64,000 nt of DNA from Vitrella brassicaformis CCMP3155 (taxonomy: Eukaryota > Protista > Chromerida). The notes below the pieces were generated by a model. That model was not told the origin of the DNA, searched no databases, and saw only the letters and a list, made by a program, of their open reading frames with translations. Shown in pieces: positions 1-64,000 of this stretch (position 1 is the stretch's first letter; each line of letters opens with the position of its first letter). The position numbers and the translations under genes are program-made. The stretch lies in assembly GCA_001179505.1 (NCBI GenBank), contig CDMY01001000.1, forward strand, positions 1 to 64,000, read 5' to 3'.

Positions 1-530
1 GGCAGGACCCACACGCAGATTGAAAGAACCATCTGTGCTGTGCACATTGGGGGGGTAATGTGAGGTGTGTGTGTGTCAGTTTCATTCTGTGGTCCAAGGA
101 GGACAAGTATCGGTGGACTCAGCTGTGCCACGCCGAGTGGCCGTGCAAGGGAAAATGCATGCAGGACTGGACATACGTAAGAGCCACCAGACACACTCAG
201 GATGGTTGCCATCCCATCCATCGCGATGTGTGTGTGTGTGTCTGGCTCGCAGAAGTGTCCCTTCGGGTGGCGCCGCGTCATCAAGCTGCCGATCTTCAAG
301 GCAAAACCAAAGCTGCGGTCCGCCCCACACACCGAAACATACAGACAGACCATCGCACATGGATGTGTCTCTGTCGACACACCACAGTGTGTTGGTGCCG
401 GTCGTGTGCAAGCCGCCGCCTTCGTATGACGGCCCATGTGGCAGCATGAGACAAGACCTCACCAACTTCGACTTCGCCGCCAAGGTAATTTGCACAGTAC
501 ACCACCCAGGCGGCATGTGATATGTGTGTG

Positions 531-564
<34 letters not shown>

Positions 565-741
565 AGGGCGTTTGCGTTCAGGTGCCAGTTGCGTTGGCCG
601 TGTCGAGGCTCCGCTGGCGGCTCTCTCTTTGCGTCGCGCGGCATCAACGTCCGCATCAACCCCCTCTTCCAGCGGTCGACACTCAAAGACGACGCGGCGG
701 CCAGGAAGAAGACAGAGAGAGCTTTCTCACTCACTACATAA
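1..741 (+). CDS. CPW-WPC family protein, 3' part (5' end outside window), multi-exon
   Basis: Spliced exons read ...CHAEWPCKGKCMQDWTY|KCPFGWRRVIKLPIFKAKPKLR|VLVPVVCKPPPSYDGPCGSMRQDLTNFDFAAK|RAFAFRCQLRWPC...TT*. This matches the CPxGW...YxGPC...WPC repeat of the apicomplexan/chromerid CPW-WPC family. The joins I checked are GT-AG and keep frame. Confidence 0.85.
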
Positions 742-943
742 CATGAGATGAGATGAGCCCGTTGATGGATCAACTGAGAGGGACATCAATGCAAAGCAAT
801 TGACACCATCAAGGCGGCCCCCTGGGTGGTTTTGGGGGGTAACGTGCGGACCTATGGTTGTGTGTGCATCATGACCGCGCTGCCGAGGGCTACACACACA
901 CAACAGATCAGCCCCAGACACCTCGACCGTGTCGAGATTCGCG

Positions 944-980
944 AACCCTGAACCCTAAACCTCGCGAACCCTGAACCCTA
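944..980. repeat. Interstitial telomere-like heptamers (AACCCTG/AACCCTA), mirrored at 3809-3859
   Basis: aaccctgaaccctaaacc...aaccctgaacccta resembles the Plasmodium-type GGGTT(T/C)A telomere repeat or a telo-box. Confidence 0.6.
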
Positions 981-1001
981 GAGGCATGATTTTGATACCA
1001 G

Positions 1002-1653
1002 CATGACCGCGTCGACGTCCTGAGCAACATGGGCGTCACAGATTGTCCGTACGAGGTCAAGATCACGAGATCTGATCTCCCCAACAAGACATTAGGGCGG
1101 CCATTGCGCAGCAACCACGGCGAATGAGCTCTCGATGAGTCAGCCATTTTGACCGCCCTGACGCACTGACTCATTCATCTGCCCCTCTCGACCCCGCCCT
1201 CCCTCTCCCTCCCCCTGCAGCGACCCACCTGAGGTCTGCCAATCACTTCCCCCCCTCTTGTGCAGCGACCCAGATCCGCCACGCCGTCATATCCACACCA
1301 GGTACACCTCTCCACACGCCCTATCAGGTGGCACACACGAATCATCGATATCTCACATCTCATCTCACTCATTTTTCCCTGTTCCGTGTGTGCAGATTTC
1401 ACTTACCCCCGTTTTTCGGGACAACCGCTTGTCCCGTGCAGCTGATTCTAGCACCACCAGAGAGCCCACTCGATGTGCTTCACGGTGACCTACGACACAT
1501 GACCACATCACACATACACGCACACTTTTCATTGTCAACTCCTCCTCCATCCCCTCACTCAGGTTGATTGTTGGTCGTTTTCTCGGCTATTTGTGGATGC
1601 CGCCGGCCTCCCTGTACAGCATGATTGAGACCACCGAGCGCACTATCATCTGA
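1002..1653 (+). pseudogene. Possible degenerate spliced ORF inside the left arm (mirror copy on - strand in the right arm)
   Basis: Exon-like blocks HDRVDVLSNMGVTDCPYEVKITRSDLPNKTLGRPLR..., TQIRHAVISTPGTPLHTPYQ|ISLTPVFRDNR...ASR|LIVGRFLGYLWMPPASLYSMIETTERTII* are bounded by GT-AG introns. The right-arm copy has TGA in place of the Cys codon of TDC. No start codon was identified. Confidence 0.3.
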
Positions 1654-1934
1654 GGTACACACACGAGGGCACACAGGGCATCCACATCCACATATGTACA
1701 GACAAATATGGATATGTATACACACATGTACACATACTGTGTTTGCTCTGTGCTGCTGTGTGGTGTGCTCTGCGGTGTTGTCTTGTGTTGTGTTGTGTGC
1801 TGTGTGCTGTGTGTGGTGTGTGGTGTGTGGTGTTGGTGTGGTGTAGGTGTAGGTGTTGGTGGTGTAGGTGTGGCTCTCTTGGTGGTGGCTGTTGCCATCG
1901 CTTCAGTTACTTCGTTGATGGTTCATCCCACTCA

Positions 1935-2897
1935 ATGGACGCCCAGGCCCCTCCCGCCCCTCCATACCGGCACCGTCCCCGAGCTGGCGGCGTAGTGGCG
2001 GTTCAACTCCGGCAAAAGGATGGCCAGCTGATTATCACCGGCATGCCCAAGCACCTCTTTGATGACCTGAAGGCACAGATGAAGAGCACAGCACAAGACG
2101 AGACACTGGCGAAGATGATCTCAAGAGGCTGGGATGGCCTGGACCGATATGGCGGCGGCCTCGGCGCCTGGCTCAAGCGGCATCACGCCGCATACCTGCC
2201 GTTCGTCCCCACCATGGCCGCACCTGCCAGATCCACTCTTCCACGCAACCTCTCCGATGATGAGCTCCAGCAGCTTGTCGACGAGGCCCACTTGCGTGTG
2301 CCGGGCTTGGGTATGGATCCCGTCTCCAGCGTCCCCTCCGTCTTGCGTCTTGCTAGAGGAGAGATCGAGCACGAGGTCCTGATGGCATTGGAGAGCGAAG
2401 AGCCCTTCCCTCTGCTGCGGTCTCTGGGGCTGGAGGACCTCCTCTTGTCCAACCACGCCCAGTACAGCTCGAAGATCCCAGGCCTCCCACCAGCATCATC
2501 GCGGCGCAGGAGACGTGACAGTGGCGACGATGATGACGTCAGCCGCCCGTCGAAGAGGGGTCCTTCATATACATCTTTCACTTCTCTTCTGCCGGCCGTC
2601 GCCCCATCTCGCCAGCCCAAGAGGAAGGGGAGGTCTCCTGCCGTCGATCCAGCTTTTCCGCAGATTTCCAGTCCACCGAGGAAAGTGCGGTCTCCTGAGC
2701 GGGACAAGGGAGGGGACGTCGCTGCGGCTGCTGCTGCAGCCCGAGGCCGATCTGCGTCCCTCTCGCCTCAGCCAATGGAAGAAGATCCACCCCCACCACG
2801 AGCGGCTGCTGCTGCTGCTGCGGCTGCTTCTGTCGTCATGCCTAAGGCTGCCCCTGCCCGTCCGCCAGCCGCGGCACCGGCTGCCAATCAGACCTGA
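1935..2897 (+). CDS. Intronless hypothetical protein (~320 aa) between the inverted arms; Ala/Pro/Ser/Arg-rich C-terminus
   Basis: Open frame MDAQAPPAPPYRHRPRAGGVVAVQLRQKDGQLIITGMPKHLFDDLKAQMK...ANQT* with GC-rich, coding-like composition and no microsatellites. No recognisable domain. Confidence 0.65.
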   Translation: MDAQAPPAPPYRHRPRAGGVVAVQLRQKDGQLIITGMPKHLFDDLKAQMKSTAQDETLAKMISRGWDGLDRYGGGLGAWLKRHHAAYLPFVPTMAAPARSTLPRNLSDDELQQLVDEAHLRVPGLGMDPVSSVPSVLRLARGEIEHEVLMALESEEPFPLLRSLGLEDLLLSNHAQYSSKIPGLPPASSRRRRRDSGDDDDVSRPSKRGPSYTSFTSLLPAVAPSRQPKRKGRSPAVDPAFPQISSPPRKVRSPERDKGGDVAAAAAAARGRSASLSPQPMEEDPPPPRAAAAAAAAASVVMPKAAPARPPAAAPAANQT

Positions 2898-3093
2898 TCC
2901 GTTGAGCGAATGGATTGGGTCACACGCATTGTGATTGACCGTCTTCACATGTCTGTACAGCGGTGGATGCAATCAACACGTCATGAAATCCATGCATGGA
3001 TGGACACGTACGGACGTCCAATCAGTCGCCACCCATCCGCCCTCCACATATGCCCACATCTTCTTCTCCCCGTTGTTGAAGACTGATCCATCC

Positions 3094-3992
3094 ACATATG
3101 TGGATGTGGATGCCCTGTGTGCCCTCGTGTGTGTACCTCAGATGATAGTGCGCTCGGTGGTCTCAATCATGCTGTACAGGGAGGCCGGCGGCATCCACAA
3201 ATAGCCGAGAAAACGACCAACAATCAACCTGAGTGAGGGGATAGAGGAGTTGACAGTGAAAAGTGTGCGTGTATGTGTGATGTGGTCATGTGTCGTAGGT
3301 CACCGTGAAGCACATCGAGTGGGCTCTCTGGTGGTGCTAGAATCAGCTGCACGGGACCAGCGCTTGTCCCGGAAAACGGGGGTAAGTGAGATCTGCACAC
3401 ACGGAACAGGGAGAAATGAGTGAGATGAGATGTGAGATATCGATGATTCGTGTGTGCCACCCGATAGGGCATGTGGAGAGGTGTACCTGGTGTGGATATC
3501 ACGGCGTGGCGGATCTGGGTCGCTGTACAAGGGGGGGGGGGAAGTGGTTGGCAGACCTCAGGATGGGCGCTGCAGGGGGAGGGAGAGGGAGGGCGGGGTC
3601 GGTGACTAGAGATGGATGAATCAGGGCATCATCCCGGTCAACATGGCCGTCTCAGCGAGTGCTCACGAGGCGTCGTTGAGGCGCAATGGCCGCCCTAATG
3701 TCTTGTTGGGGAGATCAGATCTCGGGATCTTGACCTCGTGGGGTCAATCTGTGACCCGCATGTTGTCCAGCACGCTCTCCCGGTCGTGCTGGTATCAAAA
3801 TCATGCCTCTAGGGTTCAGGGTTCGCGAGGTTTGAAGGGTCTAGGGTTCAGGGTTCGCGAATCTCGACGGGGACGAGGAGTCTGGGGCTGATCTTTTGTG
3901 TGTGTGCAGCCCTCGCCAGCCCGGTCATGATGGCTACCAAGCCATAGGTTCGCACGTCACCCCCCAAAACCACCCAGGGGGCCGCCTTGATG
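3094..3992. repeat. Right arm of ~0.9 kb imperfect inverted repeat
   Basis: Reverse complement of 807-1697. Confidence 0.9.
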
Positions 3993-4249
3993 CGGGGGTC
4001 AGTGCGGTGAAGTGGTGAGAAATGCAATTTGGTGGAAAGGGCGAATAGCGAAGCAGGGCGTGTTGGCATACAGAACAACTTGCAGTAAAGCTCCACAGTC
4101 AATACTCAAGTCTACACGGCATCGCCAAGTTGGCCAAAAGCCCGTGGACACAGAGAGAGAGCGAGAGACGATCGAGTGAGTGCAGAGGGTGTATGCGTGT
4201 GTGTGGTGGGCTATGGGATGCACACACACACGACAGACAGACACACACA

Positions 4250-5330
4250 CACTCAGGCTCGCCGATCATCCATCCATCCCTCCAGCAGTGATAAGCAGGT
4301 GGCCCTGAACCACAAACACACACACACACACACATGTTCGTTCATACGTTTGCGCCTTCAAGTGTGTGTCTGTCTGTCTGTGTGTGGCTCTCTTCTCCTC
4401 TCCCCCCTCTCCACTCACCTGTCAGTCAATGAGTGGTCGATGTGTCGTGACCAAGAAGGAAAGGGACAAGAGACAAGACTTCCCGCGTTGTAAATAGTTG
4501 CAGAGACTGGAGTTGTGTGAAAAAAAAACCCTCTCTCGCTGCGGAAAGGCCAGCCGCTGAGAGAGGGGGTGCACACATTACTCCAACAATATAAAATGTA
4601 GGCAGCGATCGATCAGGAGAAAAGACATCCTCCATCCCCCCATCGATGGATCGAGTGACTCGGCCGCGCCACCAACCAGACAGACAGACACACGCAGCCA
4701 GCAACCAACCAAAACGCCGTGAGTGAGTGAGCACACCTCTGTCGACGAATGAATGCGTGTGTGAGAGACTGACTGACTGACTTACCTCGAGAGGGGCAAT
4801 GCATTCTGTCAAGTCCACGGCCATCTGATCTTCTTAGTCCGGTACGAATGAACGCCGTGACGACAACTACACAAAGACTCGACTCCCCACACTCAGGCTC
4901 GCCGACCATCCATCCATCCAGCAGTGATGAGCAGGTGGCCCTGAACGAAACACACACACACACACACATGTTCGTTCATACGTATGGCCTTCAAGTGTCT
5001 GTCTGTCTGTCTGTGTGTTTGTGGCTCTCCTCTCGACTCACCTGTCAATGGGTCGATGTGTTGTGACCAAGAAAGAGAGAGACAAGGAGAAAGAGAGAGA
5101 CAAGGCCTTGTGTTCAGAAACCAACGAGTGTGCTAAAAAAAAAGGCGGGTTACAATGTCGGCGGGCAGAGAGAGGAGGGCACCGACATTGTAACCCGCCG
5201 TGCACACCCGTCCAAATATAAAATGTAGGCAGCGATCATCCCTCCAACCATCCATCCAACCCTCCATCCATCCATCCCTCCAGCAGTGATGAGCAGGTGG
5301 CCCTGAACGAAACACACACACACACACACA
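4250..5330. repeat. Degenerate tandem repeat, about 3 units (4250-4610, 4890-5237, 5237-gap)
   Basis: Each unit carries ccatcc..ccagcagtgat(a/g)agcaggtggccctgaac..(CA)n. Units 1 and 2 also share atgttcgttcatacgt, A9, a hairpin and aatataaaatgtaggcagcgatc. Confidence 0.85.
5144..5199. other. Perfect 18-bp stem-loop next to an A9 tract (T9 on the - strand)
   Basis: GGCGGGTTACAATGTCGG (5144-5161), 20-nt spacer, CCGACATTGTAACCCGCC (5182-5199). Confidence 0.85.
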
Positions 5331-5630
5331 NNNNNNNNNNNNNNNNNNNNNNNNNNNNNNNNNNNNNNNNNNNNNNNNNNNNNNNNNNNNNNNNNNNNNN
5401 NNNNNNNNNNNNNNNNNNNNNNNNNNNNNNNNNNNNNNNNNNNNNNNNNNNNNNNNNNNNNNNNNNNNNNNNNNNNNNNNNNNNNNNNNNNNNNNNNNNN
5501 NNNNNNNNNNNNNNNNNNNNNNNNNNNNNNNNNNNNNNNNNNNNNNNNNNNNNNNNNNNNNNNNNNNNNNNNNNNNNNNNNNNNNNNNNNNNNNNNNNNN
5601 NNNNNNNNNNNNNNNNNNNNNNNNNNNNNN
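5331..5630. other. Assembly gap (300 N); others at 10176-10475, 42059-42358 and 63149-63448
   Basis: Runs of N, three of them abutting CA/TG microsatellite tracts. Confidence 1.
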
Positions 5631-6216
5631 GCAGCTTCTTGATCCAGAACTCATGCAATTCTACAAACAGGGACACACAGACAGACACACAGACAGGTGA
5701 CGGGGAGTACATAAGAGCAATCTGGCTGTCCATCGTACCTTTGTGTTGGCGCTTGTCGGCCTCAGTCAACAGGCGGGAGACCGCGTTTCTGTCCCGACCG
5801 CCCTCGCTAGTCGCCTGCTGGAGGGCCCTCGCCTCCAGTATGCCCTGGAGAATGACGTCGAAGGCGGGACAATCCATGTCGAGAAAGATGCGCTTCTTCC
5901 CGTCGCGAACAAACCGCTCGTCGAACTTGCCAGAGAAGAGCAGGGCCAGCGCAGTGCCCTCCACCCCCTCCCCCTCCGTTAGGTGCTGTCGCCTCACCCG
6001 CCGCTCAGTGCCGCCCACGTTCAGCAGCAGCACGTCCTTGCCGGAGGTCGGCGGAGTGTCAGCGATGCGGTGGTTGGTCTTGAGCTGAGCCGTGCTCTCC
6101 TTCGTTGTGGTGATCTCTTGCTTCTGTGGGTTGAGGCTCTCACAGAGGATGACGGCCGGTCTGTGGAAGCTGTTGAGGATGGCACGCTCCGGACATGGGG
6201 CGACAGATCTGTCCAT
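5631..6216 (-). CDS. KCTD/T1-type BTB/POZ protein, 5' part (runs into gap); paralog of gene H
   Basis: DVLLLNVGGTERRVRRQHLTEGEGVEGTALALLFSGKFDERFVRDGKKRIFLDMDCPAFDVIL. It has the same phase-1 intron before (E/G)xH(E/D)FW(I/V)K as the copy at 56937. Start codon uncertain. Confidence 0.8.
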
Positions 6217-6379
6217 TTCCCCTCCTCTGTGCCACCGTTGGGTCTGAACCGCACACAGACGTAAAGATGTGAACAGATCTAGGCCTTTGTCGGTGCCTCT
6301 CCGACTTCCCTGACCTTCGTTGCCCTTCGGGAGGTTTGCGGAGGTTTCGTTTGTCGGAGCAAGAGCTGCGAGCTTTGCT

Positions 6380-7464
6380 ATGATCGCCATTGGGCTGTTC
6401 ACAACGGAGAGGCAAGCATCAGGCAGCAAAGGGCCACTGGTGAGCACACTATCACAGATCTTCCGGAAAAACGAATGCAAAAGATGAGATGATGAATCCC
6501 TCGCTCTGTGTGTGTTTGTTGTCTGCAGAGGATGGCACCAGGTGGCCGCAGGCTGGTCGGCCTCACTGTGTGGGGCGACGGGAAGGTCTACGAGTCCCTC
6601 GACAGGCCGGGGGAGCTGTCGTTCGACGTCACCGGTGCAGGCCCCGACGGGCGGCCGATGGAGGTGCTGCTGGGCGATGATGACAAAGGGGTCCGCTTCT
6701 TCGACTTGAGCACCGACCCGCCCAAGCTGCTGCCCATCGGAGAGTGGCCTCGAAACCGGTGAGAAGCAAACTCTGTCACTCACACCATCGCTGTGGATGG
6801 CCTCTGTGTGTGTTTGTCGGGGCCGGCAATGAGCGGGTCGTCGGCAAGACGCGTCTGGGCGACGGCTTCGTGTACGAGGACCCTTCCGCCCTGGCGGGTC
6901 AGTTCTACACCAAGGAGGGCGGCCAGCGGCGGTACTTCGACGACCTGCTGCCGCCTGGACGGCTGCCGGGACAGCCCCTCGTGGACCAAACGTGAGAGCC
7001 GACACCGTCACAACAACCATTGTGCGTGAAGATGCTGCTCTGACTCTCTCTCTGTCTGTGTGTTGATCAGTGTGGGAGTGGCCAATGGCGGCGGCGCCAC
7101 ACTGCGTCAGCGGCAGGAGGGCTCCTCATTGTCACAGCAGCAGACCGCCAACAGCAGCAGTGTTGGCCGTCGGACTGGCACATTGCCATCTGGTGCGCAG
7201 TATGAGGTGGTGCAGGAGGGCACCGGCAGAGTGCCCACACCCAACGACCGCGTCAAGTTCGACGACATCGAATGGGTGGATGGATTCAACGGCCGGGACA
7301 AATTCGTCGATTACCGTGGGCGGGTGGATCGTGTGTCTGATCTGTTTTTTGCCTGGGAGGGTGACGCGGTGCTGTCGATGCGCGAGGGGGAGACGAGGCA
7401 AATCACACTGCCACCCGGATATATCGCCCGCTACATTCAGCTGCGTTTGATCAGCATAGAGTAG
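6380..7464 (+). CDS. Family gene A: two N-modules + degenerate FKBP-like domain
   Basis: Exons ~6380-6439, 6529-6758, 6821-6991 and 7071-7464. The last exon reads LPSGAQYEVVQEGTGRVPTPNDRVKF...AVLSMREGETRQITLP...QLRLISIE*, which follows the FKBP pattern (YxVxxEGxG..P...V....MxxGExRxxxxP...L..E). The exon 3 acceptor reads GG, not AG. Confidence 0.75.
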
Positions 7465-8441
7465 GAGAGAGTCCACACACACACGGGGGGGCGGCTGTGT
7501 GTCGCCCGCACACTCATGTGTGTGGCCGGGGGCTCCTCCCTCGCTGCCTGGCTGACTAAGTGTGTGCCCCCGGTGTTGAGGGATGGAGTGAGTGTGTCAT
7601 GATGTTCATCAGCCGGTCCAGGTGCTCATGACGAACATCGTTTTGTGCGACGTGCGTGTCTGAGAGGGGGGCTCTCCGACAATGGTGTTGCATGTCAGTC
7701 GCCTCTCTCCCCCTCACTGTCCGTCTGTCTGTCTGTCTGGCTGTCTGCCATGAGTGAGGGAGTGAGCGAGTGTCCTCTGCGCGGGCTGATTCATCGGTCG
7801 GCCGGTCGGCCGCTCACGACCACACAGCTTCTGTGTGCCTGTGCTGGTGTGTGGTGTGTGAGGTCTGCTTGTGTGTGTCAATTGCAGCTGTGTGTGGTGG
7901 TGTGTTGGGAGGGCAGGGGGGGTTCTCATCACGTCAGTGTCTGCCTGGCTTTATTCTACCTGCAGTGTGGATGCTTTGCAGATGGATGGGGTGGTCGGTC
8001 GGTCGCTGAATGGCGGCGACACTCATGTGGGCTCCGTTGTGTGTCTCTGCTGCATCATGGGACATTTTCTGTCAGCCGTTGATGACTCTGTGCCCGTCGA
8101 GACGATTTTTCTCTCACCGTGTGCCATTGCGAGCTCCACACCTGCGGGCTCTTTTTTGCAGCTCCATCTCATTGAACAGAGCGAAGTCTGTTTGTGTGGT
8201 GTCTGTCCGTCTGCGACACAATCACGCTTCCAGCTGAAGTTTGATCATCCGCTCGGTCACTGCTGCGCAATGAGACCAGACGAACGGAAACTGTCAATCG
8301 CAGCGCTCACTGCCTAGCACACGAGGGCATCAGTCGGAAAACTGCCCACCTCCCCTGTCTCCCCTCTCTCTCCCCACCCCCCTGCACACACAAATCGGCG
8401 CTATGCACGCACCCACACATGAGCACCACTCATGGATGGAG

Positions 8442-11400
8442 TCATGTGTAGAGAATGGCCTCGTGGCCGGCGTCTCGTGCGGCCGTGGGCATGATGTTGT
8501 CTGCTCGTGAGATAGCGAGCAGCACTGCGGCAAAGGTGAGGGCGTCGGAGGACCAGTAGGGGAAACCCTGGGTACCTGCATGCATCGGGAGACATGGAGC
8601 GATGAATGGATCGATGTGTGTGGGGTTTAGGCAGAGTCACATACCTTCGCCGTTGAAGCCGCCGAATTCTGTGGGTGTGGTGATGTTGAAATGAGGCTGG
8701 GACACCATCACCTCATACTCATGCCTATCACACATAAACACACACACCCATGGGCAAACGCACATGCGTCTTCATGTTTGTATGTTACTTGGGAATGATG
8801 CCCGAGACGGCCAGTGTGGACCCCCATAGGAACCGGAGAATGTGCGTCGTGTTGACGTCATACTGGCCGAGTAAAGACACACACACAGGAGCGCACATCT
8901 GTCTCTTGTGTTGCGTGTTGTGTGGGATGTGGTGTGTGGTGCATACGATGGTTCCGTTCGGGGCCATGTAGAAGTTTGTCGGGTAGAAGAAGGGCACAGT
9001 CTGACCACACACACACACAGCGAGGCATCAGACACACTGACAGGTACGTGTACACACGCCCATACTACATGTGTGTGGCTGGGGCTTACTGTAATGCCCT
9101 TCATTGATCCCGAGAAGAATGCGTTGCCGGTTGGGAAGGCCCCAGAGAAAGTGTACCGCCGCAGCCATCCACACGACTCGCCCACAATACTCACCACCTT
9201 CGCTGGCGTATCTGCTCCAATTGATACGTACACATTGTGATGCGCGTCTCTCTGTTGTGTGCTGACTATATCACCTGATCGCCATTTCAGTGGTCCGAAC
9301 TTGCCGGTCGCCTCCTTCCCTTCCCCTGGTGCTGCAGTGGGATATGTCCAGATCTACACGCACGAAGCATCAACCGACCTGTATGTATGCAGGAATGCGC
9401 CCTTCGTGTGTGTGGGTGTCTAGGTACGTTTAGCAGCGTGTTGATGGCCTGTGCGGTGCTGAAAATGCGGTCCTCGCACTTGGGCCGCGGACGGCCGTAC
9501 ACATCCCGATCGCCGTTGCCCAAGAAGTCATCCTGCGCCCATCCATGTGCGTATGATCTGGTGTCTCCCTCTGGTGGTGTGAGTCTGTCGTAGGTACCCA
9601 GTATGCCCAGTGCTTCTCGGGTTTGGGCATGAAGGGGTTCGGATTGTTGCCTACAGGCAGCCATGCAGCCATGCAGCCATGCAGCCATGCAGCCAGCCAT
9701 CCATCGGTATCAGTGTGTGTCGCTAACCGTCTGGAATGGGCTCTCTGGTGACCTGGTCCAGCAGCCACTGTGTCGCCTTGGTGCGGTACACGTGGCCCAA
9801 TGCACGCTGATCGCACACAGATGGACACAGAGAGAGAGACGTGGCTGGCATCTCCGCGTGTGCAGCTCTGTCGGCACCTGTGTGTGTTTTATGAAATCTG
9901 GCAGTGTCTGTGTGCGGCCGTTGTGCAGCGAGGGGTCGGTGTACCGGTCCAGCTTGGCCACAATGCGCGAAGACATCCTGACGCCGACGCGAATGGCCAC
10001 AAATGCGGATGCCCACACACACACACACACACACACACAGATGTGTGTGTGTGTACCATAGGAAGTTGTATGCCGATGGGTAGTAGAGGAGAGCGATGTC
10101 TCGCCGAGCGAACGCGCGGCCTGAAAGAGGGACACACAGATGTTTCTTCTCCCTTACAGATGTTTTTTCTCCTTCNNNNNNNNNNNNNNNNNNNNNNNNN
10201 NNNNNNNNNNNNNNNNNNNNNNNNNNNNNNNNNNNNNNNNNNNNNNNNNNNNNNNNNNNNNNNNNNNNNNNNNNNNNNNNNNNNNNNNNNNNNNNNNNNN
10301 NNNNNNNNNNNNNNNNNNNNNNNNNNNNNNNNNNNNNNNNNNNNNNNNNNNNNNNNNNNNNNNNNNNNNNNNNNNNNNNNNNNNNNNNNNNNNNNNNNNN
10401 NNNNNNNNNNNNNNNNNNNNNNNNNNNNNNNNNNNNNNNNNNNNNNNNNNNNNNNNNNNNNNNNNNNNNNNNNNNCCCGTGTGTGCGCGTGATACCACTT
10501 GACACAGCCCACTCGACAAGCGAAGACGTGTTGCGATACAAACGCACCAGGGAGTCTGTACAAGAAGACAGACACTCGTATGTTTCTGTGTGGCCACCCA
10601 TCAGACGTGCTCATCGATTTACATACCGTAGGTGTGTGAATCGATCCCCTCCAGCAGGTGTGGCAGGTCGAGGACGGCCCCCGTCACACCCATCAACACG
10701 TTCGCACACACAGTCAGATCAACGTTGTTGACCTGCATTGCGTTGACACAAACACAGACACATGATTGCGTGTTGATATCTTCCCCTCCCTCTATCTCCT
10801 TGACTCTGAAAGGCATGTCGACGCCCAGTGGCCCTGTGCGGCGTGTCTCAGTCAGATTGGACACCTACATACCCAAATGAACATGGACAGACACATGCGT
10901 GTGAATGGATGAATGGATAGATGGATGGATGGATGAGTGAACATACCCATGTGGTGGCGATCGCGAGGTTGTGGTCCTTATGGTGATGCCACAGGAACTC
11001 CTTCAGCCAGAAGTAGGACCGGGCGTCGATCGTGTTCTGGGTGAGGGAGAGGGAGGACACACACGGACAGATCGAATGCGTGTGCGTATGTGTGCATACG
11101 TGGTCAGGGATTTTGGCTGAAGGTCTGTATGAGTATAGCAGCAGGTTGTTGACGAAGGAGGACAGCTTGTTGTTGTGGGAAGACCTGGACGGACAAAGAT
11201 AGAGAGACACGAGCGCGTGTCCATTGATGGGTGTATGGATGCACAGGTCTGTCCATAGCTTCGCTCGCACCATTGTTGGTATTGCTGTTTCATCATGCCC
11301 CTGTCAGCCGCCTCTTTCAGAAGACCACCTGCACACACACACACCCCGACAGAGACACACGCATATGTCACCAGCTGCCTCTCTGTGTGTATGAACACGT

Positions 11401-12527
11401 GTGCACCCAGGCCCAGGTTGACGGATGAGTCATCGAAGTCAGGTGTGATCTGAAACACCCGGACTGCCGCACTGACACACACGCAGAGAGATCACCTACG
11501 CCTTGCAGGCATCCGTCCCCACTCAGTGTACCTCCACGACACGAGGTTGCCCAGCCCGACGATGCTGAGCATCTTCTGCAGCAACTTACGCTGCCAATCA
11601 TACGGCAGCTTCTGCACACACCACATGCCACATACACACATGAAGACATCCACATACACACATGTGTGTGGACATGCACACCTGTGGAAGGGTGATAGCT
11701 GCGTCGAGGTTGTCAGGAGTGGGGTACCACAGACCACTGCTGTCATTCCTCGCCTGAGGCCAAAAGTAAAAGATGCCTGGACAACAAAAGCAGACAGCTT
11801 GGTGCATGAGTGCTGGTCGCTTTGTTTGTTCCATCTCACTGTCCGACCTTCCCCGTGGTGTTTGTTCTTGTCGGCGTACTCATGGATGCGATCCAACGCC
11901 ATAAACATCTGCTCGTCACTCAATGACTCCCCGTCTGTCACACACAGTTGCACACAGTTGCCATGTATGTCCGTGTGTGTGCATATGATGGTGGCGTCGT
12001 CGTGCCTTGCCTTTGTCTGTGTCGGTTTTGCCGAACATCTCCCTCTCTGCCAACATGGTGGTCACCCACAGAGTGACAAAGGCGTTGTTGTCCGGGCAAG
12101 GAATATGTCGCTGAACCGCAAAACGGGGCGGGCCGTGGTAATCTGACACACGCACACACAAGCCACACGCACGGTATGATGAAGGCAATGGCCCGCTCTG
12201 CCTCCCTATTCCACGTGTGTGCCGCGTACACAGGTGTATTTGGCTCATGTATCCGCCCTTCCTCCTTCGCCAGCTGACAAGGGGCACCGCATAGCTGTCT
12301 GTCTTCACCTGCAACCGACGGATCTTCCGCGCCAGCACATCCACAAACTCACCCGGACCACCGTGGAAGCCCCGCAATGCCTCCTCGTCCGCGTCGTGGG
12401 CCGACAGCCTTTCACCGTCCTTGATGGCGGGGCTGCCGTGTTTGTCGTTGTCTGGGTGGCGTAGGATGACGTGTGAGCCAATGAGGAGCGTCAGAGTGCC
12501 GCCAAGCAGCCATGATGTGGTCCACAT
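8442..12527 (-). CDS. Large multi-exon conserved protein of unknown function, probably secreted or membrane-anchored
   Basis: The N-terminus is hydrophobic (MWTTSWLLGGTLTLLIGSHVIL). Exons spliced by eye give SYFWLKEF, VNNVDLTVCANVL, DIALLYYPSAYNFLW, DDFLGNGD, EDRIFSTAQAINTLLNIW, NAFFSGSMKG, VPFFYPTN and FPYWSSDALTFAAVLLAISR. One gap lies inside. Confidence 0.75.
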
Positions 12528-12604
12528 CGCCGTGTCAAGGAGGAGCCGGCAGATCACCGCAAGACAGAGAGAGAACGAAGCGGGCGCCGGCAATCGTCAA
12601 AGCA

Positions 12605-14114
12605 ATGGATCTCAACGCCATCGACGGGAGGGTCCTGGGGCCAGACGACCCGAAAAATGCGAGCTTAGATCGGAAGCTAAGCCCGCAGCCCCGTTTTCCT
12701 CCGGGCTCCTCCTCTCCTGTCAGGAGCAGCAAGACCCCGGCACGTGAAGGGCTGAGAATCGTTGTTGAGTTGCGCGCGGAGGCGATTGCCCCCCTCCATG
12801 AAAGGCGGCTGCTGACGCAGACTCTGCCACCTCGCCGCCTTTGCAGTGGTGGTTTTGAGCATTGGTCTTGTTTCGGCCGATGGGAGATGCTACGGGGCCG
12901 AAGAAATGGTACGTGCCTGCACTTTCCCCCTGAATGAGTGGATGTTACTGCCATCTCTATCCTTCCCTCAGGGCGTGCGATGTGGTCAAGCAGGATAACT
13001 GGTGAGCTGCAATCAGTGTGGTCTCTCCCCTCTCGTCTGTTATCCTTCTCCACACAACACACCGCCTCTATCTCTCTCTCTCGTTGGCCCCCCTTTCCCC
13101 CCCGCCCCCCTCCCTCTGTGCCAGGTGGCGCTATTTGTGCAAGAAGGAGGACCAGCGCAGCAGGATGCACCCGGCCTACTGGAATGCCATCGGCTACGAC
13201 CTCGACCTCAACAACCCTTCGGCGTACGACCCCATGACGCTCAAATACTTCAACACACGCTTCAGGGAAGAGACCGTTGCTGGCAAGGGGAGGGCTGTGA
13301 AGAAGGAGGGCGGGCCGTCGCTGACTTGTCCGCCCATCGAGGGTGTGAAAGGCGCCACTGCCACGGCCACCAATGGGAAAGGTGGCCATGTGAAGAGAGA
13401 GAGAGAGAGAGAGAGAGAAGAGAGAGACAAGCACGTCTATGTGGCTGTCTGTGTCTCTGTTTCATCTAGGCACGTCTCGCGACACCCAGCCTCTGTCTCA
13501 GTCCTCTATTCTATCCAATGACGCCCACTACATGGCGGCAGTGAGAGACACGCTGCGGTACGTCGCCGATGACATCGACAGACACATGGGCACCAGGGGG
13601 GCGGGGTCGGGCAAGAAGGTGATCCAGCGGCCTCTCACGGCGCATCCGCATGGGCACCTGGCGAGCAACAGCCGATATGGCAAAGATGCGCAGACACAGA
13701 GACCTCCCAGCAGGTGTGTATTGGTCACCAAAAGGCGCAACGTAACGAAGGCGCCTGCCCATGTCGTCACGTTGCTGCAGGCTCGGTGCTCGCACTGGGG
13801 CCGCTGGTGGCGGCATAGACATGCTCAACGCCAAGCTGGCGCGGCCCCGCTCCTTCCCCCAGACCAACACGGAAAAGAAAGAAGGCAAACAGACAGAGAA
13901 AGGGAAGGACAACGACCCGCCACCCACCATCGACACAGCCGCACTGAAACACTCATTTCCGCCTCTGTCCGACTTTTCCGGGGCCGGGACGGCCTCAATG
14001 CTGGCCCAGTACCGGCCCAAGACGGTTGGCCGACGGCCTGCGCCACCATATGCGGATCCGCGCAACTCGCAGCAGGTGCAGAAGGTGCTGCAGAGTGTCA
14101 TGAACTGCCTGTAG
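12605..14114 (+). CDS. Hypothetical multi-exon protein
   Basis: Coding-like exons MDLNAIDGRVLGPDDPK..., WRYLCKKEDQRSRMHPAYWNAIGYDLDLNNPSAYDPMTLKYFNTRF... and ...RPAPPYADPRNSQQVQKVLQSVMNCL*, separated by microsatellite introns. Confidence 0.6.
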
Positions 14115-14691
14115 CACGAGGGCAGGATGCATGGCTAGGTGGGTGGATGGATGGTGAGGAGAGGCGAGCGAGGCGATTGATCGGTCGGCAATTTTGATGG
14201 AGGATGTTTGTGCCGGTTGGTTGGTTGGTCGGTGTTTCGGGAGGTGTAGGGACGTCTGGGGGGGCGAAAATGAGGATTTGTGGCGGTGTGGTGGATGGAC
14301 GCATTTATGGAACCATGAGTGGACTGACTGGGTTGAGTGGATGAGTGAGTGATCAACCCTTATACACACTCATGGATGAGTCCGTGAGTCGGCGGCACCA
14401 TGCACAGTGTCAGGGAACGGCCGAGTGTGTCACACACGCTCGCATCTCATACGCACCAGACACCGACCAACACCCACACAGCGGCCGCTCTTGCCCACCC
14501 ATTGCATTGTATAGACACAAACACACGACCAGGAACCACACAACCTCACAAAACACACATTTCGTGTGATCGATAGCTCGGTACATTAAATGGGATACCA
14601 CACATTTCGCCCTCTAAGACACACATCGCTGCCTGGCCGTCAGTGGCTAATCAGATGGACAGCCCCCACGTGTGTGTGTGTGGTCTCTCTC

Positions 14692-15328
14692 CTACTCTAT
14701 GCTGACCAACCGCAGCTGAACGTAGGGGGAATAAGATCCGGCTGGCTCTATGATTTGCCTCGTCTCCCCCTCCCGCATCGACAGAACCGCCTCACGCCAC
14801 CAATCACGCTCATCAGACACACGAGTCACCACCCCATGGAAATCGTAGCTTTTGTCCCGGCCGTTGAATCCATCACTCCAACCGATCTCGTCGTGCTTGA
14901 TGCGGTCGTTGAGTGTCGGCACTCTGCCGGTGCCCTCCGTGACGATGCGATACCGGGCGCCAGACGGGAGGCGCACGTAGCCGTCAGGAATGTTGTCGCC
15001 ATTGCTGGCCGCCGCCCCGTCGCCTCCCGCCGCTGGTGCTGCTGCCGCTGCCGCTGCCGCTGCCGCTGCTGGCCCGCTGTGCTGGTCTTCTTGACGGCGG
15101 CGCTTCGAGCCGACAGATGACCTGACACACAAGAGGGCAGCCATGCAACTTTTACTTGATTGGCGTGAGGATAACCCACTTGTCGTCGATGCAGTGGATG
15201 ATGCGGTTGTGTAACGATTTCTTGATGGCCACGCGGCGGCCATTGACCTCGAACTCATAGCCGCCGTTGCCATCCTCATACACGAAATGGCCACCAACTT
15301 CAAACAATCCGACAAGGCGGTCGCTCAT
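14692..15328 (-). CDS. Family gene B: N-module + KRRR linker + poly-Ala + degenerate FKBP-like domain
   Basis: MSDRLVGLFEVGGHFVYEDGNGGYEFEVNGRRVAIKK...IDD(K), phase-2 intron, then SSVGSKRRRQEDQH...LPSGARYRIVTEGTGRVPTLNDRIKH...LSMREGETRQII...QLRLVSIE*. Confidence 0.8.
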
Positions 15329-15428
15329 GGTGCCCTCCCTCTCTGGACACACACGCACAGACACACGATGACTGACGTCATTCACCCTCACTGATTCCCT
15401 CCACATCCCGCTTGAGTTCACCTTCCGT

Positions 15429-15470
15429 GCAGATCTGCAGATCTGAAGTGGTCCACATCTGCAGATCTGC
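15429..15470. promoter_or_regulatory. Nested palindrome in the ~190-bp region between divergent genes B and the Tle1-like gene
   Basis: GCAGATCTGCAGAT (15429-15442) and ATCTGCAGATCTGC (15457-15470) form a perfect 14-bp inverted repeat. A regulatory role is inferred from position only. Confidence 0.35.
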
Positions 15471-15516
15471 ATTCAAAAGCTCGCACTGCCGGTGGGGGCC
15501 GATTGCGCCTCTTGCA

Positions 15517-17313
15517 ATGACCATGACGACGCTGACATTCTGCAGCGCATTCCTCCTCGCTCTCCGACTGGGAGCAGCGTCGTCCATCATCTGCCAGGAA
15601 GCCGATTGTCAATTCTTCGTTTCGGCAGAACAGTCGGTGCAAAGGTCGTCAGCCGCCCGTCACCACAACGTGATCGTACTGTTCGATGGGAGCGGCAGGA
15701 ACAGGGACAAGGAGAGGCCCGAGGAATATAGCAACATCGCCCTATTGGCCGACACCATCCACCAAGGTGGCCACACAGGTAGTTGGCCAGTACGGCCTGC
15801 AGCAGAACGATGGATGGATGGATGGATGGCTGCAGGTGGGGTGGAGGAAGTGGTCAAGTATTTCCCCGGTGTCGGCACCGAGAGGGTGGCCGAGCTTAGT
15901 GAGCGCTTCGTCGAGACGGACAAGAAGCTCGGGGGCCAGAAGTGGTGGGCTGGGGTGCGAGACTCCGTCGCTTTCCTGACCGGCGCAGGCTTCACCAGCA
16001 ACGTCTTGAACGCCGTACGTGAGGGAAGCTAAAAGCAGACGGGCAGACAGGCAGACAGACAGACAGACAGACAGAGAGAATCCTTCGGGCTGGCTGGTTG
16101 GATGTTTATGTGTGCAGGTCAGTTGGCTGATGGAAATCGGACTGACGAAGCACGACCAGCTGTTCATATTTGGCTTCTCTCGAGGCGCGCTGCAGGCCGG
16201 CTGCTTCAAGGTCATCCGTGCCTTATACTCACTGCCACTGTGTCTCTGTCTCTGTCTGGTATGCCTGCAGGCCTCCTCTTCACCTTTGGCTTGCCTGCTG
16301 ACAGAGAGGAGTTGACCTTCTTGCGGGAGAAAAAGAACAAGTGGTCCCTTCTGCATCGCTATGAGTATACGCAGCCTGGTGGGATGGGCGCGTCCTACAT
16401 GGCGGAGGATGACCGCAAGAGGGCCACAGGCTTTCTCGGTCTCTTCGACGCCGTCGCCGACACAATATCGCTCAAATACGATGTCACGAGTGCGTTGCGC
16501 ATCTCGAAATAGAGAAGAGCCATACCTCGGCGGTCGATGCAGATGGATGGATGTGTGGTTTGCTTCATTTAGAGCTGGTTCTGGATGTGGCACCGACAAC
16601 AGACCATGTCTACCATGCCATCTCTCTGGACGAGCGAGTGGGTGAGTGCAGGTCCATGCAAGTCGGCACACAGAGAGAGACACATGTCCGTGTCCTCCGC
16701 AAGCTTGTATCCAGGCAAAGGGGCACTTTCGACGCATTTTCCATCGCCTTTAAGCCTTCTGCCTACGAGACGGAAAAGCCAACATACTCGACGGTGAAGG
16801 GACAGGTGAGCAAAGTCCCATCTAAGAGCGACGCCGCAACTCCATCGTCCATCGTGCCGTCAGGAGCCACACATCGAAAACGTTTGGTTTGAAGGTGATC
16901 ACAGTGACGTGGGCGGCGGCTATCCCGAAGGTGATCGCCTCGCTTATCTACCACTCCGGTAAGACGAACAGGGCACACAAGAAACTATGGCAGCTCTCTG
17001 TTGCATTGACAGTGGCCTGCCTGCCTGCCTGCCTGCCTGCTGCTTACCTGCCGCCTGTCTCTCTCTCTCTCTCTGACTTCGATCAGGTGGATGCTGGAAA
17101 AAGCTGAGTCTGCGGGCCTCAAGCTGATTGACAATTGGCAGAAGCGCATCCCTACCTACATGGACCTCCTCACAGCTACAGCGCACGACAAGTCAAGTGA
17201 AGCAACATGGAAAGTGAGTGTGAGCAATTCCTCGACAACGGTCGATCAGTGTACTGTGCACTCACTCACTGTGCGCGTATCGAATGACTCCATCGATGGG
17301 AAGGTGCACTCAC

Positions 17314-17350
<37 letters not shown>

Positions 17351-18072
17351 TGTGTGTTTCTCGGTGTTTTGTGCAGTCTCAGGTGTCGAAGGCTCCTTTG
17401 GTCGAGAAGGCCTGGAACGACATGAGAAAGCAGGCTGTCGAAACAAGGCCTCGAGGAACCTTCAAATGCTTTTTCTCCGCCATGAATGTCCAAAAGATCG
17501 CAAGACCACTGCTGCATCGATTCGTCCTCGACCGCTTCCATCTCCGGTAGGCACGGATACACGCAAGCAATCTGTGCGTGTGCACATGTCTCTCTCCGTC
17601 TTTATGTGTGCCTGGCCGATCGATGCGATCGATCAGGATGGAACTGCCTCGCTCGTTGTGCTGCCAGCACTTTCCCCTTATCGACAGGCCGCTGTACTCG
17701 GACGAGAAAGCCAATGAGCCAACCGATCATGTGGCCAACACGATCCGCTTCGTCCCGAAGGGGACACGTCCGGACGGTCTCGAGGAATACGACATCGAGA
17801 CCAAGACGACCGGTGGCACACTGATGATCTATCAGGTGCTCTTCACGCCCGCCGAGCCTGTCAGCATCCCCATCAAGTTCGCCGATGACACGTGGCATGC
17901 AGTGTCCAGCTCGCCTACCTGCCAGGCTGACCACTTGCTGTTGGCGTGCTGTGTGACGGAGCGCATGAGGCCGACGTGCAATGTGCACGAGCTGCAAGGC
18001 GAGATGGAGAGATTTCAGAGAGCCACGAGTAAGAGGGAGCAGCTGTGCAAGGCCAGACACCCGTCGAAGTGA
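15517..18072 (+). CDS. Secreted Tle1-like (DUF2235) alpha/beta-hydrolase, multi-exon
   Basis: Signal-peptide-like MTMTTLTFCSAFLLALRLGAASS, followed in order by IVLFDGSG, YFPGVGT, IFGFSRGA (Ser), FLGLFDAV (Asp), HAISLDE and ENVWFEGDHSDVGGGYPE (His). These are the canonical DUF2235 motifs. Confidence 0.9.
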
Positions 18073-19116
18073 TTAAATGAGACACACGCGAGAACCCACC
18101 AGCCATGCAGCATGAGAGACACAACAGACTCCTGCGATCGATCCTTGGTGTTGTCTGAATCTGCGTGGGAGAGGCGAGGGGGAGATTTGAGTGAGTGAGT
18201 GAGTGAAAGACGGAGGCTACTTGACTGAGACAGGGGATGGGAGGCACATCCCCACACACGAATGGCAGAGGCGAAGGAAAGAGGAGGAGAGATGGGCCCA
18301 CGAGACCAGCCAGGGCCGATCAGCCAGCTGGTGCACTTGGCTAACGTATTCCCTACATGCCTGTCTGCATGCGTATGCATCCACCCGTCTCTCGCCCTGC
18401 CTGTCTGCTTCGGGCGGCCGGCTACATTTGTCAACCCCCTATTGTGCTAGCTGCCTGCATGACAAAGATGGTGCCAGCCAGCCAGCCAGCCAACCAAGCA
18501 GCAGTTCAATCAGTCAGGCTTTCGCCGGTGCTACCTGAGGGCCGATCTAGCCAGAAAGACAGACCGGCCTGCAGCTGCCATGTCGCCACCGGTGCACGTG
18601 GAAGTGCTTGGTGATCTCGCGCCACGTCGAACAGAGTCAAAGTACATGCCTCTGGTGGCGTGAGGAGGAGAGAGGGGCTGCCGCCGCCTCACCATCGATC
18701 GACCCCTTTTGACTTGGCTGAGTGGCTTGTTCAGAGGCCGAAGTGACTGGCGTACATGCGAACACACTGTGTGTCTGTCTGTCTGTCTGTGTTGATGTGC
18801 ATGACCGTATGCGTGTGTCTCTGTCCATGTGTTGTGGATTTGATCCGAGCACCGTGGACCACACACATCCCGACCCTCCATTCAAAACTTTAAGTGTATC
18901 TCTGTCTGTCAAACTGACAAAGTGGTTGCACGGCGCACATGCAGCCATGCGCTGTGTCGACGTTCATCCAGCCGCCAGAAAGCACTAGCAAGTTTCGAAG
19001 CTGAATGGGCGTCACCCAAATTGAGGCACGTCGGCACTTGATGTCTGAGTCTGCATCGACCATTCATCACGTTTGGGTGGCTGCTTTTCACCCAGTCACT
19101 TGGTGTCCCACGCCGC

Positions 19117-22100
19117 CTATTTGATCTTCTCCTTGATGTATGTCTCCAGTGCCGTCAGTCGCTTGTCCATTTGTTTTTCCATTTGTTCTTGGTGTGTCCG
19201 CATCTCCCGCAAGGCTGAGGTGCAAAGCAAATAAACACAGCAATCAATGCGGTGCAGAGAGTGTTCTGTCACCTCTGCCGCGTATTGATTGTCTGACTGC
19301 GTCCGTGTCTCACCTGCCATGACGTCAGGTACGCTCGAGTCGTGATGGTCTGCCGCCTCAATCCACTTGTCGATGCTGTCTTTGAATCTGTCCCTTGCTT
19401 CGTCCCTTGCTTTTGTGGCCAGCTCCGGGCTGTCACTTTCGGTGGCCTCAAAAGTAAAACTCGGCCCCTACCCGAACATTCCAGAGAAATGAGAAGACTT
19501 CACAGTTCCCTGTCTTGTCTCATCTCGCGTGTCTTGTAGCCTCACTTCTTGGACGATGTCGCACAGAAGAATAAAGGGCGTCAGGAGGACGATGAAGGGA
19601 AAGCACAGTACAAAACAGTACCTCCCCCCCCGTATCATTTGTGGAATTAGCTCCAGCAGTTTGTAAATGGTCACGGGTGTGAAGGCGACAAAATGTAGGA
19701 GTGCGTCGATGGTGGAGTAGAGGGCTTTCATCACACAGAAGGCAATGCGGCAGAGTACATAATGACGTCGCCCTTGTCCGCTTATGAGGGAGGCGATGAG
19801 GGAGGCGAGATATCGCAAGGGCCCCGAGACGACCACAGCTGCACCGACACAGAGGTTACCCACATGCCATGGATGCGGCTCATGTCTTTTTGTCGCACTG
19901 ACCGATAAGGTTCAATGGCGGCGGCAGTCTTTCGTGGTGCGGCATTGTCAGGTACTCATTCAACACTCGAATCCGCAGCAGCCTGCAGAGGTGAGCGGAG
20001 AGAGAGAGCCGTTACAAATTAGCCGCTGTCATCTGTCTGTCCGTCTCCCTTGGTTGTCTTTACTTACTGGTATTGGGAGCTTTGCTTCTCCTCAATGGCC
20101 GCATACGTCGACGCCTGACGCGCACAGAGAGACAGACACAAAGTGAGCCGCTGTGTGATACCCTCTCGGGTCTGTCTCACCATAATCGCTATGAGCAGAT
20201 TGAGCTATTGATGTGGGCAGAGAAAGGGAGAGAGAGAGAGAGAGAGAGAGACAAGACAAGAGAGTGCATGAGTGCCATTGGGTGGTGCTCTTGTACGAGT
20301 ATGATGGACGAGAGGATGACATAGGTGAACAGCAGGACGGTCCCCAGCGTGTCGTGGCTCTCGATGGCGTTGTTCAGCGCCTCATTGAAGTCGCCCTGTC
20401 CGGCATAGAAACTGCACAACACAAGAAGGCGGAAAGGGCAGGCAAATTGAGGGCAGGTGTCCCCTTATCTGTGTCTTCTCATGGGCTGCCATGCTCACAG
20501 TGTGAGTGTGGCTTTGGCGAAGGAGCCGAAGTACTGATGGTCTTCGTCGGATGAGAGGATGGTGAAGACGCCCGCGCAGATCAGCAGGATGTAGACGTAC
20601 AGACACAGAAACATGCTGATGTCCGAAAACATCCTCACAACAGCGCTGACACACACACCGAGTGGCACAAGACCGCATGAGACCCATCTCCCTGTGGCTG
20701 TGTGTGTAGTTGGATGGCTTTCTCACTGACAGTATAAGCGGTCCGACGGTTGGATGCAGGCTGGCGGGTTGGAGGAGGCGCAGGGCAAAGAGCAGCGCTA
20801 TGACGATTCCTGAGCTCACTTCCGCCTCGGCGAGTATCTCAAGAAGTGGACGGCAATAAAGGCGATGATGGAGACGCCGCTTGCGAAATCCACGTAATTC
20901 CTTACATTTGTGCACACACATCAACAGTACAGATGAATTCGGGCACTCATGGTACACCATGCCCGATAGTTTACCACAAGTCGGCCCAGTACGCTGCCTT
21001 CAGCCGGATGCCCTGCACACACACACACAGGGGATGGTGCATGTCAGCCATGTCTCGTCGTCTGTCTTACTTGGAAGGCTTCCTGCATCAGGAAGCCCGT
21101 GCCCGTCAGCAGAGCCAGAGCCCCCCACAGCCACACCGACTGGCCCATTACGGCCACCTCAATCCCGCTGTTTCCTCGGATCAACTCGATGTGCAGCAGA
21201 ACAAAGGCCACCCTGCAACGCAGAGAGACAGAAGAAGAGTTGCCATGTGTGTCCGGCTCCATCATGCTGTTTGACTGCCGACTCACATCAGCAGCATTGA
21301 CAGCACTCGGGTAATGAAGACATCTCGGGGCGCAATCCGTGTGAGCGCTTTATCTGATGGTGGATACCAGTGCTCTGTGACGAGGGAGATGCAGTTGGCT
21401 GCCGCAACCATTGCCAGAAGGAAGGAGGAGACACCATCGAACTGACCGGAAATGGCAAATCCCTTGTGCGGGCTACCTTGTGTGACGACAGTGAGGGGCT
21501 CTGCAGACTCGAGCAGGGCAAACCACTCTCTTTCTTTGCCACGGAGTGACCGTCCGAAGTCCCCTGCGCTGGTATCGCCGCAGAAAGTCGCTGTGAGCGC
21601 CTGCAGCGATCGGATGTTCAGATGCAGAAGTGGAAGATACTGTGCGTGTTAAGCATTCTTTGCCTCCTGAAAGTTGGAGATCTTCTCAAAGTCACTGCAC
21701 GTTACACATGCAGAGATTCACATTGCTCTTCCTTCCTCGCCATTCACTCGTACTCTGTGAGGGAGTCGCTCGGTCGTGACTTGATCAGTTTGCGGAAGAA
21801 GGCACACCAGCGAAGACTGTCGAGGCCCAGCGACTCAGAGCGGTCCTTCAGGAACCCCTTCGTGAAGGGCACCACCTCTTTGAGACGCTGAGCGTCCATA
21901 CCGTCAATTTCCGCGCCTCGCTCGAGCAGCTTCATGGCGACGTCCCCAGCCGCGACAACAATCGCAGGGACGACTCTCGGTTGTTTCGCAAGGGCAAAGT
22001 CGAGAGGCGTCCTTCCGCCCTGCCAGAGTCATAACCAGAAACAATATCGATATATAGCTTGTCTAGGTGCGGTGCAGCCTACCGTGTTTTTGATCTTCAA

Positions 22101-23174
22101 GAGCTGTGGATCCTCCTTCAACATCCACTCCACCACATCGACATGACCCCAGCCTGCAAAAGAGCGAAGAGAGACATGTTGAAGACCCTTGTACTTGTGT
22201 TGTCGTCATTTGATGGAGTCACTGACCTGCTGCCTCATGAAGAGGCGTGTCGCCATGCTACAGACACAGCATGAAGGCAGGAGTGAAGACATCGGTTGAC
22301 TAATGGGCAGAATGAGTGCAATTGTCGAGGAAGATACCCAGCTTTTCAGGCTGAGGAGGTGGTGCCGGTTGTCCAGCAGCACCTCAAACACCTCAACATC
22401 CTTACACTCCCCTGAGGAGCACAAAGATAGGGGGCACGCCATCATCTGTGTGTTGTGGTGCGACGAGGCGTACGTGCGGCGTCATGGATGGCAGACCCAT
22501 ACCACCACTCTCCTCCAGTCGTCAGCGCTTTCTCGGTTTGCTCAGGCGACAGACCGACGAGGGCCTTCCGCAGGCCCTCCACATCCGACTGATCGATGGC
22601 CTTCTTGATGAGGTCTCTCAGTGCTCCCGTCGGTCCCCGATCGTCGGCGGGCGGGGCACCCACCAACGGGACCTGCAGATGACACACAGACGTCCGAGAG
22701 GCCTCAGAGTCGACTGACACCAACACACCTGCTCGAAGCGTCTCGGTGCCCTGGTGATGTCATCGGTGACGTCGGGCAGCTGGGGCTCCATCAGCCCTTG
22801 TCCATCGTCCAGCAGCAGAGGAATGTGCTCACTCGAGGCCGACGCCATCTGCAGTGGACAGACGCACACAGACACCACTCGTCAGAGGCAGGCGCTGGTC
22901 ATTGTGCAGATGTGCCACAAGGGCATTGCAAGGTGTCCTTGGGATGGTCTGTCTGTGTGTGGTGGATGGCCTGCTGTTCGGCAGCGTCGCCCTCGTCCAC
23001 TCTCGGCAGCTGGATGTAGCACGCCTCCTCAACACCACTGGGGCGTCTGTCGCCGTCTCTCACACTGTCGGCCTCCTGGCCCTGCGCGCGTGGGGTGCGC
23101 TGCGTGTGCAACAAACCCCACATCTTCGCCACACGGGCTCCCCGAGACGCCCGGCCCCCCCTCCCCGCCCCCAC
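19117..23174 (-). CDS. Ankyrin-repeat TRP-like cation channel, multi-exon (start uncertain: 22848, or an upstream exon to ~23174)
   Basis: Ankyrin motifs HGDTPLHEAA, HVDVVEWML and TPLDFAL...KLLERGA. Transmembrane segments, then TVGPLILSV, RMFSDISMFL, pore/S6 ...ILSSIIL|LNLLIAIM|STY, RLPPPLNL and a C-terminal coiled coil (EQMEKQMDKRLTALETYIKEKIK*). Confidence 0.8.
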
Positions 23175-24011
23175 ATGATGGCCAGGATTTGCTTCGATGA
23201 ATTCGAATTCAAATTTCGTTCGTCACACACGGCGTGATACCACAGACAGGCATTGACCAAATTGACCACACAGCAACTCAGTGCGCTCGATGAGTCGACA
23301 TGTACGCAGGCAGAGAGAGCAGAGGCAGGCGCACACAGACATGATGAGAGTCCCCCTCCCTTTTGCAAGAGAGCACGACAGACAGCAATCAACACACTCA
23401 CGGCTCCATCACGACAGGCCGACCGCTACAAGACAACGGGTGGAGAAGCAACACACATACACACAGAGAGGGGCTGTCAGTGGCCGACTGACCGATAAAC
23501 CAGCCACGCAGAGCACATCACTCGATCGATGAAGAAGTGTGTCGTTACCCTCCACTGCGCACATGATGCACAATACATCGGTCCTCCACATCGGCACATC
23601 ACATTCATGGACGCTCAATGACATGAACGCACCATAGATACACCACATAGGCCCACCAACAACCGTTCCGCGCTCACGCACCAGGCATCCACTGAGTCAT
23701 TCGTGAGGCTTTTTTTTTCACACGCACACGCACGCAGACACACATCGAGAGACACGAGCACGCCGACAGCGCACACACACAGCTTACGGGAGGACGAAGG
23801 CAGGCCCGAAAATAGCGTTGCCATGTGAAGCAGAAGGGAGCGCAAGAACAACTCATCGAGAATGTGCCCTGTGCAGGAAAATAACAGAAGGTCAGATAGC
23901 ACCAGGAAGAAAAGCTACTGAAAGAACGGCGAAAGAGCTAGTAAGAAGCACGCAACGATGGTGTGTTCGTTCAGCCAAGTGCAGTGCAGTGCAGTGCAAG
24001 CCGCACGTGCC

Positions 24012-25214
24012 TTACTCTATCCCCAACACCTCCATCTCAACGTATTCTGTGGAGGGGGGTTTGGAGCCTGCGCCGTCCCGAAGTATAATTGCTCGCCTCA
24101 CCTCCCCAACGCGCATCTCCGGCAGAAGCTTTTCTGCTTCTTCGTACCCGGTGTCGTGTTGTGCCCAGGTCACATTATCATACTGAGATATCAGATCGCC
24201 CACTTTCACTGGCCGCCAAGCAGCATTCACTTTAGCTTTTGGCCTAGTTTCGTCACCGGGGAAGCCCCGCCGCCATTCCGTAAACCTGTAGCGGATGACA
24301 TTGTTCTGCGTTGCAGCCGCCCCAGTGCCGGGCTTGACCACTTGGTACAGCAGCTTCAACGAGGGAGACCAGATGAATGTCCTGTTGACAAGTTCGTCGG
24401 CCGGTCGACGTGTCGCATCCGCACATCCGTCCAACCTGAAAGAAAACAAGAAACAAACTTGACGGCAATCAAGCAGCCACGACGGCTGCATGCATGACAT
24501 TGTATTCACTCTCACATTTTGTCCCACGTCGTGTTGGCATACACATCGCCAAGAAGTTGGACCTCGTCAAAATGCTCCTCGAGAATGGGCCGCCACTGGC
24601 CGTCGACTTCCATTATGTAGCCTCCCTGACCATCAAGTTCCTCACCATCAAGGTGGACGCAACGACCGTCGAGGACACCCACAGCCTTCCCCGCAGGCTT
24701 CAGCTGACCATCACTGACACGAGAAACACAGCGAAGGTGCGGTTGCGCGAGCATCTTGAGGTTGTTACCTGACTTCCGGCACACCCCGTGTGAATTTGAC
24801 GTCGGCAAATCTTTTGATGTCTTTCCAGCAGCTCGACCGGATCGGCCGGCGAAGGCCCTCCGCCTCTATCTGATGGCAATCATCGCTGTCGAAGTATACA
24901 AAGCAACCTTGGAGCAACCCAATCGCCTTGTCAGTCGCTCGCATCGTCAGAGCCACCCCTGGAACCACACACAGCCACGGACAGCAGTCGAGTTCCCCCT
25001 CCTTTATGTACACACTCAGAGTCCCATGGCATTGCTCACTTGACGCTGGGTTCCTTCTTGCCCTCAGCAGTCTGTTCACACGGCTCGGGCGAGAGATCTT
25101 GGACAGATCTGCTACAAGGAAGCCACCAGATGAACGGAGAGGGGCGAGATGACGCCCTTCTCCCATATGTCCCAGGGCCGCAGCAACGATAGCAAGCCAC
25201 AAAGCCATCATCAT
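24012..25214 (-). CDS. Family gene C: signal peptide + two N-modules + more divergent FKBP-like domain
   Basis: MMMALWLAIVAAALG...KAIGLLQGCFVYFD...FADV, phase-2 intron, KAVGVLDGRCVHLD...DGQGGYIMEVDGQWRPI...LGDV, phase-2 intron, LLYQVVKPGTGAAATQNNVIRY...EMRVGEVRRAII...VEMEVLGIE*. Confidence 0.75.
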
Positions 25215-25426
25215 GAGCACGTCGAGACGTTCTTTCGCAGGTTTGATGAATTTGATGGCTCCACAGAGACGAATGATGCTCCTCACTGCGCTCTTCGTCC
25301 GAAAACAGTACCTTCACCGTGGGAGTGGGTCGACAATCCACTGGTAGCTCGCAAAATTGTGTCGTTCCTTGATGAAGACGCGTTGTTGTGAAGACAGCCG
25401 CTGATCTGGCTGCTGCCTGTCGAATC

Positions 25427-28400
25427 ATGCTGACTCGGTTATCCACTCCCGCGTTGCGCCACTGGCCGACGCTTCGCAGCTCTGTTTCATCGGCATGCCT
25501 GCCTCATCAGCACGCCCGTCCCCCCGTCCACTGCTCCCTCACATCAGCCCATCGGTCCTTCGCCGGACGGCGGAAAGGCGGCGACCACAAGAGGTGGCAC
25601 AGACACGCAGAGCACGCAGCGGAGGAAGGTGAAGCGGCAGATGGATCAGCGGCGGGCGGTGCCGGTGCGGCAGAAGCAGCTAGTGGGGAGTCGGCTAGGG
25701 CAGAGGGAGAGGGATCTGCGGATTCTGGCGGCGCGAGCCACGTTCCGTCGGTCATCCGTGGAGTGCCTCATTTCCCGCAGTTGTTTGCGGTGCCTCTGTT
25801 CCGGAAGCCGGCGTTTCCCGGGTTTTATCAGATTCTGCAGGTGCAGGACAAGGAGGTGGTGGACTTCCTGCTCGACCTCAGGAAGAAGGGGCAGGAGTTC
25901 GTCGGGGCGTTCCTCACTAAGGTGAGTGGGGGACGGAAGGAGCCGATTGATGAGTGGATCTGAGGGATAGTGGTTTGCCATCTGTCTGTGTGTGTGTCTT
26001 TGTCTTTAGGAGGAGCCCAAGTCTGATGATGAAGAGACCTACGTGGCCACACTCAGAGTCGACGCAGGTGCATGGACGGCCAGACAGACAGACATGCACA
26101 TTGAGGGGCCTATTCCACGTGTGTGTGGGTGGGTGTGCAGGGAAGGTGGCCAAGATCGAGGACATGTACGACACGGGGTCGATCATCCACGTGCTCAACT
26201 TCGTGCCGCACCAGAACTCCCAGGGTGGGCAGCTGATCGTCATGCCGCACAAGCGCATCCGGATGCTGGGGCCCACCGACATGGACCAGAAGAGCAACGT
26301 CCTCTGGAATGTTAAGGTCGAGTACCTGCAGGACGAGATGATCAAATTCGAGAAAAACACCACACTCAAGGTCAGTGAGTGACACACAGCGAGACAGACA
26401 CACACATACACATGGCGCTCATTGCGTTGTGTTCGTCAGGCGCTGCATCATGAGATCGTGGCCACGTTGAAGGAGCTGTTGAGGACGTCATACTTCTACA
26501 AGGAGCACTTCGAATCGGTCAGCCGTGCAGATCTGCACACAACACGTGTGTATCCACGCACACACACTCTCTGTCCCTCCCTTCGTGTGTGTTATCCATT
26601 CATCCATCAGGTGATTCGCTTCTACAACCTCGACTACCCAGCTAAGCTGGCTGATCTCGTGGCGGGCATCTCCATGGCCAAGAGAGAGGAACTGCAAAAC
26701 GTCCTCGCAGTGAGTCGTCAAGGCCAAGGCCATACACTCACACACGCACACGACAGATGGTTCCACACCCAGCACACACAGTCATGACGTCCATGTGCGA
26801 GTGTGTGTGCAGGAGGAGAACATCGAGCAGCGTCTGAGTCTGGTGCTCGAGATCGCAAAGAAAGACCTGGAGTTCGCAAAACTACAGGTACGCCCTCACA
26901 CAGAGACATAAAACACCTTTCCCAGATGCACTCACTGGTCTGTCTGTCTGTGTGTGTGTGTGTGTGTTGTGTGCGTGGCTTTGACTGCAGTCCCAGGTGC
27001 GTGCCCAGGTTGAGGAGAAGATCTCCAAGGAGCAGCGCAAGTACCTCCTCATGGAGCAGCTCAAGTCGATCAAGAGAGAGCTGGGGCTCGAGAAAGACGA
27101 CAAGGAAACCATCATACAGGTACGTACACAACACCCACCACTTGACTAACACAGACGGATCGACCGATGCGTGTGTGTGTTGGTCAGGGCTTCCATGACG
27201 CCATCAAAGACAAGACCGTCCCTGAGGAGGCCAAGAAGGTCAGCAATGCACCGACGCACATTCTCGCGTCACACACATGCCTTCGTGTGTTCATCTACAG
27301 GTGATAGACCACGAGCTGTCCCGCCTGTCGTCCCTGGAGATGTCGTCGAGTGAGTTCAACGTGTGCCGCACCTACCTCGAGTGGCTGACCAGCCTGCCAT
27401 GGGGACACCACACCGACGACAACCAAGACATCAAAAAGGCCGAGGTGAGAGCGGAAGTCGCCGACCGACGGCACACACGTACTGGTGTTTGATGATGTGG
27501 TGTGTGCAGCAAATCTTGAACGAGGACCATTACGGCCTGCAGGACGTCAAGGATCGCATTCTCGAGTTCATGGTGACGCATGACACACAACACACAGACG
27601 CGCCAGACGTCATTCTATGCGCTCCCTCCCTCTGTCTATCTGTGTGTCTGTCAGGCGGTGAATGTGCTTAAAGGCGACGTGCAGGGCAAGATTATGTGTC
27701 TGGTGGGCCCCCCTGGCGTCGGTAAGACGTCCATCGGCCGGTCCGTGGCGCGAGCCCTCGACCGCAAGTTCTACCGCTTCTCGCTGGGCGGGCTCTTCGA
27801 CGTGGCCGAGCTGAGAGGACACAGACGCACATACGTGGGCGCCATGCCCGGCAAGCTCATCCAGGTGGGTGGGGGATAATGGACCGGAGTTTCGTACGTC
27901 TGATGGTGTCCCTGTGTGTCGTGCAGGCGTTGAAGGCCAGCGGTTCGTGCAACCCCGTGATTCTGCTCGATGAAGTCGACAAACTGGTCAGTCGGTCGGT
28001 CGGGCGCCCTTTGTCATGGATATATGGATGCGATGGATGCGCTCTTTGTCATGATGGCTTGCAGGGTCGTGATTTCCGCGGCGATCCCGCCTCTGCGTTG
28101 CTTGAGATTCTGGACCCCAGCCAAAACAACACGTTCAGGTAACCGCACAGACAGATAGACAGAAATGTACACATTGCGAGTGTTGGTGAGTTTGGTGTGT
28201 GTATGTGTGTGTAGGGATCACTACATGGACGTGCCTGTGGACCTGTCAAAGGTGCTCTTCCTCTGCACGGCCAACACGTCAGACACAATACCCGGTACGC
28301 ACTCACCACACAAACCATCACAGACTCACAGACGTGCGGCCGCATCGATGGGGGGGGCCCTTCTTTCCGTCTCAGCTCCTCTGCTTGACCGTCTTGAGAT

Positions 28401-30016
28401 CATCCGTATCGCCGGATACGTCTTCCAAGTAACCAATCAATCAAACACACATGCCCCACACGCCAGACCATCCAACCACACCTCCGTCTGTTGATCGATT
28501 CTTCGTTCAGGAGAAGATGGCCATTGCCAATGAGTATCTGATCCCCCAGACGGCCACCGCGACCGGCCTGAAAGACGACCAGATAGAGGTGCCGCAGAAC
28601 GTCATCTCGCGACTCGTCAGGGACTACGCGCGAGAGGCAGGTGTGCGCAACCTCCTCAAGCTCATCGAAAAGGTCTACAGGAAAGCCGCCCTCAAAATCG
28701 TCAAGTGAGTCACAGCACAGTGGCTGCAACATCACCACACACACAGAGGCAGGCGGACAGGATGGTGTGTGGTGCGTGTTGGCTGTCATGACAGGGACGG
28801 TGAGGAGATGGTCAAGGTGGCTTTGGACAACCTGGTCAAATTTGTGGGGCAGCCCACGTTCTTCTCTGACAGGCTATATGAGGAAACACCGCCAGGTCAG
28901 CCTCCCCCCTCCCCCTCTGCCCCTCCTCGACAATGCACATTCTCTCTCCATCTGTCTGTCTGTCTGTCTGTCTGACCTCAGGGGTCGTGATGGGTCTGGC
29001 GTGGACTCAGCTGGGCGGCGCGACGCTCTATGTGGAGGCCACTGGTCGGCTCAAGAAGGACATCAGGGGGGGAGAGGTGCCCGTAAACACTCAGCCTGAC
29101 GAGGCCATCGAGGCAAGCGACGAGAAGGAGTCAGACGAGGGCGAAGAACGAGAAACCGACAAACCCAAAAAGAGGTTAGACACGGACAGACAGGTGGTGT
29201 GATGCATTCCATCCATCCCTCCATCCATCGGTCTCACGTGTTGCTCTGTGTGTGCGCCAGGCCACCATCTGACGACGAGACTCCTGACTCATCGATGGGC
29301 GGTCCCTTCAAGGTGACCGGCCAGCTGGGCAGCGTCATGAGCGAGAGCTCCCAGATCGCCCTCACCTTCACCCGCAACTTCGTCAAGACCATCGACCCCA
29401 AGAACAGCTTCCTGGACCAGGCGACGATCCACCTGCACGTGCCCGAGGGCGCCACGCCAAAGGACGGCCCTTCGGCGGGCATCACCATGGCGACGGCACT
29501 CGTGTCCCTGGCCGTCAACAAGCCGGTTGTGAGGGATTTGGCCATGACGGGGGAGCTGACGCTGACGGGGCGGGTGCTGCGGATCGGCGGCGTCAAGGAG
29601 AAAGTCATCGCTGCACGGAGAGAAAACGCCCGGGTGAGTGGGCGAGAGAGAGGGGGGGAGGGAAGGAGGGAGGGAGCGTGTGACAGAGCATCTCATGGAT
29701 GGATGGATGTGTGTGTGTGGCAGATACTGTTGTTCCCTCTGGACAACAAGAAGGACTACGACGAGCTGGCCGACTACATCAAGGTAAGGTGCACACACAC
29801 GCACACGCCGACAGTTTGAGATCCACGTGTTCATTCATTTGTTTATTGCAGGAGGGTCTGCACGTGTTCTTCGTGTCCCACTACCGGGATGTGTATAACT
29901 ATGCCTTTGGGCTGGCCGACGAGGTGCGCAACCTCCCCGCACGAGAAGCCCCACTTCCAGAGGCGCACAGCGCAAATGAGCTGCCCATCCCGGCCGCCGC
30001 TGCCAACGCCGCATAG
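25427..30016 (+). CDS. LONP1: Mitochondrial Lon protease (LONP1/PIM1 type), about 19 exons
   Basis: Transit-peptide-like [13 protein letters not shown]..., then [34 protein letters not shown], Walker [26 protein letters not shown], Walker [35 protein letters not shown] (Ser) and IGGVKEK (Lys). Confidence 0.97.
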
Positions 30017-30577
30017 GCACACACTCGCTGCCGCCTTTTTGCCTTCCTGTGAATACGGTGCACACAATGAGTCATGAATACTTCTGTCTGTCTGTCTGTC
30101 CGTCTGTCCGTCTGTGTGTCATGGCGAGTGTGGTTGAGCCTTTATGATGCCGGGCCGGGTGGAAGCCAGCCGGCCACATGGATGGCATGCTGTGGCTGGA
30201 TGCGTTCATTCCTTCGTTGCGTGCCTTGGTGTGGTGTGAATGTGTGGGCCAGTGACGTACGTGTACATGAGTGAATGCCTCCCTGTCTGTCTGTCTGTCT
30301 GCCTTGGTGATCGACTCGACGCTGACTTGCCTGCCTGCCTGCCTTGATGTACAGAACAGACACAGTCTGAATGAAATGAATGTATGAAACTGATCCGATC
30401 CACACTGCTGGCAATCTAATCTGCCGACGATCTGCCATCTGCCGACACAGTCAGTGTGTGGGTGTGGGTGTGTGGGTGGTGTGGGTGTGTCTGCCAGGAG
30501 CGGCAGCAGACAACTAATACGACTGTAAGCCAGTGGGTGCATGAGGGAGACATGAGACCGGACATCTGCGCCAATGG

Positions 30578-31021
30578 ATGCCTGTCTGTCTGTCTGTCTG
30601 TCAGTCAGTCAGAGAGGGCGGCCGTGGCGAGGCCATCGAGAAGGAGGCGCAGCGTGTGTGTCGGTCGAGTGACGGTGCCGTCACGCAGCAAGTCCGTCCT
30701 CGGCGAGAAGGGAAGGAACAGCTCACCCAGCACCTGGCCGCACTCAGGGCACAGAACGGTAGGTACGCCTTCCACGCCTTTCATGTGTGTGTGCCTGCAC
30801 TCACTCACGCTGCTTGCCTTCCTTCAGATGAGTACTTATATATTGTCGCCGTCTGGCTGCGCTTGCTACGTTCGAGAAGGATTGAGGACAAGCGGCAGGT
30901 GGAGACAGCGATAAGGACGATAGCTAAGGGGCGGAGCTTCGGAGCGGGCAGCAGCTTACTGATATGTACACAGTCTCATCGGTGTTGGTGTTGGTGTGCT
31001 ACACACTTTGCGAGCAACTGA
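30578..31021 (+). CDS. Possible small hypothetical gene or fragment
   Basis: Coding-like blocks EAIEKEAQRVCRSSDG...QLTQHLAALRAQN|DEYLYIVAVWLRLLRSRRIEDKRQVETAIRTIAKG. Start not established. Confidence 0.3.
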   Translation: MPVCLSVCQSVREGGRGEAIEKEAQRVCRSSDGAVTQQVRPRREGKEQLTQHLAALRAQNGRYAFHAFHVCVPALTHAACLPSDEYLYIVAVWLRLLRSRRIEDKRQVETAIRTIAKGRSFGAGSSLLICTQSHRCWCWCATHFASN

Positions 31022-31405
31022 CTGCTTGCAGCTCAATAAATTGTGCAGTCGGCTGACTGTGGACGCGAGTGAATGCAATGCAGTAAGCGTGTCGAAAGGT
31101 CCGGCAATTACTTAGTGTCCCATTGATTGATTGCGGCCGGTCAGTCAGTCAATCAATTGAGTCATGTCAGGCAGACAGGCAGCCAGGATCACAGATATCG
31201 TCCGCACCCTCTCTCTCAACCACAGCCAGTCTCATGCCAATCTATCTAATGGGCTGCCTGCGTGGCTGGCTTGTAGGCATGGTCAGTCTATGCCTTGCTG
31301 TTTGCCGCCCCCTCGCGTGTGCCGTGCCTGTGTGTGCCTGCAGTGGATGGATTGTCGTCAGCTACCTAAGGAGGGAGAGAGGGAGGCCGTCTGCTCCTCT
31401 CTCTC

Positions 31406-32473
31406 TCAACGCTCGGAAGGCAGCTTAAAGTCTGATGGATGGATAAACACACAGAAATCACTGTGAGTGGCTGTGAACGTACGTGAAAGACACGTGAAAG
31501 ACACACACGTACCTTTGTCCCCGGGAAAAGAGACGGTGAATATCTGGTTGAGCATCGACCCTTTCTCGGCGGGCGGAGAGTACCTTACCCCCAGGCCCTT
31601 CACCTTAAGATCCACCATACACGGTGGTTTTCTACACAGGTCTTTGACGGTGATTTTCTATACACACACACACACACACACGCGAAGAGAGAGAGAGAGA
31701 GTGTACATCACTCACTCGACACTTGCTCGCCACACATCACTTTCAATATTTATTTATGATGTTCTGTAGGTGCGTGTTGTGATTGGAGACTTACTGGGTT
31801 GGCAGTCATGCAGAAGTGTCCGTCGCCCTCGGCAAGTGTGTGCAGGAGTTCCTTCGCGCAGACCGACTTGGCGTCATCCTCGCTCTTGCAAGTGCCCTGC
31901 ACACACACAGACACACACACACACACACATAAACGTATAAATGCCCATTTTCATCCATTTATCCATACACTCACTCACCTTGCCGATGGCTTTCGTCGGC
32001 CATTTGTCATTGTCGGTGTCGACATATGCCTTGTTGACCACGCACACCTTCCCCTTGCCGCAGGCGCTCATATACCCGTGATACCCCTGGCCGCTCATGC
32101 TCCAGTAGCGGTAGATGTCAAAGATAATCGTAAAATCCAGGCCCCAGGGTGCCAGTTGCTCCTCTGTCTTCTCTATGGGCTCTTCGGGCTTGAAGACTAC
32201 CTCGCACCCGAAAAGAGCATCTTGGAAGATGGGAAACACCCACCATGGATGTCGCCGTACTGTACAGTAAGTACAGTGCCACCTTCTACGTGTGTGCATA
32301 CCCGTGTTGGCCAGCCCCTGCATGGTCGTGGCCATGTGCTCGATGGCCGTCACGGCATGGCCACTCGCCGTGAGGGCCTTGCCGCTCGCCGTGTGTGCGG
32401 CCTGGGCGATGCGCTTGGCCTCGCCGAGTGCCGCCTGCAGATGGGCAGCCGACGAAGTCCCGCCTGCAGCCAT
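31406..32473 (-). CDS. Hypothetical multi-exon protein with a weak dsRBD-like segment
   Basis: Exons join in frame: ...HPWWVFPIFQDALFG...KAIGK|GTCKSEDDAKSVCAKELLHTL...NP|KITVKDLCRKPPC...FTVSFPGDK|DFKLPSER*. Confidence 0.55.
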
Positions 32474-32786
32474 CACACACACACGTCCATCACATCCATC
32501 TTTCCATGGCTCTTTTGGGAAGATCTGACCCACCATGTTTCTCGATGAAGGCGCTTTTCTCCTCAGAGAGCGGGCATGAGGCATCCCGCCCTGCCTCGCC
32601 CACACAACAACAGCACGTCCATTCGCACCAAAGATCAGGAATGCACCAGATCAACGCGTGTATGTATCGGCGTAAAGGGCTTTCCTGCGCCTACCGATGC
32701 ATCCGCCCGGCTGTGGTTGGTCACTGGCCGTCTGGACGGTCCCGCAAAGGCCCATCAAAAGCGCCAAAATCACGGCCATCGACACC

Positions 32787-33568
32787 ATGGTGCTTGTGGG
32801 TGCTGGGGTGGGCGGCAAAATAAGAGCGCAGGAAACGCGAGGACTGGACGAGACCAACCCAAAAATCGACCCGAAGGGAATTTACCATGCGCCCCGCAAA
32901 GATCCGCCGTTCATGTTCTCAAGAATTGAGAAAGGTCAACCTGCCCAAACCCTGTCACCCAAACCCTACTTGAATCGTTCCCCCTACCTCTCTCTTCACA
33001 CAGACGAGATGGATACATACGAGTGGGATCCCAAGCACAATCGTATGACCATCTGCTTCGACAACCACGAGTGAGTCACCTGCACACCAAACACGCGTGT
33101 CTGTTGCATGATCCTGATCTGGCTTCCCTCGTGTGTGTCAGGCCGTCTGCGGGCACCAAGCGACGACGTCCACACGACCAGCAGCAGAACGACGACACGC
33201 CGCCACCACCATCACCACAACCAACAGCAACAGCACGTGAGAGAGCCACGGCCACCAACGGCAGCAGCGTCTGTGAGGGCTTCCCTCGGCACGACAATGG
33301 CCTATATCATCAAGTGTGGCGAGTGAGCAGGGGGCGCCGACCAGTCGGCAGTCAGCTCGTGAGGTACGACATGGAATGCTGGACTGACGGCTTCGATGGC
33401 CTCTACAAGACAGTCGACAACAAGGGGGTGCTGCGCCCTTTGTCTGAGTGTCCTGAGTGGGTTCGGGCGACTCTCACTGAAATGCGTGTGTGTGAGGTCC
33501 GGCGGGTCATCATGCCGGGCACACACGGGGTGCGCTTCTACCAGATCAATCTGCTTGAGATTCGGTGA
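32787..33568 (+). CDS. Family gene D: unrelated N-terminus + KRRR linker + degenerate FKBP-like domain; possible extra exon 33641-33788
   Basis: ...TICFDNHE, phase-2 intron, PSAGTKRRRPHDQQQ...LYHQVWRVSRGRRPVGSQLVRYDMECWTDGFDG...EWVRATLTEMRVCEVRRVIMP...QINLLEIR. Confidence 0.7.
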
Positions 33569-34789
33569 GGCCCTCTCAGCGGCTGTGGGGTGTTCTCAGT
33601 GAGCTGTGCATTCTGATCCGCTTCCTCTGTTGTGTGTCAGGTCAGGTGGCGGCTCCAAGAAGCGACGTCACGGCCGGCACGGCGGGCCACACTCACACTC
33701 ACGCCCACCAGCCAGTGAAGAAGAAGAGGACGAAGATGCAGCTACGGTGTTGAGCACCAGGGCCAGCGGCTCCATCCGCAGCTGGTGAACGTGTTGGTGA
33801 ATTACTGCGGCTGCTGGCTGTTTGTTGATGGAGATGTACCTATGGTGGACGATCTGTGTGGTGGGCGTGAGTGACGGGGAGGGGTCCCGAGGGCTGACCG
33901 CATGATGGGCGGACATTCACACACATACTCACACACATGTGGGTGTCACGTCACTGAATGTTTCTTCACGGATGCGTCTAAGTGGGCCTCGCCATCTGTC
34001 TGTGTGTGGTTTTTCTGTCATCTGTCTGGTTTCCTGTCGGCTGTGGGTGGGTGAGTGTTCTCTGTGTGGCCCATTCGGCCCTGACTGTCTCTGTGGTTGC
34101 GCAGAGCACAGTCAGGGCCGATGTGTGTGTGTGTGTGTGTGCCCTGTCTGCCTGCATGTGGAATCGGTTTTTTCTGTCAATGGTCGAGGCGAATGAGCGT
34201 TTTTTGCGAGGACACGAGTCGGTCTCGTGGGCATGGCAGTTTTTCTGCGGTGTCGAGAATGTCTTTTGTGTTTCGGTGTGCCATATGCATCTGGATTTCT
34301 CTGCGTTTGTTCCACGTTTATGAGGCGGTCTGTCTGGGGTGGGTCGCTCAATAAAGGCGACCGGCCTGTGTGAGTGAGTGTGTGTATTTGTGCGTTTGAT
34401 TGCCATGATGGATGGATGGGCAAGCGAATGAGACACTCACTTCTTTCTTTCGTCAAGCTTGACATGCTGCGCAACCGTCGTCTCAGACACCACACCCCCA
34501 ACACACACCACCCACTGGACGAGCCAATGAGTGCAGCTAGGGTGGGTGGTCTGGTGGATCGCTGAATAGAGGGGCCGTGTGAGCTAATGCGCATAATTGT
34601 TTGTGGGGGTGTGTTGCCACATGTGGATGAATGAGACACTCGCACCTTGATCAACTCTCACACACCACAGTCAAACACCACTGAATTGAGTGAATGTCTG
34701 TCTGTCTGTCTTCACTCACAGATAGATGCGCGACATAAGGCTCCCTTAAGCCACTGTGTGCCAGTGCACATGGCATAAGTCGCCTAGGG

Positions 34790-35653
34790 AAACCCAGTCA
34801 TACGAGCATAAGTGCGTTTCGTTGAATCCATTACTTGTGTCTTTGTGGGATGCACTCATGAATACCTGGCAGAAAATATCTCATGTGCACAGACAAAAGG
34901 CACACCACGGAGGAGGTCTGTCTATCGCAGACGCACACGGTCACAGCTCACACACACGTGTGTCGCTTCCATTCAGCGATCGATCGACCAGCACACACGC
35001 GGGTAGAATAAAAGCAGAAGCGGGCACACACACTCACACTCAACCACAGCAGCAGACAATACAACCAAGGAGCGGGGGCACCACACACACACGGAGACAG
35101 TGACCGACCGATCGATAAACCAGCCGCGAAAAGGATACACACTCACCCACCCATCCACTCATGGCAGACAAGCAGACAGACAGACAGACAAACATCAACG
35201 CCGCGATAAAAATTCAGCCCGTTGCTGCCTTTCACTCTTGTGGCAAAATGCGACCCACATCGATGGCACTGAGGGAGAAAGAGTGTAAGAGGCAATCACA
35301 CACATACCCCCCCGCACACACGCACAGACACACAGAGTGAGAGAGATAAAGAGTGTCACCGATGAATAAGGCAGCAGCGGAGAGCACACTCGCTCATCCG
35401 TCCACTCATGGCGGCCAGGCAGAGACACAGACAGACAGTGAGGGGTCAGAGGCGACGAAACCTGAGGCCCCCCCCTCCCCTGTGTGCGGCAAAGGTGCTG
35501 ACAAATGTGCCACAACACAATGGGGAATCACTCAATCACAGACATCACAATGCACTTCCTCCTTCCCTCAAAGCCGTCAGTCACCCAGTCAGCCAGGCGA
35601 CGAGGGAAAAGCCCCCGGCCACACACATGAGTGTGTGACACACAGCCGCCCCC

Positions 35654-35686
<33 letters not shown>

Positions 35687-36560
35687 CTCTCCTACTCTAT
35701 GCTGATCAAACGCAGCTGACGGAAGCGGGCAGGATATCTGGGTGGCGCTGTGATTCGCCAAATCTCGCCCTCTCGCATCGACAGCAACGGCTCACGCAAC
35801 CAGTCAATCAGATCAGACACACGACGCACCTCCCCACGATTCTCGAAGGCTTTGCGCTGGCCGTCGAATCCATAACGCCATACGATCAGGTCGATCTTGA
35901 CGCGGTCGTTGAGTGTCGGCACTCTGCCGGCGCCCTCCTGGATCACCTCATATCGGTAGCCAGTCGATGGCAGTGTGCCGGTCCGACGGCCAACACTGCT
36001 GCTGTTGGCGGTCTGCTGCTGTGACAATGAGGAGCCCTCCTGCCGCTGACGCAGTGTGGCGCCGCCCCCATTGAGCACACCCACACTGAGGAATGAGCAG
36101 ACACACACACAGCAGAGGGCATTTAAATGTCTGCCTGTGCCGCCAGTCAGTGCAGCCATTGTGTGTGAGATACCTGCTGGCCAGCTGCCGTAGGTCCAGA
36201 TTGACATCTTCAAACAGCCTGATCAGCCCATAGTCGGTCTTGCGGATAAACCGCCGCTCTCTGTCGCCGGCGAGAGGGCCGCCCTCCCCCTGCTGCACCA
36301 AAATGTACAGCCCACTGCCGTCGGTGAAGACATTGCGGCCCTCAAACAGACCCACCACACGGCCCGACAGACTGCTCACAGACGATGACATCCTCACAGA
36401 TCCAACGCGATGCTGCACACACCACACACACACACACACACACAGAAGAGAGGGCACACAGAGGTGAACTTGTTGATCAGATCTCGGTCCTACTATGGTC
36501 GCCTGTGCTGTCCTGACTCACCTGGCCTCGCGAGAAGGTTTGCCTCCCTGTCCTTGGGGC
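34790..36560 (-). repeat. ~1.8 kb duplicated block (gene E + introns + ~0.9 kb 3' flank); inverted copy at ~50530-52370
   Basis: Shared non-coding strings include gccaggtgagtcaggacagcacaggc, gagtgcatcccacaaagaca, caacgaaacgcact and gctcgtatgactgg. Confidence 0.85.
35692..36391 (-). CDS. Family gene E: N-module + degenerate FKBP-like domain
   Basis: MSSSVSSLSGRVVGLFEGRNVFTDGSGLYILV...LAS(S), phase-2 intron, ...YRYEVIQEGAGRVPTLNDRVKI...LLSMREGEIWRITAP...QLRLISIE*. Confidence 0.8.
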
Positions 36561-36766
36561 TGAGCTCGCAAATGCCAGCTCGCACGACAGAACGCCAAGC
36601 ACAAAAGGAAGGATCTGTTCCTTCGCACGTGAACGACTCATCTGGTACACGGGAATCCAACCAGTCGATTAAACTGTTTCCTGCCTCATCACCGGTCTGT
36701 CTGCAGGTCCCGACCTCTCTCTCCCATTCCTTTCCTCTCTCATCGTGCACGCGGACGCCACAGGGA

Positions 36767-37993
36767 ATGGGTTGCGGACCCTCCTCTTCTCGAGCGCAAG
36801 TGTCGGCGCTACCGCCGGCTGCTCCACCAGGCGACCCCATCACCAAGTATGTGCAGCTCGAGGTGGACGACAAGACCAGCCCGGTGCACCAGATCAACTG
36901 CCACACCAACATGACCATGGAGGAATTCAACCACGCCGTCAACGTGGCCTCCGGAGCCACCACTCGTCAAGAGGGTCTGTTGGGGGAGCATGTCAAGTGG
37001 CTCAAGACCAGCGGCGGCACTGTGGGTGGCTTGCTGTATGGTCGGGGGGACACTCAGGAGAACCTAATCGTCATCGTCATCCAAACCCAGTCTCAGAACG
37101 GTCAGTGAGTGACGACCCGCAGCAGACGAACAGACAAGACACACCATCGTTGTTTGTGTTGATCCAGAGTCGGACGCACGGACTGCGGCCAGCACGAGGA
37201 GCGCCCAGATGTGCCATCTGTGTCTGGATGACTCCGGATCAATGCGCGGAAGCCGGCTGCAGAAGGGCAAGAGCGCACTCAAGGCCCTCCAGCCTCGACT
37301 CGATGTCACGCCCACCAATGTGCATCTGATCGGCGGCACTAGCAACAGCCGGCTCATCTACCGCCACACCGACAAACTGACGGCGCGCGGCTTGGACAAG
37401 GCGTGGACGGCAAATGGTGGTGCAACATACCTGTGGGAGTACGTTTACAAGTCGACGATGGACTACAAGGACCAGGAGCACGATCTGATCATCATCACTG
37501 ATGGGGAGGACAACCACTCCCCAGCTCCATTCAGAGGACTCACCGGCTTCAACGAGCTCATGACACGCATGAAGGGGTAAGCACAAAGAGCGGATCGTTC
37601 GACATACACACACATTCTCTCTCTCACTGTGTCTGTCCCTGCGTGTGGTCTGTTCTCCTCTCCTTCAGCAACATCCGTGTCTCGTTGCTTCTGATCGGCA
37701 GCGGCCTGAGCGGCTCGCAGGCCAAAGTGTACCACCACCTCTGCCTGGCCACCGGTGGCGTCTACCACCACCAGCCCGACAACGACAACGACTTCTCGCT
37801 GGTCATGCAGCAGTTCGTCACGCCACTGCTGCTCACACAGGCCGAGCGGGAGACTGTGGCGTTTGAGCAGAGGTGCGAGTACGAGAACCTGGTGGCCAAG
37901 GGGGAGGCGACGCAATTCGACTGGTACAAGCCGATTGACAACAAACCAGCGGCAGATGCAGCCGACAAGCCAGTGGCGGATGCCTCCACATGA
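36767..37993 (+). CDS. N-acylated vWA-domain protein, 3 exons
   Basis: MGCGPSS (myristoylation plus palmitoylation motif); MIDAS-type LCLDDSGSM, GGATYLW and IIITDGEDN. Confidence 0.85.
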
Positions 37994-38796
37994 CGAGAGA
38001 AGGATGACTGGTGGTGGGTGCTGTATGAGTTCGATTGGTGGTCTGTGTGTGGTTTGTCTGTGCATTGCATTGTTGGGTGGTGGGTGTGTTTCTGTGACTG
38101 CATCATTCTGTAGGACGTAGGCGTAGGTAGGTAGGTTGTGTGTGTGTCGCTGTCTGTCTGTCTGTCATCTCTCTAGGACACGGGACGTACGCATGTAGTT
38201 GTGTGTTGTGCGATGTAATGTACAAGATCGATCCGATCGATCATGTGTGTCATTTTATCAGTCAGTTGTGCCTGCTTTGCTCGTCGTGTGTGAGATATGT
38301 GGTGGGTGCCTTTGGTTGTGGTGTATGCCTGCACTCGGTGCAGGTAGCTCCGTACGATCGCTGACGGCTGCATGCCCTCATGTATGGCACCAACTGTGGA
38401 CCCGGAACGGTACTCGTGATTCTCGTGATTTGTCTTTGGTGCCTGATGGGTTTGCTTGAACAAACAAATGGTGAGCGCCAAGTGAGAAAGCAATGAGTTC
38501 AATCCTACCCATCTAGGGTGCTCCCTGAAACCGCTGCTGCTGCCGGCAGGAATACAGCAATCTTTGACGATCTGGCGCTTTTGAGGACGCCAGAAGCTTT
38601 CTGGAGGCCAAGAGATGACGACAGTGAGAGGGGTTCATGACCATTGATGCCGCAGAACTCATCTGTGTGGAGTAGGTGAGCGAGTGAGTGAGTCAGATCA
38701 GACGCAGCACAGCAAATCTCCGATGTGATCTGTGATCTGTGATCTGTGGTCTGCAGGTCTCAGTTCTGTGTTCGTACGAGGCCGCCTTACAGCCTG

Positions 38797-39630
38797 ATGC
38801 AGCAGGGTGGCTGGCGGCAGCCCAGGCCGCCTGACAGCGATGGCAGAGTGCCGTCGTCATCAGGCTATTCAGCAGAGGTTAGCACAACAGGCACCATGCA
38901 TCGTAGTGTATCACTTTCTGCTGTGTACGTGCGTGTCGTCATGCAGGAGCCTGATGTTGGCCGGAGGCCAGTGGGGCTGCTCTACAGCCATTACGTCTAT
39001 GCGGATGGCCACGGCGGGTACGCTGTGGAGGTCGGGCATAAGCTGCGGCCTCTCGAGCCCTCTGCTGTCAACCAGATCATCATGTTCGCTGACGTGCACA
39101 GGTCAGTGTGTGTGTGTGGTCGGGTGAGTGGGCCGAGCTCCGACCGTTCATGCGCCACTCACTGCTTTGAAATCTGTTGCTGCAGGACAGCCGACCCGCT
39201 CTCCTCTCAGGAGCCACAGCAACAGCAGGCACCCTTGCAGTCGGCTGTCACGCCCATGACAGCTGGTGGTGCCATTGGCAGCAATGGCGGCGGCGCCGCA
39301 CTTCGTCAGCGGCAGGAGAGCTCGTCAGCAGCCAGCAGCAACGGCGATGGCTTCGTCCGGCTTCCCTCCGGCGCCCGCCATCGAGTGGTGCAGGAGGGCA
39401 CCGGCAGAGTGCCCACAGCCAACAACCGCGTCAAGTACGACGAGATCGGGTGGTTTGATGCATTCGACGGCCAGGTCAAATACATCGATGAACGTGGGCG
39501 GGTGGGTCGTGTGTCTAATCTGCCTGACTGGTTGCGTGAGGCGATGCTGTCGATGCGGGAAGGAGAGACGAGGCAGATCATAGGGCGAGCCGGGTATTAC
39601 CATCAGCTGCGTTTGGTCAGCATAGAGTAG
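38797..39630 (+). CDS. Family gene F: N-module + Gln-rich linker + degenerate FKBP-like domain
   Basis: RRPVGLLYSHYVYADGHGGYAVEV...FADVH(R), phase-2 intron, ...LPSGARHRVVQEGTGRVPTANNRVKY...MLSMREGETRQII...QLRLVSIE*. Confidence 0.8.
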   Translation: MQQGGWRQPRPPDSDGRVPSSSGYSAEVSTTGTMHRSVSLSAVYVRVVMQEPDVGRRPVGLLYSHYVYADGHGGYAVEVGHKLRPLEPSAVNQIIMFADVHRSVCVCGRVSGPSSDRSCATHCFEICCCRTADPLSSQEPQQQQAPLQSAVTPMTAGGAIGSNGGGAALRQRQESSSAASSNGDGFVRLPSGARHRVVQEGTGRVPTANNRVKYDEIGWFDAFDGQVKYIDERGRVGRVSNLPDWLREAMLSMREGETRQIIGRAGYYHQLRLVSIE

Positions 39631-42600
39631 GAGAGAGTCCACACACACAGAGGGGGGCGGCTGTGTGCGTCGCCCATTCATGTGTGTGGCCGGGGGCTCC
39701 TCCCTCGTTGTGCCTCGGCTTTGAGCGAAGGAGTGAGTGTGTCGTCTGTCTGTCGGCCACCCACACAGTCATGTGGCGGTTTCTGTCTGCCGTGTGTGTG
39801 TTTTTCGTTTCCATTCGACGGGGTGGTGTGAGAGAGCGACAGAGAGTTTCGGCTGCGTCTGTGGGTCGTCACTGTGTTGAGGGAAGGAGGGAGTGCACTG
39901 TGGTTTCTGTGATTGATTCAGCATCGTTGTCGGGGTGGATTTCTATCATGGTGTTGATGTGTGCGCGTCACTTCTTTTCCCCTCACTGTCTGAAAGCCTC
40001 TCTGGCTGTCTGTCTGCCATGAGTGGATGGGCGAGGGTGTCGACGGGCTGTTCATCGGTCGGACACTCACAGCCTCTCTCTCTCTCTCTTGCCTCCGTCT
40101 GAGTGTCTGTGTGTGGGTGCATGCCTCCCAATGTCTCCGCTTCTGACTGCAAGCGTTTTGTGTGATTTTTTAGCAGTCCATGAGTCCATCGTGTTTTGTG
40201 TTCGTCGGTCTTGAGCGTCCAGTATTGATTCTGCTGGACAAGCGAATGCAGTGGATTGGTAGTAGTTATTTCTTCTAAAGTCTACCTACGGCACACACTT
40301 CTCTCTGGTCCGGCCGGATGAACACTCTCACGCTCTCACGGACTCGCTCGCTCACTCGCTCACTCACTCACTCACGAAACTTGATGGTTAGTTGGTCAGA
40401 TGGATACACCCACCACACCACATGGCCACCCTCACACACACATGAGTACATGGAGACACACGCGCAGACGGACACACGAATGAAGGGGCCTGTCTGTCTG
40501 TCTGTCTTGACTGCACGCTGCAGCCGTCTGCCTTCCTCTCTCCTTGTGTCTCTCACCTCCCCCTCTCAGTAAGTCAGTCTCTCGCTGGGTCGGTCGCTCT
40601 TTCGATTTCTCTGTCTGCGGTTTCCATTCCACACGCAGCCCTTCCCTTCCCCCCCACACACATACACACACCCATACACACATGATCAACCGACACGGCA
40701 GCAGGGCGGGGCTCTCTGCCCCTCCTGTCACACACGCACGCACCGCACTTCACCGCACTGCTGCAGCTCATGACACTCATGTGATGTGATGTGATGTTTT
40801 GTGATGTGTATGTGATGTGATATGATGTGATGTGCAGATGGACTTGTGTCACTCACTCACGTGCAGGTGTTAGTGTCATGGAATGAATGAATGGATCGAT
40901 CCAACGAACGGCTATGAGCGATAGGATTCAGCAACCCACCCATCTACCCCCATCCACGCACACACCACCCATCCCCATTCACCAATCGTATGTTGAGTTG
41001 AGAAAGGTTGCTGGAGGGAAGAGAAAGAAGGACACGTGACGAAAAAGGGTACACTTACGTACGGCTGGTTGTTGGTTGATTGATAACCCGACACACGCAA
41101 ACCTACCTCTCTCTGTCTCCCTCTCTCTCCGTCGCTCTCTCCCTCCCTCCCGCACACAGACGCCCGCGCACGGATTGGTACCTACAGACACGTCTCTCTG
41201 CGTGTGGTCCCCCTGCCGTGCCCTCCTCTGCTCTGGGTGTATGTATGTGAGTGTACACACTCTTCTCTCGGGCCCCTCGTTCTCCCCTCCCTCCCTCTCT
41301 CTGTCCGTGTGGCCGTGTGGCTGTCTGTCTGCCTGGCGAAGAAGAGGCGAGAATGGGGTACACTACTGACTGGTGCGTGTGAATGAGGATGTGTGTGTAC
41401 GTGTGTGTACGTGTGTGTACGTGTGTGGGAGGGCGACTCAGCTCGCTCCGCTTCCAAAAATACCGAGCAGTGACTAGCCGACCCATTCCAACACACAGGC
41501 ATAGCACATGTGGGGGGTGATGGACACACACACACACACACACACGCACTCAGACGGACAGAGGAAGCACACAGACTCTCCCTCCCCCTCCTCTCTCTCT
41601 CTGTGGCTCTCTCTCTCTCCTCTCCCCTCGGTAAGTTGTGTGTGTGTGTATATTGTGTGTATATTGTGTGTATATTGTGGGTATCTGTATGAAGCGACGC
41701 AATATACACACACACACACACACACATACAGACAGATCGACATACACAGAGATACGCAATGCTCTAGCTCTAGCTCTTGCTGGGCGAAAAAGAGCTGCTC
41801 AGGAAAACACAGCCGAAAAAGGTCCGTCCGAAAAGGGCAGGCAGGCTGGCCTGCCCTGTCACTCGACCCGCACACATCCATCCATCTGTCCATCTTTCTG
41901 TCCATCTGGCTATGGGTAAAGCGAATACCTAAGGGAAGGAGGAAGGAAATACATACAAATACGAAACGTGAAAAGAAGGTGCGCCAATACATAATGCTCT
42001 TTGTTGGCTCCTTGGGCCCTTGATTCGCATGCAGTGCACGACACACATACATACACACNNNNNNNNNNNNNNNNNNNNNNNNNNNNNNNNNNNNNNNNNN
42101 NNNNNNNNNNNNNNNNNNNNNNNNNNNNNNNNNNNNNNNNNNNNNNNNNNNNNNNNNNNNNNNNNNNNNNNNNNNNNNNNNNNNNNNNNNNNNNNNNNNN
42201 NNNNNNNNNNNNNNNNNNNNNNNNNNNNNNNNNNNNNNNNNNNNNNNNNNNNNNNNNNNNNNNNNNNNNNNNNNNNNNNNNNNNNNNNNNNNNNNNNNNN
42301 NNNNNNNNNNNNNNNNNNNNNNNNNNNNNNNNNNNNNNNNNNNNNNNNNNNNNNNNNNGGGAGGGTAGGGGGGGAGAGGGTAGACGAGGGAAGCAGCCAG
42401 GCAGGTATACAGGAAAACAATGACTAAGCAACACCCGGATAGATATATTGCTTGAAACGCGCAGAGAGACACGAACGAACGAACACAGATGGATGGCTGT
42501 GGGGTTAGCACTGCGCTTCATACTTACATCGCCTGACTGACTGATTGATACAAACAGATGAAGAGAGCAAAGGAGCAAGAGAAAAGGCGCAAGAGAGCGG

Positions 42601-43287
42601 AAAACAAATACACACGCATGTACACCCACACACAGGGGACAGAGAGGGAGAACAAGGCAAGACAGGCAGACACACGCAGACAGACAGACGGATGCATTCA
42701 TACTGCTGGGAGGAAGGAAGATGGCCGGTGGCTCACCTGGGCACAACCACACACTCGTGTATGTGTATGTGTGTATGTGTATGTATGTACGGTGGCGTGT
42801 AGGGATTCACTCACACACTACACACACACAAATCGGATCTTCCCTCCCTCTCTTCCTCCGTCCCTGCCTGCCTGCCTGCCTGCCCTACACACGGATGTTG
42901 TATTGTATATACACACACACTCACACACACACACACAGAAAGAGCGAGTCAGCCAATCATCAGAGAGTCAGAGAGCAATAGAGACACCCCCTCCCCTCCC
43001 CTCCCCTCCCACACACACACGGACATCGGCTGTGTACACGTGTGGCTGTGTGAGTGAGTATTGTATACGTCACGTACCAATCAATCAATATATGGAAATG
43101 GATAGATGGAGTGGATGGATGGATGGATGGATGAATGCCCCCCCTCCCTCCCTCCCTCCCTCCCCCTTGTCCGGTGAAATGGGTATGTGTTCGGTTCGGT
43201 GTGGTGGTTTGTGGGTCCACAATGACTGACCACATGCATCCATATGTGTGTGTATGTGTGTGGGTGTATAGGTGTGTGCACGTCACG

Positions 43288-44896
43288 TCACGCCTCGTTG
43301 CCGTTGCACCTTATCAATAGCCGAAAAGCCTGCATGTCAGTCACGCGACAGGCACTGAGGCTTATCTCTCTCCTTTGCCGTGTGTGACGTGCTGACTGAC
43401 TGACCTCTATAATTCCCCGCTTCTCCCGCTCCTCGACGCCGGCAGCGTTGAGGAATGAGGACAGATTCCTCACCAGCCGACGACGCTTGCACGGCGGCAG
43501 ACGACGCGCACACTGACACACACACATACCGATCGACATAGATGCGTGTGAGAGAGGTCATCATTTCTGGCTGGTCGACGCACCCACCGTACCTACCGTG
43601 ACGTAGCTGTTGATCTTTGCTGCTGTACACCTGCCCAGAAGGCAGCCCACCACACGACCAACCACACCCTGCTCACCACACACATGAAGTAGAAAGAAGT
43701 ACCATCATCATGGGTGGCAAAAATGCATCATTTTAGCCGTGTTATAAGCGCGACATACATACATACATACCGCCATATCCCGTAGTGTCTGGACGAGGCA
43801 TGAGCCCAATAAGGACATGCGCGCCGCCACACTGTCCACCAGCGCACACACACTGCCCACCAACCAACAGATGGCACACTGCACACATACACACAGGGGG
43901 CGAGGTGTGCTCATGAGATGGGGCACACCAACCGGTGGCTTGTTTGCCTTACGGTGGTGGTTCGTATGGCCTGTGCTGTGAGCGTCGCCGTCATGACGCA
44001 CACACGGACGGTGGATGACACCACACGCAGCACAAGCTGATGCACACCACACACACACACACACACACCACACACACACACACACACACATTGCTTCCCG
44101 TCTGATGATGGTCTGTGTGTGCGCTTGATGGGTCGCTCGCTGACTTTGAAAGGCAGTAGGAAGAAGCACATCATGACCTCGATGAACATGAGGCCGAACA
44201 GACGGCAATTAGACATCATTACCAGCCCATCTGCGCACACAGACAGATGGCGGACGAAGGAAGGAACACACAGCCATCTTCACACAGACAGTTGGCTGAT
44301 GGCTGGCTGGCCCGGCAGCCCCCTGACTGACTGACTGACTGACCGTTCCAGGAGTCCTTGTCGGTGTTGCCGTCTCCGTGGATGAGCAGGTGGAACCGAT
44401 ACAGGTACCTCTCCAGCTGATGCATGTCCTCCTCGCTGCCATGCCGATCGACACCAACACCCACACCAAACAGACCACACATTCACACACGCATGGCCAG
44501 TCCTTCTGCCCTTCTCCCGCCCCCTTACATGGTGGCGTCGTCGCTCGTATTGCCGCTGTCGTGCTGCGAGCGCGCGGCATTGCTGTCGCACCTGCCGCCG
44601 CCGCTGCTGCTGTTGGCACTTCTGCCGCTGGTGAGTGCCGGCAGCAGGGCGTCGATGAGGGCGTCCAGGTAGACTATGGGGTACCCCATGCAGAACAGCG
44701 AGTGCAGCAACGCCTGCAGGAACGACACACAACACACACACACACACACTGTCAGAGAGACTGCCACTGCTTTCTCTGCCAGTCTTCGGTTGCTGTCCCC
44801 CCTCCCTCCCCCCCAAGGACTTACCTGTTCGGACATCTGAATGGCTGAGAAGCATCGCTTCCCCACCACAGCCAGGTGCAGGGCCAGGTGAGACAT
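43288..44896 (-). CDS. Hypothetical multi-exon protein, possibly membrane-associated
   Basis: Exon-like blocks MSHLALHLAVV...SEQ|ALLHSLFCMGYPIVYLDALIDALLP, LERYLYRFHLLIHGDG, RLFGLMFIEVMMCFFLLPF and RRLVRNLSSFLNAAGVEEREKRGIIE|AFRLLIRCNGNEA*. Not all phases verified. Confidence 0.5.
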
Positions 44897-45214
44897 CCTC
44901 AGGTACGGAGTCGTTCACTACGGCCACGCACCAGCACTGCCGCACCAGTCAGCCGTCACCGAGCACCGGTGGCGCCGTCGTCACTTCCCAGGAGCATCTG
45001 GCAGCTACCTATACACAGCACCTTGACCAACAACGGCGTCATAACATGCTCCAATGTCCCTGCCGCTCTATGGTTACACGCAGCGCCCTACACTACAAGC
45101 TCGCGACCTAGAGAAGGGGAAAAAGGGGGAGGATCCAGAAGCAGACGGACAGGCACACCAGATGCACCAGCAGATCTGATCCGATTCGATTCGTTCGTTT
45201 GGCAAGGAAGGAAG

Positions 45215-47224
45215 ATGAGCACCGCCGCCCTGGCGCTGCACCCGTCGGTCGTCCAGCGCATCGACGCCGGACTCGACGCCTTCCTCGCGGCCGCAGACGC
45301 CTCACTCAAGCCCTCGCGCATCGTCTGCAGGTGAGCGGGGCACAGATGCACATCGATATCTTGGAGTATATCCCGGTGTATCTTTGCCATTGGGTGCGTG
45401 TGTGTGGTGTCTGTGTGTCAGGCGGCTTTGTGTGAGTGAGAGGGGCTATCACCGGCAGAATTTTGAGAGGCAGCGGAGCACATCGCTGGCCAGCAGCGAC
45501 ATCGCAGAGACCCCTGCCGGCAGATGGTGAGTGAACGCAGGCACCCGGCAGAGGTTTGTGTGTGCACACACATGATGATCCTCGTCTCTCTCCCTCCCTC
45601 TGTGTTGTGTGTGTGTGTCAGCAATGCATCGTCCAGCGGGTCTGCGGCCGACATGTCCTGTTCGACACGCCAGTCGACCGTCGACAGCAGCGACGATACA
45701 CCCAGACAGCACCAGCAACACCAGGAGCAGCAACAGCAGCAACAAGAGGAGCCTGTTGATCACCAGCAGCAGCATCAGCAGCAGGGAGAAGACGAGCAGC
45801 ACCAAGAGGGGCAGGAAGGTAGCCACACGTTGGTGCTGATGTGAGTCGATGTGAGAATGTGTGTTGTGTGCGTGTGGGCAGGTGTGACGTACGGTGATTT
45901 CCAGTTCCTGCTGGATCGTGAGCACGAGGGATTCACCGCACCCGGATGGGAGAAGGTGAGCGGGGGAGGGGAAGACACACATAGCAAACGTGTCAGTGGG
46001 CGGTACGCGTGTGTGTGTGTGTGTGTCACCATGCGCCAGGTGTTGGAGCGTGACGGCGTTTCGGTGGGCAGATGCAAGCCGGAGGAGAGCGGCCTTCTAC
46101 AGGTGCGGACAGACAGACAGACAGACAGAGAGGGAGAGCGAGTGTCTCTGTTGTGTATGTGTGCGTCTTTGTGTGGTTAGGTCAAGGCGTACGCCACTTT
46201 GGCATCGATCGACATCGACACGGCCTTCACACACATATACGACATCAACACACGGGCCATCTGGGACCCTGTCCTCACCGTACGTCGCGAACACCCATAC
46301 ACACACACCATGCCCACGTGGACTTGTCTGCCTGTGCCTGTGTGTCTCTTCCGTTGGTAAGGAGTGGCGTCTGATATCGACCATTGACTGTCCCACCCGG
46401 CACAAGGCGTCCATGACGCCCACGGAGGTCATCTACTCCGTCATGCACGGCCCATTAGGTGCCTTCCCACTCACAACCACACAGACAGACAGACAGACAG
46501 ACGTGATTGTGGTATGTTATCATGTTGGGTGTGTGTGTTGGGTGTGTTGGGTGTGTGCAGGATTGGCGTCTCGCGATTTTCTTCAGTACCGTCGGTCGAT
46601 GACCAACCTCACTAACAAGGGCCGGGTGCGTTTGTCAGGGAAGCAGCCACCGGGCACTGAGCTACTGAGGCAGCAGACACACTGTTGTGCGGGTCGTGTG
46701 TGTGTGTCAGGTGTCGGTGATCTGCATGAGATCTGCGCCTAGCGACGAGTACATGACCGAGCGGAAGGGATACGTCAGAGCCGACAGCGTCATCTCAGGC
46801 ACGCAGGCAGCCCTCCCCTCCTTTCCCCTCCCCTCCTCCTAATTATCACTCCCACACACGGACAAAACAGATGAAGAATGTGGGTTCACTCATCGATGTG
46901 TGCGTGCGTGTGTGTGTGTGTTGTGGTTCATTCCCTCACTCGGTCATCCAGGTTACGTGTTGCGTCAGTCGAGTCACGATCCGGCCAACTCGACGGACCT
47001 CTTCATATTCAGCCACAACGACCCGCGAGGACTCATTCCTAAGTGGATCGTCAACGCCGGTCGGTAGATGACCCCTTCTCGTGTGTGCATGCATTGGTGT
47101 GTCCCTCGGCTGTTTGTCTCTTGGTCAGTTGCTGCCCGCGCGCCGGTGCATTGGGTGCAGTCGTTCAAGACGGCGTGCTACGACTACCTGCTCAACTCGA
47201 CACAGGAGGAGGTCAGAACACTCA

Positions 47225-47259
<35 letters not shown>

Positions 47260-48323
47260 GAAGACAACGAGGTCGGATCTCTGTGTGCTGTGGTGTGCAG
47301 GGTACGCAAGAAGGAGGAGATAGCGGGCAGGAAGAGGAGCCAACCACAGAGACAGAGACCGACACCGCCCCACCAGCGCAGAAAAGAGTCGTCTCAGCAC
47401 CTGGTATTTCCAAATGTCTCACCTAAACCCGAGCCCCTCCTCCATTGATTACACGTTTCCCTTTTCCTCAACCTGCAGAGATCTCAGTCCCCACCACGCT
47501 GTCGCCCCCCGCAGCCCCCCTCCGCCCCCATGAGCAGCGCGAGTGCGGCCACAAGGCACCACCCTCCCCAGCAGCATCATCGTCCCATGAGGACAGCCAG
47601 CCGTTCGGGCGGTCGTCGCCCACTCCCACAGACGGGGGCAGCTTCCTCGGGCCTGAGTGGTGAGCGAGAAGCGATGGACAAGAAAGAAGAGATCTATGTG
47701 GATGGATGGCGTTTATGTGAGTGAATGCATTGGTTGTGTGTGTGTCTGGCATCATCAAACTTCATTTCGTCAGGGTGGTTGTGCGTCGTTCCCCGGCCCC
47801 CCCGGCTCAGCCCGACAGCTCCCCCACGCCATCGCTATCACGATGGACCAAGAGCCCCAACGGCATCAGGTCGAGAGCCACATCAGGTGAGTCCATGAGT
47901 GAGGTGCACTGACTGCACTCACCCGTCCACGCACACGCGCATCCCTCCCTCTCTCTCCTTCCATCTCTCTCTCTCTCTCTGTATGTATCCATCAGGGTTG
48001 CGTCTGTTGTCGCGCGCGATGCCGTCCACTCGGCTGCTGCGGTTCGAGCGCGAGTACGAGAGAGTGCGGTGCTCTGTCGGATGGGGCGTCGGCAGGGTCC
48101 TCTGGAGGAAATGGCGCAGGTCAGTGCCTGCTGCCCCTCCGAAGCACACATAAATGGATGGATGGATGTGTGTGTGTTCAGGTGGCGTGGCAAGGACGAC
48201 GCGAGTGGCGGCTGTAGTGTGGGTGGCAGTGTGGAGATGGAGAAGCTGCCGCTGCCCCGAGTGGACACGACGGATTTGCTGCTGGAGGACACCCCCACCA
48301 TCAGACACATGAGGAGCATGTAG
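45215..48323 (+). CDS. START (lipid-binding) domain protein with low-complexity flanks
   Basis: GWEK|VLERDGVSVGR, VKAYATL...IYDINTRAIWD, SRDFLQYRR, VICMRSAP...GYVRADSVISG|YVLR, IFSHNDPRGLIPKWIVN. Exons can be followed in frame to TAG at 48323. Confidence 0.9.
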
Positions 48324-50069
48324 CCACGTGGCTCTGCTCTGAATTAGAGCGGCTGTAGTGTGTAGCGACTGTACGTACTCAGTACTTAGTGCACGGTACA
48401 TGAAGCGATTCGATGGATGGATGTGTTGTTCCGAAGCTCAGGGGCAGCCGGAACATCGGTGTTTTCTTGTCTCATTTGCGAGCGATGTTTGGCCGGTTCT
48501 TCTGCCGCTGCCTTTCCTTCGTTTCACCTCCGCGTGGAAGCGATTTCGGTGGGTGCGCAGACAGCATGTATCGACATACCTTCCACGACGATGAGTGACG
48601 GGGGCAGACTGCAGCAGAAGAGACAGGCCGACAGACAGACAGGGACTACTTAGCGTCACGTCGCACAGACAGACAGACAGACAGAGAGACACTGAATCCG
48701 TCTGGGTTCTTCGGGCCTTCTGGTCTGCTGTGTCACGCCACGTCCATGTACGCGTGTGGAGAAGGCCTGAAACAGCCCTTTTCCACGTGGGTGCGCGGAT
48801 GGGGGGCGACACGACAGACAGACCAGTTAAAGCCAACCGCAGAACGGACGGGAGCAAGATATAGCCAGGATGGTCGATCGACCTTAGGTAGAGAGGTATG
48901 TTCTCGGTGTATGTGCTCATGTACTCTATGCGTGTGGGGTGTTGCAACCCACCACAAGTACTGCTCGCCTAGATACGGGTGGCGAGCGTCAGTGGGAAGT
49001 TTTTTCAATCTCTCAGAGAGGCAGCTGATCTGGATGTGTCCACTGACTTACGGTTGGGAGCGATCGCACGGTGAACGACAAGCGATCGCTCTTTGCTGCC
49101 TATCTTTTTTCTGCCAGCCGCACCGCACCGCCACCCTGTTTTCACACACACGCGCACACACACATGCGTAAACACACGCAAATATGGGGTCGGTCTGTCT
49201 ATTTCTCTGATTTGCCCATGAGCCGCACACACAAATGCCATGTGCTTGTCCGTGTGGTTGGCTGCGTCTGCACTCGGTGCGTGCAGTTTTGCCTCAGCTA
49301 GCCAAGGTGTCTTTCTGCATGTGGCATCGTCTGTGTTTGTGGCGGGCGGTGCGTCATCGGCTCCATCTCCCTCACCCTACATCTATCTGTGTATGTTCTG
49401 TACAGATGCATTGCGATGCAGACCCATCCTCTCACTCTCACTGAATGACTCCCTCACTTACTTGCACACTGGTCCGGTCACGCTTTCTGTGTCACTCGTG
49501 CATGTGTGTATTATGCACCCTTGTGTGTCGTGCCTGTCGTGTCATAGTGAGTGGGGAAGGAGTGCATACGTGCATCTGGGGGGGTGGTCCTTCGTGTGAC
49601 AACGACACTGGCGGCTGGCCATGGGGGGCTGGGCTGATTGACTGATGCGTGTGTGGTTGGTTGATGACATTGCGGAAGCGGGCAGCCACTGATTGAGAGC
49701 ACCGACCGTGTGTGGTATGGGTGATCGGTCGGTGCCTTCACTCCGTGTGTGTTTTTTCATGTCCTGCCCGCCATGCAAGACAAAGATACAACTAGCTCAG
49801 CTGCACATTTTGACGCGATAGAAGTGGACGCACTCAATGGTCTGCCAAGGCAATCAGTCACTCTAGATGGCACAAACCCTCAGACACACACACATAGTCA
49901 GAGAGAGAGAGAAGAGAAGGGAGGCGCGAATTCATCAGAATCCGACTCACAAGGCCTCGGGCGAATGGATGTCACACGCGGGCACGTATCTCTCACTCTC
50001 ATCAATCATTGTCGCGTCAAGTCAGTCATTGCGCCAGTCAGTCAGGTGCCTCACTGGTAAGTAGCTATG

Positions 50070-50441
50070 CTACCCCAGGTCCGCCCCGCCGCCTGGCACG
50101 TTGAGGTTCTGCGCCATCTCTGCGCTGGCCTTCATGACGATGGTGTGGGCCTCGTACATTCTGTCCATGCACTTGGCCAGACAGATCTGCTCGTTCTTGG
50201 ACATCCGGTCGCTGAAACGAGACCCGAAACACTTGTCGAAGCACGTCTTGCGCACTTGCTACACACACACACACACACGCACATCAGACAGACAGACATG
50301 ACGGACGTCTTGTTGGTGGCTTACGTTGTTGAGCAATTGGAGTATCATGACGTTGAGGGCGTTCTGTGCCTGGCTCATTTCGGCAGCAGAGGGCGCCGCA
50401 GATCCGCCGCTGCCGAGGCCGCCTGTGCCGAGGGAATCCAT
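50070..50441 (-). CDS. Small Tim mitochondrial intermembrane-space chaperone (Tim13-like, twin CX3C)
   Basis: ...ILQLLNN|VRKTCFDKCFGSRFSDRMSKNEQICLAKCMDRMYEAHTIV. Exact Tim8/9/10/13 subtype not certain. Confidence 0.9.
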
Positions 50442-50669
50442 GAGAAACGTTGATGCAGCGGCAAAGAAGGGGGACTGCACCACAGATCTGTGACCACGCT
50501 GCCTCACAGACGACGAAACGCACACTTTCTGGCGTGCAAGCTCAGCTCGAAGCAAACAGAGGTGAAGGGAGCCAGGTGAGTCAGGACAGCACAGGCAACC
50601 ATAGAATGATCGAGATCTGATCAATATGTGTGTGTCTGTGGCGTGCAGCATCGCGTTGGATCTGTGAGG

Positions 50670-51360
50670 ATGTCATTGTCTGTGAGCAGTCTGTCGGGCC
50701 GTGTGGTGGGTCTGTTTGAGGGCCGCAATGTCTTCACCGATGGCAGTGGGCTGTACATCCTGGTGCAGCAGGGGGACGGCGGCCCTCTCGGCGGCGACAG
50801 AGAGCGGCGGTTTATCCGCAAGACCGACTATGGGCTGATCAGGCTGTTTGACGATGTCAACCTGGACCTACGGCAGCTGGCCAGCAGGTATCTCACACAC
50901 CGTGATGGATGCACTGAATGGCGGCATAGGCAGACATTTGTGTGCCCTCTGCTGTGTGTGTGTCCTTTCGTTGATCAGTGTGGGTGTGGCCAATGGCGGC
51001 GGCGCCACACTGCGTCAGCGGCAGGAGGGATCGTCGTCAGCCCCCAACAGCAACGGCGATGGCTTCAGTGTGAGCCCGTTAGGTAATCGGTATCGCATCG
51101 TCACGGAGGGCACCGGGAGAGTGCCGACACTCAACGACCGCGTCAAGGTTGACGACATCTGGTGGCGGGATGCATTCGACAGCCAGAACAATGCCTTCTT
51201 CGATCGCCGTGGGAAGGTGTGGCTTGCGTCTGATTGGGTTGGGTGCCTCCGTGAGGCGATGCTGTCGATGAGGGAGGGGGAGACGAGGCAAGTCATCATA
51301 CCAGCCGACGACAGATATTATCCCCGCTACGTTCAGCTGCGTTTGGTCAGCATAGAGTAG
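50670..51360 (+). CDS. Family gene G: N-module (near-identical to E) + degenerate FKBP-like domain
   Basis: MSLSVSSLSGRVVGLFEGRNVFTDGSGLYILV..., phase-2 intron, ...YRIVTEGTGRVPTLNDRVKV...MLSMREGETRQVIIP...QLRLVSIE*. Confidence 0.8.
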
Positions 51361-52838
51361 GGGAGTGCCCACACACACAGACGGGGGGCGGCTGTGTGTG
51401 TCACACACTCATGTATGTGGCCGGGGGCTGTTCCATCGTTGACTGTCCGACTGTGTGCTTTGGTTCGGGCGAAGAAGGGCGGGTTAGCCGTAGGGGTATT
51501 TTGTGTGCGTGTCCCGTCTCTCCCCACCGTCTGTTTGTCTGCGATGAGTGGGGGAGTGTGTCATCGGTCGGCCGGCCACAGGCTCTCTCTCTCTCTGTAT
51601 GTGTGCACAGAAATCTTCCCCGGTGTTGATGGAAGGAGGGAGTGCATTGTGATTTCTGTGGTTGAGTGATTCACCGTTGTGTTGTGGCACATTTGGCAGC
51701 ACTTTTGCCGCACACAGGGGACGGGGGGGAAAGCCTCAGGTTTCGTCGCCTCTGACCCTCACTGTCTGCCTGTTTCTCTGTCTGGATGCCATGAGTGGAC
51801 GGATGAGCGAGTGTCCTCTCCGCTGCTGCCTTATCTATCGGTCACACACACACACTCACACACTCTCTCTCCCTCCCTCTGTGCCATCGATGTGGGTCGC
51901 ATTTTGCCACATGAGTGGACGGCAGCAAAGGGCTGGATTTTTATCGCGGCGTTGATGTCTGTCTGTCTGTCTGATTGTCTGCCATGAGTGGATGGATGGG
52001 TGAGTGTGTATCCTTTTCGTGGCTGGTTTATCGATCGGTCGGTCACTCGCAGCTTCTGTGCGTGTATGTGGTGCCCCCGCTCCTTGGTTGTATTGTCTGC
52101 TGCTGTGGTTGTGTGTGTGCGCCTGCCTCTGCCTTTATTCTCCCTGTGTGTGGGGGTCGATCGGTCGCTGAATGGAAGCGACACACGTGTGTGCTGTGTG
52201 CGTGTGCGTGTCCGGTAGACAGACGGACAGACATCCGTGGTGTGCCTGTCTGTCTGGCACATGAGGTATTTTCTGCCAGGTGCTCATGAGTGCATCCCAC
52301 AAAGACAGAAGTTGAAAATTCAACGAAACGCACTAATGCTCGTATGACTGGCTTTCCGGACATACCAATGAGATGATTTTCGAATGTCTGTGCTGACAAG
52401 GTGAGAGCGTTCCCGTTTGTCGCATTGTCGTCACGGAGTTGAGCGGAGGACGATGGACAGATGGACCGATGATGGGAAGCTGGATGGCCAGGGGGTACGT
52501 GTACGCGCGTGGGAGGAGTCGCGAATGGTGCGTTGTCGCATGGGATGCGCTGTTCTTTTCAAGTGCAAGTCAGGCCCGCTCCCCTGCTCGCTCTTCAGCC
52601 ACACTCTCCATCCCTCTACGATTGATTCAATCCACTGACAGAAACACCCAAGCTCGCATCCTCGGCATCGCGGCTGACAATGCAAAACGACTCAGATCTG
52701 CCTGTTACCTCTGCGCACGAGATGTTGAGGATGCCATAGAAGAGATCTCGGTAAGGAGAGAAGGCATCCGACGACAGGGGCTTACGCCAACACGTTGCTG
52801 TGTTCGTGTATGTGCTCAATCAGGTAGTGGATCCATAG

Positions 52839-54709
52839 ATGCAGGCCATGCTGATCTCTGGAGGACGCGTCCGCCGCCCCGCTCCCCTGACAGTCAACCT
52901 GTGTGTTCCGGCGGCCCTCGCCGGGCTGCAAGCATTCATCTACGCCACCATCGGCCAATGGCAGGGCGCCGAGTGCTTCCTGCACTGCCTCATACCGCCG
53001 TGGTCTCTCTATGGACTCATCGCACACACGGCGGCCTGTGCCTGCGGCATTGCCGGCGTCTTAATGGCGGTGATGCAGATGGCCGGGCGGCCGATGTGGC
53101 CGCTGGTTTTGCGAAATGGGCGGTTCTTGCCGTTTGTTAACGCGTCATCGCTGAAGAGCCCGGTGCCGCCGGGGTGCCTTCTGGCGGTATCGGCGACATC
53201 GCCCTCGCGCACTCTGGTGCCCTTGATGGCGCTGTTTGGGCTGCTGCTGCTGCAGAGTGGGCTGTTGGTGTATAGCGCCCTGCTGCTGTTTCGTGTGATT
53301 CCCGCGCGCATGAGGCACGGATGTGATCTCACAGGTACACATGAGAGAACATGGACTGCAATCTTGAAAGACATACACGAGTGCGTGTCACTCACCTCCT
53401 CAGGTCCGTGTGCGTTGAAAAGTTTGGCGGGTCGCCCGTGCACACCGTCTGAGTGGCGGAGGGAGGGGGCGGGGATGCCGGCATCCTCGTTCGTCAACAT
53501 CACGCTCACCACCTATGCCGTGCCCAGCGAGAGCTTCCCAGAGGAAGCCGTCAACAGGATAGAAACCGTCATCCGCACTTATGCGCGTAGCCACACACAC
53601 AGACAGACCCGCAGACACACCCCATCCATCCATCCATTCCATGTGTGTGTGGGTATGTCTGTTCTGTGTGCTCATTAATCAGTGCGTCACGGTCTGTCTT
53701 ATTTCGACGGGCGTACTCTCGGCAATGGCACCACCTGGTGGCACTGGGCATCGCCTTTGTTCGACACAGACCCGCCCCCCGCCACCTTCGGCACTCGCAG
53801 CGACCGAATGCCGCGACACACGTGGGCGAAGCTGCCCTTGTTGGCTCATCTGATCGGCAGCCGGCTGCGTCAGACGGCCTCTGCGGTGACGGCGATGGCT
53901 GACGAGTGGGTCATGTGGCTGGACAGCGATGTGGTCATCATGAACCACCTCTTCTCACTCCAGCCGATCGTCCAGACCGCACTGGTTGGGACAAACACGT
54001 ATCATGTGCACACACATGGGTATCTATCAGGGCGTGGTTGTGATGTGTGTGCTGTGTGTCCACTTAGGCGTTTGACAAGTTTTTGGTTGCGTGTCCGTCC
54101 AACAACGGATGGGACACACTGATAAACGGTCGGTCGGCCAGAGAGACCACACATGGATAGATAGGGGAAGGGTGTGTGTGTGCGCGTGTGGGTGTAGGCA
54201 TGGAGTTCAATGCGGGCGTCATGTTGGTTCGGTGCAGCCACCGGTCGCTGGAGTATCTGCGGCACGTCTGGCGCCACGGCATCTCTCACGGCAGGACACA
54301 TCTCGCCGACCAGCCATCGTACATGTCCGTCATACACAGACCCGCCTTCAGGTACACACACACACATAGGCAGACACATACGGACCTCACTGTGTGTCTG
54401 TGTCGGTGTGTGTGTGTGTGTGTGCAGGGATGGTCTGCTGCTGGTGCCGCGGTGTGTGATGAACAGCAAGCCACACGCGTGGCAAATGTGGCAGAGATAC
54501 ATGAAGGTGCGCACATCCGCCTTGACGAATGATGGCTGGACGACACACACACACAGACACAGGGAGGCCTTGGTGTGTGTGTGTGTGTGTGTCAGGGTGA
54601 CTTCATAGCGCATGCAGCAGGTGACGACTTCAAGGCGGCCCGTCTGCAGGAGTACTCCACCGCCGTGTTAGAGAGGAGACCCCCAAGGCTGTGGACCTAC
54701 TTCGTGTGA
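52839..54709 (+). CDS. GT34 (GMA12/MNN10-type) glycosyltransferase with hydrophobic N-terminal region
   Basis: WAKLPLL, EWVMWLDSDVVIMN (DxD), FNAGVMLVR, ADQPSY, VMNS and GDFIAHAAG. Confidence 0.9.
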
Positions 54710-55262
54710 AGGAATGAGTGAATGGATGGATGTGGAGGCGCATGGGTGCCGTGCGCAGATGTCGTGTAGATAGAGAGATAGACAGACGGCTGATTGCTTG
54801 GTTGGTTGATTGATGTAACTGTATAGGCAGCTGCTGCGACAGACACACTTGATTACGTCTGACTGGTCGGCCTACATCGATATGGATGTCAATATGCAGG
54901 CAGACACGATTAGTTAAAGTCGATGGATGGTCGATAAAGAGCACACGCCATTCGTGTCACTCAGGCAGGCAGGCAGGCCGGCAGGGAGGGAGGGAGGAAA
55001 GAGATAGGGACATCATCGCTCCCACACACACACACACACATACCATCGCGTCGAATAAAAGGGCGCCGCGCGCAGTCAACCCCCCCCCTCTCCCTACAGC
55101 ACACAGGCACCACGAGTGGCAAAATCAGACAGACAATGCATTCCCTCCTGTGCTCAAACCCGAGGCACTCAGTCAGCCAGCCAACGAGGGAAGAGCCCCC
55201 AGCCACACACATGAGTGTGTGACACACAGCCGCCCCCCATGTGTGTGTGTGTGCACTCTCTC

Positions 55263-56937
55263 CTACTCTATGCTGATCAATCGCAGCTGAGCGTAGCGGT
55301 CAATATAGTCGTCTGGCAGTTTGATTTGTCTCACTTCCCCCACACGCATTGACAGCACCGCCTCACGCAGCCACCCACCCATATCAGACACACGATAGAC
55401 CCACCCACGGCGATCGTAGACTCTGCGCTGGCCGTCGAATGCATCACACCACGCAATCCAGTCGTACCTGACGCTGTCGTTGAGTGTCGGCACTCTGCCG
55501 CTGCCCTCCGTGACGATGCGATACCAATCACCAAACGGAATTGAAGTGAAGCCATCACTGTCGCTGCAAAGTGGATGATAAGGACGAATGGCGACACCGG
55601 TCCTCCTAGTTCTGTCCATCGGCGTACCTGGTCTGCTGTGCGCCATGTGGAGTGTCGGTCTTGACAACGCCGTACATGGCCGCGTTGATGTCGAAGGCCG
55701 CCTGCTCTCGGGCGGTGTCCATCTGCAGCGGCACGTTGGCCTCGGCGGGCGAGGCGCCGAGTCGCTGCCGGCGGTGGTGGTCGACGATGCGGCTAATGTG
55801 GTCGGGCTGCACCACATCCACCGGCCCCGGCCACCTAAAGACACACACCACACTCAAACAGCCGCCCGAGTGCATCTCAGCAATGTCCATTGCTCACATG
55901 TCGAATCGATTTATCAGCTCCTGGTTCATGGTATCGACAGTCGACTGAGTAGTGGATATCACCTGACCGCACGCGTCGACAGACCGGATGTGGTCACCGC
56001 CACTCAGAGGCAGCAAGAAGGGCTCGACGGCCTGGGGCAAAGAAATAGCAACGAGATGAGCAACACGCAGCATCGACCCCCTCCCCCTCCTCCCCCTCCC
56101 TCTCTCTCTGTCTGTGCCAATCTCGTCACCTGTATCTCTTTGTTGAGGTGGTCACGTCGTGTGTTGGCGGCCCGCAGCTGTCCCTCCAGCCGGGCCTTTT
56201 CAGCGGCGAACGCCTTCATGATGCCTTCCAGCCTCTTGACGGTGTCGCCCATCTCGGCGGGGATACCCGTGGTGGGCAGCCGCAGGTCGGTGCCAGCACC
56301 GCCACTGGAAGTGGCCTCCGCCGGCGTGGTCTTGTCGAGAGGCGACATCATCAGCTTGACCCAAAAGTCATGAGGACCTGCAACACACAAGCAGCCGGCC
56401 GAAGAAACGAAGGGGGCGGAATGATGATATGATGAAAAGTGTGTCCCCCTCTCGTTGCCTTAACTTACCGGTTTGGTTCCGCTTGGCCGCGTCATCGATC
56501 AGATGTTTGACCGACGCCGCCTTGCCCGAAGTGCGCATCGTCTCGGCGTCGAGGATGGCCTTGTGGATGGCCCTGAAGGCCTCCGAGTCCATGTTGAGGA
56601 ACACCCGCTGCTTGTCGTCCCTGACCAGTCGGCCGTCCCAGCAGCCCGAGCACAACGCCGCCAGCAGAGTGCCCTCCACCCCCTCCCCTTGAGTCAACAG
56701 CTTCCGCTTCACTCGCCACTCGCTGCCGCCCACATTGAGCAGCAGTACGTCATCGGGCGACGCTGCTGAGGGGTCCGATGCGCCGTGCTTGATTCTCTCT
56801 TGCTGGGCGTCCTCGTCGGCTTGGCGGATCTGTGCGTGCAGCTGGCTGATGGCGTCGCAGATGGCCGTCACAGGCACATGCAGCTCATTGAGAATCGCAT
56901 GGGCGCTGAACTGGCGAGCGGCCAACTCGGCCTCCAT
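55263..56937 (-). CDS. Family gene H: BTB + coiled coil + second BTB-like + degenerate FKBP-like domain, 5 exons
   Basis: All four introns keep frame: BTB...QT(G)|PHDFWVK...KEIQ|AVEPFLL...VISTTQSTV...NRFD(M)|WPGP...HISRIVDHHRRQRL...AFDINAAMYGV...QT(S)|DSDGF...YRIVTEGSGRVPTLND...QLRLISIE*. Confidence 0.8.
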
Positions 56938-57315
56938 CGTTTGTCGCGGCGCAACACATCTGTCACACAAGTGCCTGACAACCACAAACACCGATGAGCA
57001 GGTTTTAGTGTTGTTCCATTGTCGTCCTTGCACACCTGATGCCCAACACAAAGGCGATGCCGAAGTCCTTTTTTCTGACTGCGAGCTTAGCCGCGCTGAA
57101 GCGGATCCGATTGCACCAATTGCTGAGGGCCTGAGAGTGGATGAGGGGCTCGCAGCGGGCGGCCCGACACACTTGCTGTGCCGACGCGTCTTTCGATATC
57201 GATTCACTCATTCATTCGTTCACTGTCACGTACATGCATCGCCAGCACGGACAAAGTGTGTGTGTATACGAGTCCATCCATCCATCCATCCATCCATTGG
57301 GTCGCTGATTCCGTG

Positions 57316-57339
<24 letters not shown>

Positions 57340-57351
<12 letters not shown>

Positions 57352-57630
57352 GTGTGTGTCTGATTGGCCGCCGCACCTCAGTGTTCCCTCCCACCACAAA
57401 CATGGACGGAGGCAGAGTGCCCGACAGAACCGAACACACTGCTCACGACCATGATGCAGAGATGGGAGGGCACACTGAGGTGCAGCTTTGAATCAAAGCA
57501 GAGATCACATAGATGCCCCTCACTGTCAGCTCAAAAGCGCCCCTGCGATGGCTAAGCGGATCAGTGTGTCAGTGAGTATACACACAAACGAAGACGGCTC
57601 GTCGTGTCAATGCCGTCTGTCTGTCTGCCG
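57340..57630. repeat. ~290-bp direct repeat, second copy at ~60810-61105
   Basis: Shared ctgattggccgccgca(c/t)ctcagtgttccctccc..ggacggagg..cgacagaaccgaacacactgctcacg..gaggtgcagctttgaa..gagtatacacaca..cgaagacggc. Confidence 0.85.
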
Positions 57631-58081
57631 GATCGCTGGCCGCACAACAGATAGACGAGTTCAATAAAAGTCAGCACACACACACGGCAGATGACATAGA
57701 CACCCCACGTCGATCTTGCCGCCACACGCACACACACAATGGACAAAAGAATAAAAACCACCGCAATCACCACACACACGACAGGCCGACGGATAGCACA
57801 CGCACACACACACGACAATCCCACTCGGCCATCCAACACACGCACTCACGCAGTCAAAGCTCTCTGTCGCTCTCACACACAATCGCGTCGAATGAAAATG
57901 AAACACACACACGGCAGACAGAAACCGCCACATGAGTGTCTGGGTGGCCGACAGACAGACAGACAGCACACTCACTCCTTCGCTCAAAGCCGAGGCACAA
58001 CGAGGGAGGAGCCCCCGGCCGCACACATGAGTGTGACAGACACACACAGCCGCCCCCACGTGTGTGTGTGTGGACTCTCTC

Positions 58082-59352
58082 CTACTCTATGCTGATCAAA
58101 CGCAGCTGAATGTAGCGGGGACCGGCTATGATCTGCCTCGTCTCCCCCTCCCGCATCGACAGCACCGCCTCACGCAGCAACTCGTACCCAAAATCAGACA
58201 CACGACGCACCCACCCACGGACATCGTACGCTTTGTCCCGGCCGTCGAATGCATCACGCCATGCAATGGTGTCGACCTTGACACGGTCGTTGGCCGTTGG
58301 CACTCTGCCGGTGCCGGGCGTGATGATGCGATACCGAGCACCTAACGGGGTCACAGTGAAGCCTTCACTGTCACTGCAAAGGAAGGGACCAAGCATGACA
58401 GACGGCGAGGTGGCTTGTGTCCCTCCTCCTTTGAACCGACCTGGCCCGCTGCTGCTGCGTGCCGCTCGGCTGCGGTCCGGCGGTGCCGGCAGCAGAAGTC
58501 CCCACCGGCGCACCGCCACCACTGGCAACACTGACACACACGCCAACACGTGAGCCAGGGGATCAACCAGTGTGGCAGTGACGGGCAGTCGCTTTGATGC
58601 ACACCTGTGGCTGTTGGGTGTCCGCTCGGCCGTCGGCCGCTGGGGAATCCCACGCAGCCTTTATGCAGCCACACAGCACACGAGAGAGAGGGGGGGAGAT
58701 GGCATATCGGTGCGTTTGATTGATTACCGGGGGTCTTGTTGGTTGCCTCCTGCTGTGCCGTAGATGGGAATGAGGCTGTCGACCGTCACGCCCGCCTTGC
58801 ACACCGGACACGACGTCTGGTCCTCTTCGAGCAGCCACTTGCCAAGACACGCCCAGCAATACTACACGGCACACAACACACCCCACACTCACACAACTCA
58901 TGTGGTGCCTCGTGGTCTCACTCACCATGTGGCCGCATCGCGTGACGACCGGCTCCGTTGCGCCCTCCTTGCAAATGCCACACGCGAAGCGACCTGGCGC
59001 CTCATGTGTGGCGCCGCACTGAGGGCAGCCTGCTGCTGGTGGTGGTGGTTCGTTGTGGTCTTCTCGACGGCGGCGCTTGGAACCGACAGATGACCTGACA
59101 CACAGGGGGGCACACCAAGTCAAGATGAACACACATGTGTGTGCTGTGCTGTGCTGTGTGAGTCCCCTACGTGTCTGTGTCGGCGGAGCCGAACTTGATG
59201 TGGTCGTGGAATGACCGGTCGATGGCCACACGCTGCCCCTGCACATCCATCTCGTAGCCGCCACGGCCGTCCTCATACACACGACACTCAAACACTCCGA
59301 CGCTCGACGGCGATGGTGCGGTGGGATCCGCAGACGACCAAGACGAGCCCAT
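58082..59352 (-). CDS. Family gene I: N-module + KRRR linker + RNF5/RMA1-type C3HC4 RING + degenerate FKBP-like domain, 6 exons
   Basis: SVGVFECRVYEDGRGGYEMDV...|SSVGSKRRR...FACGICKEGATEPVVTRCGHM|YCWACLGKWL...CPVCKAGVTVDSLIPIYG...DP(R)|LRGIPQRP...|...|DSEGF...YRIITPGTGRVPTAND...QLRLISIE*. The joins keep frame. Additional 5' exons are possible. Confidence 0.85.
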
Positions 59353-61302
59353 TGATTGATGCAGTACTGCAGGCGGTGCGACGAACGATACTCGATCAGC
59401 TGCATCCACACACCCGCACAGACACGTCCACAAGTTAGTGTCTGTGTGCATGTGTGAGGCTGTTTATCATGGTGTCATCGGGCGTACCTGTGCGGCTCTG
59501 GTGCGGACAGGGCGACGCGCGACGAATAAGAGGCAAGGGATGAGGACACCGACACACAACACTGCTCACCTACCGACACACACAACACTCGGAGGCCTCT
59601 GTGTGTGTGCGTGTGTGTGTGTGTGTCCTCACCTGTGGTGTCTGAGGGTGAGCGACAGAAATGCAGTCAGTCAGGCCGTCACCGAAGGCAGTGATGATAT
59701 CCCTCCCGCCACACCCCTCACAAAATACTAATGGACCTGACAGTGTGAGGTGACAGACACAAGGATGGGCGCATGCTTGGCCAGGGGTGCGCTCATGTGT
59801 GCGGGCCGACCTCTCTGTGTTGTGTGTGTGACCACACTGATCAAGATAGATACCCTCAGAGGCGCCACACACACAACCCAGATCTGACACACCAAGAGTG
59901 ATGTGTCCACCGTGCTGCATGTGTGTGTGTGTGCCTTTCTCTCACGCCTTTGTCTGACGCCAATGAGTGCGGTGATATCTGACTGACCAGCACCGCCTGC
60001 ACACACACATGACACACACATGGCAGGAAGGGCTGATGCGTTTCTGTCATCGGTGGACGGCCATGTGATTGTCGTTCGCTCACCTGTGCCCTTGCTGACA
60101 AACCGAATGCGACCAGACAAAAAACACGTTTTCTCAAAACCCGAGAGCGAGCAGTTTCATGGAATGTCCTAGGCGCCTGACGGCCAAGTCTGCTCTTTCA
60201 CGCACAATCAATCTGCGAGCCGATGTTTGTGTCAGCCAAGATCGGATTCATCGGTTTGGGTTGGTAGTCGGCAGACGAGTGTGAGAGGCGGCCGAGGAGC
60301 CATTAAATGAGTCAATGCGACGAAGCCGTCCACTCAGCCGTTTGTCCAATGGCTTCGCGTCTTTCGTGCCGTCGGTGTGTCTGTCTGTCTGTGTGCCTTT
60401 GTCGCCCGTCTGTGTCGGCCGGCCGCTCCTCGAGATGAGATGCCACTCGATGGCCAGGCGGATGACAGAGACCGAGGCACGACGGATGCACACAGCGCAG
60501 CACGATCGATATAGACACGATTGGTGGATGCATCATCATCCGATAACCGCTCTCTCCCCTCCCTATCCATGTGATTCGTGTGCCGCCGTGTGTGATGGAT
60601 GGCGAGCCGCCGAGAGAATCACCGGCCCATCGGTGTGTGTGACGTGCCGGCACTTCACCGAACGACGATCCGCCCACCACACACACGGGAGCAGACAAAG
60701 GGAGGAAGAGAGAGTGAACACACACACACACACACACACACGCACACTTGGATGGATGTCGGCAGGCAGAGGGGATGGCAAAAGGCTTTCTGTCTGTCTG
60801 TCTGTCTGTCTCTGTCTGATTGGCCGCCGCATCTCAGTGTTCCCTCCCGCCACACACACGGACGGAGGCGGAGTGACCGACAGAACCGAACACACTGCTC
60901 ACGTCCACCGCCGCTCAGGGAGGCGCCACACAGAGGTGCAGCTTTGAAGCCAACCAGTTATCACAGGCATGCACCACACTCTCGGCTCAAAAGTAGCTTT
61001 GTGATGGACAACTGGATAAATATACAAGTACGTATGTATGTCATTGAGTATACACACAGACGAAGACGGCACATCGTCTCATTCCCGTCTGTCTGCCAGA
61101 CCATGCACACAACGCCCAACATGCACACACACACACGAGGAAAAAACTTCACTTTTCACCACCTCCCCCATCGCGACACGGACTGAAACAGTACCACAGC
61201 CAGCACCCCCACCACCCCGACCGCCGCCCACACACAGAAGGGGAAAAACCGCCACACACATCGACACAGACACGAGGCACCATTGCCCATTGCCCAGCCG
61301 CA

Positions 61303-64000
61303 TCACACATGTATTATGGTGGCCGTCTCCTTGGTGGCAGAAGTGGCAGGAGGGCGCTCGTCGGCCGTCTCTGCGTTGGTGCTGCTGGTGGCCTCGCCCT
61401 CTTGCTCAGCATTAGGCGGCGGGATGGGCCCATCGACGTCATCGTCATGGATACCTACACACACACACATAGAGATATGATATAGTGGACGGTGGGAGGG
61501 AGACGGAGTAGTTACCTTTGACGCCGTCCATGGATTCTTTCATTTCCTGCTCGAGTGTGGCCTCCCGCACGCCCTCTGCATTCATCTCACCGCCCACACG
61601 CACCAAACACCTGACACACAGATACACACACATTTGCACATGATGCTGTAGTGGCGTGTGTGTGCACAGGCAGGTACCCTGCAGCAGCGGTCTGTTGGGC
61701 GAGCTCGACAGCTTTGTCGGGATTGTCGTTTTCGTCATCGGAAAACTCATCGTCGATCAGATCGTCCACAGGCAGGCCCCTGACACACACACATACACAC
61801 ACGAGTGGCCACATGTGTGTGTGTATGTGAGGGAGGGAGGGAGGGAAAGAGCGTACTGAGCGAATGAGTCGATGATTTCCAGGTCCTTCTGGTTCTGGCT
61901 GTCGGCGGAAATGTCAGTGGCACCGCTGCCCTCCAGCCACTTGAAGAAGGCATCGCTGTCCTTCGCCTGCACACCACACACAACGCCCCCTACATGTGAT
62001 TGATGTGTGATGCCTCGAGTGTGTGTGTGTGTGTGTGTTCAGATCACATACCCGCTGCTGAAGGTTCTCCTCCGCCATGTCTCTGAACTCCTGCCAGAAC
62101 GCCTTCCCGACAGCCTTCTCGGGAGGCCCCTCGCCAAAGATGTCGGGCAAAGACCGGGACCCCCTACCACCACACACACGCACATGCCATGAGCCACCAC
62201 ACCCGATGTGTCTCTGTCGGTGGTGTGCTCACTGCACTCACTGTATTTTGTCGCGTATTTTGTTGTAGAGGCCACGTATGTCGGCGTTGGTCGGCTCGAT
62301 GGCGAGTGCGGCCTGGATGTCGGCGGCGGCGGCCTTGAGGTCGAACTCGAACATGTGGGCCTTGGCGCGGCGGTAGAGCGCCTTGACGTCACCCGGAAAG
62401 GCTGCACACACACACACAGGCGCGTGTGGAGGCTTGTGTCCACCAATCTCTCTCTCTCTCTCTCTGTGAGCGTGTCGGGGTGTCATGTGTTGTGAGGCAC
62501 ACTCACCGTCGAGCACTTTGTTGGTGTTCTTGATGGCCGTAGCGATGCACGGCTCGTGCTTCTCCCTCTCGTAGCGGTCAAGGGCGAATTTGGCCGCATT
62601 CAGCTGAGCGCGGCGAACCAGAGCCATGGCCTTCTGGCGGTCCTCATCCGACCACTCGTCAACTGCACAGCCACACACAGCACAACACACGGAGAGAGAC
62701 AGAGATGTGTGTGGTGGGTGTGTGGGTGTGCAGGGCGGCGGGGCGGGGCGGGCGGAGGGGTGTCTGGTGTGGATGTCTCACTGTTTCGTTTTGACGATTC
62801 ATATGTGTGTGGGACTTTGTTGAAGGCCTTCTCGCCCTGAGCGTACTTGCGCTCGCCACAGAGCCGCAAACCCTAATGGATGGGCACACAGATGCACACA
62901 CATGGTTGGGTGGCTTGGATGAATGGGGGCAGAGGTGTTGCTCAGGTCAGGTGTGTGCGCACCTCTTTGATGAATGCCTCAGCGTCTTTGCTGAAGCCCT
63001 CAAACGTGACGGCCGTCTTCTGCTTCAACTTGGGCGGGACCACCTCATGCAGCGTCAGCACCACCCTGCACACACCGCAACACCATCAAACCCACACACA
63101 CAGATAGACACACGACACTCATTCCTGCGCATGTGTGTGTGTGTGTGTNNNNNNNNNNNNNNNNNNNNNNNNNNNNNNNNNNNNNNNNNNNNNNNNNNNN
63201 NNNNNNNNNNNNNNNNNNNNNNNNNNNNNNNNNNNNNNNNNNNNNNNNNNNNNNNNNNNNNNNNNNNNNNNNNNNNNNNNNNNNNNNNNNNNNNNNNNNN
63301 NNNNNNNNNNNNNNNNNNNNNNNNNNNNNNNNNNNNNNNNNNNNNNNNNNNNNNNNNNNNNNNNNNNNNNNNNNNNNNNNNNNNNNNNNNNNNNNNNNNN
63401 NNNNNNNNNNNNNNNNNNNNNNNNNNNNNNNNNNNNNNNNNNNNNNNNGGGGGGGGGGGGTGTACCAGATGGGTGTGTCAGGGTCGAGCAGCATCTTGTT
63501 GTCCTTGTCTCGCACACCAGCGTAGAAGGCGTGACAACCTCGGTTCAGCTGCACCACACACCGCACACACGACACACAACACACCCATATGCACCCACAC
63601 GCACTGCAGTGATGCGTGGATGCGCATGCCCACTGACCTTGACGATGCACTTCTCGCCCTCCTTCATGCTGTGGATGACCTGTACATGCATCACACACAC
63701 AGTGAATGAATGAACGAATGCCATGCATTTGCCCCAACGGTCCAACACACTCACACACACTCTCACACACACACACACGCAGAACCGATCAATGAATCAA
63801 TGAATCAAGGATGACCTTGTGGTCGAACACGGGCGTCTTGCCGCCCTCGCCGAGGCTCCAGGTCGCGGGCAGCATCTGCTTGCCCTGCCGCGACAGCTCC
63901 GGCTCCTCGCTGAAGCAACACGACCCTGAAACAAAGGCACATACACAGACACACACATGGCGACACACACACACACACACGCATTGCTCCCTCCCGCCCT
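61303..64000 (-). CDS. FKBP-TPR immunophilin-like protein (5' end beyond window, gap inside)
   Basis: WSLGEGGKTPVFDHK|VIHSMKEGEKCIVKV and VLTLHEVV (FKBP-like); GERKYAQGE, AQLNAAKFAL and VKALYRRAKAHMFEFDLKAAAADIQAALAIEPTNADI (TPRs); acidic tail. Confidence 0.85.

What the first reader, a model, noticed from the sequence alone, without database searches (positions are those of the whole stretch)
6380..59352. Candidate new system: nine dispersed modular genes with a degenerate FKBP-like domain fused to interchangeable N-terminal modules, including E3-ligase parts
Seen: nine genes in 53 kb on both strands, not in tandem (A 6380-7464+, B 14692-15328-, C 24012-25214-, D 32787-33568+, E 35692-36391-, F 38797-39630+, G 50670-51360+, H 55263-56937-, I 58082-59352-). 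They share a C-terminal domain YxVxxEGxGRVPTxNDRVK...LSMREGExRxI...QLRLxSIE. Upstream parts differ: an unnamed module x1-2, KRRR, a signal peptide, a RING, or BTB-CC-BTB. Known: this is the FKBP pattern, but by my manual alignment the Tyr26-equivalent is D/E/L/T/W, the Phe99-equivalent is non-aromatic and the 80s flap is largely deleted, so PPIase activity is unlikely. RING and BTB are ubiquitin-ligase components. Inference: a diversifying repertoire of binding domains, some routing targets to ubiquitination, analogous to expanded F-box/MATH-BTB defence families. I know of no description of this, but could not search.
Basis: partly seen in the sequence, partly recalled or inferred. Interest (0 to 1): 0.85.

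Follow-up and report, generated by a model that had tools for sequence, protein, structure and literature searches.

The report
Fast-evolving FKBP-like module gene family
The alga Vitrella brassicaformis carries at least 150 copies of a stripped-down, probably enzyme-dead FKBP domain whose former ligand pocket changes faster than neutral DNA; each copy sits on a last exon spliced behind different gene fronts (some are ubiquitin-ligase parts), as expected of a home-grown set of target-recognition modules.

Summary
The window holds exactly nine complete copies of a ~100-aa C-terminal domain at the stated gene ends. The genome is Vitrella brassicaformis CCMP3155 and holds at least 151 matches, nearly all without stops.

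The domain has an FKBP fold (model pLDDT 91; best structural match Legionella Mip, TM 0.75). It fails Pfam's FKBP_C cut-off, lacks the 80s flap, and has variable residues where FKBP12 has Y26, F46, V55, I56, W59, Y82 and F99.

New here:
- Those pocket positions evolve at omega 3-7 (p<=1.6e-8). The rest of the domain is at 0.5, the opposite sheet face at 0.3, and the ~46-aa N-terminal module at 0.15.
- All nine genes enter the exon that encodes the domain through a phase-2 intron.
- Spliced RNA contigs support the BTB fusion (gene H) and the RING fusion (gene I).

All 19 family proteins looked up are from Vitrella. The nearest outside relative is a near-canonical Chromera FKBP.

Not confirmed: the second BTB of H, the "module" of A, and any binding, ubiquitination or defence role. 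Gene D looks degenerate.

The two flagged gaps lie between genes. This scan already reported the same family on neighbouring DNA, with the same reading. I found no paper describing it.

The parts
6380..7464 (+). Gene A. The public annotated model (263 aa) maps to 6380-6439, 6529-6759, 6835-6852, 6903-6992 and 7071-7464. The last exon carries a GGGATLRQRQ-type linker and the FKBP-like domain (7147-7461). The front parts do not match the N-module profile.
   Evidence: phase-2 intron before 7071
14692..15328 (-). Gene B (192 aa). Exon 1 (15328-15180) is the N-module. Exon 2 (15121-14692) is a KRRR linker plus the FKBP-like domain (14695-15009).
   Evidence: in frame with a single stop; phase-2 intron. 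No RNA was laid on this gene.
24012..25214 (-). Gene C (public model 327 aa). It has a hydrophobic N-terminus (likely signal peptide), two N-modules (24786-24938 and 24533-24694) and the most divergent FKBP-like domain, which has a ~20-aa loop insertion (last exon 24435-24012).
   Evidence: The signal peptide is judged by eye only.
32787..33568 (+). Gene D. The last exon (33142-33568) has a KRRR linker and an FKBP-like domain with two otherwise near-invariant glycines replaced. Only the last few residues of an N-module remain upstream, so this copy is possibly decaying. The public model starts at 33045 and splices over the stop.
   Evidence: (long branch)
35692..36391 (-). Gene E (203 aa). Exon 1 (36391-36174) is the N-module. 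Exon 2 (36085-35692) is linker plus FKBP-like domain. E is an inverted duplicate of G over ~1.76 kb at 78-80% identity.
38647..39630 (+). The N-module exon is 38947-39104. The last exon (39186-39630) is linker plus FKBP-like domain.
50670..51360 (+). Gene G (199 aa). Exon 1 (50670-50887) is the N-module. Exon 2 (50979-51360) is linker plus FKBP-like domain.
55263..56937 (-). Gene H (452 aa), five exons: 56937-56469 (BTB_2-like), 56377-56130 (coiled coil), 56031-55898 and 55834-55628 (a conserved region, the possible second BTB), and 55563-55263 (FKBP-like domain alone).
   Evidence: Spliced RNA contigs give joints 56375/56467 and 55831/55895. One RNA contig stops aligning at 55563, which is the acceptor of the last exon. 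Exon reading and frame. BTB_2 scores 14.1 bits in H and passes the cut-off in paralogs.
58082..59352 (-). Gene I (276 aa, or 353 aa if a 231-nt in-frame stretch is retained). Exons: 59352-59171 (N-module), 59094-58926 (KRRR linker and first RING half), 58861-58728 (second RING half and an RNF5-like tail), 58658-58605, and 58373-58082 (FKBP-like domain). A 5'UTR intron lies at 59487-59400.
   Evidence: Joints 59399/59488, 58861/58926 and 58657/58727 are present in the RNA runs and absent from the DNA-like run. RNA contigs end at 59092, by the acceptor. All eight C3HC4 ligands are read. The two halves match RING models at positions 1-19 and 21-40.

Best explanation
These nine genes belong to a family of at least 150 copies, seen so far only in Vitrella. 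In this family a shortened FKBP fold has stopped working as a prolyl isomerase and serves as a variable recognition module.

Shown:
- The fold is FKBP.
- The 80s flap is gone, and the hydrophobic residues that line the FK506/substrate pocket are replaced by positions that differ in almost every copy and evolve under positive selection. The scaffold and the opposite face of the sheet are conserved.
- The domain, with or without a basic KRRR or Gly/Gln-rich linker, always sits on the last coding exon and is always entered through a phase-2 intron, so it can be spliced in frame behind any front that ends in phase 2.
- The commonest front is a ~46-aa beta-rich N-module under strong purifying selection. 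Other fronts are a KCTD-type BTB with a coiled coil, an RNF5-like RING, SET, HMG box and signal-peptide forms.
- Genes H and I are transcribed and spliced as fusions.

Inferred:
- Each copy binds a different target through the remodelled pocket face.
- The constant front decides what happens to the bound target. RING and BTB fronts would send it to ubiquitination. The N-module would recruit a shared, still unknown partner.
- The driver is some evolutionary conflict or self/non-self recognition, as with F-box and MATH-BTB adaptors or TRIM5-CypA.
- The family probably grew by local DNA-level duplication from a signal-peptide-bearing algal FKBP, whose near-canonical counterpart survives in Chromera (Cvel_16534).
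For: - **Fold.** The profile of the nine domains hits Mip-type FKBPs at E 1.7e-5. The AF2 model has pLDDT 91. All top Foldseek hits are FKBPs, the best being LpMip at E 2.9e-6 and TM 0.75.
- **Pocket loss.** Entropy is 3.1-3.7 bits at the Y26, F46, F48, V55, I56, W59 and Y82 equivalents (2.7 at F99), against a mean of 1.75 elsewhere (Mann-Whitney p 7e-5). There are 88 distinct 8-residue pocket signatures among 93 domains.
- **Selection, on 43 genomic copies.** GY94 omega is 6.6-13 for nine pocket equivalents and 0.51 for the rest (LRT against omega=1, p<1e-16). The strict FK506-contact set gives 3.1-3.5 (p<=1.6e-8) and the opposite-face control 0.30. Counting gives 1.93 (binomial p 2.7e-7); random 9-site sets reach that in 0.045% of draws. 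The N-module is at omega 0.148.
- **Intactness and expression.** 146 of the 150 listed matches have no stop. Spliced RNA contigs cover H and I. Several family proteins are MMETSP transcripts.
- **Cassette.** All nine genes have a phase-2 intron before the domain exon.
- **Recurrent fusions.** BTB_2 passes Pfam's cut-off in P0058 and P0063, P0051 has an HMG box, and P0049 has a SET domain (20.3 bits, just under Pfam's 22.4 cut-off). RING-plus-domain copies with introns lie at three further loci.
- **Lineage restriction.** 19 of 19 family representatives looked up are Vitrella. The library also holds Chromera, whose best hit is one near-canonical FKBP.
Against: - No binding, ubiquitination or localisation has been shown.
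- Most members have no E3 part, and the N-module has no recognisable fold or partner.
- The omega tests use paralogs on one FastTree topology. Recombination or gene conversion between copies, alignment uncertainty in the loops (positions 89-93), and the fact that I fixed the pocket set after seeing the entropy table could all inflate the signal.
- Whether FKBP12 F36/D37 correspond to the conserved F47/D48 or to the variable 54/55 is unresolved. Both alignments were tested.
- I had no coordinates of the model, so 'pocket face' rests on alignment and strand parity, not on measured exposure.
- RNA evidence is from assembled contigs and covers only two of the nine genes.
- D looks degenerate, and A's front is unexplained.
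Confidence: 0.62

Rival explanations
1. Relaxed constraint. The copies are redundant duplicates of a dead enzyme. Their old active site drifts neutrally while the fold is kept for stability, and no new recognition function exists.
For: The pocket residues are lost and the flap is deleted. Overall domain omega is high, 0.66-0.84. D looks degenerate.
Against: Neutral drift gives omega near 1, not 3-7 with p<=1.6e-8. The scaffold and the N-module are under purifying selection (0.51, 0.30 and 0.15). 146 of the 150 listed matches keep open frames. H and I are transcribed and spliced.
Confidence: 0.12
2. The domains are still chaperones or isomerases. They would form an enlarged set of FKBP-type folding helpers with diversified client preference, for nucleus, secretory pathway or plastid, comparable to the many inactive lumenal FKBPs of plants.
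For: The FKBP fold is present. Under one alignment the conserved F47/D48 correspond to F36/D37. The nearest relatives are algal FKBPs with signal peptides. Some members have hydrophobic N-termini, and many have KRRR linkers.
Against: The flap and most pocket aromatics are missing. Only 2 of the 9 domains hit Pfam FKBP_C at all, and both are below the cut-off. Positive selection at the client face and about 150 copies in one species are unlike housekeeping chaperones.
Confidence: 0.13
3. Transposon cargo or a repeat artefact. The domain exon is carried around by a mobile element, and the fusions are accidents of insertion or of gene prediction.
For: The copies share the domain exon plus 100-250 nt of 3'UTR at 72-82% DNA identity, and they sit in dense clusters on both strands.
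Against: The shared segments vary in length: 1.76 kb for E/G and 300-560 bp for other pairs. No common termini were seen. The ten longest other ORFs have no Pfam hit, transposase or reverse transcriptase included. The fusions of H and I are confirmed by spliced RNA contigs that the DNA-like run lacks. The domain is under selection.
Confidence: 0.05
4. Nuclear chromatin adaptors. The KRRR linkers, the SET, HMG and BTB fronts and the possibly SH3/Tudor-like N-module point to a family that reads or tethers nuclear proteins (histones, or proteins of transposable elements or viruses), not a general cytoplasmic recognition system.
For: KRRR linkers occur in B, D and I. An HMG box and a SET domain occur in paralogs. 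Nuclear FKBPs (AtFKBP53, Fpr4) appear among the fold matches. The weak matches of the N-module are mostly SH3/Tudor-like barrels.
Against: The N-module fold matches are not significant (best E 0.7, Z at most 2.8). The SET hit is below Pfam's cut-off. Members with a signal peptide or a transmembrane segment exist. The nuclear-localisation reading is by eye. This rival is a special case of the main explanation and does not exclude it.
Confidence: 0.08

Closest known systems
FKBP-type peptidyl-prolyl isomerases (Pfam FKBP_C): bacterial Mip and the signal-peptide-bearing algal FKBPs, with Chromera velia Cvel_16534 as nearest outside relative
   Same: The fold is the same (TM 0.75 to LpMip). Shared motifs are GxGxxP...V, W-x-DGFD and M-R/K-x-G-E-x-R.
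   Different: The 80s flap is deleted. The Y26, F46, V55, I56, W59, Y82 and F99 equivalents are hypervariable. Every copy scores below Pfam's cut-off. There are about 150 copies in one species, fused to unrelated fronts.
Non-catalytic FKBP-like domains used for binding: AIP/AIPL1, FKBP38, the FK2 domain of FKBP51/52, FKBPL, plant FKBP42 (from my own knowledge)
   Same: An FKBP fold that has lost isomerase activity and acts as a ligand- or protein-binding module.
   Different: Those are single, conserved genes with one partner class. Here there is a large paralog family with positive selection on the pocket face and exon-cassette modularity.
TRIM5-CypA (TRIMCyp) of owl monkeys and macaques (from my own knowledge)
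   Same: An isomerase-fold domain serves as the C-terminal target-recognition part of a RING E3. Gene I has the same logic: RING, then an isomerase fold.
   Different: TRIMCyp uses cyclophilin, not FKBP. It arose by retrotransposition of an active CypA and exists as one fusion, not a family. No antiviral role is shown here.
Expanded, positively selected E3 substrate adaptors: F-box and MATH-BTB families of nematodes and plants
   Same: A small conserved adaptor part plus a variable binding domain with selection at the binding surface; lineage-specific clustered expansion.
   Different: The variable domain is an FKBP fold. The commonest constant part (the N-module) is not a known E3 adaptor. 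Only a minority of members carry BTB or RING.
RNF5/RNF185-type RING ligases, and KCTD-type BTB_2 proteins
   Same: Gene I has a complete C3HC4 RING followed by an IPxYG...QDPR tail like RNF5 (the likeness to RNF5 is from memory). H-type paralogs pass BTB_2.
   Different: I has no membrane anchor; the FKBP-like exon replaces the C-terminus. H itself is below the BTB_2 cut-off, and Cul3 binding is untested.

Membership tests
FKBP_C (PF00254) / FKBP superfamily | Five-stranded antiparallel sheet wrapped round a short helix (FKBP fold) | tested here: met
   AF2 model pLDDT 91 with the strand and helix order of FKBP. All top Foldseek PDB hits are FKBPs; the best has E 2.9e-6 and TM 0.75.
FKBP_C (PF00254) / FKBP superfamily | Sequence score above Pfam's gathering cut-off (21.1 bits) | tested here: not met
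   Only 2 of the 9 domains hit at all (15.7 and 12.1 bits); 7 have no hit. The nine-copy profile does reach solved FKBPs at E 1.7e-5.
Active FKBP isomerases (FKBP12-like) | Conserved pocket residues Y26, F36, D37, F46, V55, I56, W59, Y82, F99 | tested here: not met
   The equivalents of Y26, F46, V55, I56, W59, Y82 and F99 are among the most variable columns (2.7-3.7 bits). F36/D37 are either kept (F47/D48) or variable (54/55), depending on the alignment.
Active FKBP isomerases (FKBP12-like) | 80s flap (G83-T96 of FKBP12, with H87, I90, I91) | tested here: not met
   Only about 6 residues lie between the conserved P88 and the last strand. About 13 residues are missing relative to Mip and to the algal FKBPs.
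Active FKBP isomerases (FKBP12-like) | PPIase activity and FK506/rapamycin binding | not testable with these tools
   Needs a protease-coupled isomerase assay and drug binding with recombinant domains.
RING finger (C3HC4), gene I | Eight metal ligands with spacing C-x2-C-x(9-39)-C-x(1-3)-H-x(2-3)-C-x2-C-x(4-48)-C-x2-C | tested here: met
   Read across the RNA-supported 58926/58861 splice as C-x2-C-x11-C-x-H-x2-C-x2-C-x12-C-x2-C. The two exon halves match zf-C3HC4 positions 1-19 and 21-40, each below the cut-off on its own.
RNF5/RNF185-type membrane RING ligases, gene I | C-terminal transmembrane anchor | tested here: not met
   The RING and its tail are followed by the FKBP-like exon, with no hydrophobic C-terminus.
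BTB_2 (PF02214, KCTD/T1-type), gene H | Score above Pfam's cut-off (21.4 bits) for the first BTB | tested here: inconclusive
   H exon 1 scores 14.1 bits, E 0.063. Its paralogs score 26.2 bits (P0058), 25.5 bits (P0063) and 20.6 bits (P0155).
BTB_2 (PF02214), gene H second region | A recognisable second BTB after the coiled coil | tested here: inconclusive
   No Pfam hit. The profile of six paralogs finds no BTB in the PDB. ESM Atlas features point to BTB_2 clusters at 0.86, which counts only as a lead.
Positively selected E3 substrate-adaptor families (F-box or MATH-BTB kind) | Conserved adaptor part plus a binding domain with omega above 1 at the binding face | tested here: met
   N-module omega is 0.148. 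Pocket-face omega is 3.1-7.4, against 0.51 for the rest and 0.30 for the opposite face.
Positively selected E3 substrate-adaptor families (F-box or MATH-BTB kind) | Physical link of the adaptor part to a cullin, E2 or ligase core | not tested
   No interaction test was run. The N-module has no known fold or family.

The most novel reading that the evidence does not exclude
Vitrella has built a recognition system of its own kind. It would comprise about 150 FKBP-fold 'receptor' cassettes with individually different, positively selected binding faces, coupled through a new conserved adaptor box (the ~46-aa N-module) or directly through RING or BTB fronts to ubiquitination or another common effector. 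It would serve in conflict with viruses, bacteria or selfish elements, or in self/non-self recognition. This would be an innate-immunity-like repertoire on a scaffold never before seen in that role, in a free-living relative of the apicomplexan parasites.
Probability: 0.25. Interest if true: 0.9.

Novelty: new variant of a known kind. Interest (0 to 1): 0.75.

Why it matters
FKBPs are textbook conserved enzymes and drug receptors. Here the fold is reused as a hypervariable binding scaffold, multiplied about 150-fold in one alga and plugged behind ubiquitin-ligase and chromatin domains through one compatible intron phase.

If the reading holds, it has three consequences:
- It adds a new scaffold to the short list of natural diversified recognition domains (LRR, Ig, SPRY, MATH, F-box-associated).
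- It gives a clean eukaryotic example of exon-cassette shuffling in progress.
- It opens the question of what a coral-associated, free-living cousin of malaria parasites needs to recognise so variably.

The small, stable domains with a natural variable face could also interest protein engineers.

Tried and rejected
- **N-module identity.** No Pfam family and no PDB sequence hit. Foldseek best E is 0.7, VIA-align Z is at most 2.8, the ESM Atlas structure search gives nothing meaningful, and the Atlas features search gives no usable hit. 'SH3/Tudor-like small barrel' remains a guess.
- **Second BTB of H.** Not found by Pfam or by a profile against the PDB.
- **A's front as N-modules.** Rejected at the profile level.
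- **High-depth 'joints' at 54962-54985 and 57950-57967 in the read laying.** These are (CTGC)n and (CTGT)n simple repeats in the 3'UTRs, not a functional element.
- **Transposon proteins nearby.** The ten longest other ORFs have no Pfam hit.
- **Literature.** Four searches plus the genome paper (eLife 2015, PMC4501334, which has no mention of FKBP, BTB or RING) gave no description of this family.
- **Model coordinates.** The tools do not return them, so solvent exposure of the variable sites could not be measured.
- **Joined spliced proteins.** Exons were searched one by one, and joining was done only inside a script to count frame and stops.


Full report
**What is there**

The nine align over ~105 columns and are 27-67% identical to copy A. 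G27, W43, F47, M78, R79, E82 and I104 are invariant. A permissive HMM scan of every ORF of 20 aa or more in the window finds these nine and nothing else.

The window has four assembly gaps. The two inside the finding, 10176-10475 and 42059-42358, lie 2.4 kb or more from the nearest family exon. They affect only the A-B and F-G spacing, not any gene model. I could not lay reads over them, because the single read-laying run went to genes H and I.

**Organism and size of the family**

The genome has 72.7 Mb in 1064 contigs, and the window is the first 64 kb of a 227.6-kb contig. Exact look-ups name it Vitrella brassicaformis CCMP3155.

The nine-copy profile finds at least 151 matches in this genome. 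Of the 150 listed, 146 have no internal stop. They cluster on a few contigs.

Against 1.84 billion representative proteins the profile gives 654 hits at E<=1e-3. About 55 of the listed 150 are family-level, and all 19 that I looked up are Vitrella; several are also MMETSP transcripts. The remaining hits are bacterial multi-FKBP proteins and canonical algal FKBPs.

The nearest outside relative is Chromera velia Cvel_16534. It shares family motifs but keeps Tyr26, the FD pair and the full 80s flap. The library therefore contains Chromera, and Chromera lacks the expansion.

**Fold and loss of the enzyme pocket**

- Single copies fail Pfam FKBP_C: the best scores are 15.7 and 12.1 bits against a cut-off of 21.1, and seven copies have no hit.
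- The profile reaches solved Mip-type FKBPs at E 1.7e-5.
- The AlphaFold model has pLDDT 91.
- All top Foldseek hits are FKBPs, the best being LpMip at E 2.9e-6 and TM 0.75.

I used the HMMER alignment to Mip together with the gapless match of the family's V-K-[YF]-D-x-I-x-W-x-D-G-F-D to the algal V-x-V-H-Y-T-G-W-L-D-G-F-D. In my numbering (profile position minus 1) the FKBP12 pocket residues map as follows:

| FKBP12 residue | Family position |
|---|---|
| Y26 | 40 |
| F46 | 59 |
| F48 | 61 |
| E54 | 65 |
| V55 | 66 |
| I56 | 67 |
| W59 | 70 |
| Y82 | 93 |
| F99 | 96 |

About 13 flap residues, including H87, I90 and I91, are absent.

Among 93 non-redundant domains these positions are among the most variable (3.1-3.7 bits; F99 equivalent 2.7; E54 equivalent 2.0). 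The scaffold is nearly fixed: G16, G25, G27, P30, W43, D45, F47, M77, G80, E81, R83, L100 and I103. The nine window copies all differ in their pocket signature, and there are 88 distinct signatures among the 93 domains. Loss of isomerase activity is a reasonable inference but is not shown.

**Selection**

From 264 kb of held DNA I extracted 43 complete copies with their codons.

| Test | Result |
|---|---|
| SLAC-like parsimony count, whole domain | dN/dS 0.84 |
| Sites with excess non-synonymous change (p<0.01) | 32, 59, 66, 87, 93 (site 67 at p 0.012) |
| GY94 maximum likelihood, nine pocket equivalents | omega 6.6-13 |
| GY94, rest of the structured domain | omega 0.51 |
| Likelihood-ratio test against omega=1, pocket set | p<1e-16 under three codon-frequency models |
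| Counting, pocket set | omega 1.93, binomial p 2.7e-7 |
| Random 9-site sets that reach the pocket value | 0.045% |
| Strict FK506-contact list, both possible F36/D37 alignments | omega 3.1-3.5, p<=1.6e-8 |
| Opposite-parity positions on the same strands (control) | omega 0.30 |
| N-module, 14 copies | omega 0.148 |

Caveats: one tree was used for recombining paralogs, the loop alignment is uncertain, and the pocket set was fixed after I had seen the entropy table.

**Gene structure and expression**

Three runs (X1, X6, X7) hold contigs with GT..AG joints on the minus strand that a DNA-like run (X3) lacks. The joints are 56375/56467 and 55831/55895 in H, and 59399/59488, 58861/58926 and 58657/58727 in I.

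Reading the sequence gives these models:
- H has five exons: a BTB-like front, a coiled coil, a conserved region split over two exons, and the FKBP-like exon. The acceptor of that last exon, at 55563, is exactly where an RNA contig stops aligning.
- I has the N-module, then a KRRR linker with the first RING half, then the second RING half with an RNF5-like tail, then a short exon, then the FKBP-like exon.
- Both are in frame with one terminal stop: H is 452 aa, and I is 276 aa or 353 aa.

Public annotated proteins map onto A, C, D, F and G. B and E were modelled from splice sites. In all nine genes the exon that carries the domain is entered through a phase-2 intron.

Six genes carry a recognisable N-module: B, C (two copies), E, F, G and I. 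A's front does not match it. D keeps only its last residues and has replaced two near-invariant glycines.

**The fronts**

- **RING of I.** It has all eight C3HC4 ligands, and its halves match RING models at positions 1-19 and 21-40. Intron-bearing paralogs of this piece lie next to FKBP-like copies at three other loci, and one copy lies on a contig with no family hit. The RING fusion is therefore itself a duplicated subfamily.
- **First BTB of H.** It is sub-threshold in H (14.1 bits) but passes in the paralogs P0058 and P0063.
- **Second 'BTB' of H.** It has no sequence support and only a language-model lead.
- **Other fronts.** Other Vitrella members add a SET domain (just below Pfam's cut-off), an HMG box, signal-peptide forms with two N-modules, a form with a transmembrane segment and a Cys-rich region, and tandem arrays of 3-6 domains.
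- **N-module.** It occurs about 58 times in the genome, usually 200-500 bp upstream of a domain copy. It folds as a small beta module (pLDDT 84) with no significant match anywhere.

**How the copies spread**

Copies share the domain exon plus 100-250 nt of 3'UTR at 72-82% DNA identity. E and G share 1.76 kb. The shared lengths vary, no common termini were seen, and the ten longest other ORFs have no Pfam hit. This fits local DNA-level duplication with exon exchange and does not fit a transposon.

**Interpretation**

- **Shown:** an FKBP fold with a dismantled, positively selected pocket face; a conserved front module; a uniform phase-2 cassette design; transcribed RING and BTB fusions; restriction to Vitrella within very large libraries.
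- **Inferred:** each copy recognises a different target, and the front determines the target's fate (ubiquitination for RING or BTB members). The nearest analogues in logic are the F-box and MATH-BTB adaptor families and TRIM5-CypA. These comparisons come from my own knowledge, not from a tool.

I put 0.62 on the recognition-module reading. The lesser rivals are neutral decay of a dead enzyme, a diversified chaperone set, a nuclear-only adaptor family and transposon cargo.

**Novelty**

Four literature searches and the genome paper gave no description of this family. This scan has already reported the same family on neighbouring windows of this genome, with the same reading. My tests were run independently on this window and agree with those reports.

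Noticed in passing
window 5631-6200 (minus strand), gap 5331-5630: A tenth related gene front lies just outside the finding. It is an H-type BTB_2-like exon whose DNA is 71% identical to H's exon 1. It runs straight into assembly gap 5331-5630, and no FKBP-like exon follows on the other side, so this gene is cut by the gap.
   Followed up: partly
window 807-1697 and 3094-3992: A 0.9-kb inverted repeat at 90% identity sits near the contig start. One arm contains a two-unit telomere-like motif (TTTAGGGTTCAGGG at 946-959).
   Followed up: no
window 58374-58604 (minus strand, gene I): The 231-nt stretch between the short exon and the FKBP-like exon has GT..AG ends, is a multiple of three and has no stop. 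Spliced or retained, it gives an in-frame protein (276 or 353 aa). RNA contig depth there is similar to that of the exons.
   Followed up: partly
3' flanks of A, B, E, F, G, H, I (for example 55262-55160 and 58081-57980): The 3'UTRs begin with a conserved block: TAGGAGAGAG, a CA run, a G run, then CGGCTGTGTG...CTCATGTGTGTGGCCGGGGGCTC. (CTGT)n and (CTGC)n microsatellites follow, and these break the read contigs. It could be a shared regulatory or polyadenylation region.
   Followed up: partly
window 33565-33785 (gene D): The public gene model uses a GT that overlaps D's stop codon. It splices to a further exon that adds 48 residues with a second KKRR stretch and an acidic run.
   Followed up: no
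P0080, P0101, P0092 (Vitrella) and P0125 (Chromera Cvel_16534): The signal-peptide-type members and the Chromera relative share a hydrophobic N-terminus ending in SGF (GISGFQ in two, ISGFQ in a third, ASGFS in Chromera). This resembles the Phe-first transit-peptide junction of complex red plastids and hints that the ancestor was targeted to the plastid or the ER.
   Followed up: no
G000 contigs C666:83038, C666:95722, C449:24409, C449:70349, C447:69725, C522:30211: N-module matches occur on contigs where the FKBP-like profile reported no copy, so the N-module may also be joined to other C-terminal parts.
   Followed up: no
window 57328-57623 and 60786-61095: A 0.3-kb direct repeat at 77% identity lies upstream of gene H and again 3.4 kb further on. 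Its meaning is unknown.
   Followed up: no
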